Source of the DNA: Burkholderiales bacterium | GTDB taxonomy: Bacteria > Pseudomonadota > Gammaproteobacteria > Burkholderiales > SG8-39 | Assembly (NCBI GenBank): GCA_036406675.1 | Contig: DASXAO010000138.1 | Coordinates: 6,851-70,850 of the forward strand | Direction: 5' to 3' | Length of the DNA: 64,000 nt | Shown here: one piece after another, positions 1 through 64,000 of the stretch | How positions within the stretch are numbered: position 1 is the stretch's first letter | Layout of the letters: every line of letters begins with the position of its first letter | Notes under the pieces: model-generated | Told to the model about the DNA's origin: nothing | The model's database searches: none | Seen by the model: the letters and a program-made list of their open reading frames with translations, nothing else | Position numbers and translations under genes: made by a program

Positions 1-1
1 G

Positions 2-364
2 TCGCACATGGTGATGAGCTACTCGAAGAATCAGAAGGCGGCGAAGGAGTTCCTGAAGTGGATCCACACGCCGGCCAACTACGAGAAGTGGTTCCTCTCG
101 CAGAAGGGCTACTCCACCCCGCCCACGGCGCAATGGGAGAAGCACAAGATGTGGGACGAGGATCCGGTGATGGCGCCGTTCAAGATCGCCGCCAAGCTCG
201 GCCTTTCGCCGGGCTACGCCGGCCCGCCGAACCGCAAGTCGGCCGAGGTGCTGACCAAGTACATCATCACCGACATGTACGCCAAGGCGGTGCAGGGCAT
301 GTCGGCCGAAGAGGCGGTGAAGTGGGCGGCCGAGGAGGTCGGCAAGGTGTACGCGGGCAGCTAG
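2..364 (+). CDS. ABC transporter periplasmic solute-binding protein, C-terminal fragment (5' end outside window)
   Basis: The frame is open from the window edge to TAG at 362-364. The tail (KAAKEFLKWIHTPANYEKWF...AEEAVKWAAEEV) resembles the C-terminal lobe of sugar-type binding proteins. Two permease genes and an ATPase gene follow directly. Confidence 0.75.
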   Translation, partial: SHMVMSYSKNQKAAKEFLKWIHTPANYEKWFLSQKGYSTPPTAQWEKHKMWDEDPVMAPFKIAAKLGLSPGYAGPPNRKSAEVLTKYIITDMYAKAVQGMSAEEAVKWAAEEVGKVYAGS

Positions 365-368
365 GCCC

Positions 369-1265
369 GTGTTCGCTGCAACCCGCAGCCGGATACTCGA
401 GCGCGAGGGCGCGCTCGCGTTCTGGCTGCTGTTCCCCACGCTCGCGCTGCTGACGCTGTTCATCGCCTACCCGTTCGTGCGCGGCGTCTGGCTCTCGCTC
501 ACCGACTCCACGGTGGGCGAGCCGGGCCATTTCATCGGCCTGCGCAACTTCGCCAAGATCCTCGACGACTCGATCTTCCGCACCGCGGCGATCAACACTT
601 TCGTCTATACCGGCGTCACCACGGTCTTCAAGCTGGCGCTCGGCCTGTGGCTCGCGCTGCTCCTCAACCGGAATTTCCGCGGCAAGTCCTGGGTGCGCGC
701 CTTCGTCCTGCTGCCGTTCATCATCCCCACGGTGCTCTCGACGCTGGCGTGGAAGTGGATGTTCGACCCCACCTTCAGCGTCTTCAACTGGCTGTTCTGG
801 AAGCTCTCGATCATCAATTCGCGCATCAACTGGCTGGGCGACCCGGATCTCGCCATGGCGTCGATCTCGCTGGTGAACATCTGGCGCGGCGTGCCGTTCT
901 ACGCCATCAGCCTGCTCGCCGGTCTGCAGACCATCAGCCCCGACCTGCACGAGGCGGCGGCGATCGACGGCGCCAATCGCTGGAAGCGCTTCTGGTTCGT
1001 CACCTGGCCGCTGCTCCTACCGGTGACGATGGTGGTGGTGCTGTTCTCCATCATCCAGACCTTCGCCGACTTCCAGCTGGTCTACGTGCTGACCGGGGGC
1101 GGCCCGGCGAATGCGACGCAGCTCTTCGCCACCTACGCCTACCAGATCGGCGTCGGCACCGGCCTGCTGTCGGAAGGCGCGGCGATCTCGCTGGCGATGT
1201 TCCCCGCGCTCCTGCTGGTGGTCGTGTTCCAGCTCTGGTACATCCGCAGAGTCGAGAACCGGTAA
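369..1265 (+). CDS. carbohydrate ABC transporter permease (MalF/UgpA-like)
   Basis: 298 aa ORF with a GTG start 4 nt after the upstream stop. It has multiple hydrophobic helices and an EAA-type loop (LHEAAAIDGANRWKRFWFVTWPLL). Confidence 0.85.
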   Translation: MFAATRSRILEREGALAFWLLFPTLALLTLFIAYPFVRGVWLSLTDSTVGEPGHFIGLRNFAKILDDSIFRTAAINTFVYTGVTTVFKLALGLWLALLLNRNFRGKSWVRAFVLLPFIIPTVLSTLAWKWMFDPTFSVFNWLFWKLSIINSRINWLGDPDLAMASISLVNIWRGVPFYAISLLAGLQTISPDLHEAAAIDGANRWKRFWFVTWPLLLPVTMVVVLFSIIQTFADFQLVYVLTGGGPANATQLFATYAYQIGVGTGLLSEGAAISLAMFPALLLVVVFQLWYIRRVENR

Positions 1266-1288
1266 TGACCAGCTCGGCGAGCCGCTAG

Positions 1289-2140
1289 ATGATCGAAGGC
1301 GCGAAGTGGAAGAAGTGGCTCTGGTTCTACCTGCCGCTGGGCGCGTTCATCTTCGGCCTGCTGTTCCCGTTCTACTGGATGGCGGTGACCACCATGCGGC
1401 CCGACGGCGAGCTCTACCGGCCGTGGAACCACCCGCTCTACTCGCCGTTCTGGACCGCCCACCCGACCTTCGACCACATCAAGAACCTGGTGCAGGAGAC
1501 GCTGTTCAACCAGTGGATGTGGAACACCATGCTGATCTCGCTCGCGGCGACGCTCATCTCGCTGGTGTGCGGCGTGTTCGCGGGCTACGCGCTGGCGCGG
1601 CTCAAGTTCCGCTACGCCGGGCTGCTCGGCACCGCGATCTTCGTCACCTACCTGGTGCCGCAGACGCTGCTGTTCATCCCGCTCGCCGACATCATCCGCG
1701 AGTACCGCCTCGGCGACACGCCCTGGGCGCTGATCCTCACCTATCCGACCTTCCTCATCCCGTTCTGCACCTGGCTGATGATGGGCTACTTCAAGACCAT
1801 CCCGAAGGAGCTCGAGGAATGCGCGCGCATCGACGGCGCGGCGCGCTGGCAGGCGATGATCTACATCATCTTCCCGATCGCGGTGCCGGGCATCCTCTCC
1901 GCCGGCATCTTCGCCTTCACGCTGTCGTGGAACGAGTTCATCTACGCCCTGGTGTTCCTTTCCTCCCCGGAGCAGAAGACCGTCCCCGTCGGCGTGGTGT
2001 CGGAGCTGATCCGGGGCGACGTGTTCTTCTGGGGGCCGCTGATGGCGGGCGCGCTGATCGGCTCGATCCCGGTGGCGATCGTCTATTCCTTCTTCGTCGA
2101 GTACTACGTCACCGGCATGACCGGCAGCGTCAAAGGCTGA
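1289..2140 (+). CDS. carbohydrate ABC transporter permease (MalG/UgpE-like)
   Basis: 283 aa ORF with an EAA loop (LEECARIDGAARWQAMIYIIFPIAVPG). It lies between the first permease and the ATPase gene. Confidence 0.85.
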   Translation: MIEGAKWKKWLWFYLPLGAFIFGLLFPFYWMAVTTMRPDGELYRPWNHPLYSPFWTAHPTFDHIKNLVQETLFNQWMWNTMLISLAATLISLVCGVFAGYALARLKFRYAGLLGTAIFVTYLVPQTLLFIPLADIIREYRLGDTPWALILTYPTFLIPFCTWLMMGYFKTIPKELEECARIDGAARWQAMIYIIFPIAVPGILSAGIFAFTLSWNEFIYALVFLSSPEQKTVPVGVVSELIRGDVFFWGPLMAGALIGSIPVAIVYSFFVEYYVTGMTGSVKG

Positions 2141-2152
2141 ATGCGGGGTTGA

Positions 2153-3216
<1,064 letters not shown>

Positions 3217-3220
<4 letters not shown>

Positions 3221-4053
3221 GCTTCCGCTATCCGATCGCCGATGCCCACATGCACGTGTGGGATCCGCACGCGCATTACTACCCGTGGCTGTGCGACGAG
3301 CGGCCGATCCCGTTCCGCTACGGCGACTACGGCAAGCTCCGACGCCGCTACCTGGTCGACGACTACCGCGCCGACACCGCCGGCTGGCGGGTGTCGCACG
3401 CGGTCTACATCGAGGCCGAGTGGGATCCGCGCGATCCGCGCGGCGAGATGGATTTCCTGGAAAGAATCAGGAAGGCGAGCTCGTTTCCGACCGTCGCCGT
3501 CGCACAAGCGTGGCTCGACCGGGAAGACTGCGCCGAGGTGCTCGAAGCGCACACGCGGCACGGCTTCGTGCGCGGCGTGCGCCACAAGCCTCGGCCCGGG
3601 ATGATGGACGATGCCCGCTGGCGCGCAGGCTTCGCGCGCCTCGCCCGGCTCGGCCTGCACTTCGAGCTGCAGGCGCCGTTCCCGCAGCTCGGGGAGGCTG
3701 CGCGCCTGGCGCGCGATTTCCCCGATACCACGATCGTGCTGAACCACGCCGGGCTGCCTTCCGCCAGCGGCGCGCGCGAATGGCGCTCGGCGATGGCCGG
3801 GCTCGCCGCCTGCTCCAACGTCGCGGTGAAGATTTCGGGCATGGGGGTCCCGGTGCGGGAATTCGTGCTCGGGGTGCTCGAGCTGTTCGGCGTCGAGAGG
3901 ACGATGTTCGCGAGCAACTACCCGGTGGACAGCCTGCGCGCCAGCTTCACGACGATCTACGCCGGCTTCGAGGAGATCACCCGCGGCATGGCCGAGGCAG
4001 AGCGCCGCGCGCTCTTCTACGACAACGCGCTGCGCATCTACAGGATGAGGTGA
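3217..4053 (+). CDS. amidohydrolase-2 family protein (COG3618-like sugar lactonase candidate)
   Basis: This is the 3' part of the 1111..4053 frame. The sequence IADAHMHVWDP...NHAG...FASNYPVD is typical of metal-dependent amidohydrolase-2 lactonases. The first ATG (3250) lies inside the HxH metal motif, so a non-ATG start upstream (CTG 3217) is suspected. The start is uncertain. Confidence 0.72.
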
Positions 4054-4056
4054 GCC

Positions 4057-4923
4057 ATGGAAGCAAAACCTTTCAAGCTCGGTTACGTCGGGGTCGGCCT
4101 GATGGGCCTGCCGATGGTGCAGCGCCTCGCCGGGCTCGGCTGGCGCGTGCGAGCCTACGACATCGTGCCGGAGCGCGTGGCTCAATCCGGAGCGCAGGCG
4201 TGTGCGTCGGCCGCCGGCGTCGCGTCCGAGGCGGACGTCGTCTTGCTCAACCTTCCGACCAACGATGCGGTCATCGATGCCATGTTCAGCCCGCGCGGCG
4301 CCGTGAAGACGCTGCGTCCGCCGCAGCTCGTGGTCGACTTCTCCACCATTCCGGTCGAGGCCTGCCGCGCCCATGCCGCGCGCCTCGAAACGGAAACCGG
4401 CTGCCGCTGGGTCGACGCCCCGGTGTCGGGCGGCCCGCCCGCGTCGGGCGCCGGGACGCTGACCGTCATGGCGGGCGGCACGGAGGCAGACATTGCGCGG
4501 CTCGCGCCGCTCATGCGCGACATCGCCGGCCGCTGCACCCGCGTCGGCCCCGTCGGCGCCGGGCTCGCCGCCAAGATGATCAACCAGCTCGTCGTCGGCG
4601 TCGGCCACGCCATGCTCGCCGAGGCGGTGGCGCTGTGCGAGAAGGCCGGCATCGACGCGGCGCGCATCCCCGATTGCCTCGCCGGCGGCTACGCCGACAG
4701 CAACCTGATGCAAGCCTACTGGCCGCGGATGGCGCAGCGCGACTTCGCGCCGCGCGGCTACGTGCGCCAGCTTCTGAAAGACCTCGAGATGGTGGCGAAA
4801 TGGGGCGGCGCGCTCGAGGCCACCACGCCCATGCTCACCCAGGCGCTGTTCCTCTATCGCGAGCTCGCGAAGCGCGGCCACGCCGAGCTCGACAGCTCGG
4901 CCATCCGCAAGCTCTACGACTAA
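4057..4923 (+). CDS. NAD(P)-dependent oxidoreductase, 3-hydroxyisobutyrate/6-phosphogluconate dehydrogenase family
   Basis: 288 aa with an N-terminal Rossmann motif (GYVGVGLMGLPM). GAGG sits upstream of the ATG, which is 3 nt after the upstream stop. Confidence 0.8.
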   Translation: MEAKPFKLGYVGVGLMGLPMVQRLAGLGWRVRAYDIVPERVAQSGAQACASAAGVASEADVVLLNLPTNDAVIDAMFSPRGAVKTLRPPQLVVDFSTIPVEACRAHAARLETETGCRWVDAPVSGGPPASGAGTLTVMAGGTEADIARLAPLMRDIAGRCTRVGPVGAGLAAKMINQLVVGVGHAMLAEAVALCEKAGIDAARIPDCLAGGYADSNLMQAYWPRMAQRDFAPRGYVRQLLKDLEMVAKWGGALEATTPMLTQALFLYRELAKRGHAELDSSAIRKLYD

Positions 4924-4980
4924 TCCCGAGATCAGGGACAGACCACGTTTCTTTTGTCCTGGCGGCCTCGTCGGCGACGA

Positions 4981-4998
4981 ATGGGACCAAGGTCCCAT
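4981..4998. repeat. short perfect palindrome ATGGGACC-AA-GGTCCCAT
   Basis: 8-bp arms read directly, in the gap between the dehydrogenase gene and the DUF2780 gene. The core GGGAC..GTCCC resembles the family-2 palindromes at 38.1 kb and 63.8 kb. Confidence 0.35.
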
Positions 4999-5054
4999 AG
5001 ATAGAGTCGCGGTGCCGCAGATACGCTAGCCGACTCATAGAAGGAGCCGACTGC

Positions 5055-5489
5055 ATGAACCGCAATCTCGCCGTTGCAGCGCTGCTAGTCTGGGCGGTCC
5101 TTCTGGCCGCCTGCTCGTCGATGGAATCGATGATGGGAATGGGGTCGAGCGCGAGCCTTCCATCCACCCTGACCAAGCAACTCGGTGTGAACGAAAGCCA
5201 GGCCGCCGGCGGAACCGGGGCGATCCTCGCGTTTGCGCAGCAAAGGCTCGCCGCCGGCGATTTCGACCTGATCGCCAAGGCGATTCCGGGCTCCGAGCAG
5301 TACCTGGGCCTGGCCAAGCAGCTGCTCGGCGGAATGAACATCAACGACAAGGCCGGACTGCAGAGCGCGTTTTCCAAGATGGGCATGAGCCCCGACATGC
5401 TGAGCAAGTTCACGCCGATCGTCACCGACTACGTCAACAAGGCGGGAGGCGCCCAGGCGGGCAGCCTGGTCGCCGGGTTGTTGAAATAG
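5055..5489 (+). CDS. DUF2780-like lipoprotein
   Basis: 144 aa with a signal peptide and lipobox (LLAAC). GAAGGAG lies upstream of the ATG. The pattern LTKQLGVNESQAAGGTGAILAFAQQRL matches my recollection of the DUF2780 family. Confidence 0.6.
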   Translation: MNRNLAVAALLVWAVLLAACSSMESMMGMGSSASLPSTLTKQLGVNESQAAGGTGAILAFAQQRLAAGDFDLIAKAIPGSEQYLGLAKQLLGGMNINDKAGLQSAFSKMGMSPDMLSKFTPIVTDYVNKAGGAQAGSLVAGLLK

Positions 5490-5492
5490 CGG

Positions 5493-6581
5493 CTATTCGC
5501 CGAGCGCGCGGTTGACGCGCGGGAGCACCTCTTCGGCCATCAGCTCCATCGACCGGCGCATCGCCTCGCGATCGGTCCAGTCGTGGCCGACGTACAGGAG
5601 CGTGCCGAACGGACCTATCACATCTCGCCAGGCGAGCAGCTTGTCGACTACCTCGTCGACCGTGCCCGCGATCAGCAGGTTCGACACCAGGTACTCGTCC
5701 GTGAGCGCCTCGTCCGGCACGGCGGGGTCATGCTTCAAGAGCGCGTTGCCGCGGGTTCTCTGCGCCTTCCTCTGTAGATTGCGGAAGTAGTAGGCGAAGG
5801 GATTGCCCGCGTCGTGCGTCATGCGACGCACGGTTGCCTTGTCGTCACCGACGAAGATGCTCTTCGCGACGCGCCAGTCCTGCGGCCGCGCAACGCGGTT
5901 CGCGCGCGCGCAGCCCTCGGCGTATTTCGGCCAGTGCGTCTTGATCACCCAGGGTTGCACGAAGTTCGCGGAGATCGGCGTCCAGCCGCGCGCGGCTGCA
6001 GCAGCGATACCGTTCGAGGCCGGCAGGATCGAAGTGACGACGATCGGCGGATGCGGCTTCTGGAAGGGCTTGAGCATCCCACCCATGCCCAGATCCGGCG
6101 CCCAGGTGCGCTCGGTGCTCAGGCGCCAGCGCTTGCCCTGCAGCCGGTAGGGCGGCTCCTGCGTCCACAGCGCGATCATGTGGTCCATCGCCTCGACGAA
6201 GATCGCGTTCCGATCCTCGTCCATCGTCTGCATCATCTCGGCGTCGGAGGGCAGCCCACCCGGCCCGACCCCGAGGATGAAGCGGCCCTCGAGCAGGGTG
6301 TCCACCATCGCGATCTCCGCCGCCGTGATCGCGGGATGGCGATTGGCCAGGTTCACCGTGCCGCTGCCGAGCTTGATGCGCCTGGTGTCGCGCGCGAGCG
6401 TGGCGATGAAGATCAGGCACGAGGTGATGGTCTCGGCGAGGTCGGTGACGTGCTCGCCGATGAACGCCTCCTCGTAGCCCAGACGCTCGGCAAGCAGCAC
6501 CGCCTCGCGGTCCTCGGCGAGGGTCTGGCGCCACTCGCGTCCGACCGCGTGCAGGGGCATCGTGAAATAGCCGAGCTTCAT
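5493..6581 (-). CDS. LLM-class (luciferase-like) flavin-dependent oxidoreductase
   Basis: 362 aa. MKLGYFTMPLH...LGYEEAFIGEH is typical of luciferase-like monooxygenases and looks like the LimB-type subgroup rather than SsuD. It starts 13 nt downstream of dctM on the same strand. Confidence 0.8.
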   Translation of the reverse strand: MKLGYFTMPLHAVGREWRQTLAEDREAVLLAERLGYEEAFIGEHVTDLAETITSCLIFIATLARDTRRIKLGSGTVNLANRHPAITAAEIAMVDTLLEGRFILGVGPGGLPSDAEMMQTMDEDRNAIFVEAMDHMIALWTQEPPYRLQGKRWRLSTERTWAPDLGMGGMLKPFQKPHPPIVVTSILPASNGIAAAAARGWTPISANFVQPWVIKTHWPKYAEGCARANRVARPQDWRVAKSIFVGDDKATVRRMTHDAGNPFAYYFRNLQRKAQRTRGNALLKHDPAVPDEALTDEYLVSNLLIAGTVDEVVDKLLAWRDVIGPFGTLLYVGHDWTDREAMRRSMELMAEEVLPRVNRALGE

Positions 6582-6594
6582 GACACTCGATTTG

Positions 6595-7914
6595 CTATTT
6601 CAGCAGCTCGGGCGCGATCAGCCTCGGCAGGATGAGCGGGATCTCCGGCCAGATGATGATCGCCGCCAGCATGAGCAGCATCGGCACCAGCATGATCACG
6701 GTGTCCTTGAGCGCGAACTTGAGCGGTACCTTCGCCACCGCGCACGAGATCATCAGGCACAGGCCGTAGGGCGGCGTCACCAGGCCGAAGGCGAGCGAGA
6801 CGATGCCGATGATCGCGAAGTGGATCGGGTGCATGTTCACCGACTGCGCGAGCGGCTGCAGGATGGTGCCGACGATGATGATCGCCGGGATCGCGTCGAG
6901 GAAGCAGCCCACCACGAGAAAGACGAAGGCGATGAAGAAGCCGACGCCGGTGATGCCCATGCCCCAGGCCGTCACGTTCGAGAGCAGCGCTTTCGGAATC
7001 TGGTAGTAGGCGAGCAGCCAGCCGAATGCGGACGCGGTGCCCACGCAGAAGAGGGCCACGGCCGACAGCCGGCCGGTCTCGAGCAGCGAGTGATAAAGCT
7101 GCTTCCAGCCCATCTCGCGGTAGAAAAAGGAGGAAAGCACCACGGCATAGAGCACCGCGATGGCGGCCGACTCCGTGGCGGTGAACCAGCCGAGCAGGAT
7201 GCCGCCGACGATGATGAACGGGGTGAAGAGCGCCGGCAGCGACTCCCACCCCGAGCGGAAGAACTCCTTGAGCGTGGCGCGCGGATAGACCGGGTAGTTG
7301 TAGATCTTCGAGTAGACATGCACGGTCGCCATCTGCGCCGCGGCGATGAGCAGCCCCGGCAGGATGCCCGCGAGGTACATGGCGCCGATCGAGGTCGAGA
7401 TCACGCCTCCCCAGACGATCATCAGGATCGAAGGCGGGATGATCACCGCGAGCACCGCCGACACTGCCGTGATGGCGATCGAGAACGAAAGGCCGTAGCC
7501 CTCCTTTACCTGCGCGTCGATGAAGATCTTCGACTGGCTGGCCGCGTCCGCGGTCGAGGAGCCCGAGATGCCGGCGAAGAACACCGACAGCAGCACGTTG
7601 ATCTGCGCCAGCGCGCCGGGAAAGTGTCCCACCATGGTGCGCGACAGCCTCACCAGGCGGTCGGTGATGCCGCCGATGTTCATCAGGTTGGCGGTGAGCA
7701 GGAAGAACGGCACCGCCAGCAGGATGAAGGAGTTGTAGGCGTTGAAAGTCTCCTGCACCAGGTTCTGCATCGAGAGCCGCTCCTCGAGGAGCATCAGTGG
7801 CAGGCAGGCGAGGCCGAGCGCGAAGGCCACCGGCACGCGCAGCACGAGGAGCACGAAAAAGACGCCGAACAGGATCAGCGCCGCGCTCGAGGGTGCGAGC
7901 AGCCCGGCGCTCAT
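6595..7914 (-). CDS. dctM: TRAP transporter large permease
   Basis: The internal ATG at 7914 gives a 439 aa polytopic protein (MSAGLLAPSSAALILFGVFF...). Its ATGA overlaps the dctQ stop. The longer 485 aa ORF has an Arg/Gly-rich non-membrane extension, which I rejected. Confidence 0.85.
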   Translation of the reverse strand: MSAGLLAPSSAALILFGVFFVLLVLRVPVAFALGLACLPLMLLEERLSMQNLVQETFNAYNSFILLAVPFFLLTANLMNIGGITDRLVRLSRTMVGHFPGALAQINVLLSVFFAGISGSSTADAASQSKIFIDAQVKEGYGLSFSIAITAVSAVLAVIIPPSILMIVWGGVISTSIGAMYLAGILPGLLIAAAQMATVHVYSKIYNYPVYPRATLKEFFRSGWESLPALFTPFIIVGGILLGWFTATESAAIAVLYAVVLSSFFYREMGWKQLYHSLLETGRLSAVALFCVGTASAFGWLLAYYQIPKALLSNVTAWGMGITGVGFFIAFVFLVVGCFLDAIPAIIIVGTILQPLAQSVNMHPIHFAIIGIVSLAFGLVTPPYGLCLMISCAVAKVPLKFALKDTVIMLVPMLLMLAAIIIWPEIPLILPRLIAPELLK

Positions 7915-8429
7915 TCCGCGGCCTTCAGGTGCGTCGCCTCGGGCTTGGGCGGCGCCCGGCCGGCGAGGACCCTCGCCGCGTCCCGCATGCGCTCGCTCTG
8001 GAACACGAGCCAGGTCAGGCCCGTGATCGGCCAGGCGACGTGGATCATCCACAGCGGCAGGTCGGCGAGCTCGGAGACGCGATTCCAGGCGAAACGCGTG
8101 AACTCCCAGCCCGCCCAGAGGAAAACGAAAGCGAAGAGCAGGATGAAGACGCCTGCCGCGAGCTGCAGCGCGGCGGTGCCCTTCGCGCCGAGCTCCGGCC
8201 AGACGTCGACTTCGAAATGCGAGCCCTCGCGCACACCGATCATCGCGCCGATCATCACCATCCAGATGAAGAGGAAGCGCGCCATTTCCTCGGTCCAGAT
8301 ATAGGCCGGGATCAGCTGCGTGTAGCGCGAAAAGATCTGCAGGCTGACCGGGACGATCAGCACCGCGACCGAGGACGCGAGCAGCCAGGACAGCAGCCGC
8401 GCGTACCAGCGCGTAATGTTCTTAAGCAA
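7911..8429 (-). CDS. dctQ: TRAP transporter small permease
   Basis: 172 aa with four hydrophobic helices and an apparent TTG start 3 nt after the dctP stop. It sits between dctP and dctM. Confidence 0.78.
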   Translation of the reverse strand: MLKNITRWYARLLSWLLASSVAVLIVPVSLQIFSRYTQLIPAYIWTEEMARFLFIWMVMIGAMIGVREGSHFEVDVWPELGAKGTAALQLAAGVFILLFAFVFLWAGWEFTRFAWNRVSELADLPLWMIHVAWPITGLTWLVFQSERMRDAARVLAGRAPPKPEATHLKAAE

Positions 8430-8432
8430 CGA

Positions 8433-9407
8433 TTACTTGATGGCGTTGATCTTGGCGTAGATCTGGTCGGCGCCGATCTCCTTCGCGTACGCCGCCATCA
8501 CCGGATCGGCGAGCTTCTTCATCTGGTCGCGGTCGGTGAACTTGACGCGCTTCAGCTTGCCCGCCTTCTCCAGCGCGACCAGCTTCGCCTCGTCCTCGCT
8601 CGACTCGAGCTTGCGGCCATAGGCGCCGGCTTCCTTGCCGGCCTTCAGGATCGCCTGCTGCATGGCCTTGTCCAATTTATTGAACGTCTTGGTCGAGAAG
8701 CAGATCGGCCGGATGGTGATCGCGTGCTGCGTGATCGAGAGCTGCGGTGCGACCTCGTAGAATTTCATCTGCTCGACACCGGCGGCCTCGTTCTCGCCGG
8801 CGGCGATGACGTTGTTCTGGATCGCGTTGTAGATCTCGTTGTAGGCGATCACGGTCGGCGCCATGCCGATGGCGGTGAAGGTCTTCGACCAGATCGGCGC
8901 GCCCTGCACGCGTACCTTGAGGCCCTTCATCTCCTTGAGGTTGCGCACCGGCTTGTTGACGAAGATGTTGCGCGTGCCGCCGCCGGCGTAGCCGATCAGC
9001 ATTACCTCGGCTTTCTGGTTGATCTCGTCGGCTACCGGCTTGAGGAGATCGGCGTCGAGCACCTTGTTCCAGTGGTCGAGGTCGCGGAACAGGAACGGCG
9101 CGTCGATGAACGGCGCCGCCTTGGAGAAGGTCGACATGTGCGCCGGCGAGACGATGCCGTAGTCGACCGCCTTGCCCTGCGCCATGTATTCGAAGTACTG
9201 CTTTTCCAGGCCGAGCTCGCTGTTCTTGTGCAGCACCCAGTTGGTCTTCTTCCCGGAATACTTGTCGGTCAGCTCCTGGAAGCGCACCAGCGCCCGCGTG
9301 AACACGTGCTCGTCGGGAAACTGCACCGCGCCGTGCAGCGTGAGCTGCGCATTCGCGTTCAGCGAGACGACGAAGCCGGCCGCGGCAAGAAGCATCCCCT
9401 TCCTCAT
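8433..9407 (-). CDS. dctP: TRAP transporter substrate-binding protein (DctP family)
   Basis: The ATG at 9407 is preceded by GGAGGAGGGGAGAT. The 324 aa protein has a signal peptide (MRKGMLLAAAGFVVSLNANA) and DctP-like sequence. Its ATGA overlaps the upstream TauD-like gene stop. Confidence 0.85.
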   Translation of the reverse strand: MRKGMLLAAAGFVVSLNANAQLTLHGAVQFPDEHVFTRALVRFQELTDKYSGKKTNWVLHKNSELGLEKQYFEYMAQGKAVDYGIVSPAHMSTFSKAAPFIDAPFLFRDLDHWNKVLDADLLKPVADEINQKAEVMLIGYAGGGTRNIFVNKPVRNLKEMKGLKVRVQGAPIWSKTFTAIGMAPTVIAYNEIYNAIQNNVIAAGENEAAGVEQMKFYEVAPQLSITQHAITIRPICFSTKTFNKLDKAMQQAILKAGKEAGAYGRKLESSEDEAKLVALEKAGKLKRVKFTDRDQMKKLADPVMAAYAKEIGADQIYAKINAIK

Positions 9408-10231
9408 GATCTCCCCTCCTCCTTGATGGTGATGCGCCACAGTGTACGCGGATCGTTCGGGTCGGTGAGCGTCGCCGAGTGCAGGAGCGAGGCGTTGTCC
9501 CAGATCACCATGTCGCCCTTGCCGTACCTGAGGCGGAGCTGATACTTCTCCTGCGTGGCATGGCGCTTGAGCTCGTCGAGCAGGTCGAGCGCCTCGTCCT
9601 GCGGCATGCCCTCGATGCCGAACGAGCTTCCCGACACCGAATACAGGGCGGTGCGCCCGGTGATTGGATGCCTGCGCGCAAGTTTGTGCCTGACCCATTT
9701 CATCTTCCCCTCCTGCTCTTCGGTCAGCACCGAGGCCACCGTGCGAGAGGACGCGTCGAGATCGTCTCGGTTGCCGTAGTGATGCAACGCAACAAGATCC
9801 CGGATCCTGGCTTTGAGGGAAGAGGGAAGATCGTCATAGGCGGCGTACTGGTCCGCGAACAGCGTGTCGCCGCCCTTTTTCGGTACCTCGATCGAATAGA
9901 GCAGCGTCGCGCGCGCCGGCACGTCGAGGTACGAATAGTCGGTGTGGAAGTAGGTGCCGGCGTCGGCCAGGCCGATCGGCTCTCCGTTCTTCTTGCGGTT
10001 GGAGAGGATGAGGATGTCCGCGTGCTCGGGATGATGGAACTGGTCGATGACGTGCGGCTCGGGCCTGCCGAATTGCTTTGCAAACCCGAGAAAACCACCG
10101 GGTGTGAACTTCTGATTGCGGAGGACCAGCACCTGAGAAGCGAAGAACGCGTCCCGGACCTCGCCAAAATCCGGCGGGATCTCGTCGGACTCGGCGCCGA
10201 AGCCGGCGCCCAGTTTTCTCAGACGCATCAT
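9404..10231 (-). CDS. TauD/TfdA family Fe(II)/2-oxoglutarate dioxygenase
   Basis: 275 aa from MMRLRK. The facial triad is visible: HTD in GTYFHTDYSY, a distal His in NASLLHSAT, and Arg in RTLWRITI. ATGA overlaps occur at both ends. Confidence 0.8.
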   Translation of the reverse strand: MMRLRKLGAGFGAESDEIPPDFGEVRDAFFASQVLVLRNQKFTPGGFLGFAKQFGRPEPHVIDQFHHPEHADILILSNRKKNGEPIGLADAGTYFHTDYSYLDVPARATLLYSIEVPKKGGDTLFADQYAAYDDLPSSLKARIRDLVALHHYGNRDDLDASSRTVASVLTEEQEGKMKWVRHKLARRHPITGRTALYSVSGSSFGIEGMPQDEALDLLDELKRHATQEKYQLRLRYGKGDMVIWDNASLLHSATLTDPNDPRTLWRITIKEEGRS

Positions 10232-11388
10232 GGCTTGATCTTCGGCACGTCGAGCCACTTCCGCAGCCTCCAGCTCTTCAGCCCGAGCTCGGCGAGCTGC
10301 ACGCCCTTCGCGCCCTCGAGCAGGTTCCAGCGGAAGGCACCTTCGTCGGCGACGTGCTTCAGGAAAAGCTCCCACTGCGCCTTGAAGGCGTTGTCGTAGC
10401 CTTCGTCCGCCATTTCCTCCCAGCCGTTGAAGAAGTCGATCGGCTGGGGAATGTCCGGGTTCCAGACCGGCTTGGGGGTCGCTTCATAGCTTTGAAAAAA
10501 GCACTTGCGCAAGCCGGCCACGGCGCTCCCCTTCGTGCCATCGACCTGGAGAGTGAGCAGATCGTCCCGCCGCACACGCACGTCCCACGAGGAGTTGAAG
10601 TGCGCCACCACGCCGCCCGCGAGCTGGAAAGTGGCGTACGCGGCATCGTCGGCAGTCGCCTTGTACTTCTTGCCGTTCTCGTCCCAGCGGTGCGGGATGT
10701 GCGTGGCGCCAAGACAGCTCACGGCCTGCACCTCGCCGAAGAGGTTGTCGAGAACGTAGCGCCAGTGGCACAGCATGTCGAGGATGATGCCGCCGCCGTC
10801 CTGCTTGCGGTAGTTCCACGAGGGCCGCTGGGCGGCGGGTTGTCCTTGCTCGCGATCTCCCTCGAACACCCAGTAGCCGAACTCGCCGCGAACCGACAGC
10901 ATGCGCCCGAAGAATCCCCGCTCCTTGAGCTTGCGCAGCTTCAACAGCCCGGGCAGCCACAGCTTGTCCTGCACGACGCCGTGTCTCACCTTCGCCTTCT
11001 TTGCGGCGGCGTAGAGTCCCTTCGCCTCGGCGAGCGTAGTGGAGACGGGCTTCTCGCAATAGATGTGCTTGCCGGCTGCGATCGCCTTTTTCAGCAACTT
11101 GGGGCGCAGCTGTGTCGATGCCGCGTCGAAGAAGACTTGGTCGTCCGTGTTCTTCAAGGCTGAATCGAGATCGTTCGTCCAGCGCTCGACGCCATGCTCC
11201 CTTGCCAATGCCTCGACCTTCGCCGCGTTGCGTCCGACAAGCAAGGGATCGGGCATGAGACGCGTGCCGTCCTTCAACGCCACGCCGCCCTGCCTGCGGA
11301 TCTCGAGGATCGACCGGATGAGGTGCTGGTTCATGCCCATGCGGCCGGTGACGCCGTGCATGATCACGCCGATGCGCTTCTCGCTCAC
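10228..11388 (-). CDS. Gfo/Idh/MocA family oxidoreductase
   Basis: The GTG at 11388 is preceded by GAGGAGGGG and gives 386 aa. It has an N-terminal Rossmann region (IGVIMHGVTGRMG) and a conserved EKP motif (HIYCEKP). Confidence 0.8.
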   Translation of the reverse strand: MSEKRIGVIMHGVTGRMGMNQHLIRSILEIRRQGGVALKDGTRLMPDPLLVGRNAAKVEALAREHGVERWTNDLDSALKNTDDQVFFDAASTQLRPKLLKKAIAAGKHIYCEKPVSTTLAEAKGLYAAAKKAKVRHGVVQDKLWLPGLLKLRKLKERGFFGRMLSVRGEFGYWVFEGDREQGQPAAQRPSWNYRKQDGGGIILDMLCHWRYVLDNLFGEVQAVSCLGATHIPHRWDENGKKYKATADDAAYATFQLAGGVVAHFNSSWDVRVRRDDLLTLQVDGTKGSAVAGLRKCFFQSYEATPKPVWNPDIPQPIDFFNGWEEMADEGYDNAFKAQWELFLKHVADEGAFRWNLLEGAKGVQLAELGLKSWRLRKWLDVPKIKP

Positions 11389-11402
11389 TCCGACGCCCCT
11401 CC

Positions 11403-12236
11403 TCAGGCGTCCAGCGCTTCCAGGATCCCGCGAATGTAGCCGATGGCGCGCGCCGCGGCACCGGGACCATCGGGCACGTAGTCGAACGGCTCGACGGCCA
11501 CGTCTCCCGCATAGCCGTGCCGCTTCAACGCGGCGAACACCGGCGCGAAGCGCTGCTCGCCCTGGCCGGGGCCGCGGCGGTTGCGGTCGTTCACCTGGAC
11601 GTGGGCAATGACGCCTTTCGGCAGCCAGCGCTCGAGCAGCGCGCCGAGGGGCTCCTTCTCCATGCGTCCCGCGGAGCTGCAGTCGAGCATCGTCTTCAGC
11701 GCGGGGTTGGAGATCTCGGCCACGATCTGCGCCGCCTCCTCCAGCGTGTTGACGAGCGGCGTCTGCTCCGACGACAGCGGCTCGACGCAGTACACCACGC
11801 CCGCTTTCTGCGCGCGCTCGGCAGCCACGGCGAAGCACTCCTTCGCGCGGGAGAGCGCCGCGGCGCGCGTTTCGCCGGCCTCGATGCGCCGCTGCTGGGG
11901 CGAGCCGTGCACCAGGTACCTTCCGCCCAACGCCGCGCACAGGTCGATGAGCGAGCGCATCACGTCCACGGTCCTCTTTCGGACCGCGTCATCCTTGCTG
12001 CAGATCGAGAGGCCGGCCGGCTTGACGAGGAGCCAGTGCAGGCCGGTCACCGCGATGCCGCTGTCTTCGGCGGCGCTGCGCGCCGCGGCAATCTGGGCGG
12101 AGCCCATGCGGTGCGGGTCCTCGGAGAGGGTATAGGGGGCGATCTCGAGCCCGTCGTAGCCGAGCTTCGCCGCGTATTCGCACTGCCGCGGAAACGGCAT
12201 CGGCGCGATCACCTCGTTGCACAGCGCGATGCGCAC
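11403..12236 (-). CDS. sugar phosphate isomerase/epimerase (xylose isomerase-like TIM barrel)
   Basis: 277 aa. MRIALCNEVI...LGYDGLEIAP is typical of the AP-endonuclease-2/xylose-isomerase-like TIM barrel family. Confidence 0.8.
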   Translation of the reverse strand: MRIALCNEVIAPMPFPRQCEYAAKLGYDGLEIAPYTLSEDPHRMGSAQIAAARSAAEDSGIAVTGLHWLLVKPAGLSICSKDDAVRKRTVDVMRSLIDLCAALGGRYLVHGSPQQRRIEAGETRAAALSRAKECFAVAAERAQKAGVVYCVEPLSSEQTPLVNTLEEAAQIVAEISNPALKTMLDCSSAGRMEKEPLGALLERWLPKGVIAHVQVNDRNRRGPGQGEQRFAPVFAALKRHGYAGDVAVEPFDYVPDGPGAAARAIGYIRGILEALDA

Positions 12237-12262
12237 GCGCTAGCTCCCCGCCGCCGGTCCGC

Positions 12263-13228
12263 TCAGTCGGCGTACACGCCGCTCTTCCGGATGATCGGCG
12301 CCCACTTCTCGACCTCCGCCTTGAGCAGCGTGCCCAGGGAGCCCGGCGTCGCCTTGGAGGGCGGGACCGGCTCGGCGCCGAGATCCGCGAGGCGCGCCCG
12401 GAAGGCCGGCGCCTGCACCGCGGTCTGCAGCGCCGCGACGAGCTTGTCGAGCGCCGGCTTCGGGATGCCCTTGGGTGCGAAGAGGCCGTTCCACACCACC
12501 AGGTCGAAGCCTTTCAGCCCTTGCTCGTCGAGCGTGGGTAGATTGGGAAACGACGCGATGCGCGTAGCCGTGGTGACGCCGTAGGCCTTCACGTTCCCCG
12601 ACTTGATCTGCGGCACGGTGTTGGTGGTCTGGTCGCACATGAAATCGACTTGCCCGCCGACCAGGTCGTTCATCGCCGGGCCGGTGCCCTTGTACGGCAC
12701 CTGGGTGAAGTCCGCCTGGACCGCGCTCATGAAGAGCAGCCCGCAAAGGTACGACGCCGAGCCGACGCCGGCGTTGGCGTAGCTGACCTTGTCCTTGTTC
12801 GCTTTTGCGTAGGCGAGGAATTCGGGAAAGTTGGCCGCCGGCGTGGCCTTCTTCGCGATCAGCATCATCGGCACGTCGGCCACCTGGCCGACGTAGTCGA
12901 AGTCCTTGAGCGTGTCGTATTGGAGCTTGCGGTACAGCGTCGGCGCCGTCGCCATGCCGATGTGGTAGAGGAGCAGCGTGTAGCCGTCGGCGCGCGCCTT
13001 CGCCGCCCTGGTGACGCCGATCGTGCCGCCGGCGCCGCCGGCGTTCTCGACGATCATCTGCTGCTTGAGCGCCTCGCCCATCGACCCCGCGAGGACCCGC
13101 GTGAGGGTGTCGGTCGGCCCCCCCGCCGCCGCCGGCACGATGATCACCACCGGCTTGGCGGGATAGTCCTGCGCGGCCGCTGCGCCGCTCGCGAGAAATA
13201 AAAAAAACGCGGCTCCGATCCGCTTCAT
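12263..13228 (-). CDS. Bug family (TctC-like) tripartite tricarboxylate transporter substrate-binding protein
   Basis: 321 aa with a signal peptide and motifs YPAKPVVIIVPAAAGGPTD and VENAGGAGGTIG. Confidence 0.85.
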   Translation of the reverse strand: MKRIGAAFFLFLASGAAAAQDYPAKPVVIIVPAAAGGPTDTLTRVLAGSMGEALKQQMIVENAGGAGGTIGVTRAAKARADGYTLLLYHIGMATAPTLYRKLQYDTLKDFDYVGQVADVPMMLIAKKATPAANFPEFLAYAKANKDKVSYANAGVGSASYLCGLLFMSAVQADFTQVPYKGTGPAMNDLVGGQVDFMCDQTTNTVPQIKSGNVKAYGVTTATRIASFPNLPTLDEQGLKGFDLVVWNGLFAPKGIPKPALDKLVAALQTAVQAPAFRARLADLGAEPVPPSKATPGSLGTLLKAEVEKWAPIIRKSGVYAD

Positions 13229-13240
13229 TCGTCGTTCCTC

Positions 13241-14212
13241 CTAGTCGTTTGCCTTGATTCCTGCCTGCTTGATCACTCTTGCCCAGCGCGGCGTCTCGCG
13301 CTCGATCGCGGCCGCGAACTGCGCCGGCGTGCCGCCGATCACGTCGAGGCCGAGGTCGTTCATTTTCCTGCGCACGTCCGGCTGGGCGAGCAGCTTGACC
13401 GTATCGCGATGCAGCCGCTCGACGATCGCGCGCGGCGTTCCGGCCGGCGCCATCAGGCCGAACCACGGCACGGCTTCGAACCCGGGATAACCGGATTCGG
13501 CCATCGTGGGAAGCTCGGGTGCGACGCCCGAGCGGCTGGCGGACGTGACCGCGAAAGCGCGCAGCTTCCCTTCGCGCACGAGCGGCACCACGTTCACCAC
13601 GTTGGCGAACGAGAGGCTGACGCGGCCGGCCAGCAGATCGGGCAGGAGCGCCGTGGTGCCGCGATACGCGACCGGGCGGATATCGATGCCGGCCATGGAC
13701 CTGAAGAGCTCCGCGGCGAGGTGCTGCGAAGTTCCGACGCCGGCGTGCGCGTAGCTGAGCGTGCCCGGCTGCGCGCGCGCCAGCGCGACGAGCTCCGGCA
13801 GCGTCGCCGCCGGAGAGCCGCTCGGCACGACCAGCACGTTTGCGGCGACGAAGATCTGCGAGATCGGCGCCAGGTCCTTGACCGGATCGAAGCTCAGCTT
13901 GTCGTACAGGCTCGGGCTGAAAACCAGCGAGCTGTTGCCGATCATGCCGAGCGTGTACCCGTTCGGCGGCGACTTGGCGAGGCGGTCGGTGGCGATGTTG
14001 CCGCCGGCCCCGGTGACGTTCTCGACCACCACCGCCTTGCCCCACGCGGTGCCGAGCCTCTCCGCGAGCAGTCGAGCGGTCACGTCGGGCGCGACGCCGG
14101 CCGTGAAGCCCACGAGAATGCGCACCGGCTGCTCGGGATAGCCGCCCTGAGCGGCCGCGTGTGCGGCAGCCGCCGCGATCCACAGCCCGGCTACTAGACG
14201 GCCGATCCCCAT
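13241..14212 (-). CDS. Bug family (TctC-like) substrate-binding protein, second copy
   Basis: The internal ATG at 14212 gives 323 aa (MGIGRLVAGLWIAAAAAHA...). Motifs are YPEQPVRILVGFTAG and VENVTGAGGNIA. Confidence 0.85.
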   Translation of the reverse strand: MGIGRLVAGLWIAAAAAHAAAQGGYPEQPVRILVGFTAGVAPDVTARLLAERLGTAWGKAVVVENVTGAGGNIATDRLAKSPPNGYTLGMIGNSSLVFSPSLYDKLSFDPVKDLAPISQIFVAANVLVVPSGSPAATLPELVALARAQPGTLSYAHAGVGTSQHLAAELFRSMAGIDIRPVAYRGTTALLPDLLAGRVSLSFANVVNVVPLVREGKLRAFAVTSASRSGVAPELPTMAESGYPGFEAVPWFGLMAPAGTPRAIVERLHRDTVKLLAQPDVRRKMNDLGLDVIGGTPAQFAAAIERETPRWARVIKQAGIKAND

Positions 14213-14604
14213 GCTTGCTGCCAGTCGTTGCCCAGGAAGTCGGTGACCCGGCCGTCGCGCTGGAAGAACTTGTTCGGGATCTGGAACATGGCGAGGAACA
14301 CGCCGCCCTGCGGGCCCGCCCAGGCCTCGTGGCGGCTGCCCGCCGGACGCCAGACGAATTGGCCTGCTTTGCAAATACCTTCCCCGCAGTGCAATTCGCC
14401 GTCCAAGACATATGTCTGCTCGATCTTCACGTGCTCGTGGTCCGGCAGGCGCGCACCGGGCGCCATGCGCATCAGGGCGGTAATGAGGCCGGTCTGCTTG
14501 TCGACGAGCAGCGTCTTCTGCTCGATGCCCGAGTAGGCCGTTTTTTCCCACGGCAGGTTTTCCACGTCGACAAATCTGGAAGCGAGATCAACGCGCCGGT
14601 TCAT
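14194..14604 (-). CDS. ChrR-like cupin domain protein
   Basis: 136 aa from the ATG at 14604, at the tail of the 14194..15849 frame. The cupin His cluster is LPDHEHVKIEQTYVLDGEL...RHEAW. Its ATGA overlaps the pyk stop, and its 3' end overlaps the Bug gene start by 19 nt. Confidence 0.65.
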   Translation of the reverse strand: MNRRVDLASRFVDVENLPWEKTAYSGIEQKTLLVDKQTGLITALMRMAPGARLPDHEHVKIEQTYVLDGELHCGEGICKAGQFVWRPAGSRHEAWAGPQGGVFLAMFQIPNKFFQRDGRVTDFLGNDWQQAWGSAV

Positions 14605-16043
14605 GATTTCAGGTGCTCCCCGACCTTTACGATCTTCATGGTGTTGGTCCCGCCCGACTTGCCGATGGGTTCGCCGATGGTGAGGACGATGATGTCGCCC
14701 TCCTTCACCACCCCGCTCGCCACCAGCGTCTTTTCGGCCTCGTGCAGCAGCTCTTCGCGGTCGTGCCCGACGTACTTGACCATCAGCGGATAGACGTCGC
14801 GTAAGAGCGCGCAGCGGTAGCGCGTCGTCGTCTGCGAGGTGAGCGCGTAGATCGGCACGCCGCAGTTGAGACGGCTCATCCACAGCGCGGTCGAGCCCGA
14901 TTCGGTCAGCGAGGCGATGCACTTCACCTTGAGGTGGTAGGCAGTGAAGAGCGCCGCCATCGCGATCGACTGGTCGACCCGCGTGAACACCCGGTTGAGG
15001 AAGTCCTGCTCGAGGTTGAGCGGCTGGGTCTGCTCCACCTCCACGCACACGCGGTGCATCGCCTCGATCACTTCCACCGGATAGCGTCCGCTCGCGGTCT
15101 CGGCCGAGAGCATCACGGCGTCGGTGCCGTCGAGCACCGCGTTCGCCACGTCCGACACCTCGGCGCGCGTGGGCACCGGGCTCGCGATCATCGACTCCAT
15201 CATCTGCGTGGCGGTGATCGTGAGCTTGTTCTGCTCGCGCGCGAGCCGGATCATCTTCTTCTGCAGCGCGGGCACCGAGGCGTCGCCGACCTCCACCGCG
15301 AGGTCGCCGCGCGCCACCATGATGCAGTCCGAGCCGCGCATGATGTCGAGCAGCGCCGCCTCGGCCACCGCCTCGGCGCGCTCGATCTTGGCGATCAGGA
15401 AGGCCTTGCCGCCCGCCGCGCGCAGCAGCTCGCGCGCCATGTACATGTCGGCGCCGCTCTTCGGGAAGGACACCGCGAGGTAGTCGGCCTGCATCTTCGC
15501 GGCCGTCTTGATGTCTTCCATGTCCTTCGAGGTGAGCGCGGGCGCGGTGAGTCCACCGCCCTGGCGGTTGATGCCCTTGTTGTTGGAGAGCACGCCGCCG
15601 TGGCGCACCACGGTCTGCACCTCGTCGCCGCGCACCTCGGTGACGTCGAGCACGATCTTGCCGTCGTCGAGGAGGAGCACCGCGCCGGGGCCCACGTCGC
15701 GCGGCAGCTCCTTGTAGTCGAGCCCGACGCGCTCCGCGTCGCCCGGTGCGCTCGACGCCGCATCGAGCACGAAGCGCCGGCCCTTCTCGAGGGTCACCCG
15801 GCCCTCCTTGAACTTGCCGACGCGGATCTTGGGCCCCTGCAGGTCGCACATGATCGCCACGGTGCGCCCCACCTTGGAGGCGATCTCCTTCACCAGCGCG
15901 GCGCGCGAAAGATGATCCTCGGTGGTGCCGTGGGAAAAATTGAGGCGCACCACGTCCAGGCCGGCGCGCACCATCCTTTCCAGGACTGCCGGTTCCGACG
16001 ACGCCGGGCCGAGCGTCGCGACGATCTTGGTGGCACGGTACAT
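14601..16043 (-). CDS. pyk: pyruvate kinase
   Basis: 480 aa. MYRATKIVATLGPAS...RLNFSHG...MVARGDLAVE is an unambiguous pyruvate kinase sequence. Confidence 0.93.
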   Translation of the reverse strand: MYRATKIVATLGPASSEPAVLERMVRAGLDVVRLNFSHGTTEDHLSRAALVKEIASKVGRTVAIMCDLQGPKIRVGKFKEGRVTLEKGRRFVLDAASSAPGDAERVGLDYKELPRDVGPGAVLLLDDGKIVLDVTEVRGDEVQTVVRHGGVLSNNKGINRQGGGLTAPALTSKDMEDIKTAAKMQADYLAVSFPKSGADMYMARELLRAAGGKAFLIAKIERAEAVAEAALLDIMRGSDCIMVARGDLAVEVGDASVPALQKKMIRLAREQNKLTITATQMMESMIASPVPTRAEVSDVANAVLDGTDAVMLSAETASGRYPVEVIEAMHRVCVEVEQTQPLNLEQDFLNRVFTRVDQSIAMAALFTAYHLKVKCIASLTESGSTALWMSRLNCGVPIYALTSQTTTRYRCALLRDVYPLMVKYVGHDREELLHEAEKTLVASGVVKEGDIIVLTIGEPIGKSGGTNTMKIVKVGEHLKS

Positions 16044-16073
16044 AGCGCTACTCAGTGTAGCAAATAGGATGCC

Positions 16074-16784
16074 TCAGACTTTTCGCGCCGCGTCGCGGCG
16101 CTGAAACAGCACCCAGCTCGTGGCGATGTACTTGTCGCCGCCCTTCGGCATGTTGCCGCGGTGCGTGTGGGTGAAGGCGGTCGGAGCGATGAGGAGCGAG
16201 CCGGTCCGGGGCACGACCTTGCGCTGCTGGTACAGGAACTCGGTTTCGCCTTCGCGGAAGTCGTCGTTGAGATAGATCGTCCACAGCACGACCCGGTGCA
16301 GCGACTCCGCCCGATCCTCCTGGTCCGGGTGCAGCTCGCAATGCCAGTACGGGTAGGCGCCGCTGTCGGCGAAATACTTCTGCAGGTTGATGGTCCCCGG
16401 ACGGAAGAGGTTCATCACCACCGCATTGAGCAGGTCGTCCGCGAGCCCGGCGAAGGCCGCCGCATCGAGCGTGACCGGCGGGCCTCCCCCTGGCGGCGTG
16501 AGCTGGAAGCGCGAAGTCGCGAGCGCCACGTGCGCGTAGCGCCTGAGATAACGCTTGAAGCCGCCAAGCACGGCGTCGACCAATAGCTGCTGCGCGTCCG
16601 CCCAGCCCGGGTGCTCGTTCAGGTGAATATCCCAGCTATCCTTGACCGAGACGTCGACACCGCCGCCGGTCAGCCCGCGCCGCGCAAGGCCGCTCGCCTC
16701 GAAACGCTCGATCAGCGCACGGCAGGCGTCTGCCTCGAGTGCGTTGTCGTAGACCTCGATGAAGTCCACAGGATCGTCGCCCAT
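16074..16784 (-). CDS. putative 2OG-Fe(II) oxygenase family protein
   Basis: 236 aa from the ATG at 16784. HxD (ELHPD) and a distal His (FTHTHRG) are consistent with a double-stranded beta-helix oxygenase. The family assignment is from memory. Confidence 0.55.
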   Translation of the reverse strand: MGDDPVDFIEVYDNALEADACRALIERFEASGLARRGLTGGGVDVSVKDSWDIHLNEHPGWADAQQLLVDAVLGGFKRYLRRYAHVALATSRFQLTPPGGGPPVTLDAAAFAGLADDLLNAVVMNLFRPGTINLQKYFADSGAYPYWHCELHPDQEDRAESLHRVVLWTIYLNDDFREGETEFLYQQRKVVPRTGSLLIAPTAFTHTHRGNMPKGGDKYIATSWVLFQRRDAARKV

Positions 16785-16804
16785 CTTGGGGACTAGTATG
16801 CTGG

Positions 16805-17204
16805 CTAGTCGCCGATGTGCAACACCAGCTCGCGCACCGATCCGCGGCGGCGGTGCTCCCAGAGATAAATTCCCTGCCACGTGCCGAGCGCAAGCTTCTC
16901 ATTCTCGATGGGAATCGAGAGCGACGTCGCCGTGAGCGCCGCTCGGATGTGAGCGGGCATGTCGTCGGGCCCCTCGGTGTCGTGCGTGTAGAACGGATCG
17001 CCCTCCGGCACGAGCCGCGCGATCCAGCGCTCGAGGTCGCGCTTCGCCGACGGGTCGGCGTTCTCCTGGATGACGAGGCTCGCCGAGGTATGCCGCACAA
17101 AAATCGTGCACAGCCCTTCCTCGATCCCGGAGTTTCTTACTTGCGATTGGACGCTGGCGGTAATTTCGTAAAGACCCTGTCCGCGCGTTTCGACGCTGAA
17201 CTGC

Positions 17205-17212
<8 letters not shown>
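16805..17212 (-). CDS. yjbQ: YjbQ/UPF0047 family protein (secondary thiamine-phosphate synthase-like)
   Basis: 135 aa. [17 protein letters not shown]...[15 protein letters not shown]...[12 protein letters not shown] is typical of YjbQ. It overlaps the pgk 3' end by 8 nt. Confidence 0.8.
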
Positions 17213-18365
<1,153 letters not shown>

Positions 18366-18366
18366 C

Positions 18367-19377
18367 TCAGCGCACGTTCGCGAACGCGACCGCCACGTCG
18401 AGCATGCGGTTGGAGAAGCCCCACTCGTTGTCGTACCACGAGGACACCTTCACCAGCGTGCCGTCGGACACGCGCGTCAGGCTCGAGTCGAAGATGGAGC
18501 TCGCCGGGTTGTGGTTGAAGTCGGAGGACACCAGCGGCTCCGAGTTGTACTCGAGGATGCCCTTGAGGTCGGAGTTGCACGCCTGCTTGACCGCGTTGTT
18601 CACCTCGTCAACGGTGGTCGGCTTCTTCGCCACGAAGGTGAGATCGACGATCGACACGTTGATGGTCGGTACCCGGATCGAGTAGCCGTCGAGCTTGCCG
18701 TTGAGATGGGGCAGCACCAGGCCCACCGCGGCGGCGGCGCCGGTCTTGGTGGGAATCATGTTCTCCACGGCCGAGCGGGCGCGGCGCAGATCCTTGTGAA
18801 ATACGTCGGTCAGGACCTGGTCGTTGGTGAACGAGTGGATGGTGTTCATGAGGCCGCAGGCGACGCCGATGCGGTCGTCGATCGCCTTCACCAGCGGCGC
18901 GAGGCAGTTCGTAGTGCAGGACGCGTTTGAAATGACGGTATCGCTTCCTTTGAGCGAAGCGTGGTTGACGCCGTAGACCACCGTGCGGTCGACGTCCTTC
19001 TCGCCGGGGGCGGAAATGATGACTTTTTTCGCCCCGGCATGGACGTGAGCGCCGGCCTTCGCCTTGCTGGTGAAAAGGCCGGTGCACTCCATGACGAGGT
19101 CGACCCCGAGCGCCTTCCACGGCAGCTTGGCCGGGTCGCGCTCCGCCACCACCTTGATGCGATCGTCGTTGACCACGATGCTGTCGCCGTCGACGCGCAC
19201 GGCGGACGGGAAGCGCCCGTGCGCGGTGTCGTACTGCAGCAGGTGGGCGTTGGTCTTCGCGTCGCCCAGGTCGTTGATCGCGACGAACTGCAGGCCGTGC
19301 TTCTTGCCGCTCTCATAGTGGGCCCGCAGCACCATGCGTCCGATGCGTCCAAAACCGTTGATGGCTACCTTGATCAT
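18367..19377 (-). CDS. gap: type I glyceraldehyde-3-phosphate dehydrogenase
   Basis: 336 aa from [14 protein letters not shown] with the active site [12 protein letters not shown]. Its ATGA overlaps the tkt stop. Confidence 0.93.
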
Positions 19378-21419
19378 CCGAATAGACTCCTTACGGCCTC
19401 GGCCACGCGCTCGGGCGTGAAGCCGAAGTGCTTGAAAAGCTCGCCCGCCGGGGCGGACTCGCCGAAACGGTCGATCCCGACCACCCTGCCCTCGAGGCCG
19501 ACGTATTTCCTCCAATAGTCGGTCACGCCCGCTTCGACCGCTACCTTTGGGAGCTCCCGGGGCAGGACCGAGTTCCTGTAATCGGCGTCCTGGCGGTCGA
19601 AAAGGCTGGTCGAGGGCATCGACACCACGCGCACCGGCAGCCCCGCGTCGGCGAGCAACTTTTGCGCCCCCAGAGCGAGCGGCACTTCCGAGCCGGTGGC
19701 GATGATGACCGCTCGCGCCTCCGGCGCGTCGGACAGGACGTAGCCGCCCCGCTCGATCCCCGACAGGGTCGTCCTCTTGGAGAAAGCGACGTTCTGCCGG
19801 CTCAGGAGGAGCGCGGTGGGACCGTCCTTGCGCCGCAGGGCCGCCGCCCAGGCGATCGCGGTCTCGACCGTGTCCGCGGGCCGCCAGACGTCCATGTTGG
19901 GGATCAGCCGCAGGGTCGAGGCATGCTCGATCGGCTGGTGGGTGGGCCCGTCCTCGCCCAAGCCGATCGAATCGTGGGTGAACACGTAGACGACGCGGAT
20001 CTTCATCAGCGCCGCCATCCGCAGCGCGTTGCGCGCATAGTCCGAGAACACCAGGAAGGTGCCCCCGTAGGGAATGAAGCCGCCGTGCAGCGCGATGCCG
20101 TTCATCACCGCGCACATGCCGAATTCCCGCACCCCGTAAAAGACGTGGTTTCCGGCCTCGGCGTTGCCCGGCGCCACCGCCTTCGAAGCCTTGACCATGG
20201 TCAGGTTCGAGCCCGTCAGGTCGGCCGAGCCGCCGAGGAGCTCCGGCAGCAGCGGAACCAGGACTTCGAGCACGTTTTGCGACGCCTTGCGCGTCGCGAG
20301 GGTCTCGCCCTTGGAATTGAGCTCCTCGATAAGCGACGCCAGGCGGCTGTCGAACTCCGGCGGCAAGGCCGTGGCGACGCGGCGCTGGAATTCCGCCGCC
20401 TCCTCCGGGAACTGCTTTTGGTAGGACGAGGCCACCTTGGCCCATTTCTTCTCGGCCTTCTTCCCGGCTTCGCGCGCGTCCCAGCCGGCGCGAACGGCTT
20501 CGGGAATCTCGAAGGGCGGGTACGGCCAGCCGATCGCGGCGCGGGTGGCGGCGACCTCGTCGGCACCCAGGGCGGAGCCGTGCGCCGCGCCCGTGTTGGC
20601 CTTCTTGGGGGCTCCTTTTGCGATGACCGTCTTGCAGCAGATGAGCGTCGGGCGGCCCTTCGAGCGCTTACTTTCCCTTTTGGCCTTGCGGATGGCCCGG
20701 TCGACCGCTTCCACGTCGTGCCCGTCGACGTTCGGGATGACCTGCCAGCCGTACGCGGCGAAGCGCTTGGGCACGTCGTCGGTGTACCACTGCGCGATTT
20801 GGCCCTTGTCCGAGTCGATCGAGATGCCGTTGTCGTCGTAAAAGGCGACGAGCTTGCCAAGGCCAAGGGTTCCGGCGAGGGAAGCAGCCTCGTGAGAGAT
20901 GCCTTCCATCATGCAGCCGTCGCCCATGAACACGTAGGTGTGATGCTCGACCAGGTCGAAGCCGGGACGGTTGAACCGCGCGGCGAGGAGCCGCTCGGAC
21001 AGCGCCATGCCGACCGCGTTGGCGAAGCCCTGCCCCAAGGGCCCGGTGGTCGTCTCTACGCCGGGCGCGTACCCGTACTCCGGATGCCCGGGGGTTTTGG
21101 AGCCAAGCTGGCGAAAACGCTTCAGCTCCTCGATCGGAAGGGCGTAGCCGGTGAGGTGGAGCAGGCTGTAAAGGAGCATCGAGCCGTGGCCGTTGGAGAC
21201 CACGAAGCGGTCGCGGTTCGGCCAGGCGGGGTTGGCGGGGTTGTGGCGCAGATGGCGGTGCCACAGGGCCACGGCGATCTCGGCCATGCCCATCGGCATG
21301 CCGGGATGGCCGGACTTGGCCGCCTCCACCGCATCCATGGCAAGCGCCCGGATGGAGTTGGCAAGGTCGACGTCGGAAGCGGCCGTGGTTGCCGTATTTG
21401 TCGTAACCGGGGATTCCAT
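19374..21419 (-). CDS. tkt: transketolase
   Basis: 681 aa from the ATG at 21419. Motifs are [17 protein letters not shown] and [16 protein letters not shown]. Confidence 0.93.
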
Positions 21420-21462
21420 CGGAGGGCGCAAATTATACTCAGCGCATCGCGCCCTTCCTCCT

Positions 21463-22368
21463 ATGAGCGAACTTCCCTTTGCCCGGCCGCCGAATTTCGA
21501 GCACTGCGTCGCCTGCGCAACGCCCGGCGAAGCGCATTGGTTTGTCTTCCGCGGCGACCAGATCCTCGTGGAGATGGGCCCGCTGGAGGTGCCCTCCGAC
21601 GACTTGCGCGTGCGCGCTCGCCCGGCGTGGGCGCGCCTTCCGTTGCAGAAAAGCCACGACTGGCTGGCCGGCAGGGCGCTTCGCACGCTGTATCTCGGCG
21701 TGCTGAATGGCACGCAATGCTGGGCCGCCGAGCTGCCCAGAGAAGCCGAGCCGCCCGCCGGGATGTCGTGGGAGGGCCTGAGGACGCTCTTCAGCGTGCT
21801 CGACGACGCGCATTTCGCCCTCGCCGGCCGGGCGCTGCAGCTCGTGGACTGGGACCGCACGCACCAGTTCTGCGGTCGCTGCGGCGCGCGCACCGAGCCG
21901 CATCCCGAGGAGCGCGTGCGGGTCTGCCCTGCCTGCAAGCTCTCGGCCTACCCGAGAGTGGCACCGGCAGTTATGGCGCTGGTCTGGCGCGGCTCGGAGA
22001 TCCTGCTCGCCCGCAGCCCGCACTTCCCGCCCGGCATGTACAGCGCGCTCGCCGGCTTCGTCGAGCCCGGCGAGTCGCTCGAGCAGTGCATCGCTCGCGA
22101 GGTGGCCGAGGAGGTCGCAGTGCAGGTGGCGCGACCGCGGTACGTGGCGAGCCAATCGTGGCCGTTTCCACATTCGATGATGATCGCGTTCGCGTGCGAG
22201 TGGGTGAGCGGCGAGATTCGTCGGCAGGAGTCGGAAATCGAGGAAGCAAAGTGGTTCGAAGTCTTGCAATTACCGAGACTTCCAAGCAAAATCTCGATCG
22301 CTCGAAGATTGATCGACAGTGAGGTTGCACGAATGATCGAGCAGAGCAAAGGCACAACCGGCGTTTAG
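21463..22368 (+). CDS. nudC: NAD(+) diphosphatase (NADH pyrophosphatase)
   Basis: 301 aa from the ATG at 21463. It has a zinc ribbon (CGRCG...CPAC) and a Nudix box ([23 protein letters not shown]). Confidence 0.85.
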
Positions 22369-22481
22369 GAGGTTTTGAACGAGTTGAGCGCGATCGAGAG
22401 CGCTGTGTGCGCCGCAAGGCGCGGATCGAAGGCGAGGCTCCCTACGCGGGCTTCGCCTTCGCATTTTGGAGGGCATGGGAA

Positions 22482-23741
22482 ATGAACGGTCTGCATCTCA
22501 TCGGTGACCTCACCGGCTGCCGCTGCGATCCGCAGCTCCTTCTGGACGGAGAGCGCTTTCGCGCCAAATGCCTCGAGATGGTGGCCGCGTCCGGCCTCAC
22601 GACCATGGACGCGACGTTCCACCAGTTCGAGGGCTCCGGCTTCACCGGCACGGTAGTGCTGGCCGAATCCCACCTCGCGATCCATACCTGGCCCGAGCGC
22701 CAGGGGCTCACGCTCGACGTCTACGTCTGCAACTACAGCGCCGACAACTCGCTCAAGGCGCGGCGGCTGTTCCAGCAGCTGGTGGACTATTTCCAGCCGA
22801 CCGAGCTGGCGAAGCACGAGGTCGAGCGCGGCGTGCACCTGCTGATGGAGCCGCTGAACGCCTCCACCGGCTTCTACATCCGGGCGGACCGCCAGCTCGG
22901 CGAGTGGCAGACGCGCTTCCAGAAGATGCAGATCTACGACACGCCGCACTACGGAAAGCTCTTCCGCCTCGACGGGTTCAACATGACCTCCGAGAAGGAG
23001 GAGTTCGTCTACCACGAGAACCTCGTCCACCCGGCGCTCACGGCGCACGCGGCGCCGAAGAAGGTCCTGATCATCGGCGGCGGCGACGGCGGCTCTTCCG
23101 AGGAGGCGCTCAAGCACCCCTCGGTGGAGAGCTTGACGATGGTCGAGATCGACGCCGACGTGATCGCGGTGGCGAAAGAGCACTTCCACGCCGTGCACAA
23201 CGGGGTGTTCGACAACCCGAAGCTGCGGGTCCTGGTGGACGACGGCATGAAGTTCGTGCGCGAGACGCAGGAGCGCTTCGATTGCATCGCGCTCGACCTT
23301 AACGACCCGGTCGGTCCTGCGGCGGCGCTCTACTCGCTCGAGTTCTTCCAGCAGCTTCGCACCGCGCTCGCGCCGGGCGGCGCGCTCACGCTGCATCTCG
23401 GCTCGCCCGTGGCGCAGCCGCAGCGCGTGGCCGACCTCGCCCAGCGCCTGAACAGCGTGTTCCGCATCGTGCGCGTCTACACCATGTACATCCCGCTGTA
23501 CGGATCGCTCTGGTCCATGGCGGTGTGCTCCGACAAGCTCGACCCGAAGGCTTTCACCGCGGACGAGATCGACCGGCGCATCGAGCAGAGGAAGCTGCAG
23601 GAGCTGCGCTTCTACAACGGCGAGACTCACGAGGGCGTGTTCGCGCTGCCGAACTACGTCCGGGAGCTGGTGATCCCGGCGCGCCTGAAACAGCCGGCCC
23701 GCGGCCGCCGGCTGGGGGTCGTCAGAGCCGCGGCGAAGTAG
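22482..23741 (+). CDS. fused S-adenosylmethionine decarboxylase proenzyme (SpeH type) / spermidine synthase (SpeE)
   Basis: The ATG at 22482 is preceded by GGAGGG and gives 419 aa. The N-terminal ~115 aa carry the pyruvoyl self-processing motif VVLAESHLAIHTWPE. The remainder carries SpeE motifs (YHENLVHP, LIIGGGDGG, DLNDPVGPA). Confidence 0.85.
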   Translation: MNGLHLIGDLTGCRCDPQLLLDGERFRAKCLEMVAASGLTTMDATFHQFEGSGFTGTVVLAESHLAIHTWPERQGLTLDVYVCNYSADNSLKARRLFQQLVDYFQPTELAKHEVERGVHLLMEPLNASTGFYIRADRQLGEWQTRFQKMQIYDTPHYGKLFRLDGFNMTSEKEEFVYHENLVHPALTAHAAPKKVLIIGGGDGGSSEEALKHPSVESLTMVEIDADVIAVAKEHFHAVHNGVFDNPKLRVLVDDGMKFVRETQERFDCIALDLNDPVGPAAALYSLEFFQQLRTALAPGGALTLHLGSPVAQPQRVADLAQRLNSVFRIVRVYTMYIPLYGSLWSMAVCSDKLDPKAFTADEIDRRIEQRKLQELRFYNGETHEGVFALPNYVRELVIPARLKQPARGRRLGVVRAAAK

Positions 23742-23762
23742 TCCGAAGAAAAGAGAGACCGC

Positions 23763-23792
23763 GAGGGGGGCTACGGCCCCCTTCTTGTTTTT
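23763..23792 (+). terminator. Rho-independent terminator candidate after the speH-speE fusion gene
   Basis: GC stem GGGGGC / GCCCCC around loop TACG (extendable by GAG/CTT), followed by TTGTTTTT. It begins 21 nt after the stop codon. Confidence 0.55.
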
Positions 23793-23861
23793 GGGCTGCG
23801 GCCCGCTTTCCGCCGCCATTGATCACCGGCAGGCCTTCTTTCCGGCGCCGGCTCGCCAGCA

Positions 23862-25223
23862 TTGGCGTGCCCAATGGGCGGCATGATGGGGACCATCCGC
23901 ACCGGCATTTTCCATCGCGCACTCGGCGGTGCGGGGCTGGCGGCGGGCGTCGCCTACGGCGTCCAGATTCTCTGGCAGTGGGGCGAGATACGACCCTTCA
24001 CCGGGCTCGGCTGGCATCGCGAGCATCTCGTCACCGCTGGCGCCCTGGCTGGCGCCGGTGCGGTGATGCTGCTCACGGCACGTGGTCGAAGCCCTCTGGC
24101 CCGCATGGCGTCGGCGCTCTTCCTCACGCTCGTGGCGTTCGGTGCCTACCACCGGCATTTCTCGTACACCGGAGCGCTGTTCGCCGCTCTGGGCGCGCTG
24201 GACGGCTTCCTTCTGGCGTGGGCGGCGCGCCCGGCTCGGCGGGCGCTGGCGGTGGCCTTCGCGCTGCTTGGCGCCGGCCATCTCGCGCTCCTCGGCCTCG
24301 GCGTCGCGTCGCGGCCCCCGGCGCTCGCGCAGCCCAAGCCGCCGCCGGGAGCACGTGCCGTCCCCGATTCGGACGGCTTCGAGCGCTTCCGCCGCGAAAG
24401 CTACGTCGCCTCGGGCGTCGCGCCGAAGCGGTACTTCGGCTTTTTCGACGAGACCGGCGACACCGCCGCTCACGAGACGGTGCTGCGGCGCGCCGTGATC
24501 GACGGCGTGCGTGTCGCGAATGAGTTCGCTGCGGCCAACGGCCTCAAGGTCCGCATCACCGAGCAGGAGGTCGCGATCACGTTCCTGGCCGAGGGCGGGG
24601 CACTAATGCTCACTTCGATGACCGATGGCCTCGACCGGGTCCACCCGGTCTACGGAATCGGCCTGGACAACTACCGGGAGGGCCTCGACGACTATCCCTC
24701 GCTCGCGGCCTCGCTCGACCAGGCGCTCGGGTCGCGATTGGAGCGGCTGACGCTCGATCTCGGTGGCCGGCGGATTCTTCTGCGGCCGATGACTTTCCGC
24801 GAAGCCATCGCCGGGACGATTCTCATGTACCTGCACCAGAAGGCGCGGACCGATCGGCTGCTCGCCGCGGCCGGTCGGCCGGCGCTCTCGACGATGTCGC
24901 TTCCCGCCCAGTTCGTGACGGCATCGCTCGTCTACAACTCGGGCATCCTCTTCGCCACCGAGCGGATTGACGACATTCTGACGTTCCGGACCGGCCCCTA
25001 CCTCGACGAGGTGAATCGGCTCAACGCGGGCAAACGCCCGCGCCTCCCCGTCTATCCCCCTGCCGAGGCGACGGCGCGGCTCGACGGGGGCGAGCCGTAC
25101 CCGCGCCAGCTGACGTCGTGGAATGCGGTCTACCACGTCCTTCAGCGCTACGGCGCGTGGGTCGGCGCTTCGCGGTTCGCGATGGTGTTCGACGCCGACG
25201 GCGCGTTCCGCGAGCGGCGGTAA
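23862..25223 (+). CDS. hypothetical membrane protein (about 5 N-terminal TM helices plus a ~280 aa domain of unknown function)
   Basis: 453 aa ORF (TTG at 23862; ATG alternatives at 23874, 23883 and 23886). It has coding-like composition and hydrophobic helices in the first ~165 aa. I recognise no domain in the C-terminal part. Confidence 0.55.
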   Translation: MACPMGGMMGTIRTGIFHRALGGAGLAAGVAYGVQILWQWGEIRPFTGLGWHREHLVTAGALAGAGAVMLLTARGRSPLARMASALFLTLVAFGAYHRHFSYTGALFAALGALDGFLLAWAARPARRALAVAFALLGAGHLALLGLGVASRPPALAQPKPPPGARAVPDSDGFERFRRESYVASGVAPKRYFGFFDETGDTAAHETVLRRAVIDGVRVANEFAAANGLKVRITEQEVAITFLAEGGALMLTSMTDGLDRVHPVYGIGLDNYREGLDDYPSLAASLDQALGSRLERLTLDLGGRRILLRPMTFREAIAGTILMYLHQKARTDRLLAAAGRPALSTMSLPAQFVTASLVYNSGILFATERIDDILTFRTGPYLDEVNRLNAGKRPRLPVYPPAEATARLDGGEPYPRQLTSWNAVYHVLQRYGAWVGASRFAMVFDADGAFRERR

Positions 25224-25229
25224 GCGGGC

Positions 25230-26120
25230 CTATCTTGCGGCGTACATCGGCCGGCCTTCGTTGAGCTCGATCCAGCCGCGGACGATGCGGTAGACGAACC
25301 ACGCCCCCGAGCCGATGAGGATGAATATGCCCACCAGTACGACCGCGGTGGCGATGCCGAGCACGCACCAGGCCAGCGACCACCAAAACGTTCGGATCTG
25401 CCAGGTGAAGTGCGATTCGAGCCAGGTCCCGGCGGCCTGCTCGCGCCTGAGATAGTTAACGATCACTCCTGCGAACAGCGTCACGCCGACCAGCATCGAC
25501 GCCGCCTGGAGGCCGTAAACCAGCCCCGCCAGCCTGCGCAGCGAGGCTTGTGCGTGCTCGCTCGACGCGGCAGCGCCCGGCGCAGCCACGGTGCGCAGGA
25601 ATCCGTAAAGACCGATCGCCATGGCGGAGCAGAACCCAAGGACCAGGATGAGAAGCAGCTCGCCGACGAGCTTCATGATCGGCCAGGTGCGGTTGGGCCC
25701 GACTGCCATGACCCGAGGCTCCTTGAGCCCTTCGACTGCGACGCGGTACACGCCGCTCGACGAGGCGGCGAAGTGCGCTACCGAGACGCTGCGCTCCTCG
25801 CCCGATTCGGAGCTCATTCCGGACTGCGTCTGGACCGCGACCGGGCTGCCGTCGGGCGCCCGAACGCGGTAGCGCGTTCCGTCGGGCATCGTCGCCTCGA
25901 CGTTGAACCCGCGGCCCTGATAGACGGTTCGATGCTCGTGCCAGAGGACCTGATCGCCCGGCACGGCGACGGAGACCTGCGCCTCGCCGGGCGCGAGAAA
26001 CCGCATTGCGGGCTCGAATCCGGCGACGAAACGCCAGACCAGGATGCCGCCAAGCACGAGGCCTGCGAGAAACACCGAGCCGGCGAGCGCGTACCAGCCG
26101 AGTCCCGGGATGCGGGGCAC
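25230..26120 (-). CDS. hypothetical polytopic membrane protein (C-terminal COG3671/DUF4870-like segment)
   Basis: 296 aa with a GTG start and GAGG 9 nt upstream. It has an N-terminal TM helix, a beta-rich ~110 aa segment, then 4-5 TM helices. The motif SHFTWQIRTFWW recalls the DUF4870 family (from memory). Confidence 0.6.
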   Translation of the reverse strand: MPRIPGLGWYALAGSVFLAGLVLGGILVWRFVAGFEPAMRFLAPGEAQVSVAVPGDQVLWHEHRTVYQGRGFNVEATMPDGTRYRVRAPDGSPVAVQTQSGMSSESGEERSVSVAHFAASSSGVYRVAVEGLKEPRVMAVGPNRTWPIMKLVGELLLILVLGFCSAMAIGLYGFLRTVAAPGAAASSEHAQASLRRLAGLVYGLQAASMLVGVTLFAGVIVNYLRREQAAGTWLESHFTWQIRTFWWSLAWCVLGIATAVVLVGIFILIGSGAWFVYRIVRGWIELNEGRPMYAAR

Positions 26121-26129
26121 TGCGCTACC

Positions 26130-27356
26130 TCAACGGGTATAGCGCTTGAGGAGCGCGACCATTTCGCCGTTGCCGCGCTGTTCTGCGACCCGGACGGCGG
26201 GACTTGGACTGGCGCCGCCGCGGAGCAAAGCCTCGGCGGTCGGCACGTCGTCCTGAGCGGTCGCGACCACGAGCGGCGTGCGGCCGCGGCTGTCGGGCTT
26301 GTCGACCCACTTGCCGAGCTTCAGCAGCTCGGTCACTGCGCGGGCATCCCGGGCGACCACTGCGGTCATGAGGTCGTTGTACTTCAGTCCTGCCCCTGCC
26401 ATGAAGTCCGAAGTGGTGGCCGCTGGGGGCTTCGCCGCCATCCGCACGACAGCCGGCGCGGGCGCCTGCTTCTGCTTCGCCGCCATCGCCACTTTCGGCT
26501 TCACCGGTTCCCTTACCGGCTCAGGCACCGTTTTCACGGGCTCGCTCACCGTCTTCGCGGGCTCGGCTACCGGCTTCTGGGGCTCGGTCACGACTTTCGC
26601 AGGCTCTGGCGACGCGGCCGGCGCGGGCTGCGCGAGCGCGACCGCCGCAGGCTTGGCCGCAGCGGTTTGGGTCTGTGCTTTTGCTGGTGTGGGCGCGGTT
26701 GCCACCGGGGTGGGCGCAGGCGCCCTGGCGGCTGGTGCTACGGTGGAAGTTTTCGGCGCGACCTTCATCGCCGGCGCCGCAGGGCGCGGCACCTGGTGCA
26801 TCGGGTCGTACTGAGAGACGGTGTCCGTGGCCATCTTCTCCATTCCCGCCATGACCGAGGGGTCGAGCAGCATCGGAGCCACGAAAACCGGCGTTGCAAA
26901 GCCGGCCAACACGACGAGAGCCGCGGGAAACACGCGCGACACGCCCTCGCGCGCCACATAGGTCGCCGCCATCAGGTCGTGAAGCGCTTGCTTGCGCGGC
27001 GTAACGGCGGCAATGACATAGCCCAGCATGAAGACCGCGCTCGAGAAGATCTTCGCGATCTCGCGCCAGAGCGCCCGCGGGAAGGCGACGCGGCGACCGT
27101 CGAAGCGCGAGACGCGCAGGCCGAGAATCGCCTTGCCGAAGGTCGCGCCCAGCCGCGACGCGTGCAACACCGGCCAGTAGAGAAACCCGAGGACCCAGAT
27201 TGCGATCGCGGCCAGCGCCAGGTCGCCCGGCGCGAGCGCCATGGCGGCGCCCACCAGGAGCGCGCTGGAAATGAAGAAAACGATGGCGGAGTCGGCGAGG
27301 AAAGCGAGAAACCGGACCCAGAACCCGCCGTACTGCGTACCCGTTGGCTCGGACAT
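26130..27356 (-). CDS. RDD domain membrane protein with Pro/Ala-rich linker and C-terminal ankyrin repeats
   Basis: 408 aa. The N-terminus (GGFWVRFLAFLADSAIV...TFGKAILGLRV...KQALHDLMAATYV) is RDD-like. Residues ~190-315 are a low-complexity P/A/K/E linker. The C-terminus (DSRGRTPLVVATAQDDVPTAEALLRGGASP) is ankyrin-like. Confidence 0.7.
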   Translation of the reverse strand: MSEPTGTQYGGFWVRFLAFLADSAIVFFISSALLVGAAMALAPGDLALAAIAIWVLGFLYWPVLHASRLGATFGKAILGLRVSRFDGRRVAFPRALWREIAKIFSSAVFMLGYVIAAVTPRKQALHDLMAATYVAREGVSRVFPAALVVLAGFATPVFVAPMLLDPSVMAGMEKMATDTVSQYDPMHQVPRPAAPAMKVAPKTSTVAPAARAPAPTPVATAPTPAKAQTQTAAAKPAAVALAQPAPAASPEPAKVVTEPQKPVAEPAKTVSEPVKTVPEPVREPVKPKVAMAAKQKQAPAPAVVRMAAKPPAATTSDFMAGAGLKYNDLMTAVVARDARAVTELLKLGKWVDKPDSRGRTPLVVATAQDDVPTAEALLRGGASPSPAVRVAEQRGNGEMVALLKRYTR

Positions 27357-27458
27357 TGTTGTTTTGACCTCCGAGCACAGCGTATGCTGGGTGTGCCAAT
27401 AGAATCAAGGCACTATTTACGCCCTGCGGTTACCTTAGGCCACCGTCGGGTTACCTTT

Positions 27459-28799
27459 TCAAGCCGCGGCGGGGATAACCTCGCGCAGCGTTTGGAACAA
27501 CCGATCGATCTGCGGCTTCTCGACGATGAGGGGCGGGGAGAGCGCGATGATGTCGCCGGTCACCCGGATTAGAACCCCCGACTCGAAAGCTTTCACGAAC
27601 GCCTCGTGGGCGCGCCGGCCGGGCGCCTCGGCCCGGGGCTCGAGCTCGACCGCCGCAACCAGGCCGCAGTTGCGGACGTCGATCACGTGCCGCGTGCCCT
27701 TGAGCGAATGCGCCGCGTCCTCCCAGTACTTCTCGAGCGACTGGGCGCGAGTGAGGAGGCTCTCTTCCGCGTACGTTTCGAGCGTGCCGATGCCCGCAGC
27801 GCAGGCGAGCGGATGGCCCGAATAGGTGTAGCCGTGGAAGAGCTCGATGCTCGACAAGGAAGATTCGGGCCCCTGCATGAAGGCCTCGTACAGCGACTCC
27901 TTGAGGAACACGGCGCCCATCGGCACCGTGCCGTTGGTCAGGCCCTTCGCCGTGGTGAAGAGGTCCGGCATGACGCCGAAGCGCTGCGAAGCGAAGGGAT
28001 GGCCCAGGCGTCCGAACCCGGTGATCACCTCATCGAAAATGAGCAGGATGCCGTGCCGCGTGCAGATCTCCCGCAGGCGCTCGAGATAGCCTTTCGGCGG
28101 CACCAGCACGCCGGCCGATCCGGCCACGGGCTCGACGATCACCGCCGCGATCGTCGAAGGATCATGCAGCACGCAGAGCCGTTCCAGCTCGTCTGCGAAC
28201 TCCGCACCCCTTTCCGGTTGCCCCTTGGAGAACGCATTTCGCTCGAGGTCGTGCGTGTGGCGGATATGGTCTACGCCCGCGACGCCGGGGCCGAACGTCT
28301 TCTTGTTTGCCGGCAGCCCGCCGACCGCCATGCCGCCGAAATTCACGCCGTGATAGCCGCGCTCGCGGCCGATCAGACGGAAGCGCTGGCCTTCGCCGCG
28401 CGCGCGGTGGTACGCGAGCGCGATCTTGAGCGCGGTGTCGACCGATTCCGAGCCGGAGTTGGTGAAAAACACGCGCGAGAAGCCCTCGGGCGCGATGCGC
28501 GCGAGCCTCTCGGCGAATTCGAACACCATCGGGTGGCCCATCTGGAACGTGGGCGCGAAGTCCATCGTCGCGACCTGGCGCTTGACCGCTTCGACGATCT
28601 TCGGCCGGCAATGTCCGGCGTTGACGCACCAGAGCCCCGCCGTGCCGTCGAGCACCTGGCGCCCTTCGGGCGTCCAGTAATACATGCCCTCGGCGCGCGC
28701 AAGCAGCCGCGGCGCCTTCTTGAATTGGCGATTCGCAGTGAACGGCATCCAGAACGCCGACTGCTCGAGGTCCGAACCGAATTCCGCGCGCTTGTTCAT
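27459..28799 (-). CDS. class III (omega) aminotransferase, beta-alanine/pyruvate transaminase-like
   Basis: 446 aa with the PLP-lysine context DLFTTAKGLTNG and an overall aspartate aminotransferase fold type I class III pattern. Confidence 0.88.
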   Translation of the reverse strand: MNKRAEFGSDLEQSAFWMPFTANRQFKKAPRLLARAEGMYYWTPEGRQVLDGTAGLWCVNAGHCRPKIVEAVKRQVATMDFAPTFQMGHPMVFEFAERLARIAPEGFSRVFFTNSGSESVDTALKIALAYHRARGEGQRFRLIGRERGYHGVNFGGMAVGGLPANKKTFGPGVAGVDHIRHTHDLERNAFSKGQPERGAEFADELERLCVLHDPSTIAAVIVEPVAGSAGVLVPPKGYLERLREICTRHGILLIFDEVITGFGRLGHPFASQRFGVMPDLFTTAKGLTNGTVPMGAVFLKESLYEAFMQGPESSLSSIELFHGYTYSGHPLACAAGIGTLETYAEESLLTRAQSLEKYWEDAAHSLKGTRHVIDVRNCGLVAAVELEPRAEAPGRRAHEAFVKAFESGVLIRVTGDIIALSPPLIVEKPQIDRLFQTLREVIPAAA

Positions 28800-28830
28800 G
28801 AGGACACATTACACCGCAGTGCGGTGCACT

Positions 28831-28922
28831 AAAAAGGGGTCAGAGGAATTTTCCTGTAACACACACGCGGCGCGCATACGTGCGCGTGCAAGTGTTACAG
28901 GAAAATTCCTCTGACCCCTTTT
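28831..28922. repeat. family-1 palindromic element, copy 1 (31-bp perfect inverted arms)
   Basis: Left arm 28832-28862 (AAAAGGGGTCAGAGGAATTTTCCTGTAACAC) is the exact reverse complement of right arm 28892-28922. A GC-rich 29-nt spacer with its own CACGCG/CGCGTG pairing separates them. A second copy lies at 52345-52437. Confidence 0.85.
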
Positions 28923-29769
28923 ATCCCTGGTAGGCGACGACGCGCTGCTTCTGCACGCCCAGGTGCTGGATGCTGAGCGTCATGACGTCGCCCGCCTTGA
29001 GAAACACCGGCGTCGGCTTGATGCCCAGGCCCACGCCCGGCGGCGTGCCGGTGGCGATGATGTCGCCGGGCAGCAGCGTCATGTACTGGCTCACGTGCGC
29101 GATGATTTTCGCCACGCCGAAGATCATGGTGCGCGTGTTGCCGGTCTGCATGCGCTGGCCGTTCACCTCGAGCGACATGTCGAGGCTCTGCGGGTCGGGA
29201 ACCTCGTCGGTGGTGACGAGCCAGGGGCCGATCGGGCCGGCGGTGTCGAAGCCCTTGCCCTTGTCCCACTGGCTGGTGGCCATCTGGAACGAGCGCTCCG
29301 AGACGTCGTTGACGATGCAGTAGCCGGCGACGTGGCTGAGCGCCTCGGCCTCGCTCACATACTTCGCGGTGGTGCCGATGACCACGCCGAGCTCCACTTC
29401 CCAGTCGAGCTTGGTCGAGCCCCGGGGCTGGATCACGTCGTCGCTCGGCCCGCTGATGCAGGTGGTCGCCTTCATGAACACGATCGGCTCAGAAGGGATC
29501 GGCATGCCGGCTTCTTTGGCATGGTCGGAATAGTTGAGGCCGATCGCGACAAACTTGCCGATGCCGACGTAGGGCACGCCGAAGCGCGGGGTGGCGTTCA
29601 CGAGCGGCAGCGTTTCCGGCTTGAGGCGCGACAGGGTCTTCAGCTGGCGCGGCGAGATCTCGTTCGGGCCGATGTTGTCGATCACCTTGGAGAGGTCGCG
29701 CAGGCGGCCTTCGCCGTCGATCACGCCCGGCTTCTCGTAGCCAGGCTTGCCATACCGGCACAGCTTCAT
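28921..29769 (-). CDS. fumarylacetoacetate hydrolase (FAH) family protein
   Basis: 282 aa with typical FAH-family sequence (GLNYSDHAKE...VELGVVIG...NDVSERS...GTPPGVG). ATGA overlap with the upstream SDR gene. Confidence 0.88.
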   Translation of the reverse strand: MKLCRYGKPGYEKPGVIDGEGRLRDLSKVIDNIGPNEISPRQLKTLSRLKPETLPLVNATPRFGVPYVGIGKFVAIGLNYSDHAKEAGMPIPSEPIVFMKATTCISGPSDDVIQPRGSTKLDWEVELGVVIGTTAKYVSEAEALSHVAGYCIVNDVSERSFQMATSQWDKGKGFDTAGPIGPWLVTTDEVPDPQSLDMSLEVNGQRMQTGNTRTMIFGVAKIIAHVSQYMTLLPGDIIATGTPPGVGLGIKPTPVFLKAGDVMTLSIQHLGVQKQRVVAYQG

Positions 29770-30506
29770 ATCGTCATTCCCCCGTCAATCGAATAAGCGT
29801 TTCCGGTGGCGAACAGCGATTCGTCCGAGGCGAGGAACACGAGGATTCCCATGATGTCGTCCACCGTGCCCAGCCGTCCCATGGGCTGGCGCGCGACGAA
29901 ATCCTTGCGCGCCTGCACCGGGTCGGCGAAGGCGTTGATCCTTCCCTGCAGCGACGGCGTGTCGACCGTGCCGGGGCAGATGGCGTTGCAGCGGACGCCC
30001 TTCGCCACGTAGTCGGCGGCGATCGACTTCGTCAGCCCGATCACCGCCGCCTTGCTCGCGCCGTAGACGAAGCGGTTCGGCAGGCCGCGGATGGACGAGG
30101 CCACGGAGGCCATGTTGATGATCGAGCCGCGGCCCTTCTTCAGCATGCCGGGGATGAACGCGCGCGACACCAGGAACATCGACTTGACGTTGACCGCGAA
30201 CCCCTGGTCCCAGTCCTTCGGGGTGGCGTCGAGGACGCTGCCGTGGTGCACGATGCCGGCGCAGTTGAAGAGCACGTCCACGTCCCCGGCCTCGCGCGCC
30301 ACCCGCGCGATCGCCGCCTCGTCGGTCACATCCAGCGCGCGGGTTTGAATCCCCTGTTTTCCCTCCAGGTCGGAGAGAACCGAGGCATTCAGGTCGGTCG
30401 CCCACACGCGCGCGCCCTCGCGCGCGAAAGCGAGCGCGGCCGCGCGTCCCATCCCCTGCGCCGCCGCAGTGACGAACGCTACCTTGCCTTCCAGACGTCC
30501 TGCCAT
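29766..30506 (-). CDS. SDR family oxidoreductase
   Basis: 246 aa with cofactor motif VTAAAQGMG and catalytic YGASKAAV. Confidence 0.88.
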   Translation of the reverse strand: MAGRLEGKVAFVTAAAQGMGRAAALAFAREGARVWATDLNASVLSDLEGKQGIQTRALDVTDEAAIARVAREAGDVDVLFNCAGIVHHGSVLDATPKDWDQGFAVNVKSMFLVSRAFIPGMLKKGRGSIINMASVASSIRGLPNRFVYGASKAAVIGLTKSIAADYVAKGVRCNAICPGTVDTPSLQGRINAFADPVQARKDFVARQPMGRLGTVDDIMGILVFLASDESLFATGNAYSIDGGMTI

Positions 30507-30534
30507 GAGGGCAGCGATTATACTTCGCGTAACC

Positions 30535-31236
30535 GTGAATCAGCTTGATTTCGCAGGGCGGACCGCAGTGGTCACCGGCGGCGCGCAGGGCATTGGCGCC
30601 GCCATCGTGGAGCGGCTGCGCAGCTCGGGCGCGCGCGTTCAGATCTGGGACCTCGACGGCACGCCGAGAGTCGACGTGTCCGACCCTGCCTCGGTCGACG
30701 AAGCGCTGAGGCACGCGCTGAAGGAGCTCGGGAAAATCGACGTGCTGGTCAACAACGCGGGCGTCGCCGGGCAGAACGTGCCGACCGTCGAGTACCCGAT
30801 CCAGGAGTGGGAGCGGGTGCTGCGCGTCAATCTCACCAGCCAGTTCCTGTGCTGCCGCGCGGTGGCGCCTCACATGGTGAACGCGCGCTACGGCAGGATC
30901 GTGAACATCGCCTCGGTCGCGGGGAAGGAAGGCAATCCGAACGCGGTCGCGTACTCGGCCTCCAAGGCGGGAGTGATCTCGCTCACCAAGTCGCTCGGCA
31001 AGGAGCTCGCGCAGACCGGCGTGCTGGTGAACTGCGTTACGCCGGCGGCCGCCAAGACCGCGATCTTCGAGCAGATGACCGAGAGCCACATCCAGTACAT
31101 GCTGTCCAAGATCCCGATGAACCGCTTCGTCAACGTCGACGAGGTCGCGTCGCTGGTGTGCTGGCTCGCAAGCGAGGACTGCTCGTTCTCGACCGGCGGG
31201 GTGTTCGACATCTCCGGCGGCCGTGCCACCTACTGA
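30535..31236 (+). CDS. SDR family oxidoreductase
   Basis: The GTG at 30535 gives MNQLDFAGRTAVVTGGAQGIG, a typical SDR N-terminus, with catalytic YSASKAGV. The alternative ATG at 30505 would overlap the divergent gene start. The start is uncertain. Confidence 0.8.
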   Translation: MNQLDFAGRTAVVTGGAQGIGAAIVERLRSSGARVQIWDLDGTPRVDVSDPASVDEALRHALKELGKIDVLVNNAGVAGQNVPTVEYPIQEWERVLRVNLTSQFLCCRAVAPHMVNARYGRIVNIASVAGKEGNPNAVAYSASKAGVISLTKSLGKELAQTGVLVNCVTPAAAKTAIFEQMTESHIQYMLSKIPMNRFVNVDEVASLVCWLASEDCSFSTGGVFDISGGRATY

Positions 31237-32956
31237 CCGCAAAAAGCGCCGCAGCGCGCAGTGGTTCAGCCGCCAGGACATCTACGGCTTCATCTACCGG
31301 AGCTGGGTGAAGAACCGCGGCGTGCCGAACGACCAGTTCGACGGCCGCCCGGTCATCGGCATCTGCAACACCTGGTCCGAGCTCACGCCGTGCAACACGC
31401 ACTTCCGCATCCTCGCCGACCACGTGCGCCACGGCGTCCTGGAGGCGGGCGGCTTCCCGCTCGAGTTTCCGGTGATGTCGCTCGGCGAGACGCTGCTCCG
31501 CCCCACGGCGATGCTGTACCGCAACCTCGCGGCCATGGACGCCGAGGAATCGATCCGCGGCAATCCGCTGGACGGCGTGGTGCTGCTCGGCGGCTGCGAC
31601 AAGACCACGCCCTCGATCCTGATGGGCGCGGCGAGCGTCGACCTGCCGACCATCTTCGTCTCGGGGGGCCCGATGCTCTCGGGCAAATACCGCGGACAGG
31701 ACATCGGCTCGGGCACCAACGTCTGGTCGATGTCCGAGGACCTGCGCGCGGGCAAGATCACGCTGGAGGAGTTCCACGAGGCGGAGTCGTGCATGCACCG
31801 CTCGCATGGCCACTGCATGACGATGGGCACGGCGTCCACCATGGCCTCGATGGTCGAGTCGCTCGGCGTCGCGCTGCCGGGCAACGCGGCCTATCCGGCG
31901 GTGGATGCGCGGCGCAACGTCCTCGCGCGCATGGCCGGGCGGCGCATCGTCGAGCTGGTGAAGGAGGACGTGCGCCTCTCGAGCATCCTCACCAAGCAGG
32001 CGTTCGAGAACGCGATTCGCGCCAACGCCGCCATCGGCGGCTCGACCAACGCCGTCATCCACCTGATCGCGGTCGCGCGCCGCATCGGCGTCGAGCTCAC
32101 GCTGGACGACTGGGACCGCGCCGGCGAGGGCGTGCACACCCTCGTCAATCTCATGCCGAACGGCAAGTTCCTGATGGAGGACTTCTGCTACGCCGGCGGA
32201 TTGCCGGCGGTGCTGCGGGAGCTCGGAGAAAATGATCTTTTGAACAAGAAGGCCCTGACGGTGAGCGGCCTGCCGATCTGGGACAACGTGCGCGACGCCG
32301 CGTGCTGGAACCGCGACGTGATTCACACGTTCGACTCGCCGTTCAAGAAGAACACCGGCATCAAGGTCCTGCGCGGCAACCTGTGCCCCGACGGCGCGAT
32401 CATCAAGCCCTCTGCCGCAACGCCCAGGCTGATGAAGCACAAGGGCCGCGCGGTGGTGTTCGAGAACATCGAGGACTTCCACGCGCGCATCGACGACCCG
32501 AAGCTGGACATCGACGAAAGCTGCGTGATGGTGCTGAAGAACTGCGGACCCAAGGGCTACCCCGGCATGGCCGAGGTCGGCAACATGCCGCTGCCGCCCA
32601 AGCTGCTGAAGAAGGGCGTCACGGACATGGTGCGTATTTCCGACGCCCGCATGAGCGGCACCGCCTATGGCACGGTCGTGCTGCACATGTCGCCCGAGGC
32701 GGCCGCGGGCGGCATGCTGGGGCTGGTCCGGAACGGCGACGAAATCGAGCTGGACGTATCGAAGAGAAGACTGCAGCTTCACGTGCCGGATTCCGAGCTG
32801 CAGCAACGCAGGGCCCGGTGGAAGGCGCCGCAGCCGGCGCTCGAGCGCGGCTACTGGCGCCTCTACCACGACCACGTGCTCCAGGCCCACCAGGGCGCGG
32901 ATCTCGACTTCCTCGTCGGGAAGAGCGGCGCGTTCGTGCCGCGCGACAATCACTGA
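31223..32956 (+). CDS. IlvD/Edd family dehydratase (sugar-acid dehydratase candidate)
   Basis: 577 aa. Motifs include GICNTWSELTPCN, LLGGCDKTTPS and SDARMSGTAYG. It overlaps the SDR gene by 14 nt. Confidence 0.88.
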   Translation: MPPTDRKKRRSAQWFSRQDIYGFIYRSWVKNRGVPNDQFDGRPVIGICNTWSELTPCNTHFRILADHVRHGVLEAGGFPLEFPVMSLGETLLRPTAMLYRNLAAMDAEESIRGNPLDGVVLLGGCDKTTPSILMGAASVDLPTIFVSGGPMLSGKYRGQDIGSGTNVWSMSEDLRAGKITLEEFHEAESCMHRSHGHCMTMGTASTMASMVESLGVALPGNAAYPAVDARRNVLARMAGRRIVELVKEDVRLSSILTKQAFENAIRANAAIGGSTNAVIHLIAVARRIGVELTLDDWDRAGEGVHTLVNLMPNGKFLMEDFCYAGGLPAVLRELGENDLLNKKALTVSGLPIWDNVRDAACWNRDVIHTFDSPFKKNTGIKVLRGNLCPDGAIIKPSAATPRLMKHKGRAVVFENIEDFHARIDDPKLDIDESCVMVLKNCGPKGYPGMAEVGNMPLPPKLLKKGVTDMVRISDARMSGTAYGTVVLHMSPEAAAGGMLGLVRNGDEIELDVSKRRLQLHVPDSELQQRRARWKAPQPALERGYWRLYHDHVLQAHQGADLDFLVGKSGAFVPRDNH

Positions 32957-32966
32957 GGAGCAAGCG

Positions 32967-34487
32967 ATGCTGCAAGCCGCCGACCTCACCATCCGTCTGC
33001 ACCCGGAGGACGACGTCGTCATCGCGCGCGTCGAGCTCCCGGCCGGAACCCTGCTGCCGAAGGAGAACGTACGCGCCGCGGTGCGCGTGCCCGCGGGTCA
33101 CAAGGTCGCGGTGCGCGCGGTGCAGCAAGGCAAGCCCGTGCATCGCTACAACCAGATCATCGGCTTCGCCACTCAGGACATCGCGCCCGGCGACCACGTG
33201 CACGTGCATAACGTCGCCATGGGCGACTTCCAGAGGGACTACGCCTTTTCCTCTCTGGTGAAAAAGACGGAATTCGTCGAGAAGCCGGCGACGTTTCTCG
33301 GCATCGTGCGCGCGGACGGGCGAGTGGCGACCCGCAACTACATCGGCATCCTGACCAGCGTGAACTGCTCGGCGACCGTCGCGCGCATGATCGCGCGCCA
33401 CTTCGAGAACAATCTGCAGGACTACCCGAACGTCGACGGCGTGGTCGCGCTTACGCACAAGACCGGCTGCGGCATGGCGAGCGAGGGGGAGGCAACCGAC
33501 CTCCTGCGGCGCACGATCGCCGGCTACGCCCGCCACCCGAACTTCTTCTCCTCGCAGCTCGTAGGCCTGGGCTGCGAGGCGAACCAGATCAACATGCTTC
33601 TTTCCGCGGAGAAGCTGAAGAAGAGCGACAAGCTCGGCGCCTTCACCATCCAGGAGAAGGGCGGCACGAAGAAGGCGGTCGAGAACGGCGTCGCGCGCGT
33701 GAAGGAAATGCTGCCCGAGGCGAACAAGGTAGAGCGCGTGCCGGTACCGGCGAGCCACCTCACGCTGGGGCTGCAATGCGGCGGCTCCGACGGCTATTCG
33801 GGCATCAGCGCCAATCCCGCCCTCGGGGCCGCAGTCGATCTGTTGGTCAGGAATGGGGGGACAGCCATCCTCTCGGAGACGCCCGAGATCTACGGCGCCG
33901 AGCACCTGCTCACAAGAAGGGCAGTCTCAAGAGAGGTCGGGGAAAAGCTCATCGAGCGCATCCACTGGTGGGAGGAGTACACCCGGCGCAACGGCAACGA
34001 GATGAACAACAACCCGTCGCCCGGCAACAAGGCGGGCGGTCTCACCACCATTCTCGAGAAGTCTCTCGGCGCGGTGGCGAAGGGGGGGACGACGAACCTG
34101 GTCGCGGTCTACGAATATGCGCAGCCGGTCATTGTCAAGGGCTTCGTCTACATGGACACGCCGGGCTACGACCCGGTCTCGGCCACCGGCCAGGTGGCGG
34201 GCGGCGCCAACATGATCTGCTTCACCACCGGCCGCGGCTCGGCCTACGGCTGCAAGCCCGCGCCCTCGCTCAAGCTCGCGACCAACACGCCGCTCTTCGT
34301 CCACCAGGAAGACGACATGGACATCAACTGCGGCACCGTGATCGACGGCACCGAGACCATCCAGGAGGCCGGCGCCCGGTTTTTCCAACTGATCCTCGAA
34401 ACGGCGTCCGGAAGCAAAACCAAGAGCGAAGAATTCGGCTACGGCGAGGATGAATTCGCGCCGTGGACCCTCGGCGCCACGATGTAG
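32967..34487 (+). CDS. UxaA family hydrolyase (altronate/galactarate dehydratase-like)
   Basis: The ATG at 32967 is preceded by GAGGAG and gives 506 aa. It has an N-terminal SAF-like segment and a typical UxaA/GarD core (RNYIGILTSVNCSA...LQCGGSDGYSG...FTTGRGS). Confidence 0.88.
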   Translation: MLQAADLTIRLHPEDDVVIARVELPAGTLLPKENVRAAVRVPAGHKVAVRAVQQGKPVHRYNQIIGFATQDIAPGDHVHVHNVAMGDFQRDYAFSSLVKKTEFVEKPATFLGIVRADGRVATRNYIGILTSVNCSATVARMIARHFENNLQDYPNVDGVVALTHKTGCGMASEGEATDLLRRTIAGYARHPNFFSSQLVGLGCEANQINMLLSAEKLKKSDKLGAFTIQEKGGTKKAVENGVARVKEMLPEANKVERVPVPASHLTLGLQCGGSDGYSGISANPALGAAVDLLVRNGGTAILSETPEIYGAEHLLTRRAVSREVGEKLIERIHWWEEYTRRNGNEMNNNPSPGNKAGGLTTILEKSLGAVAKGGTTNLVAVYEYAQPVIVKGFVYMDTPGYDPVSATGQVAGGANMICFTTGRGSAYGCKPAPSLKLATNTPLFVHQEDDMDINCGTVIDGTETIQEAGARFFQLILETASGSKTKSEEFGYGEDEFAPWTLGATM

Positions 34488-35068
34488 TGGAGCTCCTCCA
34501 GAGGCATCTGCCGGACATCGCGATCGCCGCCGCGCTCGCGTGGGGCAGCGGCCTTCGCGCCTACGCGGTGATCTTCGCGCTCGGCCTCGCCGGCGCCGCC
34601 GGCTGGCTCGACCTTCCCGAGCACCTGCGCCTGCTCCAGCACCCCATCGTCCTCGGCGCGAGCGGCCTCATGACCGCGGTGGAGTTCTTTGCCGACAAGC
34701 TGCCCTGGCTCGACAGCCTGTGGGACGCGGTGCACAGCTTCGTCCGTATCCCGGCGGGCGCCGCGCTCGCAGCCGCGGTGTTCGGCGACTCCGACTCCGC
34801 CGTCATGCTTGCCGCCGCGATCCTCGGCGGCACGCTGAGCGCCGGCGTGCATTTCGCCAAGGCGGGCACCCGCGCCGCGATCAATACCTCGCCCGAGCCG
34901 CTCAGCAACTGGACCGCCTCGCTCGCGGAGGACGCCATGGTGCCGGTCGGCTTGTGGCTCGCCTTCGCTCACCCAATTGTCTTTTTTGTAATTTTGGCGC
35001 TGTTTATCGTGGGGGCAATCCTATTGCTCCGCGTGATCTGGCGCGGGCTGCAGCGCCTGTTCGCATGA
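34487..35068 (+). CDS. DUF4126 family membrane protein
   Basis: The hydrophobic protein carries the DKLPWLDSLWD motif. The start is either GTG 34487 (sharing one nt with the uxaA-like TAG) or ATG 34463. Its stop is inside the ATGA of rsmE. Confidence 0.62.
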   Translation: MELLQRHLPDIAIAAALAWGSGLRAYAVIFALGLAGAAGWLDLPEHLRLLQHPIVLGASGLMTAVEFFADKLPWLDSLWDAVHSFVRIPAGAALAAAVFGDSDSAVMLAAAILGGTLSAGVHFAKAGTRAAINTSPEPLSNWTASLAEDAMVPVGLWLAFAHPIVFFVILALFIVGAILLLRVIWRGLQRLFA

Positions 35069-35769
35069 AGCCAAGGGTCTACCTCGACGCCCCGCTCGAG
35101 CAGCCGGGCGAGGTCTCGCTCCACGATGCGCCCGCGCACCATCTCGCGCGCGTGCTGAGGCTGCGCGAAGGCGATGCGCTCACCGTCTTCAACGGCCGCG
35201 GCGGCGAATGGGACGCGCAGTTCATCGGCAAGCGGCGCGTGCGCATCTTGAGCTTCAACGCCATCGAGCGCGAGTCGCCTCTGCAGATCACGCTGGTCCA
35301 GGGCGTCTCTTCCGGCGACCGGATGGATTACACCGTGCAGAAGGCGGTCGAGCTCGGGGTCGCGGCTATTCAACCGTTGATGACGAAAAAGGGCGTGGTG
35401 AAGCTGGAGGGTGCCCGTGCGTCAGCCAGGATCGAGCACTGGAGAAAGATCGCCATAGCGGCATGCGAGCAATGCGGCCGCAATCGCGTTCCCGAAGTGC
35501 GGCCGCTCATCCACTTCGATCAATATCGCCCCGATGGCGGGAAAACGCGGCTGCTGCTGTCCGCCGAAGGCGAGCCCATCCGGAAGCTGAAGACGGAAAG
35601 CGAAGCGACGATTGCCGCCGGGCCGGAAGCGGGTTTCGCGCCCGAAGAGCAGGCCGCGCTCGAGCGCGTCGGGTTCGTGAAAGCAAGCCTGGGGCCGCGC
35701 GTGCTGCGCACCGAGACCGCGGCGCTCGCCGCGCTCGCCGCCCTCAACGCGCTGCAGGGAGATTTCTAG
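35065..35769 (+). CDS. rsmE: 16S rRNA (uracil1498-N3)-methyltransferase
   Basis: 234 aa from MKPRVYLDAPL. It has RsmE-like PUA and SPOUT features (HHLARVLRLREGD, LGPRVLRTETAALAAL). Confidence 0.85.
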   Translation: MKPRVYLDAPLEQPGEVSLHDAPAHHLARVLRLREGDALTVFNGRGGEWDAQFIGKRRVRILSFNAIERESPLQITLVQGVSSGDRMDYTVQKAVELGVAAIQPLMTKKGVVKLEGARASARIEHWRKIAIAACEQCGRNRVPEVRPLIHFDQYRPDGGKTRLLLSAEGEPIRKLKTESEATIAAGPEAGFAPEEQAALERVGFVKASLGPRVLRTETAALAALAALNALQGDF

Positions 35770-36382
35770 CGAGAAGCTGCGCCATCGGCTCGTTGCCCTT
35801 GGCGCGCGCGATCTCCAACGCGGTCCTGCCGTTCGCGTCCTTCGCGCCGAGATTGACGCCGCGTCCCTCGACGAACAGGCCGACGGCGAGCGCGTCGTCG
35901 CGCTCGACCGCCGCGAGGAACTCGTTCGGGTCGTGATACTTGAGCCCCATCGCGGTCAGGTCCTTGCGCGCCTGCAGCGCGCGCTCGGGCGAGGCGGTCA
36001 CCGGCTTTCCGATCTGCTTGCGGGCCATCGAGGCGATACCCTGGCCGATCGAGGCCACTTGCGAGCGGTATTCGGTCGGCATGTCGGCAGTCGCCTCGTG
36101 CAGCAGGCCGGCGGCGGCAAGGTTCGCTTCGGTGTTGCGCCCGGCGAGCATGTCGTCGATCGCCTTGTCGGGGTCATCGGACTGCGCGGTGCGCATCAGG
36201 ATCTGCGCCAGCGTCAGCGCGTGCCCGAACGCCTTCCAGCTATCTTCGTCCTGAGCGGTGGCGGGTTTCGGCGCGGGCGCGGTCGCGCTCGGCGCGCTCG
36301 TGGCCGTGTCGCCAGTCGCGGCGCACGCGGCGAGCATGGGCAGCAACAGCGCGGCGGCGAGAACGGTGGTATTCAGTTTCAT
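35744..36382 (-). CDS. lipoprotein with C-terminal ankyrin repeat
   Basis: 212 aa with a signal peptide and lipobox (LPMLAAC). The C-terminus DANGRTALEIARAKGNEPMAQLL is ankyrin-like. Its 3' end overlaps the rsmE 3' end by 26 nt (convergent). Confidence 0.62.
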   Translation of the reverse strand: MKLNTTVLAAALLLPMLAACAATGDTATSAPSATAPAPKPATAQDEDSWKAFGHALTLAQILMRTAQSDDPDKAIDDMLAGRNTEANLAAAGLLHEATADMPTEYRSQVASIGQGIASMARKQIGKPVTASPERALQARKDLTAMGLKYHDPNEFLAAVERDDALAVGLFVEGRGVNLGAKDANGRTALEIARAKGNEPMAQLLARNLPAAR

Positions 36383-36442
36383 GGCGCGTCTCCAGGATGG
36401 AGAGCATAACGCGGGCCACTCGCCAGGGTTTACGCCTTACAA

Positions 36443-36459
36443 TTTGTAGAAACTACAAA
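36443..36459. promoter_or_regulatory. AT-rich inverted repeat TTTGTAG-AAA-CTACAAA abutting the argA start codon
   Basis: 7-bp arms with a 3-nt spacer, read directly. It is an AT-rich island in GC-rich DNA ending 1 nt before the ATG at 36460. The operator role is speculative. Confidence 0.25.
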
Positions 36460-37791
36460 ATGTCCAAGATGGGCACGCTGCAGCATCCCGAGAGCTTCGT
36501 GCGCTGGTTCCGCCAGGTCGCGCCGTATCTGCACGCCTTTCGCGGCCGCACGTTCGTGGTGGCGTTCGGCGGCGAAATGTTCGCCGAGCGCGCGCGCTTC
36601 GCGAGCTTCATCCACGACGTCAGCATCCTGGCCGCGCTCGGCATCCGCCTGGTGCTGGCGCATGGCGCCCGCCCGCAGATCGAGGCCGAGCTCAAGGCGC
36701 GCGGCATCCGCTCGCACTACGCGCACGGACTTCGCATCACCGACGAGCGCGCGCTGCAGGCGGTGAAGGAGGCGGCCGGCGTGCTGCGGGTCGAGATCGA
36801 GGCCTTGCTGTCGCAGGGACTGCCGAACTCGCCGATGGCGGGCGCGCAGATCCGCGTCGCGTCGGGCAACTACATCACGGCGCGTCCCATCGGCGTGGTG
36901 AAGGGCACCGATTTCCAGTTCACCGGAGCGGTCCGGAAGGTCGACGCCGCCGGCATCGCGCGCCGGCTGGACGCGGGCGAGGTCGTGCTCGTCCCGCCCC
37001 TCGGTTATTCACCCACCGGCGAGGTATTCAACCTGGCGTGGGAAGACGTCGCCGAGGGCGTCGCCGTGGCGCTCAGGGCCGACAAGCTCCTCATGTACAC
37101 CGACCGCCTGCCGGCGGACGCCAAGGGCGAAGTGATCGCCGAGCTGACCGCCCAGGAAGCGGACTCGCTTCTGTCGAAGAAAACCGATCTGAGCCAAACC
37201 ACGAAACAGGCGATGGAGCACGCCATTCGGGCCGTCAAGGCGGGGGTGGCGCGCGGCCACATCGTGACGCGCCGCGCCTCGGGCTCGCTGCTGCTCGAGC
37301 TCTTCACGCATACCGGCGTCGGCACCATGATTACCGCGGCTACGGTCGAGAAGCTGCGCCCCGCGCGCATCGAAGACGTGCAGGGCATGCTCGCCCTGAT
37401 CGAGCCGCTCGAGGCCGAGGGCACGCTGGTCAAGCGCAGCCGCGAGCTGCTCGAGTCCGAGATCAACAACTTTCTCGTGGTCGAGCACGACGGCGTGATC
37501 GTCGGCTGTGCGGCGCTCTACCCGTTCAAGGAAGAGAAGAGCGCCGAGTTCGCCTGCCTGGCGGTCGCCGAGGGTTACCGCGATGCGGGGTACGGCGAGG
37601 ACCTGCTCAGGGCCTGCGAAGAGCGCGCCCGGGGCCTGCGCATCCGGCGGCTTTTCGCCCTCACCACGCACGCGGCGCACTGGTTCCTCGAGCAGGGATT
37701 CCGCGCCGGCGACGTGGACAAGCTGCCGTCGCGCCGCCAGGCGCTCTACAACTGGAAGCGCGGCTCGAAAGTCTTCCTCAAGCGAATATAG
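36460..37791 (+). CDS. argA: amino-acid N-acetyltransferase (N-acetylglutamate synthase)
   Basis: 443 aa from MSKMGTLQHPESFVRWFRQVAPYLHAFRGRTFVVAFGGE. It has an amino-acid kinase domain plus a C-terminal GNAT domain. Confidence 0.88.
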   Translation: MSKMGTLQHPESFVRWFRQVAPYLHAFRGRTFVVAFGGEMFAERARFASFIHDVSILAALGIRLVLAHGARPQIEAELKARGIRSHYAHGLRITDERALQAVKEAAGVLRVEIEALLSQGLPNSPMAGAQIRVASGNYITARPIGVVKGTDFQFTGAVRKVDAAGIARRLDAGEVVLVPPLGYSPTGEVFNLAWEDVAEGVAVALRADKLLMYTDRLPADAKGEVIAELTAQEADSLLSKKTDLSQTTKQAMEHAIRAVKAGVARGHIVTRRASGSLLLELFTHTGVGTMITAATVEKLRPARIEDVQGMLALIEPLEAEGTLVKRSRELLESEINNFLVVEHDGVIVGCAALYPFKEEKSAEFACLAVAEGYRDAGYGEDLLRACEERARGLRIRRLFALTTHAAHWFLEQGFRAGDVDKLPSRRQALYNWKRGSKVFLKRI

Positions 37792-37828
37792 AACGCGGGG
37801 GTGAGAGTCACCTTACCCCCGCACCCCC

Positions 37829-37834
37829 TATAAT
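37829..37834 (+). promoter_or_regulatory. consensus -10 hexamer TATAAT, 6 nt upstream of the yggX ATG
   Basis: CGCACCCCCTATAATTTGGCAATG was read directly. There is no Shine-Dalgarno sequence between the hexamer and the ATG. The -35 region is weak. Confidence 0.35.
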
Positions 37835-37840
37835 TTGGCA

Positions 37841-38113
37841 ATGGCGAGGACAGTGAAGTGCGTGAAGCTGGGCCGGGAAGCCGAGGGTCTGGAGCACCCC
37901 CCCTACCCCGGCGCGCTGGGCAAGCGCATCTGGGAGAACGTCTCCAGGGAAGCCTGGCAGCAGTGGCTCAAGCACCAGACCATGCTGGTGAACGAGAACC
38001 GGCTCAACCTCGCCGATCCCAAGGCGCGCAAGTACCTGATGGAGCAGACCGAGCGGCATTTCTTCGGCGAGGGCGCCGAGGTCGCTTCGGGTTACGTGCC
38101 GCCGGAAAAATAG
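37841..38113 (+). CDS. yggX: Fe(2+)-trafficking / oxidative damage protection protein
   Basis: 90 aa. [52 protein letters not shown] aligns closely with E. coli YggX as I remember it. Confidence 0.85.
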
Positions 38114-38131
38114 GGACAGTCCCTATTTTCC
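38104..38131. repeat. family-2 palindrome, copy A (GGAAAAATAGGGACAGTCCCTATTTTCC)
   Basis: 11-bp perfect arms around a central A. The yggX TAG stop (38111-38113) lies inside the left arm. Confidence 0.7.
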
Positions 38132-38148
38132 GTTAGCTATGCGTCGCT

Positions 38149-38176
38149 GGAAAATAGGGACTGTCCCTGTTTTTCC
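38149..38176. repeat. family-2 palindrome, copy B (GGAAAATAGGGACTGTCCCTGTTTTTCC), inverted relative to copy A
   Basis: This imperfect copy (one A-to-G change and an extra T) lies 17 nt from copy A and 8 nt from the phoU stop. It is likely the phoU-side terminator. Confidence 0.65.
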
Positions 38177-38183
38177 TGTTTTT

Positions 38184-38882
38184 CTACTCTAGAAGCTCGC
38201 GCTCGACGTCTTCGATTCTGGTGTGCCGCACATCGCGGCCCTTCACCATGTAGACCACGTACTCGGCCATGTTCTTGGCATGGTCGCCGATGCGCTCGAC
38301 CGCCTTGGCGATGAACAGGATCTCGAGCGAGCGGGTGATGGTGCGCGGGTCTTCCATCATGAAGGTGATGAGCTGGCGCATGATGGCGCGGAACTCGTCG
38401 TCCACCGCCTCGTCCTGCTTCACCACGCGCATCGCCTCGGAGACGTCGAGGCGCGCGAACGCGTCGAGCGACTGGCGCAGCATCGCGGTGGCGCGGTCGG
38501 CGACGTGCGACAGGTCCAGGCGCGGCATGTGCTGGCGGTCCGCGGTGTGGATGAGCTTCGCCATGCGCGCGATCTTCTGCGCCTCGTCGCCGATGCGCTC
38601 GAGATCGGTGATGGTCTTGATCACCGCGACCAGCAGGCGCAGGTCGCCCGCCGCCGGCTGGCGCCGCGCGATGATGTGGCTGCAGGCCTCGTCGAGCTCG
38701 ACCTCGATGGCGTTGACCCGGTGGTCCTCGCCGATCACCTTGTCGATGAGCTCCATGTTGCCGGAGATCAGGCTCTCCATCGCGCGGGTGATCTGCTCCT
38801 CCACCATGCCGCCCATCTGCAGCACGCGTGAGCGGACTCGCTCGAGCTCGGCGTCGAACTGCTTTGACGTGTGTTCAGCCAT
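38184..38882 (-). CDS. phoU: phosphate signalling complex protein PhoU
   Basis: 232 aa with two PhoU repeats (ERIGDEAQKIARMA and ERIGDHAKNMAEYV). Confidence 0.9.
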   Translation of the reverse strand: MAEHTSKQFDAELERVRSRVLQMGGMVEEQITRAMESLISGNMELIDKVIGEDHRVNAIEVELDEACSHIIARRQPAAGDLRLLVAVIKTITDLERIGDEAQKIARMAKLIHTADRQHMPRLDLSHVADRATAMLRQSLDAFARLDVSEAMRVVKQDEAVDDEFRAIMRQLITFMMEDPRTITRSLEILFIAKAVERIGDHAKNMAEYVVYMVKGRDVRHTRIEDVERELLE

Positions 38883-38918
38883 GACCGGCCAGCCTATCAG
38901 CCCAGGATGACCGAAATG

Positions 38919-39809
38919 TTACGCCTTATCGGCGGCCATCGCCTTGAGCCGCGGCACCAGCCAATCGACGAAGCCGCGCACGTTCGACGAGAGTAGCCGC
39001 GCGTGCGGGTAGATCGCTTGGATCGGCAGGGGCGCCGGCTCGAACTCGCGCAGCACGCGCTTGAGCCTGCCTTCGGCCAGCAGCGCCTGCGCCTGATAGC
39101 CGAGGAACTGCCCGATGCCGACTCCACGAGTGCAGGCTTCGAGCGCCGCCTCGACCTGGTTGGTGGCGAAGACGCCGTTCACCTTGCATGTTCCCCCGGC
39201 GAAAAGCCATTCCCGTCCTGAGGCGAGACCGTTGAAGTTGACGCAGCGCTGCCTGGCGAGGTCGGCCGGCGACTTGGGAATGCCGGCGCGCTTCAGGTAC
39301 GCCGGGCTCGCGCATACCACGCGGCGCGTTTCGCCGACCGGGATCGCAACCAGCGAGGAATCGGGCAGCTTGCCGATCCGCACGCCCAGGTCGATGCCCT
39401 CCTCCACGAGATCAACCATGCGGTCGAGGAGCAACAAGTCCACCTGAACCGCGGGATGCCTGGCGATGAATTCCGTCGCGGCCGGAGCAACGTGCAGCCG
39501 CCCGAACAGCACGGGAGCCGTTATGCGCAGCCTCCCCTTCGGCGCCATCCGGCGCGCTGAAAGCGCCGCCTCGGCTTCGTCCACGTCGGCCAGCACACGC
39601 TTGCAGCGCTCGTAGTATTCGCGCCCCTCGTCCGTGAGCGCGATGCGCCGGGTCGTGCGGTTCAGCAGGCGGACGTCCAACTCGGTCTCGAGCGCGGCAA
39701 GCGAGCGAACCACCGAGGGCAGCGACGCATTCAGGGCATCCGCCGCGACGGTGAGACTGCCGCCCTCGACGATGCGGACGAAAGTCGCCATGGCGCGGAG
39801 CTTGTCCAT
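38919..39809 (-). CDS. LysR family transcriptional regulator
   Basis: 296 aa with an N-terminal HTH (FVRIVEGGSLTVAADALNASLPSVVRSLAALE) and a LysR substrate-binding domain. Confidence 0.88.
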   Translation of the reverse strand: MDKLRAMATFVRIVEGGSLTVAADALNASLPSVVRSLAALETELDVRLLNRTTRRIALTDEGREYYERCKRVLADVDEAEAALSARRMAPKGRLRITAPVLFGRLHVAPAATEFIARHPAVQVDLLLLDRMVDLVEEGIDLGVRIGKLPDSSLVAIPVGETRRVVCASPAYLKRAGIPKSPADLARQRCVNFNGLASGREWLFAGGTCKVNGVFATNQVEAALEACTRGVGIGQFLGYQAQALLAEGRLKRVLREFEPAPLPIQAIYPHARLLSSNVRGFVDWLVPRLKAMAADKA

Positions 39810-39893
39810 CCGGCGATATTAGTTCATTGGACGCAATAATCTACTGCATCGGCCTGCATTTATTTCAGCGCGCTCGGCGCCCACACTGCCGGC

Positions 39894-40445
39894 ATGGGTC
39901 GCCGTTTCGCCGAAATTGCCTTCACCGCCGGAGTGCAGCGGCAACAGGAGCGTCACGGTTCACGCGCGCAATACGCCCGGGCGCAGGAGCGCGGCGGCGA
40001 CGACGCAGCGCTCGGCGCGCAGGAGGCGGCGTTTCTTTCGCGCACGGACGGTTTCTACATCGCGACCGTCAGCGAGAACGGGTGGCCGTACGTGCAGCAC
40101 CGCGGCGGGCCGCGCGGCTTCCTGCGCGTGCTGTCTCCTTCGCGAATCGGCTTCGCCGATTTTCGAGGCAACCGGCAGTACCTCAGCGTCGGCAACGCGG
40201 CAAACAGCGATCGCGCCGCCATCATCGTCATGGACTACGCCCATCCGCGCAGGCTCAAGCTGCTGGGCCACCTGCGTTTCGTCGATATCGCGGAGGCGGA
40301 GCCCGCGCTGGTGCGCGCGTTGCACCTGCCGGGCTATCCGGCGAAGGTCGAACGCATTGCGCTCGTCGACGTCGTCGGCTTCGATTGGAATTGTCCGCAG
40401 CACATCACGCGGCGCTTCACGCCGGACGAGCTCCCGCTGGTCTAG
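39894..40445 (+). CDS. pyridoxamine 5'-phosphate oxidase-like FMN-binding protein
   Basis: 183 aa. FYIATVSENGWPYVQHRGGPRGFLRV...FADFRGNRQY is typical of the PNPOx-like split-barrel family. It is divergent from the LysR gene. Confidence 0.7.
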   Translation: MGRRFAEIAFTAGVQRQQERHGSRAQYARAQERGGDDAALGAQEAAFLSRTDGFYIATVSENGWPYVQHRGGPRGFLRVLSPSRIGFADFRGNRQYLSVGNAANSDRAAIIVMDYAHPRRLKLLGHLRFVDIAEAEPALVRALHLPGYPAKVERIALVDVVGFDWNCPQHITRRFTPDELPLV

Positions 40446-40461
40446 ACACAGGAGACCACAA

Positions 40462-41244
40462 ATGTTCTCGATGGCCTCGGGGTACGAGCAATACATGGGG
40501 CGGTGGAGCCGCTTGCTCGCACCCGACTTCGTCACGTTCAGCGGCGTTCGGGATGGTGAGCGCATTCTGGATGTCGGCACGGGCACTGGCGCGCTCGCCA
40601 CGGCGCTGGAAGAAGCGACGCGCACCAGCGAAATCGCCGGCGTCGATCCGTCCGCGGGCTTCATCGAGCACGCGAAGAAGAACGCGGTCTCCGGGCGCGT
40701 GCGCTTTGAAGTCGGAGATGCGCAGGCTTTGCCTTATGGCGATGCGTCGTTCGACCATGCCATGGCCCTGCTCGTGATCAATTTCGTCCCGGACCACGCG
40801 AAGGCGCTTCGCGAGATGCGGCGCGTGACCCGACCAAGCGGCGTCGTCAGCGCCTGTGTGTGGGATTACGGCGCAGGAATGGAAAGCCTTCGCATCTTCT
40901 GGGACGAGGCGGTCGCCCTCGATCCGGCCGCCGCACCGAGGCACGAGCGGAACATGAAGCTGGCACGCGAGGGAGAACTCGGCGCGCTCTGGAAGGGGTC
41001 CGGCCTGGCCAACGTGCGGGAGACGGCTTTGGTGATCGAGCAGGCCTTTTCTTCGTTCGACGACTACTGGGCGCCCTTCCTGAACGGAACCGGTCCCGGG
41101 GGCGCGTACGTGGCGTCGCTACCCGAGGAGAGGCGCCGCCGACTCGAGGCACGGCTGCGCGGCCGTTTGCTCGGCAGCCGCCCGGACGGCAGGTTCGCAC
41201 TGCAGGCGCGCGCTTGGTGCGTGCGCGGCGAACTCACGCCTTAG
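40462..41244 (+). CDS. class I SAM-dependent methyltransferase
   Basis: The ATG at 40462 is preceded by AGGAGA and gives 260 aa. Motif I is [12 protein letters not shown]. Confidence 0.8.
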
Positions 41245-41899
41245 CGCGGATCGTCCTTACTCCCGTGGTTTCTCCGAGCAACAGGAGGTCGGCCGGCCGC
41301 AGTGCGAAAAGCCCGTTGGTCACCAGGCCGGCAAGGTTGTTGAGATCGCGCTCCAGCTCGGGCGGGTTGAGGATCGTCATGCCGTGGCAATCGAGCACGA
41401 TGTTGCCGTTGTCGGTCGTGAAGCCCTGGCGCAGCTCGGGATGACCGCCGAGCCTGACGATCGCCCGGCCGACGTGGCCGCGCGCCATCGGGATCACCTC
41501 GAGCGGCAACGGAAACTTGCCGAGCACCGGCACCAGCTTCGAAGCGTCGCAGATACAGACGAAGCTGTCCGCGACCGCGGCGACGATCTTTTCTCTCGTC
41601 AGCGCGCCGCCGCCGCCCTTGATCATGTGCAGGTGCTCGGTGACCTCGTCGGCGCCGTCGACGTACACCGGCAGCTCGTTCACGCTGTTCAGGTCGAATA
41701 CCCGGATGCCGTGTGATTTCAGCCGCTGCGCGCTCGCCTCCGAGGCGGCGACCGCGCCCTCGATGCGGCCTTTGATGGTGGCGAGCGCATCGATGAAGAA
41801 GTTGACCGTCGAGCCGGACCCTACTCCGACGACCTTGTCTTCCACGACGTATTTCAGCGCCGCATGCGCGACGGCTTTCTTCAGGTCGTTTTGGTTCAC
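41234..41899 (-). CDS. rpiA: ribose-5-phosphate isomerase A
   Basis: 221 aa with a GTG start. Motifs are GVGSGSTV and DGADEV. Its GTGA overlaps the lpdA stop. Confidence 0.9.
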
Positions 41900-43614
41900 T
41901 TCTTTCTTTGCGGCGGGAGGTCGGTGCAGACGCCCTCGAACGCTTCGGCCGCCATGCCGACCGATTCACCGAGCGTCGGATGGGGATGGATCGTCTTGCC
42001 GATGTCGGTGGCGTCGGCGCCCATTTCGACGGCGAGCGCGAGCTCGCTGATGAGATCGCCCGCGCCGGTGCCGACGATGCCGCCGCCGAGGATGCGGTGG
42101 CTGTCGGCGTCGAAAATGAGCTTGGTGAAGCCTTCGTCGCGCGCGTTCGCGATGGCGCGGCCGGACGCGGCCCAGGGGAACTTGGCCACGCCGACCTTGG
42201 TGCCGTTCTTTTTCGCCTCGTCCTCCGTCAGGCCGACCCAGGCGATCTCCGGGTCGGTGAAGGCGACCGACGGGATGACGCGCGCGTCGAAGTGCGATTT
42301 CTGGCCCGCCGCAGCCTCGGCGGCCACGTGCCCCTCGTGCACCGCCTTGTGCGCGAGCATCGGGTTCCTGGTGATGTCGCCGATGGCGTAGATGTGCGCC
42401 ACATTGGTTCGCATTTGACTGTCAGAAGGAACAAAACCCTTATCTGTAACTTCGACGCCGGCCTTCTCCGCGCCGATGCGCTTCCCGTTCGGAACGCGGC
42501 CGACCGAGACCAGGACCATGTCGTAGGTCTTCGCCTCCGCGCCCTCGAAAGAAACCTTGAGGCCGTCCTTCGCCGCCTCGACCTTGGTGGTCTTCGCCTT
42601 CAGCATGATCCGGTCGAAGCGCGGCGCGTTCACCTTCTGCCAGACGGCGACGAGGTCGCGGTCGGCGCCGAGCATGAGCGCGTCCATCATCTCCACCACG
42701 TCGAGGCGCGCGCCGAGGGTCGAGTACACCGTGCCCATCTCGAGCCCTATGATGCCGCCGCCGATCACCAGCAGCTTCTTCGGCACGCCCTTCAGCTCGA
42801 GCGCGCCGGTGGAGTCGACGATGCGCGGATCATCGGGCAGGAAGGGTAGCTTCGCCGCCTGCGAGCCCGCGGCGACGATCGCCGACGCGAAGCGCACCGT
42901 CTTCCTGCCTTCCTTCGTCTCCACGACCATGTGGTGGGGGTCGGAGAAGCTCCCCACGCCGGTGAGCACCGTGACCTTGCGCAGCTTCGCCATCGAGGCA
43001 AGGCCGCCGGTCAGCCTGCCGACCACCTTGTTCTTGAACTCGCGCAGCTTCGCGAGATCGAGCTTGGGCTCGCCGAACGCGACGCCGTGCGAAGCGAGCG
43101 CCTTGGCTGCATCGATGACGGCGGCGGTGTGCAGCAGCGCCTTGGATGGAATGCAGCCGACGTTGAGGCACACGCCGCCGAGCGTCGGGTAGCGCTCGAC
43201 CAGCACGGTCTTGAGCCCGAGGTCGGCGGCGCGGAACGCCGCGGAGTAGCCGCCAGGCCCGGCGCCGAGCACCACCACGTCGCATTCGACGTCGGCGCCG
43301 GTCGAAGGCGCGGGCGCCGCGGGCCTCGGCGCTTCCGGCAGCTTTGGCGGGGTTGGAGCTTCGGCTTTCGCTTCCTGGCCTTCCAGCAGCAGGATCGGCG
43401 AACCCTGCGAGACCTTGTCGCCCACCTTGATGCGGAGCTCCTTCACCACGCCTGCGCCTGGCGACGGAATCTCCATCGTCGCCTTGTCCGACTCGAGGGT
43501 AATGAGCGACTGCTCCTTGGAGACGGCGTCGCCGGGCTTCACCAGCACTTCGATGACTTCGACGTTCTTGAAATCCCCGATGTCGGGGACCCTGACCTCG
43601 GTGCCGGCGGCCAT
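41896..43614 (-). CDS. lpdA: dihydrolipoyl dehydrogenase (E3) with N-terminal lipoyl domain
   Basis: 572 aa. The N-terminal ~78 aa form a lipoyl domain ([11 protein letters not shown]). It has the FAD motif GAGPGGY and the redox disulfide [13 protein letters not shown]. Confidence 0.92.
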
Positions 43615-45252
43615 CTAGAGGATGAGCTTGCGGATGTCGGACAGCACCGAAACGAGGAAGCCCGAGAAGCGCGCGGCAGTGGCGCCGTCGATCACGCGGT
43701 GATCGTAGGAAAGCGAAAGCGGAAGCATCAGCCGGGCCTTGAAGAGATCTTCGCCCTTCTCGCCCTTCCCCGAGAACACCGGCTTCAAGACGGAACGGGA
43801 AACCCCGAGGATTGCGACCTCCGGCGCGTTGATGATCGGCGTGAACGCGGTGCCGCTGATGCCGCCAAGGCTCGAGATCGAGAACGTGCCGCCCTGCATG
43901 TCGCCCGGCTTGAGCTTGCCGTCGCGCGCGAGCTTGCTGATCTCGGAGAGCTCCTGCGCGAGGTCGAACACGCCCTTGCGGTCGGCGTCGCGCACCACCG
44001 GCACCACCAGCCCCCCGGGCGTGTCGACCGCCACGCCCACGTGGTAGTACTTCTTGATGACGACGTTCTCGCCCGACTTGTCGAGCGAGGAGTTGAACAC
44101 CGGGAACTGCCGCAGCGCGGTGACGCAGGCCTTGATCATGAAGGCGAGCATCGTCAGCTTGAAGCCCTTCTTCTCGGTCTCGGCGGTCTGCGCCTTGCGG
44201 AAGGCCTCGAGATCGGTGATGTCGGCTTCGTCGAACTGCGTGACGTGCGGAATCGAGATCCAGTTGCGGTGCAGGTACGGGCCCGACAGCTTCTGGATGC
44301 GCGAGAGCGGCTTCGTCTCCACCGGCCCGAACTTGGCGAAGTCCACGTCCGGCCATGCCGGCAGGTTGAAAGGCAGCGCGCCGCCCGCTTTTGCACTGAC
44401 CTGAGTCGGTGCTTTCGAGAGGGCGCCCTTCACGAACGCCTGCACATCGGTGTGCACGATGCGGCCCTTGGGTCCGCTGCCCTGCACCTGATGCAGGTCG
44501 ACCCCGAGCTCGCGAGCGAACTTGCGCACCGAAGGGCTGGCGTGCGGCTTCGCGCCGACTTCCTCCTGCGGCTCTCGCGGCACCGGCCGCGGCGCGGGCG
44601 CAGCCGCCGGCGCACTCGCCACGGGCCTGGAAGGCGCCTGGGCAGGCGCGGCCGCCGCAGAAGGCGACTTCGCGGGCGCGGCCGGCGCCGCGCCTGCAGA
44701 AGCGGAGAGAACGAGGATGGCTGCGCCCTTCGACACCTTGTCGCCCACCTTGATCTTCAGCTCGCGCACCACGCCGGCGGTGGGCGACGGAATCTCCATC
44801 GTCGCCTTGTCGGATTCGAGGGTGATGAGCGACTGCTCCTTCGCCACCGCATCGCCCGGCTTCACCAGCACCTCGATGACCTCGACCTCCTTGAAGTCGC
44901 CGATATCGGGCACCGGCACCGTGGTGGAGCTGCCGTCGCCCGTGGGCCTCGCTTCCTGCCTGGGCTCCTTCTTCGGCTCGGGCTTTTGCTCGGCCTTCGG
45001 CTGCGGCCTGGAAGACTCGTCCTTCGCCTCGAGCTCGAGGATGGGGGAGCCCTTCGACACCTTGTCGCCCATCTTGATCTTGATCTCGCGCACCACGCCG
45101 GCGGAGGGCGAGGGGATCTCCATCGTCGCCTTGTCGGACTCGAGCGTGATGAGCGACTGCTCCTTGGTCACGGCGTCCCCGGGCTTGACCAGCACCTCGA
45201 TGACGGCGACGTCCTTGAAATCTCCGATGTCCGGGACCACGACCTGGGTCAT
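43615..45252 (-). CDS. aceF: pyruvate dehydrogenase E2, dihydrolipoyllysine-residue acetyltransferase (two lipoyl domains)
   Basis: 545 aa with two [11 protein letters not shown] lipoyl domains, a peripheral subunit-binding domain and the catalytic motif DHRVIDG. Its TAG stop directly abuts the lpdA ATG. Confidence 0.92.
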   Translation of the reverse strand: MTQVVVPDIGDFKDVAVIEVLVKPGDAVTKEQSLITLESDKATMEIPSPSAGVVREIKIKMGDKVSKGSPILELEAKDESSRPQPKAEQKPEPKKEPRQEARPTGDGSSTTVPVPDIGDFKEVEVIEVLVKPGDAVAKEQSLITLESDKATMEIPSPTAGVVRELKIKVGDKVSKGAAILVLSASAGAAPAAPAKSPSAAAAPAQAPSRPVASAPAAAPAPRPVPREPQEEVGAKPHASPSVRKFARELGVDLHQVQGSGPKGRIVHTDVQAFVKGALSKAPTQVSAKAGGALPFNLPAWPDVDFAKFGPVETKPLSRIQKLSGPYLHRNWISIPHVTQFDEADITDLEAFRKAQTAETEKKGFKLTMLAFMIKACVTALRQFPVFNSSLDKSGENVVIKKYYHVGVAVDTPGGLVVPVVRDADRKGVFDLAQELSEISKLARDGKLKPGDMQGGTFSISSLGGISGTAFTPIINAPEVAILGVSRSVLKPVFSGKGEKGEDLFKARLMLPLSLSYDHRVIDGATAARFSGFLVSVLSDIRKLIL

Positions 45253-45261
45253 GAGGCGCTT

Positions 45262-47949
<2,688 letters not shown>

Positions 47950-48073
47950 GGTTCGGTTTCCGTGTGTTACGGGTTCTGCATGAAATCCGGTGCAAATCTG
48001 CTGCTGATCTGCTGCAGGGGGGCGCGATTAGCTTAACCAGAAAATGGGCCCAATGCTAGACTGCGCCGCCCCC

Positions 48074-48919
48074 ATGACGGCCAGGATCCTCGACGGAAAA
48101 TCCCTCGCCGCGGCCACGCGCACCGCGCTGAAGCAGAAAGTCGAAGCGCTTGTGCAGCGCGGGGTGCGGCCCGGCCTCGGCGTGGTCATCGCCGGCGACA
48201 ACCCGGCCTCCAAGGTCTACGTGAGGAACAAGACGCTCGCCGCCGAAGAAATCGGCGTGCGCTCGCAGCTCATCGAGTTGCCCGGCAGCATTGGCGGGAA
48301 AGACCTTCTAGAGCGCGTGGCGGCGCTGAACGCCGACCGCACGGTGCACGGGATCCTGGTGCAGCTCCCGCTCCCGAAGCACATCGACGCCTCGAGCGTT
48401 CTCGAATCGATCGCGCCGGCCAAGGACGTCGACGGGTTTCATGAAGCCAACCTCGGCGCGCTGATCGCCGGCCGGCCCCGCGTGGTGCCGTGCACGCCGC
48501 TTGGCTGCATGCGCCTGATCGAGCACGCCGGCGTGCAAGTCGCAGGCCGGCACGCCGTGGTCGTCGGCCGCTCGAACATCGTCGGCAAGCCGCTCGCCCA
48601 CCTGCTCTTGCAAAAGGACGCGACCGTCACCATCTGCCACTCGAAGAGCGCGGACCTCGGCGGCATTTGCAGGAGCGCCGATCTCCTGGTCGCCGCGGTC
48701 GGGCGGCCAAAACTCATCGGCGCGGACATGGTCAAACCGGGTGCCTGCGTCATCGACGTCGGCGTCAACCGGCTGCCCGACGGCAAGCTCGCCGGCGACG
48801 TCGACTTCGATGCCGTCAAAAGCGTCGCCGGCTGGATTACCCCGGTTCCCGGCGGGGTCGGCCCGATGACCATCGCCATGCTGCTGGAGAACTGCATCCG
48901 TGCCGCTTCCAAGGAATGA
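48074..48919 (+). CDS. folD: bifunctional methylenetetrahydrofolate dehydrogenase/cyclohydrolase
   Basis: MTARILDGKSLAA... aligns with FolD N-termini. ATGs at 48044 and 48053 are alternatives. Its stop lies within the ATGA of prlC. Confidence 0.88.
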   Translation: MTARILDGKSLAAATRTALKQKVEALVQRGVRPGLGVVIAGDNPASKVYVRNKTLAAEEIGVRSQLIELPGSIGGKDLLERVAALNADRTVHGILVQLPLPKHIDASSVLESIAPAKDVDGFHEANLGALIAGRPRVVPCTPLGCMRLIEHAGVQVAGRHAVVVGRSNIVGKPLAHLLLQKDATVTICHSKSADLGGICRSADLLVAAVGRPKLIGADMVKPGACVIDVGVNRLPDGKLAGDVDFDAVKSVAGWITPVPGGVGPMTIAMLLENCIRAASKE

Positions 48920-51000
48920 ATCCACTACTTGACTTCGCGGGCCTGCCCCGCTTCGATGAGATCAAGCCCGAGCACGTCGCCCCCGCCATGGACGAGTTGC
49001 TCGGCGCCGGCCGCGCCGCGGTCGAAGCGGCGCTGCAGGCGCGCCCCACGTGGGAGGAGTTCGTCGCGCCGCTCGAGGACGCGAACGAGCGCCTGGGCCG
49101 CGCCTGGGGCCAGGTCGCGCACCTGCACGCGGTGATGGACAGCCCGCCGCTGCGCGAGGCCTACAACGCCGCCCTGCCGAAGGTCTCGCAATACTGGACC
49201 GAGCTCGGACAGAACCTGCAGCTTTTCCAGAAGTACAAGGAGCTCGCGCGCTCGGCGCAGTTCGCCGTCCTTGCGCCTGCCCGCAGGAAGATCGTCGAGA
49301 ACGCGCTGCGCGACTTCCGCCTCGGCGGCGCCGAGCTGCCGCTCGAGAAAAAGCAGCGCTACGCCGAGATCCAGGAAGAGCTGGCCAGGCTGTCGGCCAA
49401 GTTTTCCGAAAACGTGCTCGATGCCACCAACGCGTTCTCGCTCGTGGTGGAGGACGAAAAGCGTTTGAGCGGAATTCCCGCCGACATTCTCCAGGCAGCG
49501 CGCGAGGCGGCGGACAAGGATGAAAAGCAGTCGGGCGGCAAGCCCAAGTGGAAGTTCACGCTGCACATGCCGTCGTACCTGCCGGTGATGCAGTACGCGG
49601 AGGACCGGGCGCTGCGCGAGGAGCTCTACCGAGCGAGCGCCACGCGCGCCTCCGAGTTCGGCCGGCCCGAGTGGGACAACACTGCGCTCATCGCACGCAT
49701 CGTCGAGCTGCGCCGCGAGCTCGCCGGCCTGCTCGGCTACGCCAGCTACGCCGAAGTCTCGCTCGAGCCGAAAATGGCGCACTCGCCGGCGGAGGTGCTG
49801 GGATTCCTCGACGACCTCGCCCGCCATGCGCGGCCTTTCGCCGAAAACGACGCGGCGGAGCTTCGATCCTTTGCCAAATCCGAGCTGGGCGTCGAGGATC
49901 TCGCCGCGTGGGACGTGCCGTACGCTTCGGAGAAACTGCGCCTCAAGCGCTACGCCTTTTCGGACCAGGAAGTAAAGCAGTACTTTCCGGAAGAGGTGGT
50001 ACTGCAGGGACTGTTCCGCGTCGCCCAGGCGCTCTACCAGATCAGCATCACGCCCTCGAAGGCGCCGGTCTGGCACGAGGACGTGCGCTTCTTCGAGATC
50101 CGCGACGCCGCGGGGGCGGCCCCCAATGCGGTCATCGGCCACTTCTACATGGACCTCCATGCCCGCGACACCAAGCGCGGCGGCGCCTGGATGGACGACG
50201 CGATCACGCGGCGGCGCAAGGGCGGCGAGATCCAGACGCCGGTGGCGCACCTCAACTGCAATTTCTCGCGGGCGGTCGGCGGAAAGCCGCCGCTGTTCAC
50301 CCACGACGAGGTGCTCACGCTGTTCCACGAGTTCGGGCACGGGCTGCACCACCTGCTCACGCGCGTCGAGGACCTCGGCGTTTCCGGCATCAACGGCGTG
50401 GAATGGGACGCAGTCGAGCTTCCCAGCCAGTTCATGGAGAACTTTGCCTGGGAGTGGGACGTGCTGCGCCACATGACGCGGCACGCCGATACGGGCGCGC
50501 CGCTGCCGCGCGAGCTGTTCGACAAGATGATCGCGGCGAAGAACTTCCAGAGCGGTCTCGCGATGCTGCGCCAGATCGAGTTCTCCGTGTTCGACATGCG
50601 CCTGCATTCCGAGTTTGACCCGACCTCCGGTCGAAGCGATCCCGCGTCGGCGCGAACCGCGCAGGAGCTGCTCGAGCAGGTGCGCGATCGCATCGCCGTG
50701 CTCAAGCCGCCCGCGTACAACCGCTTCGCGAACAGCTTCTCCCACATCTTCGCGGGCGGCTACGCCGCCGGCTACTACAGCTACAAGTGGGCCGAGGTGC
50801 TCTCGGCGGACGCCTACTCCCTGTTTGAAGAAATGCGCGACTCAAACGGCACCGTGAACTCGCGCGCCGGGCAGCGCTTCCGCGACGAGATCCTGGCCGT
50901 CGGCGGCAGCCGGCCGGCGGCCGAATCGTTCCGCGCCTTCCGCGGGCGCGAGCCGCGCGTCGATGCGCTGCTCAGGCACAATGGTATGATCGCCGCGTAG
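48916..51000 (+). CDS. prlC: M3 family metallopeptidase (oligopeptidase A)
   Basis: 694 aa from MNPLLDFAGLPRFDEIKPEHV with the zinc motif HEFGHGLHH. Confidence 0.9.
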   Translation: MNPLLDFAGLPRFDEIKPEHVAPAMDELLGAGRAAVEAALQARPTWEEFVAPLEDANERLGRAWGQVAHLHAVMDSPPLREAYNAALPKVSQYWTELGQNLQLFQKYKELARSAQFAVLAPARRKIVENALRDFRLGGAELPLEKKQRYAEIQEELARLSAKFSENVLDATNAFSLVVEDEKRLSGIPADILQAAREAADKDEKQSGGKPKWKFTLHMPSYLPVMQYAEDRALREELYRASATRASEFGRPEWDNTALIARIVELRRELAGLLGYASYAEVSLEPKMAHSPAEVLGFLDDLARHARPFAENDAAELRSFAKSELGVEDLAAWDVPYASEKLRLKRYAFSDQEVKQYFPEEVVLQGLFRVAQALYQISITPSKAPVWHEDVRFFEIRDAAGAAPNAVIGHFYMDLHARDTKRGGAWMDDAITRRRKGGEIQTPVAHLNCNFSRAVGGKPPLFTHDEVLTLFHEFGHGLHHLLTRVEDLGVSGINGVEWDAVELPSQFMENFAWEWDVLRHMTRHADTGAPLPRELFDKMIAAKNFQSGLAMLRQIEFSVFDMRLHSEFDPTSGRSDPASARTAQELLEQVRDRIAVLKPPAYNRFANSFSHIFAGGYAAGYYSYKWAEVLSADAYSLFEEMRDSNGTVNSRAGQRFRDEILAVGGSRPAAESFRAFRGREPRVDALLRHNGMIAA

Positions 51001-51005
51001 GATTC

Positions 51006-51569
51006 ATGAAGTTTCGCGCGCCCCTCGCGGTTCTGCTTTGCGCGGCCGCTTCCGCGGCGCTTGCGCAGCCGCTCTATCGCTGGACCGACGAAAAAGGGCG
51101 GGTGCACATCACCGATACGCCGCCGCCCGCCTCCGCGCGCAACGTGCAGAGAAAGAGCGGCGCCGGCAACGTCGCCGAAGCGCAGCAGGGCTTCGAGCTC
51201 AGCCAGGCGGTGCGAAATTTTCCGGTGACGCTCTATTCCGCGCCGTCGTGCAAGGAGTCTTGCACCGCGGCGCGCGCATTGCTCAACAAGCGCGGCGTGC
51301 CGTTCACGGAGGTGCAGGTCGCGGACGACGCCTCGCGCCAGGAGCTGAAGGCCGCTTCCGGCGGCGACCTCGTCCCCACGCTCGTGGTGGGCCGCAGCGT
51401 GCACAGCGGGTACTCGCCGGACGCGTACTCGGCGCTTCTCGACTCTGCGCGCTATCCCAAGCCGGGCGCGTCGCCGCCGCGGGCGCAGGCGGCGCCGCCG
51501 GATCCGGACGAGCCCAAGCCCGAACCCGCGCCGACCGGACCCTACGCGCCGAAGCCACGCGGCTATTAG
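51006..51569 (+). CDS. secreted DUF4124 / glutaredoxin-like fusion protein
   Basis: 187 aa with a signal peptide and a DUF4124-like segment ([19 protein letters not shown]). It also has a thioredoxin-fold segment ([32 protein letters not shown]...[14 protein letters not shown]) and a Pro-rich tail. Confidence 0.68.
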
Positions 51570-51579
51570 GCTCGGGCTT

Positions 51580-52347
51580 TTGCGCGTCGCGACCTGGAAC
51601 GTCAATTCGCTGAAGGTGCGCCTGCCGCACCTCGTCGACTGGCTCGCACGGGAAAAGCCGGACGTCGCCTGCCTGCAGGAGACGAAGATCGAGGACGCGA
51701 ACTTCCCCGTCGCCGAGGTGCGCGCCGCCGGCTACGAAGCGGTGTACTGCGGCCAGAAGGCCTACAACGGCGTGGCGATCCTCGCGCGAACCCCGCCGGC
51801 CGCCGTGCAGCACGGCATCCCCGATTTCGCCGACGACCCAAAGCGCGTGATCGCCGCGACCGTCGGCGAAGTGCGGATCGTGTGCCTGTACGCGCCCAAC
51901 GGGCAGGCGCCGGGATCGGACAAGTACGAGTACAAGCTGCGCTGGTACGACGCTCTCGCCACCTGGCTGCAAGGGGAAGCGGAACGGCATCCAAGCCTGG
52001 CCGTTCTAGGCGATCTGAACGTCGCACCGGAAGACCGCGACGTGCACGACCCGAAGCGCTGGGCAGGACAGATCCACGTTTCGGACCCCGAGCGCGCGGC
52101 GATGCGCCGCGTGGTCGACGAAGTCGGGCTGGCGGACGCTTTCCGGCTTTTCCCGCAGCCGCCGGGCGAATTCTCGTGGTGGGACTACCGCCTCGCCGCG
52201 TTCCAGCGCAACTGGGGCCTGCGCATCGATCACATCCTGCTTTCGCCGGAGCTCGCGAAGCGCTGCCGTGCCTGCTTCGTCGACAAGTCACCCCGAAAGC
52301 TCGAGCGGCCGTCGGATCACGCTCCGGTCATCGCGGAGCTGCAGTAA
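51580..52347 (+). CDS. xth: exodeoxyribonuclease III
   Basis: 255 aa with an apparent TTG start. [17 protein letters not shown]...CLQETK...SDHAPV is typical of the ExoIII/Xth family. Confidence 0.88.
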
Positions 52348-52437
52348 AAAGGGGTCAGAGGAATTTTTCTGTAACACTTTCCGCGCCGCATGCGCGCGCG
52401 CCGGGTGTTACAGAAAAATTCCTCTGACCCCTTTTTA
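52345..52437. repeat. family-1 palindromic element, copy 2 (33-bp perfect inverted arms)
   Basis: Left arm 52345-52377 (TAAAAAGGGGTCAGAGGAATTTTTCTGTAACAC) is the exact reverse complement of right arm 52405-52437. The spacer is 27 nt and GC-rich and contains CGCATGCG. The outermost triplets are the TAA stops of xth (+) and aceB (-). Confidence 0.88.
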
Positions 52438-54036
52438 GTCGATCAACTGATACGCCGGCAAGGTGAGGAACTCAACGTAGTGGTCGTCGACGGTGATGCG
52501 CTCGAAGAGCTGGGCGGCTTCGTCGTACCTGCCTTCGCTCATTGCGGCCTTCACCTTGGCGAGCTCCTCCTTTAGAAGGGCGCGGAAAAGCTCGACCGTG
52601 ACCTTCCTGCCGTCGTCGAGCACGCCCTTGGGCGAGCGGATCCACTGCCAGATCTGAGAGCGCGAGATCTCGGCGGTGGCGGCGTCCTCCATCAGGTTGA
52701 ACACCGGCACGCAGCCGTTGCCCACGAGCCAGGCGCCGAGATACTGGATCCCGACCGAGATGTTGTTGCGCAGCCCCGCCTCGGTGATCGGCTTGTCGGG
52801 CTGGAACGCGAGCAGATCCCGCGCCGAGACGCTCACGTCCGGCCGCTGCCGCGTGTACTGGTTGGGCTGCGGCATGTGCTTGTCGAACACTTCCTTGGCG
52901 ATCGGCACGAGCGCGGGATGCGCGACCCAGGTGCCGTCGCAGCCGTCGGTCACCTCGCGCAGCTTGTCCTGGCGCACCTTGTCGAGCGCGGCCTCGTTCG
53001 CCTTCGGGTCGTTCTTGATCGGGATCTGCGCGGCCATGCCGCCCATCGCCGGCGCGCCGCGCCGGTGGCAGGTCTTCACGAGGAGCAGGGCGTAGGCGCG
53101 CATGAAGGGCGCCGTCATGGTCACCTGGGCGCGGTCAGCGAGGCAGAAATCGCGGTCGGCGCGGAATTTCTTGATGCACGAGAAGATGTAGTCCCAGCGG
53201 CCGATGTTGAGGCCCGAGGAATGCTCGCGCAGCTCATAGAGGAACTCGTCCATCTCGAACGCGGCGACCACGGTCTCGATCAGCGCGGTGGCGCGGATCG
53301 TCCCGACGGGGATCCCGAGCTCCTGCTGCGCAAGCACGAAAATCTCGTTCCACAGGCGCGCCTCGAGGTGCGACTCCATCTTCGGCAGATAGAAGTAAGG
53401 GCCCGAGCCGCGCGCGAGCAGCTCTTTCGCGTTGTGGAAAAAGTAGAGCGCGAAGTCGAAGATGCCGCCGGACACGGGCTGGCCGTCGACCGTGACGTGC
53501 TTTTCATCGAGGTGCCAGCCGCGCGGCCGCGGGATGAGAACCGCGGTCTTCTCTTTCAGGTGATAAACCCTCTGGGTACTGTCAGCTGCGGTGCTTTCGA
53601 AGCTGATCGTGCGCCGCACGGCGTCGCGCAGGTTGATCTGCCCGTCCACCATGTTGTGCCAGGTCGGGCAGTTGGCGTCCTCGAAGTCCGCCATGAACGT
53701 CGAGGCGCCGCTGTTCAGGGCATTGATCACCATCTTTCGGTCGGTCGGCCCGGTGATCTCGACGCGCCGGTCCAGAAGATCCTTCGGCTGCGCAGCAACC
53801 TGCCATTCGGAATCGCGGATGTGTTTCGTTTCCACGAAAAAGTCCGGCTTGACGCCTGTGTCGAACATCGCTTGCCGCTCGGCGCGACGCGCGAGCAACT
53901 CCTGGCGGCGGGATTCGAAGCGCCGGTGGAGCTTGGCTACGAAGGCGAGCGCTTCGGGCGTGAGGATCTGCGCGAACTCGGGAGTGATGCGTCCGGAGAT
54001 CGAAACGTCTTTGGGCAGCGGACTCGACATGTGCAT
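52435..54036 (-). CDS. aceB: malate synthase A
   Basis: 533 aa. Sequence such as [21 protein letters not shown]...FMADFEDA is typical of malate synthase A. An alternative ATG lies at 54030. Confidence 0.9.
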
Positions 54037-54213
54037 AGCAGCATCTACTCGCTATCAGGACACTAAATTATTGAGTGGGCGGCGAATCTCCCCCGCGACC
54101 GCCCAGCCCGAAGGACCCTCCGGCGAAGCGGTTGCCGCACTGCAACATTACCATAGGCCGAGTGAATGAGACATACCTCACGGCGTGCCGAGTGGAGTTT
54201 TTAGGAACTTTGA

Positions 54214-54239
54214 CCGCAATTTCATATGATGAAATGCGG
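54214..54239. promoter_or_regulatory. imperfect palindrome CCGCAATTTCAT-ATG-ATGAAATGCGG in the aceB upstream region
   Basis: 7-bp perfect core arms (ATTTCAT / ATGAAAT) with GC extensions, read directly. It sits in a 295-bp lower-GC divergent intergenic region. The operator role is speculative. Confidence 0.25.
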
Positions 54240-54331
54240 CACTGCCGCGTGAAATCCTGCGCCGATCGGAGTAGGCTGCAAGCCCTCGCCGTCCTCTCCC
54301 AACCCCTTGTTTCATATCGTGAGATAGCCCG

Positions 54332-55429
54332 ATGCCGACTCCCTACAACGTCCTGATTCTTGGTGCTTCCTATGGGTCCCTCCTCGCCATCAAGCTGGTG
54401 GCCGCGGGGCATACGGCGAAGCTCGTGTGCCTGCCGGCCGAAGCGGAGGCCTTCAACAGCGACGGTGCGCGCGTGCGCATGCCCATCAAGGGACGCGAAG
54501 GCCTCGTGGAGGTGCACTCGAAGAAGCTGCCGGGAAAGCTGTCCGCCGATGGGCCGGGGGCCGTCAATCCGCGCGATTACGACCTCGCAGTGCTCGCCAT
54601 GCAGGAGCCGCAGTATCGCTCGCCGGGCGTGCGCGAGCTCCTCGAGGCGGTGGCGAAGCAGAAGGTGCCGTGCATGTCGATCATGAACATGCCGCCGCTG
54701 CCGTATCTCGCCCGGATCCCGGGACTATCGGTGAAGGAGCTGCGCAGCGCGTTTACGGATCCGAGCGTGTGGGACAGCTTCGATCCGTCGTTCATGACGC
54801 TCTGCAGCCCGGACCCCCAGGCGTTCCGTCCCCCCGAAGAGAAGATCAACGTGCTCCAGGTTCGCCTGCCGACCAATTTCAAGTCGGCGCGCTTCCCGTC
54901 GGAAACGCACACGAAGATCCTGCGGGACCTGGAAAAAGGCATCGAGGCCGTGCGCTACGAGGGCATGGAGCTGCCGGTGAAGCTGAAGGTGCACGACTCG
55001 GTGTTCGTGCCGCTCGCCAAGTGGGCCATGCTGATGGCGGGCAACTACCGCTGCGTCACCAAGGACGGGATGATTCCGATCAAGGAGGCGGTGCACCGCG
55101 ATCTCGAGGCCTCGCGCGCCGTGTACGACTGGGTCGTCAAGCTGTGCGTTTCGCTCGGCGCCGATCCGAAGGACCTCGTGCCGTTCGAGAAGTACGCCGC
55201 CGCTGCGCAAGGCCTGGCGAGCCCATCCTCCGCGGCGCGCGCCCTCTTCGGCGGCGCGCCCAACATCGAGCGTGTCGATCGCCTGGTGCAGGCGGTGGGC
55301 GCGCGCAAGGGCATGCGCAACGCGGTGATCGACGAGGTAGTGACGCTTGTGGACGCGCGCCTGGAGCTCAATCGGCGGTCAACTCAAGCAACCGTTTCCT
55401 CGCAGAGCGGAGCGAGAAAAACCGCGTGA
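54332..55429 (+). CDS. hypothetical NAD(P)-binding protein (ketopantoate reductase/ApbA-like N-terminus)
   Basis: 365 aa. The N-terminus YNVLILGASYGSLLAIKLVAAGH looks like a variant dinucleotide-binding fold. I do not recognise the rest. It is divergent from aceB. Confidence 0.55.
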   Translation: MPTPYNVLILGASYGSLLAIKLVAAGHTAKLVCLPAEAEAFNSDGARVRMPIKGREGLVEVHSKKLPGKLSADGPGAVNPRDYDLAVLAMQEPQYRSPGVRELLEAVAKQKVPCMSIMNMPPLPYLARIPGLSVKELRSAFTDPSVWDSFDPSFMTLCSPDPQAFRPPEEKINVLQVRLPTNFKSARFPSETHTKILRDLEKGIEAVRYEGMELPVKLKVHDSVFVPLAKWAMLMAGNYRCVTKDGMIPIKEAVHRDLEASRAVYDWVVKLCVSLGADPKDLVPFEKYAAAAQGLASPSSAARALFGGAPNIERVDRLVQAVGARKGMRNAVIDEVVTLVDARLELNRRSTQATVSSQSGARKTA

Positions 55430-55434
55430 CCTAA

Positions 55435-55466
55435 TCGGGGTCGCCCCCGACTGAATTATTCGGGGG
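55435..55466. terminator. alternative GC hairpins between convergent genes
   Basis: TCGGGG (55435-40) and TCGGGGG (55460-66) are both complementary to CCCCCGA (55444-50). The region lies between the stop of the 54332 gene and the ntrC stop and overlaps the latter. Confidence 0.4.
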
Positions 55467-56856
55467 CCGATTTGTCGTCTTCGATGCCGAGCTCCTGGAT
55501 CTTGCGGGTGATGGTGTTGCGCCCCATGCCCAGGAGATTGGCGGCCTCGATGCGCCGGCCCGCGGTGCGCTCGAGCGCCTTGGCGATGAGCGCGCGCTCG
55601 AACTGACGCGAAAGCCCGTCGAGGATCCCGGTTTCGCCGCGCGCCAGGCGGCGCTCGGCCTCGCGCTCGAGCGCGGCGAGCCAGTCGGAGATCGTGGCGG
55701 CGGCCTGGTCGCGAAACTCCGACGGCAGGTCTGCGGTGTCGACCACCTGTCCCGGCGCCATGACGGTGACCCAGTGGCAGAGGTTTTCCAGCTGCCGCAC
55801 GTTCCCCGGAAACTCGAGCCGCGCGAGGTGCGCCAGCGCATCGTCGGACAACCGCTTGGGCTCCACGCCCAGTTGCTTAGCGCTGACGGACAGAAAATGC
55901 CGGGTCAACAACGGCACATCGTCGGCGCGCTCGCGCAGGCTCGGCAGCCGCAATCGGATTACGTTCAGGCGGTGAAAGAGGTCCTCGCGGAATGTCCCTT
56001 CGCGCACGCGCTGCTCGAGGTTCTGGTGCGTGGCGGCGATCACGCGCACGTTCGCCTTGATCTGCTGGTGGCCGCCGACCCGATAGTAGTTACCGTCGGA
56101 AAGCACGCGCAAAAGCCGTGTCTGCAGCTCGGGCGGCATGTCGCCGATCTCGTCCAGAAAGAGCGTGCCGCCCTCCGCCTGCTCGAAGCGTCCGCGCCGC
56201 TGCTGCTGCGCGCCGGTGAAGGAGCCGCGCTCGTGGCCGAAGAGCTCGGATTCGAGCAGGTCCTTGGGCATCGCCGCCGTGTTGATCGCGACGAACGGCT
56301 TCTGGCCGCGCGCACTGTGACGGTGCAGCGCGCGCGCCACAAGCTCCTTTCCGGTTCCCGATTCGCCCGTGATCAGCACCGTGGCGCTCGACTGCGAGAG
56401 CCGCCCGATAGCGCGGAACACCTCCTGCATCGCGGGCGCCTGGCCGAGAATCTCCTTCGGCTCGAACACCGTCTCGACCGCCTGCGTCTCGCGCCGGCTC
56501 TCGTCCAACGCGCGCCGGATCAGGTCGACCGCCTGGTCGACGTCGAACGGTTTCGGCAGGTATTCGTAGGCGCCGCCCTGGAACGCGGCGACGGCGGAAT
56601 CGAGGTCCGAATACGCCGTCATGACGATCACCGGCACCGCGGGGTGGCGCTGCTTCACCGCGTTCAGCAGCTCGAGGCCGGATAGACCCGGCATGCGGAT
56701 ATCCGACACCAGCACCTCGGGCGAATCGCCCGAGAGCGCATCGAGCGCGTCCTGCGCGGAGGAAAAGGAGCTGAACGGGATGCCTTCGCGGCTGAGCGCC
56801 TTCTCGATCACCCAGCGGATCGACCGATCGTCGTCCACGATCCAGACCGGTTTCAT
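55456..56856 (-). CDS. ntrC: nitrogen regulation protein NR(I), sigma-54-dependent response regulator
   Basis: 466 aa with a receiver domain, AAA+ motifs (GESGTGKE, GSFTGA) and a C-terminal HTH. ATGA overlap with ntrB. Confidence 0.92.
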   Translation of the reverse strand: MKPVWIVDDDRSIRWVIEKALSREGIPFSSFSSAQDALDALSGDSPEVLVSDIRMPGLSGLELLNAVKQRHPAVPVIVMTAYSDLDSAVAAFQGGAYEYLPKPFDVDQAVDLIRRALDESRRETQAVETVFEPKEILGQAPAMQEVFRAIGRLSQSSATVLITGESGTGKELVARALHRHSARGQKPFVAINTAAMPKDLLESELFGHERGSFTGAQQQRRGRFEQAEGGTLFLDEIGDMPPELQTRLLRVLSDGNYYRVGGHQQIKANVRVIAATHQNLEQRVREGTFREDLFHRLNVIRLRLPSLRERADDVPLLTRHFLSVSAKQLGVEPKRLSDDALAHLARLEFPGNVRQLENLCHWVTVMAPGQVVDTADLPSEFRDQAAATISDWLAALEREAERRLARGETGILDGLSRQFERALIAKALERTAGRRIEAANLLGMGRNTITRKIQELGIEDDKSAPE

Positions 56857-57902
56857 GTGAGCGGCAGTAGGATCCTGAATGTTGTGCGGCCGGGACGGGA
56901 TTCGAACTCGATGACGCCCTGGTGATACTGGACGAACGTCTGAGCGAGCGAGAGTCCCAAGCCGGTGCCGCCTTCCCTGCCCGAAACGAGCGGATTGAAG
57001 ATCCGGTCCTGGATCTCTTCCGGAACGCCCGGGCCGTCGTCGATCACTTGCAATTCTAATGCCAGCCTGTAGCGCTGCCTCAGGATGGTTGTTTGTCTCG
57101 TTGCCCTTGTTCTGAAAAGAATGGAAGCGGAACCCGCCTGCGCGGCGTTGCGCGCGATGTTGAGCACCGCCTGGATCAGCTGCTCGCGGTCGCCCAAGAG
57201 ATCAGGCAGGCTCGGGTCGTAGTCGCGCTCGATGACGATGCCGAATTCGGCTTTCACCAGGCTGCGCACGCGTTCTAGCACCTCGTGCACGCTCATCGGC
57301 TCGATGCGCGGCGCGCGGTGCGGCGTGAGCATGCGGTCCATCAAGGCCTGCAGCCGGTCCGCCTCCTTGATGATCACCTGGGTGTACTCCTTCAATTCGG
57401 GCTGATCGAGCTCGCGCTCGAGAAGCTGCGCCGAGCCGCGCAGCCCGCCGAGCGGGTTCTTGATCTCGTGAGCGAGATTGCGGATCAGCTCGCGGTTCGC
57501 CTGCTCGCCGGCGACGATGCGCTCTTCGCGCGCGAGGCGCAGCTGCTCGCTGATCGGCCGCAACTCCGCGAGCAGCGCGAGGCCCCCGATTGACTCATTC
57601 GGGGGCAGGCCCGTGCCGTCGATCCGCGTGACGACGCACGAGAGCGGCAGCGGCTCGCGTCCCATGCGTAGGTAGGTCACGTTCTGCGCTGCATAGTCCC
57701 AGTGCGTCGTGCGAGCTTCGCTCAGCGATTTTGCAAGCTCGTGACGTTCGGCGAAAAACTGCAGGAAGTGCTGGCCGTTCAGGCTCTTCGCGCCGGTGGC
57801 GAGAAGGCTTTCCGCCGCCGGGTTGGCATAGCGCACGACGAAGCCCTCGTCGAGCGCGACCACCGCGGTGGCGAGGAGCTCCAGCCCTGAGAACGAAACC
57901 AC
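56853..57902 (-). CDS. ntrB: nitrogen regulation sensor histidine kinase NR(II)
   Basis: 349 aa with a GTG start. It has a PAS-like N-terminus, the H-box HEIKNPLGGLRGSAQLL and an ATPase domain with GTGLGL. Confidence 0.9.
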   Translation of the reverse strand: MVSFSGLELLATAVVALDEGFVVRYANPAAESLLATGAKSLNGQHFLQFFAERHELAKSLSEARTTHWDYAAQNVTYLRMGREPLPLSCVVTRIDGTGLPPNESIGGLALLAELRPISEQLRLAREERIVAGEQANRELIRNLAHEIKNPLGGLRGSAQLLERELDQPELKEYTQVIIKEADRLQALMDRMLTPHRAPRIEPMSVHEVLERVRSLVKAEFGIVIERDYDPSLPDLLGDREQLIQAVLNIARNAAQAGSASILFRTRATRQTTILRQRYRLALELQVIDDGPGVPEEIQDRIFNPLVSGREGGTGLGLSLAQTFVQYHQGVIEFESRPGRTTFRILLPLT

Positions 57903-57903
57903 G

Positions 57904-58374
57904 CTAGCGGTTCTGGTTCGCCAGCTCGCGCTTGAGCGCTTCTACGTTCTTCTCGTGGGTTTCGACGCGGTCCTTGAAAGGCTGCAGGCGCTCGAGCACT
58001 CTCGCGTAGTTGCGCTCGTCGCCGTTGCGCACGGCTTCCTGCTCGGCAAGCTCCTCCTTCGCTTTCGCCAGGTTGGCCTCCTCGCTGGCGAGCTCCTGCT
58101 GGAGAATCTCGGCCTGTTTGCCCTTGGCGTTGGCGCGATCCGCCGCCGATTCGCGCGGGAAGCCGGGCGCGCGCCCCTGCTTCTGCGCCGGCGGCGCCAC
58201 GTTGATCTGCGTGGTGACGAGCTGGCACTTGCGGCCCGCGGTTTCGCGCGCGTCGTTGGTGTAGCTCGCCTTCCCGGAGGCATCCACGCACTTGTAGATC
58301 TCGCTGCGCGGCTGCGACGCCGCCGGCCCCGCGATGGCGGCGAATATCCCGAAAATCAACCACCTAAGTCCCAT
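57904..58374 (-). CDS. DUF4124 domain protein with coiled-coil tail
   Basis: 156 aa from the ATG at 58374. It has a signal peptide and the segment IYKCVDASGKASYTN. The position between glnA and ntrB is common in Betaproteobacteria as I recall. Confidence 0.68.
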   Translation of the reverse strand: MGLRWLIFGIFAAIAGPAASQPRSEIYKCVDASGKASYTNDARETAGRKCQLVTTQINVAPPAQKQGRAPGFPRESAADRANAKGKQAEILQQELASEEANLAKAKEELAEQEAVRNGDERNYARVLERLQPFKDRVETHEKNVEALKRELANQNR

Positions 58375-58390
58375 GAGGGCGCAATATACC

Positions 58391-58423
58391 GAAAAAGAAG
58401 GGGCGGGCACATGCCCGCCCCCT
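58391..58423 (-). terminator. Rho-independent terminator after glnA
   Basis: On the minus strand, a GGGGCGGGCA..TGCCCGCCCC stem of ~10 bp is followed by CTTCTTTTTC. It lies 27-59 nt downstream of the glnA stop. Confidence 0.65.
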
Positions 58424-58449
58424 CTTCAACGTCCGAAGCGCGAAACCGC

Positions 58450-59865
58450 TTACGCGGCGTAATACATATCGAACTCGACCGGATGGGTCGTCATGCGGAA
58501 GCGCGTGAGCTCCTCGGTCTTCAGCGCGACGTAGGACTCGAGGAAGTCCTCGGAGAACACGCCGCCGCGCGTGAGGAAGGCGTGGTCGTCCTGCAGGCAG
58601 TTGAGCGCCTCCTCGAGCGACGCGCACACGTGCGGCACCTTTGCGGCTTCCTCCGGCGGCAGGTGGTACATGTCCTTGTCGACCGGGTCGCCGGGGTGGA
58701 TCTTGTTCTGCACGCCGTCGAGCCCCGCGAGGAGCATGGCCGCGAACGCGAGATACGCGTTCGTGGTCGGGTCGGGGAAGCGCACTTCCACGCGCCGGCC
58801 ATTCGGGCTCGAGACGTACGGGATGCGGCACGCGGCCGAGCGGTTGCGCGCCGAGTACGCGAGGTTGATCGGCGCCTCGAAGCCCGGGACCAGGCGCTTG
58901 TAGGAGTTGGTTCCCGGGTTGGTGATCGCGTTGAGCGCCTTCGCGTGCTTGATGATGCCGCCGATGTAGTGCAGCGCGAAGTCGGAGAGCCCGGCGTAGC
59001 CGTTGCCGGCGAACAGGTTCTTCCCGCCCTTCCACACCGACTGGTGGCAGTGCATGCCGGAGCCGTTGTCGCCGACGACCGGCTTGGGCATGAAGGTCGC
59101 GGTCTTGCCGTAGGAATGCGCCACGTTCCAGACCGTGTACTTCAGGATCTGCATCCAGTCGGCGCGCTGCACGAGCGGCGCGAAGCGCGTGCCGATCTCG
59201 TTCTGGCCCGCGGCGGCAACCTCGTGATGGTGGACTTCGACCTCGACGCCCTGCTGCTCGAGGGCGAGGCACATCGCGTTGCGGATGTCGAGCTGCGTGT
59301 CGGTCGGCGGGACCGGGAAGTAGCCGCCCTTCACCGGGGCGCGATGGCCCATGTTGCCCGACTCGTAGTCGATCCCGCTCGACCACGGCGCTTCCTCGGA
59401 CTTGATCTTCACCGAGCAGCCCGACATGTCGACGTTCCAGGTGACGCCGTCGAAGATGAAGAACTCGGGCTCGGGGCCGAAGTACGCGACATCGCCCATG
59501 CCGCTCGACTTGAGGTAGGCCTCTGCGCGCTTGGCGATCGAGCGCGGGTCGCGATCGTAGGGCTTGCCGTCCATCGGCTCGTAGACGTCGCAGCTGATGT
59601 TGAGCACCGGCTCATCGGTGAACGGGTCCATGCGCGCGCTGACCGGGTCCGGCATGAGGAGCATGTCGGAGGCCTGGATGCCCTTCCAGCCGGCGATGGA
59701 GGAGCCGTCGAAGGCGTGGCCGAGCTCGAACTTCTCCTTGTTGAAGTACTTGACGGGCACGCTCACGTGCTGCTCCTTGCCCCGCGTGTCCGTGAAGCGG
59801 AGATCGACGAACTTCACCTCCTTGTCCTTGATGAGCTTCAATACATCGTCGGCGGTCATCGCCAT
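58450..59865 (-). CDS. glnA: glutamine synthetase type I
   Basis: 471 aa from the ATG at 59865, preceded by [23 protein letters not shown] and the adenylylation-site context MYHLPPEE are present. Confidence 0.93.
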
Positions 59866-59917
59866 CTGCGGGTCTCCTGAGCGTATGTGGTTTGGTGTAG
59901 GTGGACCGGCGACACCA

Positions 59918-59932
59918 GCATGTTCCGTGCCA
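59918..59932 (-). promoter_or_regulatory. sigma-54 promoter candidate for glnA (TGGCAC-GGAAC-ATGC)
   Basis: The reverse complement of 59918-59932 reads TGGCACGGAACATGC, with GG and GC at the canonical -24/-12 spacing. It is ~50 nt upstream of the glnA ATG. Confidence 0.55.
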
Positions 59933-60004
59933 AAAAGTCGCCTTGAGGTGCCGTCGGAAAATAGGGGCGGTGAAGGGAACCGGGGGCATTCTACCCAAGG
60001 CCGT

Positions 60005-60051
60005 TGCACCGGATAAGGGCAATCGCGGTTTCATCGCACAATTCGGGTGCG
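60005..60051. promoter_or_regulatory. two NtrC-type enhancer half-palindromes
   Basis: TGCACCGGATAAGGGCA (60005-60021) and CGCACAATTCGGGTGCG (60035-60051) each match about 10 of 13 defined positions of TGCACC-N4-TGGTGCA. They lie 75-130 bp upstream of the sigma-54 site. Confidence 0.4.
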
Positions 60052-60064
60052 CGGGCCGCACCCC

Positions 60065-60070
60065 TATAAT
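60065..60070 (+). promoter_or_regulatory. consensus -10 hexamer TATAAT upstream of the TRAP dctP-like gene
   Basis: CGCACCCCTATAATGC shares the CGCACCCC(C)TATAAT context with the yggX site. It lies 126 nt upstream of the GTG start at 60196. Confidence 0.3.
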
Positions 60071-60195
60071 GCTTCCGGGAGGCCCGACGTGGAGGCGGGC
60101 GCCCGCCGCTTGCCGGGCTGACCGGCGGCAGGCGAAGCCTATCGATCCGGGCGCAGGCTGACCTGCCCTGGGATTCCAACCTGAGAGGAGGAAGC

Positions 60196-61305
60196 GTGAA
60201 TCGCAGGAAATTTCTCGGCCGCAGCGCCGCAGCCGCCGCCGGCGGACTCGCGGTATCGCAGGCAATCGCACAGACCCCTTCGTTGCCGTCCATTCGCTGG
60301 CGCTGCGCTTCGAGCTTCCCGAAGAGCCTCGACACCATCTACGGCGGCGGCGAGGTCATCGCGAAGCGCGTCGAGGCGATCACCGGCGGCAAGTTCCAGA
60401 TCCGCGTGTTTGCGGCCGGGGAGATCGTCCCCGCGTTCGGCGTCGTCGACGCCTTGCAGCAGGGGACCATCGAGTGCTCGCATACCGCGAGCTACTACTT
60501 CGTGGGGAAGAACAAGGCGTTCGCCTTCGACACCACGCTTCCATTCGGCATGAACCAGCGCGAGCAGAACGCCTGGATCTACTACGGCGGCGGCCAGGAC
60601 CTGGTGCGCGCCTTCTTCAAGGACTTCGGGTTCATCTCGTTCCCCGCGGGCAACACCGGTGCCCAGATGGGCGGCTGGTGGCGCAAGGAAGTGCGCTCGG
60701 TGAGCGACCTGAAAGGCGTGAAGATGCGCATCGCGGGCCTGGGCGGCGAGGTCATGGCGCGCCTCGGCGCAGTGCCGCAGCAGATCGCCGGCGGCGACAT
60801 CTACCCGGCGCTCGAACGCGGGGCGCTCGATTCGGCCGAGTGGGTCGGCCCTTACGACGACGAGAAGCTCGGCTTCTACAAGATCGCGCCCCACTACTAC
60901 TTCCCAGGCTGGTGGGAGTCGAACTCGATGTACTCGTTCTACGTAAACCTCAAGGAATGGGACAAGCTGCCGAAGGAATACCAGGCCGCGATCGAGGCCG
61001 CGTGCTACGAGGCCAACATCGACATGATGGCGAAGTACGACGCGAAGAACGTGCCGGCGCTCGAGCGGCTGGTAAAGAGCGGCGTGAAGCTCCACCAGTT
61101 TTCGACCGACATCCTGAAGGCGGCGCAGCAAGCCGCCTACGAGCTCTACGAGGAAGAGGCGGCCAAGAACCCGGCGTGGAAGAAGATCTACGAGCCCTGG
61201 AAGAAATTCCGCTCCGACCAGTTCCTCTGGCACCGCGTGCAGGAATTCGCCTACGAGAGCTTCGTGTACAGCAATGCCATGGGCGGCGGCGGCAAGAAGA
61301 AGTAG
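60196..61305 (+). CDS. TRAP transporter substrate-binding protein with Tat-type signal peptide
   Basis: The GTG at 60196 is preceded by GAGAGGAGGA and gives 369 aa. It has a twin-arginine signal (NRRKFLGRSAAAAAGGLA) and a DctP-family body. Confidence 0.85.
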   Translation: MNRRKFLGRSAAAAAGGLAVSQAIAQTPSLPSIRWRCASSFPKSLDTIYGGGEVIAKRVEAITGGKFQIRVFAAGEIVPAFGVVDALQQGTIECSHTASYYFVGKNKAFAFDTTLPFGMNQREQNAWIYYGGGQDLVRAFFKDFGFISFPAGNTGAQMGGWWRKEVRSVSDLKGVKMRIAGLGGEVMARLGAVPQQIAGGDIYPALERGALDSAEWVGPYDDEKLGFYKIAPHYYFPGWWESNSMYSFYVNLKEWDKLPKEYQAAIEAACYEANIDMMAKYDAKNVPALERLVKSGVKLHQFSTDILKAAQQAAYELYEEEAAKNPAWKKIYEPWKKFRSDQFLWHRVQEFAYESFVYSNAMGGGGKKK

Positions 61306-62787
61306 CTACTTTCCTCCCCGCAGCGCCTTTTCGATCTCGGACGCGGTGTCGTCCGACTTCTGCTCCCCCTGTGCCGGCGCCTGCCCGCCCTCGGCGGCGC
61401 CCGGCACGGGAAGCTCGAGTTGGCGCCGCAGCTCCTCTTCGCCCGTCCCCTTCACCTCCGCGGCCGCGGTGACGTTGCCCGTCACGAGGCCGGGGAAGGC
61501 GATCACCGTGGCGACCATGAGGACCTGGATCGCGACGAACGGGATGGCGCCCCAGTAGATGTCGGAGGTCTTCACGATCTTCGGCGCGACGCTGCGCAGG
61601 TAGAACAGCGCAAAGCCGAACGGGGGATGCAGGAACGACGTCTGCATGTTCACCGCGAGCAGCACGCCGAACCAGATGAGGTCGATGCCGAGCTTCTGCG
61701 CCACCGGCGTGAGCAGCGGCACCATGATGAAGGCGATCTCGAAATAGTCGAGGAAGAACGCGAGCAGGAAGATCATCACGTTCACCACGATCAGGAAGCC
61801 GAGCGCCCCGCCCGGAACGTGCAGCAGCAGGTGCTCGACCCACAGGTCGCCGTCCACGCCGCGGAACACGAGGCTGAAGACCGTCGAGCCGATGAGGATG
61901 AACATGACGAAGCTCGTCATGGTCGCGGTGGACTCGACCGCCTCGCGCAAGAGCTTCCACGAAAGCTTGCGCTTGACGAGCGCCAGGATGAGCGCGCCGG
62001 TGGCGCCCATGCCGCCGCCCTCGGTCGGCGTCGCCACGCCGAGGAAGATCGTGCCCAGCACGAGAAAGATCAGCACGAGCGGCGGGACCATCGAGGTGAC
62101 CACGCGCAGCGCGAGCTTGCCGCCGCGCAGCGTGCGCATCTCGGGCGGGCACCCCGGCGCCGCCTGCGGCTTCACCAGCGACACGATGAACACCCAGCCG
62201 GCGTAGGCGGCGGCGAGCCCGAGCCCGGGGAAGAGCGCGCCCTCGTACATGTCGCCGACCGAGGTGCCCATCTGGTCGGCGAGCACGATGAGCACCAGGC
62301 TCGGCGGGATGATCTGGGCGAGCGTTCCCGACGCGGCGATCACGCCGGTCGAGAGGCGGTGCGAGTAACCGTAGCGCATCATGACGGGCAGGGAGATGAG
62401 CCCCATCGCCAGCACCGAGGCGGCGACCACGCCGGTCGTCGCGGCGAGCAGCGCGCCGACGAACACGACCGCGTAGGCGATGCCGCCGCGGATCGAGCCG
62501 AACACCTGGCCGATCGTGTCCAGGAGATCCTCGGCCATGCCGCTCCTCTCCAGGATGAGGCCCATCAGGGTGAAGAACGGAATCGCAAGCAGCACCGAGT
62601 TCCCCATGATGCCGAGGACGCGCTCGGGCAGCGCCTGCAGCAGCGCCGGCTGCAGCATGCCGAGATAGATCCCCAGGACGCCGAAAGCGAGCCCGGTGAA
62701 GGCGAGCGAGAAAGCGACCGGATAGCCGATCAGCAGGAACACCACCAGCCCGCCGAACATGATCGGCGCGAGGTATTCGGCGAGCAT
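61306..62787 (-). CDS. dctM: TRAP transporter large permease with ~55 aa hydrophilic C-terminal tail
   Basis: The internal ATG at 62787 gives 493 aa (MLAEYLAPIMFGGLVVFLLIGYP...). It is polytopic with an acidic/Gly-rich tail. Its stop directly abuts the stop of the convergent dctP-like gene. Confidence 0.85.
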   Translation of the reverse strand: MLAEYLAPIMFGGLVVFLLIGYPVAFSLAFTGLAFGVLGIYLGMLQPALLQALPERVLGIMGNSVLLAIPFFTLMGLILERSGMAEDLLDTIGQVFGSIRGGIAYAVVFVGALLAATTGVVAASVLAMGLISLPVMMRYGYSHRLSTGVIAASGTLAQIIPPSLVLIVLADQMGTSVGDMYEGALFPGLGLAAAYAGWVFIVSLVKPQAAPGCPPEMRTLRGGKLALRVVTSMVPPLVLIFLVLGTIFLGVATPTEGGGMGATGALILALVKRKLSWKLLREAVESTATMTSFVMFILIGSTVFSLVFRGVDGDLWVEHLLLHVPGGALGFLIVVNVMIFLLAFFLDYFEIAFIMVPLLTPVAQKLGIDLIWFGVLLAVNMQTSFLHPPFGFALFYLRSVAPKIVKTSDIYWGAIPFVAIQVLMVATVIAFPGLVTGNVTAAAEVKGTGEEELRRQLELPVPGAAEGGQAPAQGEQKSDDTASEIEKALRGGK

Positions 62788-63329
62788 CAGGAAGCGTGCC
62801 CCCGCTTTTCGAACTCCGAGGCCGGCACCCGGCCCTTGAGGAAGCCGACGCGCTTGATGACCTCGGAGACGCCCTGCAGCGCGAGCAGCCAGAACGCGAG
62901 CGGAATGAGCAGGCGGACCGGCCAGCGGATCAGGCCCCCCGGGTCCGACGAGTACTCCTGGATGTCGTAGGAATTGACGAGCGACGGCCAGCTGTACCAG
63001 GCGATGATGACCGTCGCCGGCAGCAGCATGAAGATGCCGCCGAGAATGTGGATCCAGGTCTGCACGCGCGGCGAGAGCCTGCCGGCGAGGACGTCGATGT
63101 TCACGTGCTCGTGGCGCTTGAGCGTGTAGCCGGCGACCAGCAGCCACACCGCCGCAACGAGATACCACTGGATCTCCAGCCAGGCGTTCGAGCCGATGTT
63201 GAGCGCATAGCGCGCCGTGGCCGCGGCGGCGCAGATCACGACCGCGGCGAGCCCGAGCCACGAGACCCAACGGCCGATGAATTCGTTCAGGCGATCGATC
63301 GCCCTCGCCAGGCGTAGCAGCGCATCCAT
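62787..63329 (-). CDS. dctQ: TRAP transporter small permease
   Basis: 180 aa with four hydrophobic helices. Its stop shares one nt with the dctM ATG (TGATG). Confidence 0.8.
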   Translation of the reverse strand: MDALLRLARAIDRLNEFIGRWVSWLGLAAVVICAAAATARYALNIGSNAWLEIQWYLVAAVWLLVAGYTLKRHEHVNIDVLAGRLSPRVQTWIHILGGIFMLLPATVIIAWYSWPSLVNSYDIQEYSSDPGGLIRWPVRLLIPLAFWLLALQGVSEVIKRVGFLKGRVPASEFEKRGHAS

Positions 63330-63380
63330 CGGACGGTGGTCTCCTCTCTGGGTGGCGATTCTAACCGCGCTCCCCGAGCC

Positions 63381-63386
63381 TATAAT
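63381..63386 (+). promoter_or_regulatory. consensus -10 hexamer TATAAT, 9 nt upstream of the rhodanese gene ATG
   Basis: GAGCCTATAATTTTGGTTCGATG was read directly. There is no Shine-Dalgarno sequence in between. Confidence 0.35.
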
Positions 63387-63395
63387 TTTGGTTCG

Positions 63396-63833
63396 ATGGA
63401 CGAGCTGAAGAAGGCGGCGACCGAGCGGGGCGTTAAGCTTGGCTTAAGTTATGCAGGCGCCCTGCTGCCGGCGGAAGCGCACGCGCTCATGCAGCGCGGC
63501 GGCAAGCTCGTGGACGTGCGGACCAAGCCGGAGCTGCTCTACGTCGGCAAGATCCCGGGCGCCATCGGCATCGAGTGGCAAAGCTACCCCGGCAGCCGGC
63601 CCAACCCGGAGTTCCTGGGCGAGCTCGCGGCCACGGTGCGCAAGGACGAGCCGGTAATGTTCATCTGCCGCTCGGGAGCGCGCTCCCACGCCGCCGCGGA
63701 GACCGCCGCCCACGCCGGCTGGACCGAGTGCTACAACGTGCTCGAGGGCTTCGAGGGCGACAAGGACACCCAGCAGCACCGCAACACGGTCGGCGGCTGG
63801 CGCAAGGCCGGCCTGCCGTGGATCCAAAGCTGA
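63396..63833 (+). CDS. rhodanese-like domain protein
   Basis: 145 aa from MDELKK with the active-site loop CRSGARS. The GTG at 63336 was rejected because it lies 6 nt from the divergent dctQ start and adds a non-conserved-looking extension. Confidence 0.8.
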   Translation: MDELKKAATERGVKLGLSYAGALLPAEAHALMQRGGKLVDVRTKPELLYVGKIPGAIGIEWQSYPGSRPNPEFLGELAATVRKDEPVMFICRSGARSHAAAETAAHAGWTECYNVLEGFEGDKDTQQHRNTVGGWRKAGLPWIQS

Positions 63834-63863
63834 GAAAAATAGGGACTGTCCCTATTTTTCTCA
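63831..63863. repeat. family-2 palindrome, copy C (33-nt perfect palindrome TGAGAAAAATAGGGAC-T-GTCCCTATTTTTCTCA)
   Basis: 16-nt arms around a central T. The outer triplets are the TGA stops of the rhodanese gene (+) and of uppP (-). Confidence 0.8.
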
Positions 63864-64000
63864 TTCCTTCCAGTCCACCCAGCCCAGGTAGGCGGTAAGC
63901 AGCACCACCAACCCGAACGCGATGCGATACCACGCGAACGGCTTGAAATCGTGCGTCGCGACGTAGCGGATCAGCCAGCGGATCACGACGAAGGCGCAGA
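63861..64000 (-). CDS. uppP: undecaprenyl-diphosphate phosphatase, C-terminal fragment (5' end outside window)
   Basis: This frame is not in the ORF track because no start lies in the window. My hand translation of the minus strand gives ...[45 protein letters not shown]-stop. It resembles UppP/BacA C-termini as I remember them. Confidence 0.55.

Follow-up and report, generated by a model that had tools for sequence, protein, structure and literature searches.

Sixteen co-directional genes on the minus strand (positions 5493-21419) join glycolytic genes to a transporter/oxidoreductase module in our window, the whole stretch of 64,000 nucleotides that was analyzed, which comes from an uncultured soil Burkholderiales lineage. 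The array is real, and comparison with related loci, designated here by L numbers, suggests that it is selectively retained and that it is a compacted mosaic and not an ancestral 16-gene operon. The explanation we favor, with somewhat better than even confidence, is that separate units were compacted onto an ancestral betaproteobacterial tkt-gap-pgk-pyk cluster and that the resulting array would be transcribed as two tandem, partly nested units.

Gene content and junctions of the block

The original prediction named the 16 genes, their order and their 15 junction lengths from the letters of the window. Pfam confirmed all 16 identities, and the minus-strand order and every junction length were reproduced exactly with the same start codons (from tkt to LLM: -4, +1, -8, +20, +30, -4, -19, +12, +26, +14, -4, -4, +3, -4 and +13 nt). 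The genes of the block and the two genes that bound it are as follows:

21463..22368, plus strand: NudC-like NADH pyrophosphatase, divergent, 5' boundary of the block (Pfam NUDIX, NUDIX-like, Zn_ribbon_NUD)
19374..21419, minus strand: tkt, transketolase, 681 aa (Pfam Transketolase_N, Transket_pyr, Transketolase_C; start as in the JGI call)
18367..19377, minus strand: gap, glyceraldehyde-3-phosphate dehydrogenase, 336 aa (Pfam Gp_dh_N, Gp_dh_C), ATGA overlap with tkt
17205..18365, minus strand: pgk, phosphoglycerate kinase, 386 aa (Pfam PGK)
16805..17212, minus strand: yjbQ (UPF0047), 135 aa (Pfam UPF0047, NCBIfam TIGR00149), 8-nt overlap with pgk
16074..16784, minus strand: 2OG-Fe(II) oxygenase-like gene (2OG), 236 aa, or 231 aa from GTG 16769 (Pfam 2OG-FeII_Oxy_3)
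14601..16043, minus strand: pyk, pyruvate kinase, 480 aa (Pfam PK, PK_C)
14194..14604, minus strand: ChrR-like single-domain cupin, 136 aa (Pfam Cupin_7), ATGA overlap with pyk
13241..14212, minus strand: Bug1, TctC-family periplasmic receptor, 323 aa (Pfam TctC), 19-nt overlap with the cupin gene
12263..13228, minus strand: Bug2, TctC-family receptor, 321 aa (Pfam TctC)
11403..12236, minus strand: xylose-isomerase-like TIM-barrel enzyme (TIM), 277 aa (Pfam AP_endonuc_2)
10228..11388, minus strand: Gfo/Idh/MocA oxidoreductase (Gfo), 386 aa (by Pfam)
9404..10231, minus strand: TauD/TfdA-family Fe(II)/2OG dioxygenase (TauD), 275 aa (Pfam TauD)
8433..9407, minus strand: dctP, TRAP solute-binding subunit, 324 aa, 320 aa in the JGI call (Pfam DctP)
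7911..8429, minus strand: dctQ, TRAP small membrane subunit (Pfam DctQ)
6595..7914, minus strand: dctM, TRAP large membrane subunit (Pfam DctM)
5493..6581, minus strand: luciferase-like (LLM) oxidoreductase, 362 aa, last gene of the block (Pfam Bac_luciferase)
5055..5489, plus strand: DUF2780 protein, convergent, 3' boundary of the block (Pfam DUF2780; sequence read directly)

The JGI gene calls on the exact-match contigs L081 and L082 use the same start for 15 of the 16 genes; the exception is dctP, which is called 4 codons shorter and turns the TauD-dctP overlap of -4 into a gap of +8. The start of the 2OG gene is ambiguous, relatives using a GTG equivalent to window position 16769 that gives a yjbQ-2OG gap of +35 and not +20. 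Every gap in the block is at most 35 nt, no opposite-strand gene is interposed, and Pfam annotation of the block genes identified no regulator among them. The stops of LLM (5493) and DUF2780 (5489) are 3 nt apart. At the other end, an opposite-strand gene of 291-305 aa (noted by size) adjoins tkt in many relatives.

The source is apparently uncultured, the exact-match contigs being JGI metagenome records and the closest genomes MAGs, which speaks for the string's being an artefact of assembly or binning, or else having been rearranged very recently. We regard this as virtually out of the question. Separate JGI samples yielded the block in independent assemblies (L081 and L082, 99.9-100% identical), which refutes an artefact, and it is collinear in the diverged contigs L084-L087 at 87-91% nucleotide identity, with full collinearity in soil contigs at 91.4% (L085) and 87.4% (L087). 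Sub-arrangements are common to many contigs at ~80% identity, and GC content is uniform.

The original prediction saw no hairpin terminator in any gap, and three approaches agree with it: a pattern scan for terminator-like hairpins gave no more matches than shuffled sequence, a hairpin-plus-T-tract scan of the block gaps found none, and the junction hairpins, which reach -8 to -21 kcal/mol at best, do not stand out from the coding background (-17.6 +/- 3.7). Its contrast with conspicuous palindromes between unrelated or convergent genes elsewhere holds in part. Canonical terminators or palindromes are present at ~23787, 37792, 38109-38171, 58395 and 63831-63863, but 5 of the 8 convergent pairs in the window, including that at the block's own 3' end, are at most 6 nt apart or overlap. 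Coding sequence makes up 96% of the window, and of the 29 same-strand junctions that lie elsewhere in it, 21 (72%) are likewise 30 nt or shorter; tight spacing in such a genome is weak evidence for co-transcription. The 16-gene run nevertheless stands out, since the tight runs next in length comprise 6, 5, 4 and 4 genes.

This compactness, together with the nearly spacerless convergent pairs and the lack of a regulator gene within the block, speaks for a somewhat unlikely alternative, namely that four or more independent transcription units lie head-to-tail through genome compactness alone. The string would then have no regulatory meaning, and extra promoters would lie in the 3' ends of upstream genes (e.g. 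before Bug1, TIM, dctP and LLM). Individual promoters may lie buried in upstream coding sequence at such sites.

Promoter-like elements and a proposed transcription model

Two promoter-like elements bear on how the block may be transcribed:

21432..21437, minus strand: TATAAT, -10 box of the putative tkt promoter by motif evidence, 12 nt upstream of the tkt ATG
16054..16062, minus strand: TGCTACACT, extended -10 promoter-like element, 10 nt upstream of the pyk ATG, in the 30-nt 2OG-pyk gap

The tkt TATAAT sits in the 43 nt between the divergent tkt and nudC genes and is the only minus-strand hexamer of the block with at least 5/6 matches to the -10 consensus; (T/G)ATAAT occupies the equivalent site before tkt in L001-L006 and L010. 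The pyk hexamer, TACACT, matches 4/6 consensus positions and has no -35 element, and a sigma-70 scan did not report it. The pattern TGNTANANT matches twice in the window, each time just upstream of a start codon and once at pyk, and is not over-represented over the whole window (2 found against 2.25 expected). Conservation at this position is clade-wide. TTTGCTACACTG is kept before pyk in L001, L084-L087, L091 and L107, other relatives carry the variants TAAACT, TAGAAT or TAAGGT, and in L001, L003, L005 and L007 the motif persists although pyk there follows a different gene or one on the opposite strand.

We defined a promoter signature as a TAnnnT hexamer with at least 4/6 matches to TATAAT, 4-22 nt before a start. 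In the window it precedes 10 of 22 unit-heading genes and 2 of 38 internal genes, pyk being one of these, against a background rate of 1%. Among relatives it is found before tkt in 6/6 loci and before pyk in 17/27, and many of the 10 pyk loci that fail the strict criterion have TAAGGT-type boxes or mis-called starts. The rate is 0-5% for gap, pgk, yjbQ, cupin, Bug1, Bug2, Gfo and dctPQM, and is higher for TauD (1/11) and LLM (1/3), where the counts are small. TIM is higher too, with the signature in 5 of 30 relatives overall and in 4 of 26 where it follows a same-strand gene. A clear -10 box precedes TIM mainly where TIM heads a unit: behind an opposite-strand gene it is TATAAT in L158, GATAAT in L161 and TATATT in L003, and after cupin or Bug2 the upstream sequences are mostly Shine-Dalgarno-like, although L004 has TATGAT before TIM with a same-strand gene preceding. 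This pattern would mostly fit read-through from pyk in arrangements of the window type. A TACACT inside TauD, before dctP, appears to be driven by coding constraint, because synonymous changes remove it in several relatives. These rates and the loss of the TauD hexamer argue against the several independent units described above.

The original prediction, as taken here, implies a single 16-gene polycistronic operon driven only from the tkt promoter, in which glycolytic and accessory genes would be co-expressed of necessity and coupled in translation. Several observations speak for this reading: the genes are co-directional, tightly spaced and free of terminator-like hairpins at their junctions, TATAAT before tkt is strong and conserved, and the whole order is kept at 87-91% nucleotide identity. 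The original prediction had named internal promoters as a sign against it, and a conserved promoter-type -10 element, identified by motif, does lie in the 30-nt gap before pyk, where it persists even behind opposite-strand or unrelated genes. The interval between pgk and pyk and the position after cupin are moreover variable slots, and some relatives have the downstream module behind a gene on the opposite strand; three of these show a -10 box that belongs to the module. We therefore consider a single tkt-driven operon very unlikely.

In the two-unit model that we favor, unit 1 would run from the TATAAT before tkt and cover tkt-gap-pgk-yjbQ-2OG, and unit 2 would run from the element before pyk and cover pyk-cupin-Bug1-Bug2-TIM-Gfo-TauD-dctPQM-LLM. 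The leaders would be very short in either case. Read-through into unit 2 from the tkt promoter is probable, since no terminator-like hairpin separates the units, and the stop/start overlaps and near-abutments (ATGA six times, plus -8, -19 and +1) would permit translational coupling within units. We infer both the firing of the two -10 elements and the read-through from the sequence. The arrangement resembles nested or tandem bacterial operons in its co-directional genes, stop/start overlaps, lack of terminator-like hairpins between units and second promoter-like element; it differs from mapped complex operons in that the internal promoter is deduced here from motif position and conservation alone.

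Arrangement of the block in relatives

Comparison of 87 related loci resolved the block into smaller units: tkt-gap-pgk(-yjbQ), a variable slot, pyk-cupin, zero to two Bug genes, TIM-Gfo-TauD-dctPQM and an optional LLM. Synteny of the pyk-cupin junction and of the pgk-yjbQ overlap had been proposed as a check. The pyk-cupin junction proved to be conserved, with the same 4-nt ATGA overlap in 64/75 loci, and the pgk-yjbQ overlap is -8 in 10/15 relatives; the tkt-gap junction is -4 in 18/24. The gene before pyk is pgk in 12 loci, yjbQ in 7, 2OG in 5, another gene in 20 and an opposite-strand gene in 1. Among relatives the 2OG gene occurs only in L084-L087, L091 and L106; the slot otherwise holds a MaoC-like gene, a 246-aa gene without known identity, opposite-strand genes or nothing. 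Cupin is followed by a Bug gene in 21 loci, directly by TIM or Gfo in 17, by some other gene on its own strand in 26 and by one on the opposite strand in 13. Relatives have 0, 1 or 2 Bug genes between cupin and TIM, with Bug1 in some only, and LLM follows dctM only in L085, L119 and L150, other or opposite-strand genes being found elsewhere.

These boundaries, which fall exactly at cupin/Bug, Bug/TIM and dctM/LLM, agree with four or more independent units, as does L162, where TauD is deleted and its last ~45 nt remain upstream of dctP. The full order nevertheless persists across species-level divergence. We reach the compacted-mosaic reading because the pyk -10 element is conserved, cupin travels with pyk and TIM-Gfo-TauD-dctPQM is an autonomous unit. 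The last point speaks against taking the module as integral to a glycolytic operon; in L002, L158, L161 and L003 the module stands behind an opposite-strand gene. Given the mosaic of smaller units and the second promoter-like element before pyk, the block looks like a fairly ordinary compound operon.

The glycolytic part resembles a betaproteobacterial central-carbon or cbb-type cluster in its tkt-gap-pgk-(...)-pyk order and orientation and in the tight tkt/gap and gap/pgk joints. In Methyloversatilis universalis FAM5 the corresponding cluster is (fbp-prk-)tkt-gap-pgk-pyk-fba, with consecutive locus tags (PMC5023235). Among the 80 retrieved genome loci with pyk, pgk lies upstream of pyk in 69 and fba downstream of it in ~57, directly so in 44 by a tally of the listed distances, which bears out the expectation in the original prediction that fba would follow pyk in related bacteria. 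Neither the class I (L009) nor the class II (L012) FBA query gave a tblastn hit after pyk or anywhere else in the 64-kb window. The block also differs in that pgk is not directly before pyk, yjbQ and the 2OG oxygenase gene lying between them; in that the place of fba is taken by a cupin gene coupled to pyk and then by transporter and oxidoreductase genes; and in that the upstream neighbor is a divergent nudC-like gene and not cbb genes or cbbR. Judged by size and order, the unannotated ORFs ahead of tkt in the closest MAGs (L003, L004 and L006) may be cbb genes; in L107 a class II fba-like gene is all that lies there.

The downstream module and the pyk-cupin pair

Within the downstream module the TIM-barrel enzyme is a distant match to ketose 3-epimerases, and for the Gfo/Idh/MocA protein the nearest solved structure is 3oqb (E 7e-171), an entry named simply 'Oxidoreductase'. 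The TauD protein was rejected as a taurine dioxygenase equivalog (134.7 bits against a cut-off of 313); it falls below all NCBIfam equivalog cut-offs, matches ScoE and TauD in the PDB at ~1e-37, and is assigned to the TauD/TfdA superfamily only. A complete DctP-DctQ-DctM set is encoded together, in an order kept in relatives, as for TRAP transporters found with catabolic genes. The closest PDB entries to DctP are 4nx1 and 4ovp (E 1e-97), which we take to be a Sulfitobacter solute-binding protein solved with uronate ligands (D-taluronate and D-mannuronate). In the window this transporter is combined with a dioxygenase of the TauD family and with an LLM oxidoreductase, and the module lacks the enolase-superfamily and DUF993 genes found in the module of L002, L139, L151 and L160. 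We infer that the module would take up a sugar-like substrate with a carboxyl group and then oxidise or isomerise it. The two TctC genes, Bug1 and Bug2, could not be assigned to a TctABC transporter, since TctA and TctB are both missing from the block; they encode Bug-type receptors of the orphan kind.

The original prediction had assigned cupin to the accessory module while noting its ATGA overlap with pyk. The overlap is genuine, but the gene also accompanies pyk in relatives that lack the module or have an opposite-strand gene after cupin. Throughout the clade cupin is pyk's fixed partner, in the position that fba occupies in most Betaproteobacteria. The source annotation of the protein as a ChrR-family anti-sigma factor was rejected. 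It has only the cupin domain, without the N-terminal zinc-binding anti-sigma domain, it aligns only with positions 100-208 of the 216 in TIGR02451, scoring 31 bits where 124.5 are required, and its neighbors are pyk and a TctC receptor gene and not an ECF sigma factor gene.

Residues H56, H58, E62 and H92 of the cupin are invariant and are placed like cupin metal ligands. Its AF2 model (pLDDT 89) has its best fold matches (TM 0.6-0.75) among Dke1-like, DAD and KdgF cupins: it shares a single cupin barrel of ~136 aa with the acetylacetone dioxygenase Dke1 (3bal; putative 2o1q), 2,4'-dihydroxyacetophenone dioxygenase (DAD, 5bpx) and KdgF (5fpx, 7zyc), and differs from them in sequence, with an identity of only 14-27%. 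We know of no link between these enzymes and pyruvate kinase, and our literature search found no pyk-cupin pairing.

A more specific reading, which we consider unlikely, is that pyk and a Dke1/DAD-like metal cupin form a dedicated, translationally coupled, clade-specific unit at the ancestral fba place. The cupin would then be a new enzyme or modulator for enol or dicarbonyl metabolites related to pyruvate kinase, with an 11-gene read-through from the pyk promoter. If this were true, uptake and oxidation of a carboxylated, possibly uronate-like sugar would be tied to lower glycolysis without a dedicated regulator. The carriers of the pair would, in that reading, be one abundant uncultured clade of soil Burkholderiales.

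Gene content, junctions and terminators

Because the G+C content of the window is about 66% and its ORF lists are crowded with spurious frames, genes were fixed by codon-position GC, start-codon context and Pfam. The sixteen identities previously assigned to the minus-strand string at 5493-21419 all proved correct by Pfam (16 of 16), and the string is listed here from its first gene to its last, together with genes on either side.

Genes of the string, in order, and flanking features
22407-23741, plus: SpeD-SpeE fusion, one ORF with S-adenosylmethionine decarboxylase and spermidine synthase domains, after the NudC-like gene
minus: tkt, transketolase
minus: gap, GAPDH
minus: pgk, PGK
minus: yjbQ, UPF0047/YjbQ
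minus: 2OG, 2OG-FeII_Oxy_3 protein
minus: pyk, pyruvate kinase
minus: cupin, Cupin_7 protein
minus: Bug1 and Bug2, TctC receptors
minus: TIM, AP_endonuc_2 TIM barrel
minus: Gfo, Gfo/Idh/MocA oxidoreductase
minus: TauD, TauD-family dioxygenase
minus: dctP, dctQ and dctM, encoding DctP, DctQ and DctM
minus: LLM, luciferase-like oxidoreductase
8-4923, plus: convergent cluster of two ABC permeases, a MalK-type ATPase, an Amidohydro_2 enzyme and a 3-hydroxyisobutyrate-dehydrogenase-like enzyme

A 43-nt gap separates tkt from a divergently oriented NudC-like NUDIX gene, and a strong canonical terminator lies at ~23760-23795, 3' of the SpeD-SpeE fusion. From the other side the sugar ABC transporter, Amidohydro_2, 3-hydroxyisobutyrate-dehydrogenase-like and DUF2780 genes converge on the string; the cluster at 8-4923 forms another closely packed series of catabolic genes of the sugar type. 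The string contains no regulator gene, and Rfam and tRNA scans of the window returned no family and no tRNA.

All 15 junction lengths of the original prediction were recovered with its own start codons, and an independent gene finder reproduced nearly all of those starts: JGI calls on L081 and L082, two metagenome contigs that match the window exactly, agree at 15 of the 16 genes. The sole difference is dctP, called four codons shorter (from 9395, not 9407), for a junction of +8 instead of -4. The 2OG start is ambiguous; the start first taken is at 16784, but relatives use a GTG equivalent to window 16769, which would raise the largest gap in the string to +35.

The claim that no terminator interrupts the string held at every junction in a pattern scan, a hairpin-plus-T-tract scan and a comparison of hairpin energies with the coding background. 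The sigma-70 promoter and terminator pattern scan of window 4000-23500, which is blind to extended -10 promoters, gave nothing above shuffled sequence. The hairpin-plus-T-tract scan found canonical terminators elsewhere in the window (~23787, 37792, 38177 and 58395) and none in the gaps of the string, where the strongest hairpins fall within the coding background. The window is, however, 96% coding, 21 of 29 same-strand junctions outside the string measure 30 nt or less, and five of eight convergent gene pairs overlap or lie no more than 6 nt apart, the 3' end of the string among them, with the stops of LLM and the convergent DUF2780 gene 3 nt apart (5489-5493). The absence of hairpins in the gaps is therefore weak evidence in this genome. 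The next-longest tight runs have only 6, 5, 4 and 4 genes, so the 16-gene run is unusual, and the tightness of the string exceeds chance only in part.

At the convergence of LLM and DUF2780 there is no room for a terminator, and four other convergent pairs are 0-6 nt apart or overlapping. An inverted-repeat search of the whole window returned mostly GC-rich coding palindromes. An intergenic palindrome, AATAGGGAC-n-GTCCCTATT, with A and T runs at its flanks, occurs three times (38109-38127, 38153-38171 and 63838-63856), two of the copies in tandem between one pair of convergent genes; it resembles a bidirectional terminator or a small REP-like element.

Organization of the string in related genomes and metagenomes

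A scan of species-representative genomes with Pyk gave 80 loci, in which the commonest order in Betaproteobacteria is tkt-gap-pgk-pyk followed by fba. Downstream of pyk, about 53 of these loci have a class II fba and 4 a class I fba, and a tally of the listed distances places fba directly beside pyk in 44, which bears out the expectation of fba after pyk in related bacteria. The core cluster tkt-gap-pgk-pyk is already well known, and the tkt-gap-pgk-pyk-fba arrangement has been seen in Methyloversatilis universalis FAM5, where the genes are consecutive (PMC5023235). The window differs from this usual cluster in having the cupin and accessory units where fba usually lies, and there is no fba anywhere in its 64 kb. 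The closest relatives, the uncultured Burkholderiales MAGs L001-L008 (Pyk 83-87% identical), have no fba after pyk (0 of 8) and have the cupin in that place in seven of eight; in L007 an opposite-strand gene follows pyk. The literature that could be searched contained no description of the replacement of fba by cupin and accessory genes or of the pyk-cupin pairing.

In L003, L004 and L107, tblastn placed a class II fba-like gene immediately 5' of tkt. ORFs lie 5' of tkt at 22-5508 in L003, 145-3907 in L004, 1269-5721 in L006 and 1241-2287 in L107, and those of L003 and L006 measure 465-478 aa, 102-120 aa and then about 240, 355 and 294 aa. Their sizes suggest that the ORFs upstream of tkt in L003, L004 and L006 are putative cbb (Calvin-cycle) genes; the window lineage has instead the divergent nudC-like gene. 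The genes after pyk in distant loci without fba were considered as cupins and rejected, as blastp with the window cupin found no match in L011 or L068; from their sizes we would guess that those of L011, L016 and L068 are purE, purK and purC.

When metagenomes were scanned with the cupin, 80 soil contigs matched it at 78-97% identity. L084 and L085, with 91.4% nucleotide identity across 16 kb, and L086 and L087, with about 87%, all have the full 16-gene order. The string is therefore not a very recent event, and an assembly artefact is excluded. The most constant feature by synteny is the pyk-cupin junction, whose predicted ATGA overlap recurs as a 4-nt overlap in 64 of 75 loci (GTGA in L003); the three exceptions inspected (L004, L005 and L008) have a short spacer with a Shine-Dalgarno sequence. 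The gene after the cupin varies: 21 loci have a Bug gene there, 17 continue straight into TIM or Gfo, 26 have some other gene on the same strand and 13 have one on the opposite strand. The pgk-pyk interval is a second variable slot, which holds nothing, yjbQ, yjbQ and the 2OG oxygenase, yjbQ and a MaoC-like gene, an unknown gene, or opposite-strand thioredoxin and methyltransferase genes. The TIM-Gfo-TauD-dctPQM unit is well conserved, with -4 overlaps between most members, and LLM follows dctM in few loci only. In L002, L139, L151 and L160 this unit has one or both of two genes that are absent from the window, located in L002 as follows.

L002 14097-15452: enolase-superfamily (MR_MLE_C) gene, between TIM and Gfo
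L002 16594-17769: DUF993 gene, between Gfo and TauD

Literature searches on DUF993 gave nothing usable. In L162 (~2300-2370) TauD is deleted apart from its last ~45 nt, left between Gfo and dctP, and this remnant keeps the dctP Shine-Dalgarno sequence and a TACACT hexamer.

Promoter-like elements and proposed transcription units

Behind a divergent or long gap, many genes of the window have a -10 hexamer as close as 6-20 nt 5' of the start, usually without a Shine-Dalgarno sequence (for example at 30507-30530, 38919-39830, 48054-48073, 58375-58392 and 63375-63395), a pattern which suggests that many unit-heading genes of the window have leaderless or very short-leader mRNAs. Defined as a TAnnnT hexamer that agrees with TATAAT at 4 or more of its 6 positions and whose end lies 4-22 nt before the start codon, the signature is found in the window at 10 of 22 unit-heading genes, at 2 of 38 internal genes and at about 1% of random positions, and is of practical use in delimiting transcription units in these uncultured genomes. 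Of the two internal genes that carry it, one is pyk: an extended -10 element, TGCTACACT, ends 10 nt before its ATG, within the 30-nt gap. The version TGNTANANT is not enriched in the window (2 found, 2.25 expected) and is informative only by the positions of its matches. A perfect TATAAT lies 12 nt upstream of the tkt ATG. The divergent gap at 21420-21462 (43 nt) has one AT-rich core, which as TATAAT (minus strand) and TATACT (plus strand) may give tkt and the nudC-like gene -10 boxes that overlap face to face.

Both elements recur in relatives, the signature being present at tkt in 6 of 6 loci and at pyk in 17 of 27. The tkt element is (T/G)ATAAT in L001-L006 and L010. The pyk element is TTTGCTACACTG in L001, L084-L087, L091 and L107 and has the variants TAAACT, TAGAAT, TACACT and TAAGGT in most other loci, kept whatever gene lies upstream, including where that gene is on the opposite strand. 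The block as originally described, with its identities, junctions and lack of terminators, stands; its interpretation is supported in part, and a strict single-operon reading is disfavoured by the conserved -10 element before pyk.

The best reading is of two tandem units, in which a promoter before tkt would drive tkt-gap-pgk-yjbQ-2OG and one before pyk would drive pyk through LLM. Read-through from the first unit into the second is likely because no terminator separates them, and where junctions overlap, translation is probably coupled. The gene content, the junctions, their conservation and the positions of the motifs were observed directly; from them we infer that the promoters are active, that transcription reads through and how far the second unit extends.

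The main rival, which we consider unlikely, is that the string is made up of several separate units whose promoters lie hidden inside coding sequence, the tight packing reflecting genome compaction only. In relatives the signature is present in 0-5% of loci for gap, pgk, yjbQ, cupin, Bug1, Bug2, Gfo and dctPQM, and is higher, on small counts, for TauD (1 of 11), LLM (1 of 3) and TIM (5 of 30). Behind an opposite-strand gene, TIM has a clear TATAAT, GATAAT or TATATT box (L158, L161 and L003), and L004, whose gene upstream of TIM is on the same strand, has TATGAT there; behind the cupin or Bug2 the sequence before TIM mostly resembles a Shine-Dalgarno sequence, and the strict -10 criterion is satisfied in 4 of 26 loci.

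Two further candidates were discarded. The TACACT in the 3' end of TauD, 35 nt before dctP, was weighed as a dctPQM promoter and rejected as weak; it encodes R-T-L-W, and L113, L115, L118, L150 and L156 have the synonymous CGCACGCTG instead. The CATACT before the 2OG ATG had no comparative support, the sequence around it being missing from L084, L086 and L091.

If the model of two promoters is true, a module for substrate uptake and oxidation is expressed in this lineage as an extension downstream of pyruvate kinase, whereas catabolic modules more usually have a regulator of their own, and the lineage would be a modest example of compaction rewiring the control of accessory metabolism. None of these results overturns current understanding.

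The cupin and the accessory proteins

The more useful by-product, and the most worthwhile lead, is the pyk-cupin pair, found in many soil metagenome contigs, which makes the cupin a clear candidate for a so far uncharacterised protein with a link to central carbon metabolism. Its AF2 model (pLDDT 89) has its best fold matches in Dke1-like acetylacetone dioxygenases, 2,4'-dihydroxyacetophenone dioxygenase and KdgF, and residues H56, H58, E62 and H92 are invariant; on these grounds the cupin is probably a metal-dependent enzyme. A BLASTP homologue search returned close relatives only (at least 78% identical), with generic names and no functional lead. Assignment as a ChrR anti-sigma factor was rejected, since the protein has the cupin domain only, falls well short of the family cut-off and is encoded beside no sigma factor.

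Among the accessory proteins, the TauD-family protein scored under every equivalog cut-off, the Gfo protein is close to the uncharacterised structure 3oqb, and the TIM barrel is a distant relative of ketose 3-epimerases. Literature searches for PDB codes 4NX1, 4OVP and 3OQB gave nothing usable. DctP is close to PDB 4nx1/4ovp (E 1e-97), its nearest structures, which we take to be uronate-bound. A putative carboxylated-sugar uptake and oxidation module would be a reasonable label for the accessory genes.

Follow-up and report, generated by a model that had tools for sequence, protein, structure and literature searches.

The only architecture described so far that joins a TauD-family dioxygenase to a TRAP transporter is the sulfo-ASDO cluster of Marinobacterium aestuarii and Marinomonas ushuaiensis, which comprises SqoD, SqoKLM, SquF and a GntR regulator (PMC10507154). 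In Escherichia coli, tauABCD combines a TauD-family dioxygenase with an ABC importer. Uronate-type TRAP transporters occur in Roseobacter loci (Sulfitobacter, PDB 4nx1/4ovp; Sulfitobacter pontiacus and Ponticoccus plasmid loci), and plasmids of Paroceanicella, Chelatococcus, Nitratireductor, Rhizobium and Azospirillum carry a cassette with the order TIM1–enolase-C-terminal-like–Gfo–DUF993–TIM2. Here we compare these systems with a seven-gene locus in a 64 kb stretch of Burkholderiales DNA (the window).

Gene content and spacing of the locus

All seven open reading frames lie on the minus strand at the positions given by the initial annotation, and its family assignments are all supported by Pfam (E-values 1e-12 to 1e-96). 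They encode a xylose-isomerase-like TIM barrel protein (TIM1; 11403–12236, GTG start, 277 aa, PF01261, 1e-35), a Gfo/Idh/MocA NAD(P) oxidoreductase (Gfo; 10228–11388, GTG start, 386 aa, PF01408, PF22725 and PF02894), a TauD/TfdA-family Fe(II)/2-oxoglutarate (2OG) dioxygenase (9404–10231, 275 aa, PF02668, 2e-57), the TRAP periplasmic solute-binding protein DctP (8433–9407, 324 aa, PF03480), the small membrane subunit DctQ (7911–8429, TTG start, 172 aa, PF04290, 3e-27), the large membrane subunit DctM (6595–7914, 439 aa, PF06808, 1e-95), and a luciferase-like flavin-dependent monooxygenase (LLM; 5493–6581, 362 aa, PF00296). The three reported ATGA overlaps (10228–10231, 9404–9407 and 7911–7914) are present in the sequence, and the gaps, given earlier as 3–14 nt, measure 14 nt (TIM1–Gfo), 3 nt (DctP–DctQ) and 13 nt (DctM–LLM). 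Gene calls made independently on identical metagenome contigs match all gene boundaries, including the TTG start of DctQ, except the start of DctP, which the JGI calls place at the ATG at 9395, abolishing the 9404–9407 overlap. DctP homologues (n = 120) are usually 323–325 aa long, as is the annotated protein with 324 aa.

Two genes for Bug/TctC-family solute-binding proteins (12263–13228 and 13241–14212, minus strand, PF03401) are co-directional with the seven genes, with gaps of 26 and 12 nt, and their membership in the operon is uncertain. At this position the syntenic contig L093 has one TctC gene; in other relatives the place is taken by either a complete TctCBA set or an NMT1-type ABC transporter. 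The dense spacing of the seven genes, previously singled out as translational coupling, is not above genomic background: same-strand gaps across the window have a median of 14 nt, 26 of 41 are ≤30 nt, and the co-directional run extends over 17 genes (5493–21938), including pyruvate kinase and PGK. Promoter- and terminator-like sites showed no enrichment.

A reduced patchwork of three separable units

The seven genes are a reduced patchwork of three separable units, namely TauD with DctPQM, TIM1 with Gfo, and LLM, and not the single conserved module that had been assumed. The TauD-like dioxygenase and the TRAP importer form the sole widely conserved pairing among them. The comparison covered 80 genome loci, and neighbours were counted at 35 well-flanked loci of other organisms. 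Within 5 kb of TauD, 31 of these have a TRAP gene (TauD identity 56–84%), eight have Gfo, four LLM and three TIM1, and five well-flanked loci have neither DctP nor DctM within this distance. The TauD–TRAP pair occurs in two gene orders, and conservation of the genes around it is often nil. Its flanks are often unrelated housekeeping genes, such as PCuAC and ZnuA/ZnuB and, judged by eye only, heme A synthase-like and anaerobic ribonucleotide reductase-like genes. HIBADH-family genes recur near TauD–TRAP loci, and one locus has a LacI regulator.

TIM1 and Gfo are remnants of the cassette TetR–TIM1–enolase-like–Gfo–DUF993–TIM2, which is widespread and uncharacterised and in which TIM1 heads the Gfo part. 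This cassette occurs without TauD or TRAP genes in Alpha- and Gammaproteobacteria, and in Rhizobium, Azospirillum and Rhodobacterales it is combined with other transporters. Gfo orthologues in Rhizobium, Azospirillum, Paroceanicella and Chelatococcus (65–69% identity) adjoin enolase-like, DUF993 and TIM2 genes, DUF993 and TIM2 being the best-conserved partners of the Gfo cassette; we found no mention of DUF993 in the literature. TIM1 shares 45% identity with the first TIM protein of the Paroceanicella cassette. The enolase-like gene, DUF993 and TIM2 are absent from the entire window and likewise from contig L005, and in at least six additional loci DUF993 is missing and Gfo directly adjoins TauD. 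On contig L092, DUF993 is split and TIM2 truncated. The full nested order, TIM1–enolase-like–(VOC)–Gfo–DUF993–TauD–DctPQM–TIM2–LLM with 4-nt overlaps, is present in many Burkholderiales MAGs and on contig L093, which shares the GAPDH–PGK–YjbQ–PK–cupin–TctC context of the window. These fuller relative operons carry SsuA-like/NMT1-family ABC binding proteins.

Purifying selection acts on all seven genes (dN/dS about 0.03–0.25); in the reduced operon, dN/dS is 0.025 for TIM1 (against L005) and 0.14 for Gfo. The ancestry of the locus is mosaic. The TauD gene has a dS of 0.89 versus 0.13–0.34 for its neighbours, and DctPQM alleles differ among otherwise syntenic contigs.

Predicted properties of the encoded proteins

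The HxD...H...R residues for Fe and 2OG binding in the dioxygenase are intact, as had been noted (H96, D98, H251 and R262), and are invariant within the family together with R266. The protein shares 28% identity with E. coli TauD; R266 aligns with the sulfonate-/carboxylate-binding Arg270 of TauD, and the residues that bind the taurine amine are not conserved. It scores 134.7 bits on the NCBIfam TauD model (cut-off 313) and 133.5 bits on the ScoE model, and its closest solved structures are 6l86 and ScoE (1e-37), followed by aryloxyalkanoate dioxygenases. No enzyme of the cluster reaches an NCBIfam equivalog cut-off, in agreement with its description as uncharacterised, and the cluster represents an orphan pathway assembled from known families.

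DctP has a signal-peptide-like N-terminus and scores 165 bits on NCBIfam TRAP_S1 (cut-off 50), while DctM scores 351.6 bits on TIGR00786 (cut-off 268). DctP retains Arg in the conserved GGGTRN motif and shares about 49% identity with the Sulfitobacter NAS-14.1 protein EFI-510292 (PDB 4nx1/4ovp), whose ligands we take to be D-taluronate and D-mannuronate; specificity of solute-binding proteins can differ at 49% identity. Its nearest relatives (49–57% identity) are located in SDR/uxuA/sugar-kinase clusters, and the cluster around the Sulfitobacter orthologue reads SDR–ALDH–TRAP–uxuA–sugar kinase. An SDR that recurs beside TauD–TRAP loci is 53% identical to the SDR adjoining the Ponticoccus DctP orthologue. 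The isethionate-binding protein 8t9t matches DctP at 1e-21 only. Import of an organic acid by the TRAP system, as first suggested, is sensible in the form of an anionic substrate, and because the closest relatives of DctP reside in uronate-type clusters, our best guess is a uronate-like sugar acid.

TIM1 has its best NCBIfam matches to D-psicose 3-epimerase and IolO (about 80 bits, cut-offs 300), that is, to models of ketose 3-epimerase and 5-keto-L-gluconate epimerase. Gfo matches PDB 3oqb (E 7e-171), which is annotated merely as 'Oxidoreductase', and EKP and GGG…D…H motifs are readable in its translation. The initial annotation likened this pair to 3-keto-sugar pathways (DgpA/DgpBC, LgdA/LgdB); superfamily membership is the sole basis of this analogy, which was not supported (67 bits on the LgdA model, cut-off 650). 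Taken together, the earlier observations were confirmed and their interpretation was partly supported; the points that did not hold are this analogy, the single conserved module and the distinctiveness of the translational coupling.

LLM is predicted to be a two-component flavin monooxygenase of the diketocamphane-monooxygenase/Baeyer–Villiger type. Its best solved relative is 3,6-diketocamphane 1,6-monooxygenase 4uwm (1e-27, full-length alignment), and its plasmid-borne homologues (39–52% identity) always have a flavin reductase nearby and, in two cases, also alpha/beta hydrolases. These homologues are encoded in carbon-catabolic, not sulfonate, clusters. The substrate of LLM is certainly not camphor-derived. 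The protein is not SsuD-like, as had been recognised (19.8 bits on the SsuD model, cut-off 518), and a LLM gene follows DctM in close relatives only. Homologues of flavin reductase, which had been reported missing, and of sulfite oxidase were not detected in the window by tblastn.

Proposed function and alternative readings

We tentatively propose that the locus of this uncultured soil Burkholderiales bacterium is a co-transcribed catabolic operon of mosaic evolutionary origin with a TauD–DctPQM core for a hexuronate-type sugar acid, and we infer the substrate class, hydroxylation site and order of steps as follows. The functional core would be the four-gene unit of the TauD-like dioxygenase and DctPQM, in which DctP may bind a sugar-like anion, with a hexuronate-type sugar acid or one of its substituted derivatives as the most likely candidate, and DctQM would bring this solute into the cell. 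The Fe(II)/2-oxoglutarate dioxygenase would then hydroxylate the carbon adjoining the anionic group, and collapse of the hydroxylated centre or loss of a substituent would yield a carbonyl product. Gfo could catalyse an NAD(P)-dependent redox step on a sugar hydroxyl or carbonyl of this product, TIM1 could act as metal-dependent epimerase or isomerase of a keto-sugar, and LLM as FMNH2-dependent Baeyer–Villiger-type oxygenase with a flavin reductase supplied from elsewhere in the genome. The TauD–TRAP unit would have been nested into the TIM1–enolase-like–Gfo–DUF993–TIM2 cassette, with subsequent loss of three cassette genes in this lineage. We counted the DctP Arg and likeness to 4nx1/4ovp, the uxuA-type cluster, the recurrent SDR, the LacI locus, R266 and the TIM1 epimerase models for an anionic sugar acid. 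A Fe/2OG enzyme acting on uronates is not known from the literature. The TRAP-linked TauD-family precedents are sulfonate enzymes (SqoD; PMC10507154), which counts against a sugar acid, as do the SsuA-like NMT1 binding proteins of the fuller operons.

These last two points would instead favour use of an organosulfonate or sulfate ester in a sulfo-ASDO-like manner, which we consider unlikely. The TRAP transporter would import a sulfonated sugar or short sulfonate, the TauD-like enzyme would hydroxylate the sulfur-bearing carbon to release sulfite and an aldehyde, Gfo would take the role of SquF on the aldehyde (reduction or oxidation), and LLM would be a second desulfonating oxygenase; a lone TauD–TRAP unit would then be a TRAP-based counterpart of tauABCD for sulfur scavenging. 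The detectable relatives of the dioxygenase include the sulfonate- and sulfate ester-cleaving enzymes TauD and AtsK, R266 aligns with a sulfonate ligand, stand-alone four-gene units with unrelated flanks fit nutrient scavenging, and the HIBADH family recurring nearby includes sulfolactaldehyde reductase. However, DctP has its closest relatives in uronate-type and not sulfonate clusters and matches 8t9t poorly, the dioxygenase scores far below the TauD cut-off and lacks the amine ligands, and LLM is not SsuD-like and has its homologues in clusters other than sulfonate clusters. The cluster also has no SquF-type aldo-keto reductase or GntR regulator, the window has no sulfite oxidase or flavin reductase homologue, and a 2026 review places sulfo-ASDO in Gammaproteobacteria only.

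The three units each exist independently, so their co-location need not imply a single pathway. TauD–DctPQM, a decaying Gfo cassette and LLM might be functionally independent and merely co-transcribed after insertion and deletion at one chromosomal site, which we likewise regard as improbable. Visible cassette decay (L092; three genes missing from the window), the separate history of TauD, the varying DctPQM alleles and the close spacing that is the norm in this genome would all agree with it. Yet the nested order recurs in many species-level MAGs with 4-nt overlaps, Gfo is still directly upstream of TauD where DUF993 is lost, and selection on TIM1 and Gfo of the reduced operon is strongly purifying.

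Very unlikely is a TfdA/RdpA- or ScoE-like reaction that cleaves O- or N-(carboxyalkyl) compounds, in which an imported acid with an X–CH(R)–COO- group (for instance one of the carboxymethyl or lactyl ethers, opine-like compounds or aminopolycarboxylates) would be hydroxylated at the alpha-carbon to yield glyoxylate or pyruvate and an alcohol or amine: ScoE-type enzymes (1e-37; 133.5 bits) and (R)-phenoxypropionate/2,4-D dioxygenases (1e-28 to 1e-24) rank ahead of TauD (1e-23), and LLM-family enzymes with NtaB-type reductases dealkylate aminopolycarboxylates, but every score is far under the family cut-offs, a glyoxylate-handling gene is not adjacent, and the DctP relatives and the Gfo, TIM barrel, enolase-like and DHDPS-like neighbours suggest sugar chemistry.

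Comparison with known systems

Under the proposed sugar-acid reading, the locus shares features with each of the systems introduced above. Like E. coli tauABCD, it has an importer and a TauD-family dioxygenase that are translationally coupled, and its dioxygenase has kept the Fe and 2OG residues as well as the anion-binding Arg; it differs in the importer type (TRAP instead of ABC), the low identity, the amine-binding residues that are not kept and the sub-equivalog score. With the plasmid cassette it shares Gfo (65–69% identity; one cassette member has the structural-genomics structure 3oqb) and TIM1 (about 45%), and the fuller relatives of the window have the complete cassette with its gene order unchanged. 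Elsewhere, however, the cassette is accompanied by TTT, NMT1-type ABC or MFS transporters and not by TauD or TRAP genes, whereas the window lacks its enolase-like, DUF993 and TIM2 genes. Type II FMN-dependent two-component Baeyer–Villiger monooxygenases (4uwm) are the best solved relatives of LLM, with low similarity; a reductase is encoded beside the homologues, unlike in the window, which has neither a reductase nor an esterase gene.

In common with sulfo-ASDO, a PF02668 Fe/2OG dioxygenase gene adjoins a TRAP transporter for an anionic sugar, and the cluster includes an NAD(P)-dependent oxidoreductase. The host is a member of Oceanospirillaceae there and of Betaproteobacteria here, a SquF-type reductase and GntR are missing here, a TIM barrel, Gfo and LLM are also present, and the nearest DctP relatives are in uronate-type clusters; SqoD and the window protein have 18% (reported) and 28% identity, respectively, each to E. 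coli TauD and not to each other. The Roseobacter uronate-type systems resemble the locus in DctP (49–57% identity), in the full DctPQM set and, for several TauD loci, in the orthologous SDR (53%) beside the transporter. They differ in encoding an SDR, an aldehyde dehydrogenase, UxuA and a sugar kinase and no TauD-like gene, whereas here the dioxygenase is the conserved partner of the transporter.

Gene arrangement in the window

Seven ORFs were read from the minus strand of 5400-12700. They encode a xylose-isomerase-like TIM barrel (TIM1; 11403-12236, 277 aa, GTG start), a Gfo/Idh/MocA oxidoreductase (Gfo; 10228-11388, 386 aa, GTG start), a TauD-like dioxygenase (9404-10231, 275 aa, ATG start), the TRAP solute-binding protein DctP (8433-9407, 324 aa, ATG start), the TRAP membrane subunits DctQ (7911-8429, 172 aa, TTG start) and DctM (6595-7914, 439 aa, ATG start), and a luciferase-like flavin monooxygenase (LLM; 5493-6581, 362 aa, ATG start). 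Pfam agreed with the family that the initial annotation had named for each of the seven proteins, and the back-to-back arrangement that it described, with three ATGA stop/start overlaps and gaps of 14, 3 and 13 nt, is all present in the sequence. Independent gene calls on identical metagenome contigs agreed with ours except for the DctP start, which they placed four codons downstream; we favour the overlapping start because most DctP homologues have 323-325 aa.

The tight packing had been taken to suggest one pathway, but such spacing is ordinary for this window. In window-wide, GC3-based gene calls the median same-strand gap is 14 nt, and 26 of 41 gaps are 30 nt or shorter. The co-directional run extends upstream to 21938 and includes two Bug/TctC solute-binding proteins, a cupin, pyruvate kinase, a 2OG-oxygenase-domain protein, YjbQ and PGK. 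Promoter- and terminator-like sites were no commoner in a scan than in shuffled controls, and Rfam matched no RNA family anywhere in the window. Given this spacing, the long co-directional run and the lack of promoter or terminator signal, the seven-gene unit is not defined by packing alone.

The module lies directly downstream of a glycolytic string, PGK–YjbQ–(2OG-FeII_Oxy_3)–pyruvate kinase–cupin_7 (14194-21938, minus strand). The PGK–YjbQ–pyruvate kinase–cupin_7 context is common to the closest other MAG (L005), the syntenic contig L093 and the loci L009, L017 and L024; the 2OG-FeII_Oxy_3 gene (about 16074-16769) is shared by the window and L005 and absent from L093. On the other side, a convergent plus-strand operon (8-5489) ends 3 nt from the LLM stop and encodes a sugar-type ABC transporter (solute-binding protein, two permeases and a MalK-like ATPase), an amidohydrolase_2 protein (3250-4053), a HIBADH/tartronate-semialdehyde-reductase-like dehydrogenase (4057-4923) and a DUF2780 protein (5055-5489). 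The same operon adjoins the module in loci L011 and L012, and HIBADH-type genes recur beside TauD in L030, L032, L080 and L084. A functional link between this ABC/amidohydrolase_2/HIBADH operon and the module is possible.

Three separable units across genomes

A scan of one genome per species identified 577 genome stretches that encode relatives. For 80 genome loci, gene calls were made and their proteins grouped into clusters, whose representatives were annotated. Almost all loci kept belong to uncultured Burkholderiales, Casimicrobiaceae or 'Betaproteobacteria' MAGs, with a few isolates among them (Zeimonas arvi CC-CFT501, Rhodospirillaceae SYSU D60007 and Burkholderiales BURK1). At least 120 distinct 90%-identity clusters share at least 81% identity with the TauD-like protein, and at least 120 share at least 85% with DctP, mostly from metagenome assemblies in both cases; the lineage thus appears abundant. 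The TauD-like protein itself is identical to one from 'MAG: Burkholderiales bacterium' and was also found on JGI metagenome contigs. The initial annotation had read the seven genes as one module; across the 80 loci they instead resolve into three separable units, each of which also occurs alone.

The TauD-like gene and DctPQM are closely associated. Thirty-five loci from other organisms have at least 5 kb of flank on each side; in 31 of them TauD has a TRAP gene within 5 kb (median distance about 110 nt, TauD identity 56-84%). The order is TauD–DctPQM in closer Burkholderiales and DctPQM–TauD in Casimicrobiaceae, Zeimonas, a Rhodospirillaceae isolate and others. Many of the latter loci are flanked by unrelated genes (PCuAC, ZnuA/ZnuB and, by eye, heme A synthase-like and anaerobic ribonucleotide reductase-like genes), so that TauD and DctPQM form a self-contained four-gene unit, carried in this minimal form by the cultured Z. 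arvi CC-CFT501. Optional recurrent neighbours are SDRs, HIBADH-type dehydrogenases, a NAD-epimerase-family protein with an amidohydrolase_2 protein and, once, a LacI regulator. In five well-flanked loci (L036, L057, L058, L075 and L084) the TauD-like orthologue (57-69% identity) had no DctP or DctM detected within 5 kb, while a DctP-like gene still adjoins TauD in L084. The flanks of L057 and L075 match those of loci carrying DctPQM, which suggests secondary loss of the transporter in these two.

Gfo belongs to a different conserved set. Its orthologues (65-69% identity) are encoded on plasmids of Paroceanicella, Azospirillum, Rhizobium, Nitratireductor, Chelatococcus, Chimaeribacter and Erwinia, and the gene order in annotated examples is TetR–TIM1–'enolase C-terminal domain-like'–Gfo–'dihydrodipicolinate synthase family' (DUF993, PF06187)–TIM2, TIM2 being a second TIM barrel. 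This cassette occupies 7777-13158 in the Paroceanicella locus (L087), 8616-13288 in the Chelatococcus locus (L089) and 9095-14493 in the Chimaeribacter locus (L088). Annotated examples are accompanied by TTT, ABC or MFS transporters and contain neither TauD nor TRAP genes. Identity between the cassette and MAG versions is 64% for DUF993, 59% for TIM2, 45% for TIM1 and 44% for the enolase-like protein. NCBIfam holds no model for the enolase-like or DUF993 proteins, and the searched literature neither mentions DUF993/PF06187 nor has anything relevant on 3OQB, the structural-genomics structure of a Gfo member. LLM follows DctM, with or without an intervening TIM2, only in close relatives.

A reduced operon under purifying selection

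Many Burkholderiales MAGs carry a fuller order, TetR–TIM1–enolase-like–(VOC)–Gfo–DUF993–TauD–DctPQM–TIM2–LLM–(Zn-ADH), often preceded by an NMT1-type ABC transporter or TctCBA and confirmed by independent gene calls with precomputed Pfam annotation. Contig L093 has a ten-gene form with 4-nt overlaps in the GAPDH–PGK–YjbQ–PK–cupin–TctC context of the window. This fuller order and L093 show that the TauD-TRAP unit is nested inside the Gfo cassette. Of the five cassette genes the window keeps TIM1 and Gfo alone; searched by tblastn, its 64 kb gave no match to the enolase-like, DUF993, TIM2 or VOC proteins. The enolase-like gene, DUF993 and TIM2 have been cleanly lost from the window, the identical contigs and L005, and six further loci (L011, L015, L021, L024, L048 and L083) likewise have no DUF993 between Gfo and TauD. 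Decay of the cassette genes, with TauD, DctPQM and LLM left intact, seems to be under way in more than one lineage. All seven window genes have dN/dS values of 0.025-0.25 against L005, values that mark purifying selection and from which we conclude that the reduced operon is in use.

The history of TauD differs from that of its neighbours. Against L005 its dS is 0.89 at 84% amino-acid identity, compared with dS of 0.13-0.34 and 91-99% identity for the neighbouring genes, and this far greater divergence suggests allelic replacement of TauD by recombination within the operon.

Further observations concern sequence types and composition. DctPQM alleles are of distinct types between otherwise syntenic contigs. 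In the 367-kb metagenome contig L092, which carries the full operon, DUF993 is split into ORFs of 259 and 137 aa (8854-10010) and only pieces of 51 and 109 aa are left of TIM2 (13641-14430). The G+C content of Gfo, TauD and DctP (0.62-0.64; window about 8000-11400) is lower than that of flanking genes (0.67-0.71), and TauD has the lowest GC3 of the run (0.82 versus 0.87-0.95), which would fit if the central part of the module came from another source or arrived more recently.

The dioxygenase and its transporter

The TauD-like protein matches PF02668 with 195 bits (cut-off 27) over profile positions 4-267 of 267 and is thus a member of the superfamily. It is 28% identical to Escherichia coli TauD. 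Residues H96, D98, H251 and R262, which do not vary in the family, correspond to H99, D101, H255 and R266 of TauD in the alignment, so the iron triad and the 2OG-binding arginine are all retained, as the initial annotation had noted for the HxD…H…R residues. TauD binds the amine of taurine through Tyr73 and Asn95 and the sulfonate through Arg270. R266 of the TauD-like protein aligns with Arg270, while the amine ligands are not kept (Y73 to F65, N95 to G92). Scores were 134.7 bits with the taurine dioxygenase equivalog NF007104 (cut-off 313) and 133.5 bits with the NCBIfam model of ScoE (cut-off 400).

The TRAP transporter is complete, with all three proteins above their subfamily cut-offs (DctP, TRAP_S1, 165 bits, cut-off 50; DctQ, PF04290, 95.7 bits, cut-off 28.3; DctM, TIGR00786, 351.6 bits, cut-off 268). 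DctP keeps the arginine of the conserved GGGTRN motif and matches 4nx1/4ovp with an E-value of 1e-97 and about 49% identity; a Foldseek search against PDB listed 4ovp as the binding protein of Sulfitobacter sp. NAS-14.1 (EFI-510292). We take 4nx1 and 4ovp to be complexes with D-taluronate and D-mannuronate; the searched literature had nothing relevant on 4NX1/4OVP or on taluronate or mannuronate with TRAP. DctP has orthologues (49-57% identity) in Sulfitobacter, where the gene is part of an SDR–ALDH–TRAP–uxuA–sugar-kinase cluster, and in Ponticoccus, where its neighbour is an SDR; the context in the window differs from the uronate-type cluster of Sulfitobacter. An SDR 53% identical to the Ponticoccus protein recurs beside TauD-TRAP, and the SDRs adjoining TauD-TRAP have only generic SDR matches in NCBIfam. 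AlphaFold2 models of the TauD-like protein and DctP, each built with 15-16 close homologues, had mean pLDDT of 40 and 43, respectively, and were unusable for structural inference.

Gfo, TIM1 and LLM

None of the enzymes of the module reached an NCBIfam equivalog cut-off. Gfo scored 67 bits with the levoglucosan dehydrogenase model (cut-off 650) and 61 with IolG (cut-off 355), so that the analogy to 3-keto-sugar dehydrogenases (LgdA/DgpA) that had been proposed holds at superfamily level (Pfam); its nearest solved structure is 3oqb, an unnamed 'Oxidoreductase' (7e-171). TIM1 belongs to PF01261, and its best NCBIfam scores were 81.9 bits with psicose 3-epimerase and 78.3 with IolO (cut-off 300 each); its nearest solved structures are ketose 3-epimerases (about 1e-18).

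LLM scored 19.8 bits with the SsuD model TIGR03565 (cut-off 518), which bears out the earlier view that it is not SsuD-like, and matched 3,6-diketocamphane 1,6-monooxygenase (4uwm) with 1e-27 in a full-length alignment (residues 3-356); it may be one of the two-component FMN-dependent Baeyer-Villiger-type LLM monooxygenases. Its homologues (39-52% identity) in Marinovum, Paracoccus, Phaeobacter and Agrobacterium vitis are each encoded in a cluster with a flavin reductase; the clusters of Marinovum and Paracoccus also contain alpha/beta hydrolases, and none of the four kinds is a sulfonate cluster. The window encodes neither a flavin reductase nor an esterase/lactonase partner for LLM; of the missing partners listed initially, tblastn upheld the absence of flavin reductase and sulfite oxidase homologues from the window. 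We rejected LLM as a sulfoquinovose monooxygenase, its homologues on Phaeobacter and A. vitis plasmids being in non-sulfonate clusters.

Putative substrate and mechanism

Judged by sequence, the module provides a TRAP importer, a catalytically intact Fe/2OG dioxygenase with an anion-binding arginine, an NAD(P) oxidoreductase, a metal-dependent TIM-barrel epimerase/isomerase and a flavin monooxygenase without its reductase. The substrate would be an anionic sugar-like molecule, most plausibly a hexuronate-type acid, as suggested by the DctP orthologues in the Sulfitobacter uxuA/sugar-kinase cluster and beside the Ponticoccus SDR, by the recurrence of the Ponticoccus-like SDR beside TauD-TRAP, and by the acid-sugar-type enzymes of the host cassette (enolase superfamily, DHDPS-like, dehydrogenase, TIM barrels). 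The carbon hydroxylated by TauD, TfdA and AtsK is one or two atoms away from the bound anion, and the dioxygenase is by the same token expected to attack the carbon adjoining the carboxylate or sulfonate. The resulting carbonyl would be processed further by Gfo, TIM1 and LLM, in an order that is conjectural.

By analogy, the TauD-like protein might be a uronate C5-dioxygenase whose hydroxylation at C5 would open the pyranuronate ring, although we consider this unlikely. C5 of a pyranuronate carries the ring ether oxygen and the carboxylate, and this O–CH(R)–COO- arrangement is the one attacked by TfdA and RdpA in phenoxyalkanoates. Ring opening would yield an alpha-keto acid bearing a free aldehyde, a 5-keto-uronate, which Gfo, SDR or HIBADH-type enzymes could reduce or oxidise and the IolO-like TIM barrel could epimerise. 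A close variant would be oxidative removal of a substituent, e.g. demethylation of 4-O-methyl-glucuronate, after which uronate catabolism would take its ordinary course. The searched literature contained no uronate dioxygenase; C5 attack, if true, would open an O2- and 2OG-dependent route into hexuronate catabolism that has no precedent and that would be widespread among uncultured Betaproteobacteria of soil.

A sulfonate or sulfate-ester role has a real precedent in the sulfo-ASDO pathway of Marinobacterium aestuarii and Marinomonas ushuaiensis, where SqoD with SqoKLM forms the only described TauD-plus-TRAP cluster (PMC10507154), and the SsuA-like binding proteins in fuller operons hint at such a role. 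The DctP relatives, however, point away from it, as do the lack of SquF and GntR, the absence of sulfite oxidase and flavin reductase homologues from the window and the non-SsuD character of LLM. Accidental co-location of three independent units is possible, given that the units freely occur alone. An enzyme that cleaves carboxyalkyl ethers or amines in the manner of TfdA/ScoE is suggested solely by the ranking of distant homologues, the nearest solved structures of the TauD-like protein being 6l86 and ScoE (1e-37), followed by aryloxyalkanoate dioxygenases and then TauD (1e-23).

Comparison with known systems

Since every part of the module comes from a known superfamily, the system as such is not of a new kind. 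Its composition is that of no characterised pathway, and the TauD-TRAP unit and the Gfo/DUF993 cassette are both conserved and abundant. With a sugar acid as its substrate, TauD-TRAP would represent a new reaction type for Fe/2OG dioxygenases and a branch of acid-sugar catabolism that is new and depends on oxygen. With a sulfonate as its substrate, it would carry the range of TRAP-coupled oxygenolytic desulfonation beyond marine Gammaproteobacteria into Betaproteobacteria. The minimal unit in Z. arvi CC-CFT501 makes the substrate question directly testable, and the widespread five-gene cassette exposed here, with one member solved (3oqb), is a clean target for function discovery.

The dioxygenase differs from TauD in falling below the equivalog cut-off and in keeping, among the taurine ligands, only the Arg270 equivalent (R266). 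LLM differs from SsuD and SmoC in its score with the SsuD model (19.8 bits against a cut-off of 518) and in the missing adjacent flavin reductase. Unlike sulfo-ASDO clusters, the module has no aldo-keto-reductase (SquF/SmoB-type) or GntR domain among its genes or neighbours, and the regulator, where present, is TetR, not GntR. It resembles sulfo-ASDO in that a TauD-family dioxygenase adjoins a TRAP transporter here too, with TauD joined to DctP by an ATGA overlap.

Follow-up and report, generated by a model that had tools for sequence, protein, structure and literature searches.

Two copies of a long palindrome lie in the 64,000 nt of DNA from a Burkholderiales bacterium analysed here (the window), and they raise the question of what kind of element carries such long arms and sits so tightly on the ends of genes. 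Copy 1 has perfect arms of 31 nt each (28832-28862 and 28892-28922; 100% complementary) separated by 29 nt. The perfect arms of copy 2 are 33 nt each (52345-52377 and 52405-52437), 27 nt lie between them, and they reach 42 nt if 90% complementarity is allowed (Table 1). The 27-mer GGGGTCAGAGGAATTTTYCTGTAACAC has four exact matches in the window, these being both arms of both copies, and none in 100 shuffles; a hidden Markov model (HMM) of the arm, run over the window, finds four arms only, all from copies 1 and 2. For both copies the predicted RNA fold energy of either strand lies between about -69 and -71 kcal/mol (z-scores between -13 and -14), and the DNA fold of copy 1, calculated for the plus strand only, is -45 kcal/mol.

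The sole difference between the arms of the two copies is a C in copy 1 that is a T in copy 2. It is matched on the opposite arm by G and A, respectively, and each copy is a perfect palindrome, as the earlier note on this DNA had described. That note had also stated that the spacers differ almost completely, and this statement has to be withdrawn: the two centres align with a global score of 10 when one of them is reverse-complemented, against 2 in the same orientation, and a score of 10 was matched by 1 of 2000 shuffles. As the centres are homologous only after this inversion, copies 1 and 2 lie in opposite polarity. Their gene contexts are also of two kinds. Both xthA, on the plus strand, and the malate synthase gene, on the minus strand, end in copy 2, which is therefore in a convergent context; the aminotransferase gene starts just past copy 1 and places this copy in a tandem one.

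Table 1. Coordinates of the palindromic elements and adjoining genes in the window, and of RAYT genes with their flanking arms in related loci
Feature	Coordinates	Strand	Remarks
Copy 1, left arm	28831..28862	+	A5 run 28831-28835, then 27-nt arm GGGGTCAGAGGAATTTTCCTGTAACAC; arm HMM 45.5 bits
Copy 1, centre (variable, GC-rich, 29 nt)	28863..28891	+	folds as apical stem-loop with unpaired shoulders
Copy 1, right arm and T4 run	28892..28922	+	TAA stop of FAA-hydrolase gene (28921-28923, minus strand) overlaps T run
Copy 2, left arm	52345..52377	+	T, A5 and 27-nt arm, T variant at arm position 18; xthA TAA (52345-52347) inside
Copy 2, centre (variable, GC-rich, 27 nt)	52378..52404	-	homologous to copy 1 centre, opposite orientation
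Copy 2, right arm, T5 and A	52405..52437	+	malate synthase TAA (52435-52437, minus strand) inside
FAA_hydrolase-family gene, ends in copy 1	28921..29769	-	Pfam PF01557, E 1.5e-72
Class-III aminotransferase gene	27459..28799	-	Pfam PF00202; start 31 nt beyond copy 1
Exodeoxyribonuclease III gene (xthA), ends in copy 2	51580..52347	+	Pfam PF03372
Malate synthase gene, ends in copy 2	52435..54036	-	Pfam PF01274/PF20659/PF20656
RAYT gene, L179	1267-1971		arms 1190-1222 and 1949-1980
RAYT gene, L180	3001-3705		arms 2925-2957 and 3683-3715
RAYT gene, L182	835-1539		arms 776-808 and 1517-1549

The window holds a second palindromic doublet family, at 38104-38176, which reads GGAAAAATAGGGACAGTCCCTATTTTCC, then 17 nt, then its near reverse complement. 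Each of its units is itself a hairpin, like a classical REP, and the doublet lies between convergent ORFs with a TAG stop inside the first unit. Its DNA fold is -30 kcal/mol (z -10), and the motif occurs in 0 of 182 loci from the other genomes and metagenomes.

Outside the window, a scan of 185,579 species genomes with the 17-mer GGGGTCAGAGGAATTTT found the family of copies 1 and 2 only in the MAG Burkholderiales SMAG_U13179 (DATLUZ01, six loci) and at two more distant betaproteobacterial loci, the remaining matches being single chance matches. The same scan of JGI metagenomes gave at least 120 loci, many of them family members from soils. Grouping by flanks leaves, among the matches listed, at least 42 distinct doublet loci with unrelated flanks from one MAG and soil metagenomes (individual loci are cited by L number). 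Doublets predominate, as a search for single arms found 42 doublet loci against about nine with solo or truncated arms among the matches listed. The consensus reads G-A5-GGGGTCAGAGGAATTTTCCTGTAACAC, a variable GC-rich centre and the mirror arm GTGTTACAGGAAAATTCCTCTGACCCC-T5-C; from GGGG to CCCC its length is 67, 70-72 or 80-83 nt, and there are also shortened versions that measure 34 and 45 nt. There was no match to the element in the plasmid collection and no occurrence of the arm sequence in a full-text literature search, and viral contigs gave two single-arm matches to the 17-mer with the partner arm absent within reach.

The copy number is two in the 64-kb window and at least six in the MAG DATLUZ01. 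With four arms in the window and, by the arm HMM, no second copy in 357 kb of family loci, the density of the element is probably low, in the order of tens per genome, a figure made uncertain by assemblies that break inside the element. Contigs start or stop there in L043 (1576-1602) and at the ends of L044, L059, L064, L068, L076, L104, L116, L119, L155 and L162, and the exact xthA protein is found only on a 1.6-kb contig broken inside the element. Because short-read contigs so often end in this way, the copy counts in MAGs are underestimates. The scan is in addition blind to members made purely of the GAGCAATT/AATTGCTC arm subfamily, so the family is larger than sampled; this subfamily is seen in L182 (776-808 and 1517-1549) and as single arms in L029, L066, L093, L099 and L114.

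Several loci show partial or related structures. Part of the arm end is duplicated beside a full element in L017 (5795-5835), where CTCTGACCC(C)TTTTGTTTTCACG occurs twice, and in L048 (236-260), where AAAAAGGGGTCAGAGG stands ahead of the full element. In L037/L129/L162 and in L081/L133 (e.g. L037 696-730) the right half is missing: a solo left arm runs straight into the 3' end of a converging ORF, whose TAA stop is provided by TTGTAAC of the arm. Contigs with flanks unrelated to the family (L074/L092, L158 and L087/L123) likewise have tandem GGGGTCAGAGTAAAG units or GGGGTCAGAGGA...TCCTCTGACCCC hairpins that are short, and the motif of the outer stem recurs outside the family.

The larger set of copies allows the stem to be examined by covariation, as the earlier note had proposed. 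Forty-three distinct sequences were aligned without gaps, taking from each side 8 flank nt, the 27-nt arm and 6 nt of the centre. Of all cells, 94% are paired; 61 are changed on both sides, against 22.3 +/- 3.7 in shuffles, and the covariation score is 0.108, against 0.046 in shuffles. Neither the score nor the double-change count was reached in any of 500 shuffles, and every slid control was far lower. The search had fixed the 17 outermost nt in one arm, which leaves only the inner ten pairs free of bias, and four of these ten covary: positions 18 (CG 34, UA 5), 20 (UA 32, CG 2, unpaired 8), 23 (AU 34, UA 9) and 27 (CG 33, AU 9). There are seven fully paired haplotypes. Paired changes are far above chance, yet unpaired changes are frequent too: the arms are perfect in 24 of the 43 sequences, and the other 19 carry at least one unpaired difference, which the earlier note had named as the mark against structural selection. 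Unpaired arm cells number 27 of 1161, half of them of the transversion type.

The view of that note that structure is what counts, rather than primary sequence, is contradicted. The stem is kept by paired changes, but the arm sequence is strongly conserved as well. It is nearly invariant over the 42 loci (among the matches listed), and at orthologous sites the arms are about 100% identical although the coding flanks are only 77-95% identical. One position behaves differently. Arm position 20 (alignment columns 28/55) is hypervariable, with T changed to G or C on one arm only in loci that have different centres (L007, L049, L121, L136, L071, L108 and L118), and it may be a mutational hot spot or mark exchange between subfamilies.

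These patterns bear directly on the proposal that a gene for a structured non-coding RNA, or a site of RNase III processing, accounts for the element, which would then be selected as RNA. A very stable RNA hairpin on both strands and a covarying stem would suit such a role, but the palindrome is perfect at the DNA level, on both strands, and only 5 G-U pairs are present within the 27 arm positions, against 22 non-standard cells. Changes of the transversion type account for half of the unpaired cells. The centre also inverts, both between orthologous loci and between the window copies, and no Rfam family matches at the gathering score, an E-value search giving only sub-threshold hairpins of eukaryotic miRNAs. 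Selection as RNA is consequently a most improbable explanation of the family.

The genomic positions of the copies are uniform. All lie at gene 3' ends, the location being extragenic save for a few ORFs that read into an arm. Of 29 loci in which both flanks could be assessed, 18 are convergent, 11 tandem and none divergent among the matches listed; the gene calls behind these counts come from a GC3 heuristic and contain some errors. The stop of the converging ORF lies 0-11 nt from GGGG in 36 of 47 cases. The earlier note had advised counting copies, their orientation and their distance to stops, and the outcome is 42 loci among the matches listed, at 3' ends only and with stops that usually abut the A/T runs. 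A GGGG/CCCC stem base with A5 upstream and T5 downstream, placed on stop codons, would suit bidirectional termination. Judged by this anatomy, the element could plausibly serve as a bidirectional transcription terminator or 3'-end stabiliser, either as a by-product or through co-option. A simple terminator scanner leaves the elements unreported, but it allows stems of at most 20 pairs and loops of at most 8 nt and cannot represent the stem of the element, which is longer than 20 pairs and interrupted.

Could termination be the whole story? The family would then consist of immobile, host-evolved bidirectional intrinsic terminators, whose similarity would be due solely to gene conversion between them or to selection for termination. 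The location of the A5/T5 tracts and the G-rich stem base directly on stop codons, the excess of convergent loci just given, the persistence of copies at orthologous sites across species and the 34-nt short form at the copy 1 site (L006, L106), which resembles a plain terminator, all agree with it. However, termination needs a structure and not a fixed 33-nt sequence in 42 unrelated loci, the xthA site is occupied in some genomes and empty in others, and arms of the family bracket a transposase gene in four loci of relatives, as described below; the silence of the terminator scan also counts against this reading, if weakly given the stem and loop limits of the scanner. A family of terminators and nothing else is therefore improbable.

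Comparison of orthologous sites shows what varies around the element. Two independent relatives (L165 and L169-171; xthA 87% identical) have an empty xthA/malate-synthase site, in which the stops of the two genes overlap in GACTAGTCGAT, the convergent genes sharing 4 nt (L165, L169/L170). In L164 a 15-nt spacer stands at this site. A luciferase-like monooxygenase gene lies between xthA and malate synthase in L166-L168 and L172-L176 (about 3249-4247 or 3749-4747) and overlaps the end of xthA by 20 nt. The intergenic site is variable within the clade, and excision or a deletion by slippage would account for the empty site equally well. Neighbouring genes can overlap where the element is missing, and stops that abut it tightly may therefore be explained simply by its insertion between two stops of a compact genome.

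At the copy 1 site, L006 and L106 have a 34-nt short palindrome. The first of these loci, from DATLUZ01, is syntenic with the window at 22.9-30.5 kb (88-95% identity). When its positions 1615-3568 are set beside 28800-28925 of the window, the short palindrome is seen to consist of the outer arms only and to be accompanied by three extra minus-strand genes that the window lacks: DUF350, GSP_synth (glutathionylspermidine synthase-like) and a small ORF without a Pfam hit. A gene-block indel thus borders the element. Elsewhere the centre is the part that changes. It has been replaced between arms that are nearly identical, within flanks that are 77-95% identical, in L007 versus L109, L047 versus L127 and L072 versus L113, and it is inverted at the orthologous site in L065 versus L136. 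On a finer scale, L005 versus L075 and L017 versus L154 have 800 identical flank bases and one base that differs inside the 84-92 nt element; such single-base strain differences may stem from a raised mutation rate of the palindrome or from consensus noise in metagenome assembly.

The empty site suggests at first sight a MITE moved by a DDE transposase, for instance of the IS630/Tc1 type with a TA target, the arms being its terminal inverted repeats. The empty sequence GAC-TA-GTCGAT compared with CAG-TA[AAAAGGGG...CCCCTTTT]TA-GTCGAT at copy 2 resembles a TA duplication, but the TA dinucleotides at copy 2 come from the abutting TAA/TAG stop codons. Across the family, whichever boundary offset is taken, a flanking direct repeat of 2-5 nt is seen in at most 3 of 38 loci, and the TA-duplicating MITE was dropped after this test. 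The lack of a target-site duplication is expected for Y1 transposition, and the gene found between family arms encodes a Y1 and not a DDE transposase. Movement by a DDE enzyme is thus extremely unlikely. Palindromic flanks beyond the A run, considered as a sign of a foldback mechanism, are explained by the stop codons abutting both sides. GGGG inverted repeats of the Tn3 family were set aside for the missing 5-bp duplication and the Y1 transposase partner, and integron attC sites because there are no extrahelical bases, GTTAC is at the inner and not the outer end, and the element adjoins genes of core metabolism.

The most telling evidence comes from the gene between the arms. The earlier note had advised looking for a RAYT, and a Y1 transposase of 234 aa, flanked by family arms, is indeed present in relatives. 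When every family locus was scanned for motifs, a single ORF proved to contain HVHLL and YIELNPVRAGLV. It is in L107, where it lies 45 nt downstream of a solo left arm and is cut by the end of the contig; its full-length homologues are 234 aa long and carry the JGI name REP-associated tyrosine transposase. Against Pfam Y1_Tnp (PF01797) these proteins score 52-57 bits (cutoff 23; E 1e-13 to 1e-15). The sole NCBIfam hit is REP_Tyr_transpos at 72-77 bits (E ~1e-20), just under the equivalog cutoff of 80, no other NCBIfam model reaching E <= 1e-5, and a PDB sequence search with the RAYT gave no hit.

In L179, L180/L181 and L182 the gene stands between two single family arms that are inverted relative to each other; L107 retains the left arm only. 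Between the left arm and the ATG there are 27-44 nt. The right arm encodes the last eight codons of the RAYT (KSVTEKFL) together with its TGA stop, which is part of TCTGACC of the arm. Synteny around the gene is conserved in L107, L179, L180 and L181. L182 comes from a different MAG and has a different neighbourhood, and its RAYT is 67% identical to the 234-aa RAYT P0125 (tblastn); the paired variant GAGCAATT/AATTGCTC is found in the two arms of this locus, which differ only at arm position 27. The flanking arms in L179 and L180/L181 have several mismatches and pair less well than the arms of a typical doublet. No RAYT was found within the 64-kb window by motif scan or tblastn, and what connects the window to the RAYT is the identity of its arms with those of related organisms.

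The centres of the doublets also point to the RAYT unit. In the 80-83 nt types they have the same asymmetric shoulders as this unit, ACA-ATTGC... beside the left arm and ...CCAAAA beside GTGTTAC, which suggests that the centres arose by internal deletion of the RAYT gene. Copy 1 appears to have plus polarity relative to the RAYT unit, going by the ...GCAA shoulder beside GTGTTAC.

The elements of the window are very likely REPINs, non-autonomous partners of a RAYT that consist of two inverted, REP-like arms of 33 nt and a short variable centre. As defined in the literature, a REP/RAYT system combines a RAYT that has an inverted repeat on either side with REPINs, which are dispersed inverted doublets of this repeat that form hairpins (PMC2817692, PMC3116915). 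The assignment is based on this definition, as the arms of the family flank a RAYT in relatives and also occur as dispersed inverted hairpin doublets. RAYT genes are always flanked by two inverted REPs (PMC2817692), and REPINs are hairpin-forming REP doublets in which compensatory changes are common (PMC3116915). The element, which the earlier note could not assign to a named family, thus has its place among REPs and REPINs with a cognate RAYT. Classical REPs are individually palindromic, if imperfectly so, and have GT(A/G)G as their head (Nunvar et al. 2010, PMC2817692). The single arm is not palindromic (DNA dG -1.4 kcal/mol, z 0.5; 132 of 200 shuffles fold as well) and contains neither GTAG nor GTGG, so it falls outside this classical definition. 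What has been found is a new family of a well-known kind and not a new kind of element.

The nearest known systems are those of Pseudomonas fluorescens SBW25 (GI-GIII) and of E. coli (REP/BIME with yafM). In common with the present family they have an inverted doublet with a less conserved spacer that folds as a hairpin, an extragenic location, compensatory stem changes, no target-site duplication, a RAYT bracketed by two inverted repeats of which the downstream one lies at or in the gene end, and copies that persist at orthologous sites (PMC3116915, PMC2817692, PMC5581495). The family differs from them in a single arm that is not a hairpin and lacks the GT(A/G)G head, in arms of 33 nt that are AT-rich and usually perfectly paired, and in A5/T5 ends that make the doublet terminator-like. 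Its copy number is apparently in the tens rather than the hundreds, and its host is an uncultured soil Burkholderiales and not a gammaproteobacterium.

Other repeats share some of these features. IS200/IS605 elements and their palindrome-associated derivatives (PATEs) have a Y1 HUH transposase (PF01797), no target-site duplication and short gene-less derivatives. Their ends are separate subterminal hairpins, not long terminal inverted repeats, and the protein described here matches the NCBIfam RAYT model. Correia/NEMIS, ERIC and other MITE-like repeats are short, palindromic and dispersed, lie in transcribed intergenic regions and can affect termination or mRNA stability. These repeats have target duplications, DDE partners or no known partner, whereas the present family has a Y1 transposase as its partner and shows no duplication. 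Pairs of DNA uptake sequences (DUS) in Neisseria and TRIT in Mycobacterium tuberculosis are sequence-conserved intrinsic terminators. Like the family they are repeated, conserved hairpins directly after stops, often between convergent genes. The family lacks an abundant solo motif of the uptake type, and in relatives a transposase gene lies between its arms; as the window has four arms only and no solo copies, pairs of uptake sequences were rejected.

How the doublets would spread can be outlined from the published REPIN/RAYT and IS200/IS605 model. The RAYT would act as an HUH Y1 enzyme related to the TnpA of IS200/IS605. The doublet would fold as a hairpin in single-stranded DNA and the RAYT would cut and rejoin it, copying or moving the doublet in the process. 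Only variants that keep both the hairpin and the recognised arm sequence would go on spreading, which would give rise to paired changes common to several loci, and resident copies would later gain private unpaired changes and remodel their centres. A more speculative idea, which we regard as rather unlikely, is that this RAYT recognises the long doublet hairpin of two non-palindromic arms instead of a small REP hairpin, and that the doublet has perhaps also been co-opted as the lineage's standard bidirectional terminator between overlapping convergent stops. If this were true, host and replicator would share one structure.

The current picture of REPINs is unchanged by these findings, and a practical effect of the elements is that they break short-read assemblies. 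A long palindrome that had no explanation would now be tied to a defined mechanism, and a REPIN/RAYT pair from an uncultured soil lineage of betaproteobacteria is very probably added to those known. With its non-palindromic arms, its terminator-like design and the stop codon of the RAYT inside the right arm, this pair would be useful for understanding how RAYTs recognise their substrates and how such elements coexist with compact genomes.

Follow-up and report, generated by a model that had tools for sequence, protein, structure and literature searches.

REPs form a class of repeats whose spread depends on RAYT, a tyrosine transposase of IS200-like type that has been domesticated and acts on single-stranded hairpin DNA. 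It is known that REPs are often found near or overlapping coding regions, with a preference for the spacers between tandem and convergent genes, and that their termini often supply the TAG stop of the flanking ORFs; the same work identified the motif GGGGWSAS as common to the inverted repeats that flank RAYT-like (TIRYT) genes (Di Nocera, De Gregorio and Rocco, BMC Genomics 2013, PMC3733652). Additionally, according to work cited in PMC12306157, E. coli REPs located within 15 nt of a stop codon can stall terminating ribosomes and lower translation.

Here we analyse a 64,000-nt stretch of a compact Burkholderiales genome of ~66% GC (this whole stretch is called the window), in which palindromes of two repeated families lie at the ends of genes. 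A preliminary description of this DNA had proposed that the elements supply the stop codons of their neighbours, either because insertion is targeted at stops, because the ends of elements were captured as new stops, or because minimal bidirectional terminators are under strong selection. Our results partly support that interpretation. In particular, they support the view that the elements are repeated, mobile-type palindromes with the stop triplets physically part of them. The explanation that we favour, and consider likely, is that both families are non-coding palindromes of mobile type which have settled at 3' gene boundaries, with the native C-termini of the neighbouring proteins being kept.

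Palindromes and gene ends in the window

Two copies of the longer repeat (family 1) are found in the window; the elements of both families are listed without a strand. The second copy (52345-52437, 93 nt) lies between xth (exodeoxyribonuclease III, 51580-52347, plus strand; NCBIfam TIGR00195, matched over 1-254 of 254, with the C-terminus ...HAPVIAELQ-stop) and the convergent aceB (malate synthase A, 52435-54036, minus strand; NCBIfam TIGR01344, matched to position 510 of 511). Its arms (52345-52377 and 52405-52437) are perfect over 33 nt, or extend over 42 nt at 90% complementarity, and enclose a GC-rich variable hairpin (52378-52404). The element reads TAA-AAAGGGGTCAGAGGAATTTTTCTGTAACAC ... 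GTGTTACAGAAAAATTCCTCTGACCCCTTT-TTA and, just as the preliminary description had reported, its outermost TAA is the stop of xth and its outermost TTA the stop of aceB. The first copy (28830-28923, 94 nt) has arms of 31 nt with 100% complementarity (28832-28862 and 28892-28922), and its right end (28921-28923) is the stop of an FAH-family hydrolase (2,4-didehydro-3-deoxy-L-rhamnonate hydrolase-like, 28921-29769, minus strand; NCBIfam; ending AYQG-stop), again as had been read before. The TAA at its left end (28830-28832) is not the stop of any gene, and this end faces the start of an omega-aminotransferase (AptA-like, 27459-28799, minus strand, with its ATG at 28799; NCBIfam).

The shorter repeat (family 2) has the sequence GAAAAATAGGGACWGTCCCTATTTTTC, a palindrome of 27-33 nt with an asymmetric centre base, and is present in the window in three copies. 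Two of these form a REPIN-like doublet (38104-38176), in which the inverted hairpins 38104-38131 (centre A) and 38149-38176 (centre T) are separated by a 17-nt spacer and which folds as one 28-bp hairpin of -53 kcal/mol. This doublet lies between yggX (oxidative damage protection protein, 37835-38113, plus strand; NCBIfam; C-terminus PPEK-stop) and phoU (38184-38882, minus strand; NCBIfam), whose stop (38184-38186) is found 7 nt past the second hairpin. The TAG of yggX (38111-38113) is located within the stem of the first hairpin and, since GAA AAA TAG is part of the hairpin sequence, the last two codons of the gene are indeed element-encoded, as had been claimed. The third copy is a single 33-nt palindrome (63831-63863, TGAGAAAAATAGGGACTGTCCCTATTTTTCTCA). 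Its outermost triplet, TGA, terminates the gene of a rhodanese-domain protein (63336-63833, plus strand; Pfam), and its TCA is the stop of uppP (3' end at 63861-64000, minus strand). The uppP gene runs off the window, with the UppP model matched to its last position (272 of 272).

All the palindromes of the preliminary description are thus present in the sequence at the positions it gave, both ends of the 63831-63863 palindrome included, and the six gene ends that it had assigned to them (xth, aceB, FAH, yggX, rhodanese and uppP) are real, with gene identities and stops confirmed by NCBIfam and Pfam models that the flanking proteins match to the last 0-2 positions. Its further statement, that no DNA other than the elements is left between the convergent genes, holds for xth/aceB and for rhodanese/uppP; it fails for yggX/phoU, whose stops are 70 nt apart, the 17-nt inter-hairpin spacer and the 7-nt tail included. 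Convergent gaps without elements measure 3, 6, -26, -11, 26 and 0 nt in the same window. Both arm patterns gave 0 matches in 100 shuffles, and an Rfam scan of the window at the gathering threshold returned no family.

The arms of family 1 (31-33 bp) carry AAAAAGGGGTCAGAGG and include GGGGTCAG, which fits the GGGGWSAS motif. The second copy folds at -70.2/-68.7 kcal/mol (z ~ -13), and the elements in general at about -70 kcal/mol on either strand; their centres vary strongly from copy to copy, yet stay GC-rich palindromic hairpins. In a search with the family-1 arm over one genome per species, true copies were found in one metagenome-assembled genome (MAG) only, Burkholderiales bacterium SMAG_U13179, and degenerate relatives in two other MAGs, the remaining matches being due to chance. 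Around the copies collected, 11 of the 15 facing gene ends have their stop within or abutting a 5-nt A/T run, and none of these loci has a transposase gene beside its family-1 element. We therefore describe family 1 as a long palindromic repeat restricted to one lineage, and either MITE-like or of the "TIR repeat" type. As a separate observation, an exact-protein look-up with xth led to a 1.6-kb contig that is broken inside the element.

Family 2, its transposase and its position relative to stop codons

The family-2 repeat is widespread. A scan of metagenome contigs with its 21-nt core found at least 120 contigs, with GC contents from 0.39 to 0.72, and the same 21-33-nt sequences recur at unrelated loci and across bacterial classes. 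Inverted doublets (centre A then T, as in the window) occur at many of these metagenome sites, and in one contig, L140, arrays of the hairpin add up to 20 copies within 12 kb. The stop triplets are themselves element-borne in recurrent subfamilies (TGA...TCA and the internal TAG), and the flank TGAGAAAAATAGGGAC of the 63831-63863 copy is found again in unrelated contigs. A BLAST search with the 38-nt REP against plasmids gave no match, a scan of viral contigs found the family in three contigs only, and a full-text search of the literature for the core strings returned unrelated matches only, neither family being found described there.

Based on its hairpin, its doublets and the gene described next, we classify family 2 as a REP element, and as a REPIN where doubled. 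Contig L140 encodes a Y1 transposase of 224 aa that is directly flanked on both sides by the GGGACWGTCCC hairpin and whose own stop is the hairpin's internal TAG. Its match to Pfam Y1_Tnp (PF01797) scores 39 bits, above the cut-off. Against the NCBIfam model "REP-associated tyrosine transposase" it reaches E=1e-15, which is below the cut-off of that model; a close homologue has been named REP-associated tyrosine transposase by NCBI. Homologues flanked by the same hairpin are present in five more contigs (L177, L178, L088, L063 and L124), among which are a Sphingomonadales MAG and Qipengyuania sp. GCA_019745075.1. The REP core is common to Alpha- and Betaproteobacteria, whose RAYTs are only 37-41% identical. 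No RAYT gene lies within the 64-kb window, and the putative RAYT link of the window copies rests on the identical hairpins in other genomes.

A position census was run on 99 family-2 hairpin sites in high-GC contigs, and it places the hairpins close to stops. Among the junctions are 34 convergent, 48 tandem and 1 divergent, and only one hairpin is located inside a called gene. With genes called by a crude GC3-based caller, at loci chosen by an exact 21-mer that fixes the AAATAG context, the hairpin-internal TAG is the stop in 34 of the 126 facing gene ends (27%). In 53 further ends the last base of the stop lies 9-18 nt from the hairpin centre: nine of these stop at TAA-ATAGGGAC, and for the other 44 this distance is 10-18 nt. 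The stops of ~30% of the gene ends are more than 18 nt away. At four convergent junctions (L048, L085, L134 and L147) one hairpin contains the stops of both genes, 9 nt apart. At tandem junctions the hairpin is nearer to the upstream stop than to the downstream start (34 vs 7, p=2.5e-5), and single hairpins show a preferred orientation with respect to the gene upstream (33 vs 14, p=0.008). The elements are much closer to stops than a random spacer position would give. Much of this adjacency is accounted for by the places in which insertions are tolerable, native convergent spacers being tiny: for the 79 element-free convergent junctions of all high-GC loci the median gap is 15 nt, with 47% of the gaps at 10 nt or less.

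How the elements may have come to lie on stop codons

In the mechanism that we favour, family 2 would spread by RAYT-mediated single-strand transposition. The spacers downstream of genes, especially those between convergent genes, are of ~0-15 nt, and a tolerated insertion would therefore have to abut a stop. Purifying selection would presumably eliminate elements that interrupt coding sequences, ribosome-binding sites or promoters, and retain those that preserve a stop and leave the start region downstream intact. Stop triplets would be provided by the outer arms, rich in A and in T, on both strands (TAA...TTA at the ends of family 1, TAG...CTA in the stem of family 2, and TGA...TCA in one family-2 subfamily), and insertion at a native stop, or right next to it, could thus regenerate a stop in the same codon position. 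Once transcribed within the 3' ends, the elements would fold into very stable hairpins between an A-run and a U-run and, because of these flanking runs and of their stability, their probable role is that of two-way terminators or of protectors of the 3' end. The folds predicted on both strands range from -20 to -70 kcal/mol, with A/U runs; a consensus terminator scan flagged one hairpin only (38149-38175), with no excess over shuffles.

Sites without the window's elements allow a direct comparison of gene ends. The xth/aceB junction of locus L167 (xth 90% and aceB 96% identical to the window) has no element and reads GAG-TAG-ttgcgatgctttttt-CTA-GTCGATCAG, with a 15-nt spacer, and its aceB ends at the same codon as in the window. 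Nine other xth contexts (L168-L172 and L179-L182) have an extra gene between xth and aceB and were left out as empty sites. Among 120 xth homologues of 78-90% identity, the commonest C-termini are ...HAPVIAELQ-stop and ...AELR-stop, the window protein having the same length. Likewise, 120 yggX homologues follow a GYVPP-x-K-stop pattern of the same length, into which the PPEK-stop of the window fits, and at three sites without the element (L173-L175) yggX ends AAG-TAG or AAG-TGA. For the FAH gene, the comparison comes from locus L007 of SMAG_U13179, syntenic with the window over 22.9-30.5 kb at 88-95% identity. Its FAH orthologue also ends AYQG-stop, and the TAG stop lies outside the palindrome, just beyond the A-run. 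For 13 census proteins ending at a REP-internal TAG, which were compared with their family models, the end of the model lies within a few residues, and for most of them within ~3 residues. Since orthologues without the window's element end at the same residue, the elements appear, as far as tested, to overlie or replace native stops without creating new C-termini.

The same comparisons point to turnover at these sites. At the FAH site of L007 a short hairpin, made of the outer 22-nt arms only, takes the place of the long form of the window, and so short and long forms exist at one site; the TTA at its far end is the stop of a DUF350 gene, which the window does not have. The extra 1.9 kb of L007 was considered as a parent transposon and rejected, given that it encodes the DUF350 protein and a glutathionylspermidine-synthase-like protein and no transposase. 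Between yggX and phoU the window has its family-2 doublet, but L176 has a family-1-like element, with the TAA and the TTA at its outer ends serving as the stops of the two genes; because of this, the two families seem to have colonised the junction independently.

Besides the absence of a RAYT gene from the window, of the canonical unpaired tag from family 2 and of a transposase from the family-1 loci collected, two observations on gene ends stand against the explanation that we favour. The ratio of TAG-terminated to read-through genes at the census hairpins is 34:1, when 1:2 would be expected for frame-blind insertion in coding ends, and therefore strong selection or targeting is needed. Additionally, no spacer is left at xth/aceB in the window nor at yggX/phoU in L176, when the empty xth/aceB site of L167 has 15 nt; simple insertion into the spacer does not explain these junctions. 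They lend some weight to an alternative in which integration is directed at stops, the target being a short AT-rich sequence that, in a GC-rich genome, would amount to a stop codon and its neighbouring A/T bases, so that the stop is regenerated. Enzymes of the IS200/IS605 type, which choose a specific target of 4-5 nt and insert on its 3' side with no duplication, are in line with such a choice of site, as are the arrival of two different families at one junction, the orientation of single REPs to the upstream gene, the piling of stops at fixed distances from the centre (5, 9 and 11-12 nt, with A residues only separating the stop from TAGGGAC), and the native yggX end AAG-TAG, which matches five of the six bases of the REP's AAATAG. 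Nevertheless, the stop offsets form a broad continuum (from 5 to 36 nt and beyond), all three stop codons occur, ~30% of the gene ends are further away than the 18-nt limit given above, the long REP arrays of L140 lie far from any stop, and small native spacers with purifying selection predict most of the pattern. We thus hold stop-directed integration to be unlikely. Its more specific form, in which a RAYT-type single-strand transposase with a stop-like target would replace the native stop by an element-borne one and leave no spacer, is rather improbable as well; if stop-specific integration were true, gene ends would be systematically rebuilt by a mobile element supplying a shared two-way terminator.

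For family 1, a second alternative is that of a MITE derived from a TA-duplicating insertion sequence (IS630/Tc1-like), with the TA of TAA and TAG stops as its target. Its terminal inverted repeats of 31-33 bp and its length of 93 bp would suit a MITE, TA is rare outside stop codons in a genome of 66% GC, and of 14 copies, 6-7 are bounded by TA on the two sides (both window copies, L176, L030, L109 and L017 among them). On the other hand, the copies of L006, L008 and L024, in a related MAG, have no flanking TA, and a TA target-site duplication was for this reason rejected as a rule for the family. Judged from the empty site of L167, neither could a TA duplication restore both stops at xth/aceB: it would cost aceB its stop. 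The centres, palindromic in every copy despite their strong differences, the plain hairpin that constitutes the short form in L007, and the failure to find a parent insertion sequence among the family-1 loci collected also argue against this origin, which we regard as doubtful.

Capture, one of the three proposals of the preliminary description, implies that insertion truncated or extended the proteins, whose C-termini would today be novelties encoded by the element. Element sequence does contain the final codons of yggX (GAA AAA TAG), as well as the AAA TAG with which many census genes end, and a few census proteins (hmgA and proC) run 5-9 residues past their family model. This reading is nevertheless very improbable, since the ends of xth, aceB, FAH, yggX and uppP coincide with those of their orthologues or models, and most of the 13 census proteins end within the few residues stated; identical C-termini in orthologues without elements, which the preliminary description had itself named as evidence against its idea, are largely what we find for xth, aceB, FAH and yggX. 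Finally, the hairpins could be locally evolved, non-mobile bidirectional intrinsic terminators made alike by convergent selection, as their A-run, G/C-based stem and U-run on both strands, their near absence between divergent genes and their very stable folds might suggest, but identical sequences at unrelated loci and across bacterial classes, RAYT genes flanked on both sides by the hairpins, arrays and inverted doublets, presence or absence at orthologous sites, and stems of 15-40 bp that far exceed what a terminator needs make this barely credible. A terminator role may be added to mobility; it is as the sole explanation that terminators are contradicted by the RAYT association.

Comparison with described repeat systems

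The relevance of these observations lies mainly in annotation and in the understanding of compact GC-rich genomes, and they reveal no new kind of biology. Many genes have their stop and one or two codons before it within mobile hairpins, and such genes can be clipped or extended by gene callers and by repeat maskers. The hairpins are also predicted to set, probably, the transcript 3' ends for both genes of a convergent pair. Additionally, one REP core associated with RAYTs of both Alpha- and Betaproteobacteria is a useful system for the study of RAYT target choice.

Family 1 resembles the TIR repeats of TIRYT genes (Di Nocera 2013) in the GGGGWSAS motif and in being a long inverted repeat, moderately abundant and lineage-restricted. 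It differs from them in having no adjacent tyrosine transposase in the collected loci, the likeness consisting of one 8-nt motif. It is also comparable to MITEs such as the Correia elements of Neisseria and the enterobacterial ERIC sequences, with which it shares a length of ~100 bp, long terminal inverted repeats, folding as a single hairpin, presumed co-transcription with its neighbours and, in several copies, TA at both ends. Unlike Correia and ERIC, it shows no consistent target-site duplication and has a hypervariable palindromic centre, and no parent IS is known for it.

Both families are similar to bidirectional intrinsic terminators in that an A-run, a stem and a U-run appear alike on both strands, directly after the stops of both genes or overlapping them. 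They differ from ordinary terminators in forming repeated families with 15-40-bp stems, which the consensus scan does not single out. Their geometry is also that of the stop-proximal E. coli REPs, as far as these are summarised in PMC12306157, with the hairpin starting at most 15 nt from the stop or on it. Unlike the E. coli REPs as presented there, the hairpin here often includes the stop itself.

It is with the REP/REPIN-RAYT systems of E. coli, Pseudomonas and Stenotrophomonas that family 2 compares best, being formed by short imperfect palindromes that occur as singles, inverted doublets and arrays, located in tandem and convergent spacers, with a RAYT gene flanked by the hairpin on both sides (in other contigs). 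Differently from the known REP systems, its hairpin is AT-rich in a GC-rich genome, and one core is shared across Alpha- and Betaproteobacteria with divergent RAYTs. The canonical unpaired end tag, GTAG (or CGTC), is absent from the family-2 hairpin. Whereas GTAG REPs carry their unpaired GTAG at one end, family 2 has ATAG (with the variants TTAG, AGAG and ACAG) on both sides, base-paired in the stem. Even so, in family 2 as in the GTAG REPs (PMC3733652), the TAG of the hairpin serves as the stop of the flanking ORFs. The placement of stops within the hairpins is thus a new example, with numbers, of a behaviour already described for REPs, and the share of facing gene ends found here to use the internal TAG (27%) puts a number to what had been a qualitative report.

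Family-1 elements at gene junctions of relatives

The junction between xth and aceB, occupied in the window by a family-1 copy (52345-52437, a palindromic element of about 93 bp with 31-33-bp arms), is variable among relatives. In several of them (comparison loci L168-L171 and L180-L181), a luciferase-like monooxygenase gene (about 4749-5747 in L168) lies between the two genes and shares 20 nt with the 3' end of xth, and in L172 and L179 its place is taken by a 127-aa ORF. The sole xth/aceB site empty of the element (L167:4786-4806) has a 15-nt spacer, whose end, CTTTTTT-CTA, is similar to the CCCCTTTTT-A end of the family-1 element. The spacer may therefore be what an element left behind when it was lost, and not a never-occupied site.

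At the yggX/phoU junction, the window carries a family-2 (REP hairpin) doublet (38104-38176), whereas a relative (L176:2774-2842) carries a family-1-like palindrome (arms AAAAAGGGGTCAGAACAAATTTCCG) in which the outermost TAA and TTA both serve as stops. Elsewhere (L018:5790-5840), one family-1 copy has a tandem duplication of its right end, with CTCTGACCC(C)TTTTGTTTTCACG present twice.

The interval between the genes of the FAH-family hydrolase (28921-29769, minus strand) and the aminotransferase (27459-28799, minus strand) is about 1.9 kb longer in a related Burkholderiales MAG (L007:1658-3550) than in the window (28800-28830). The extra MAG stretch holds genes for DUF350 and glutathionylspermidine-synthase-like proteins plus a small ORF, all of them missing from the window. 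The family-1 element (copy 1, 28830-28923) forms the boundary of this indel, being full-length in the window and short in the MAG, with just the outer 22-nt arms. Between the aminotransferase start codon and copy 1 there is also a 15-nt palindrome, CACCGCAGTGCGGTG (28812-28826).

Convergent gene ends and direct repeats in the window

By GC3-based gene calling, two convergent pairs overlap, one by 26 nt (35744-35769) and the other by 11 nt (41234-41244), the remaining convergent gaps being 0-6 nt, and these overlapping or near-abutting junctions seem to have no canonical terminators. A 230-nt direct repeat present three times (43373-45249, 77-81% identity) corresponds to lipoyl domains, those of the pyruvate dehydrogenase E2 (43615-45252) and a lipoyl-bearing E3 (41896-43614), and is ordinary domain repetition.

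The REP core across lineages

A single REP core, GGGACWGTCCC with AAATAG-type flanks, is found at L140, L177, L178, L063, L088 and L124, as well as in the window (38104-38176 and, at rhodanese/uppP, 63831-63863). It spans Burkholderiales, Sphingomonadales and Qipengyuania, and also contigs with a GC of about 0.5, even though the REP-associated tyrosine transposases (RAYTs) associated with it share only 37-41% identity. For a REP core, such conservation seems broad.
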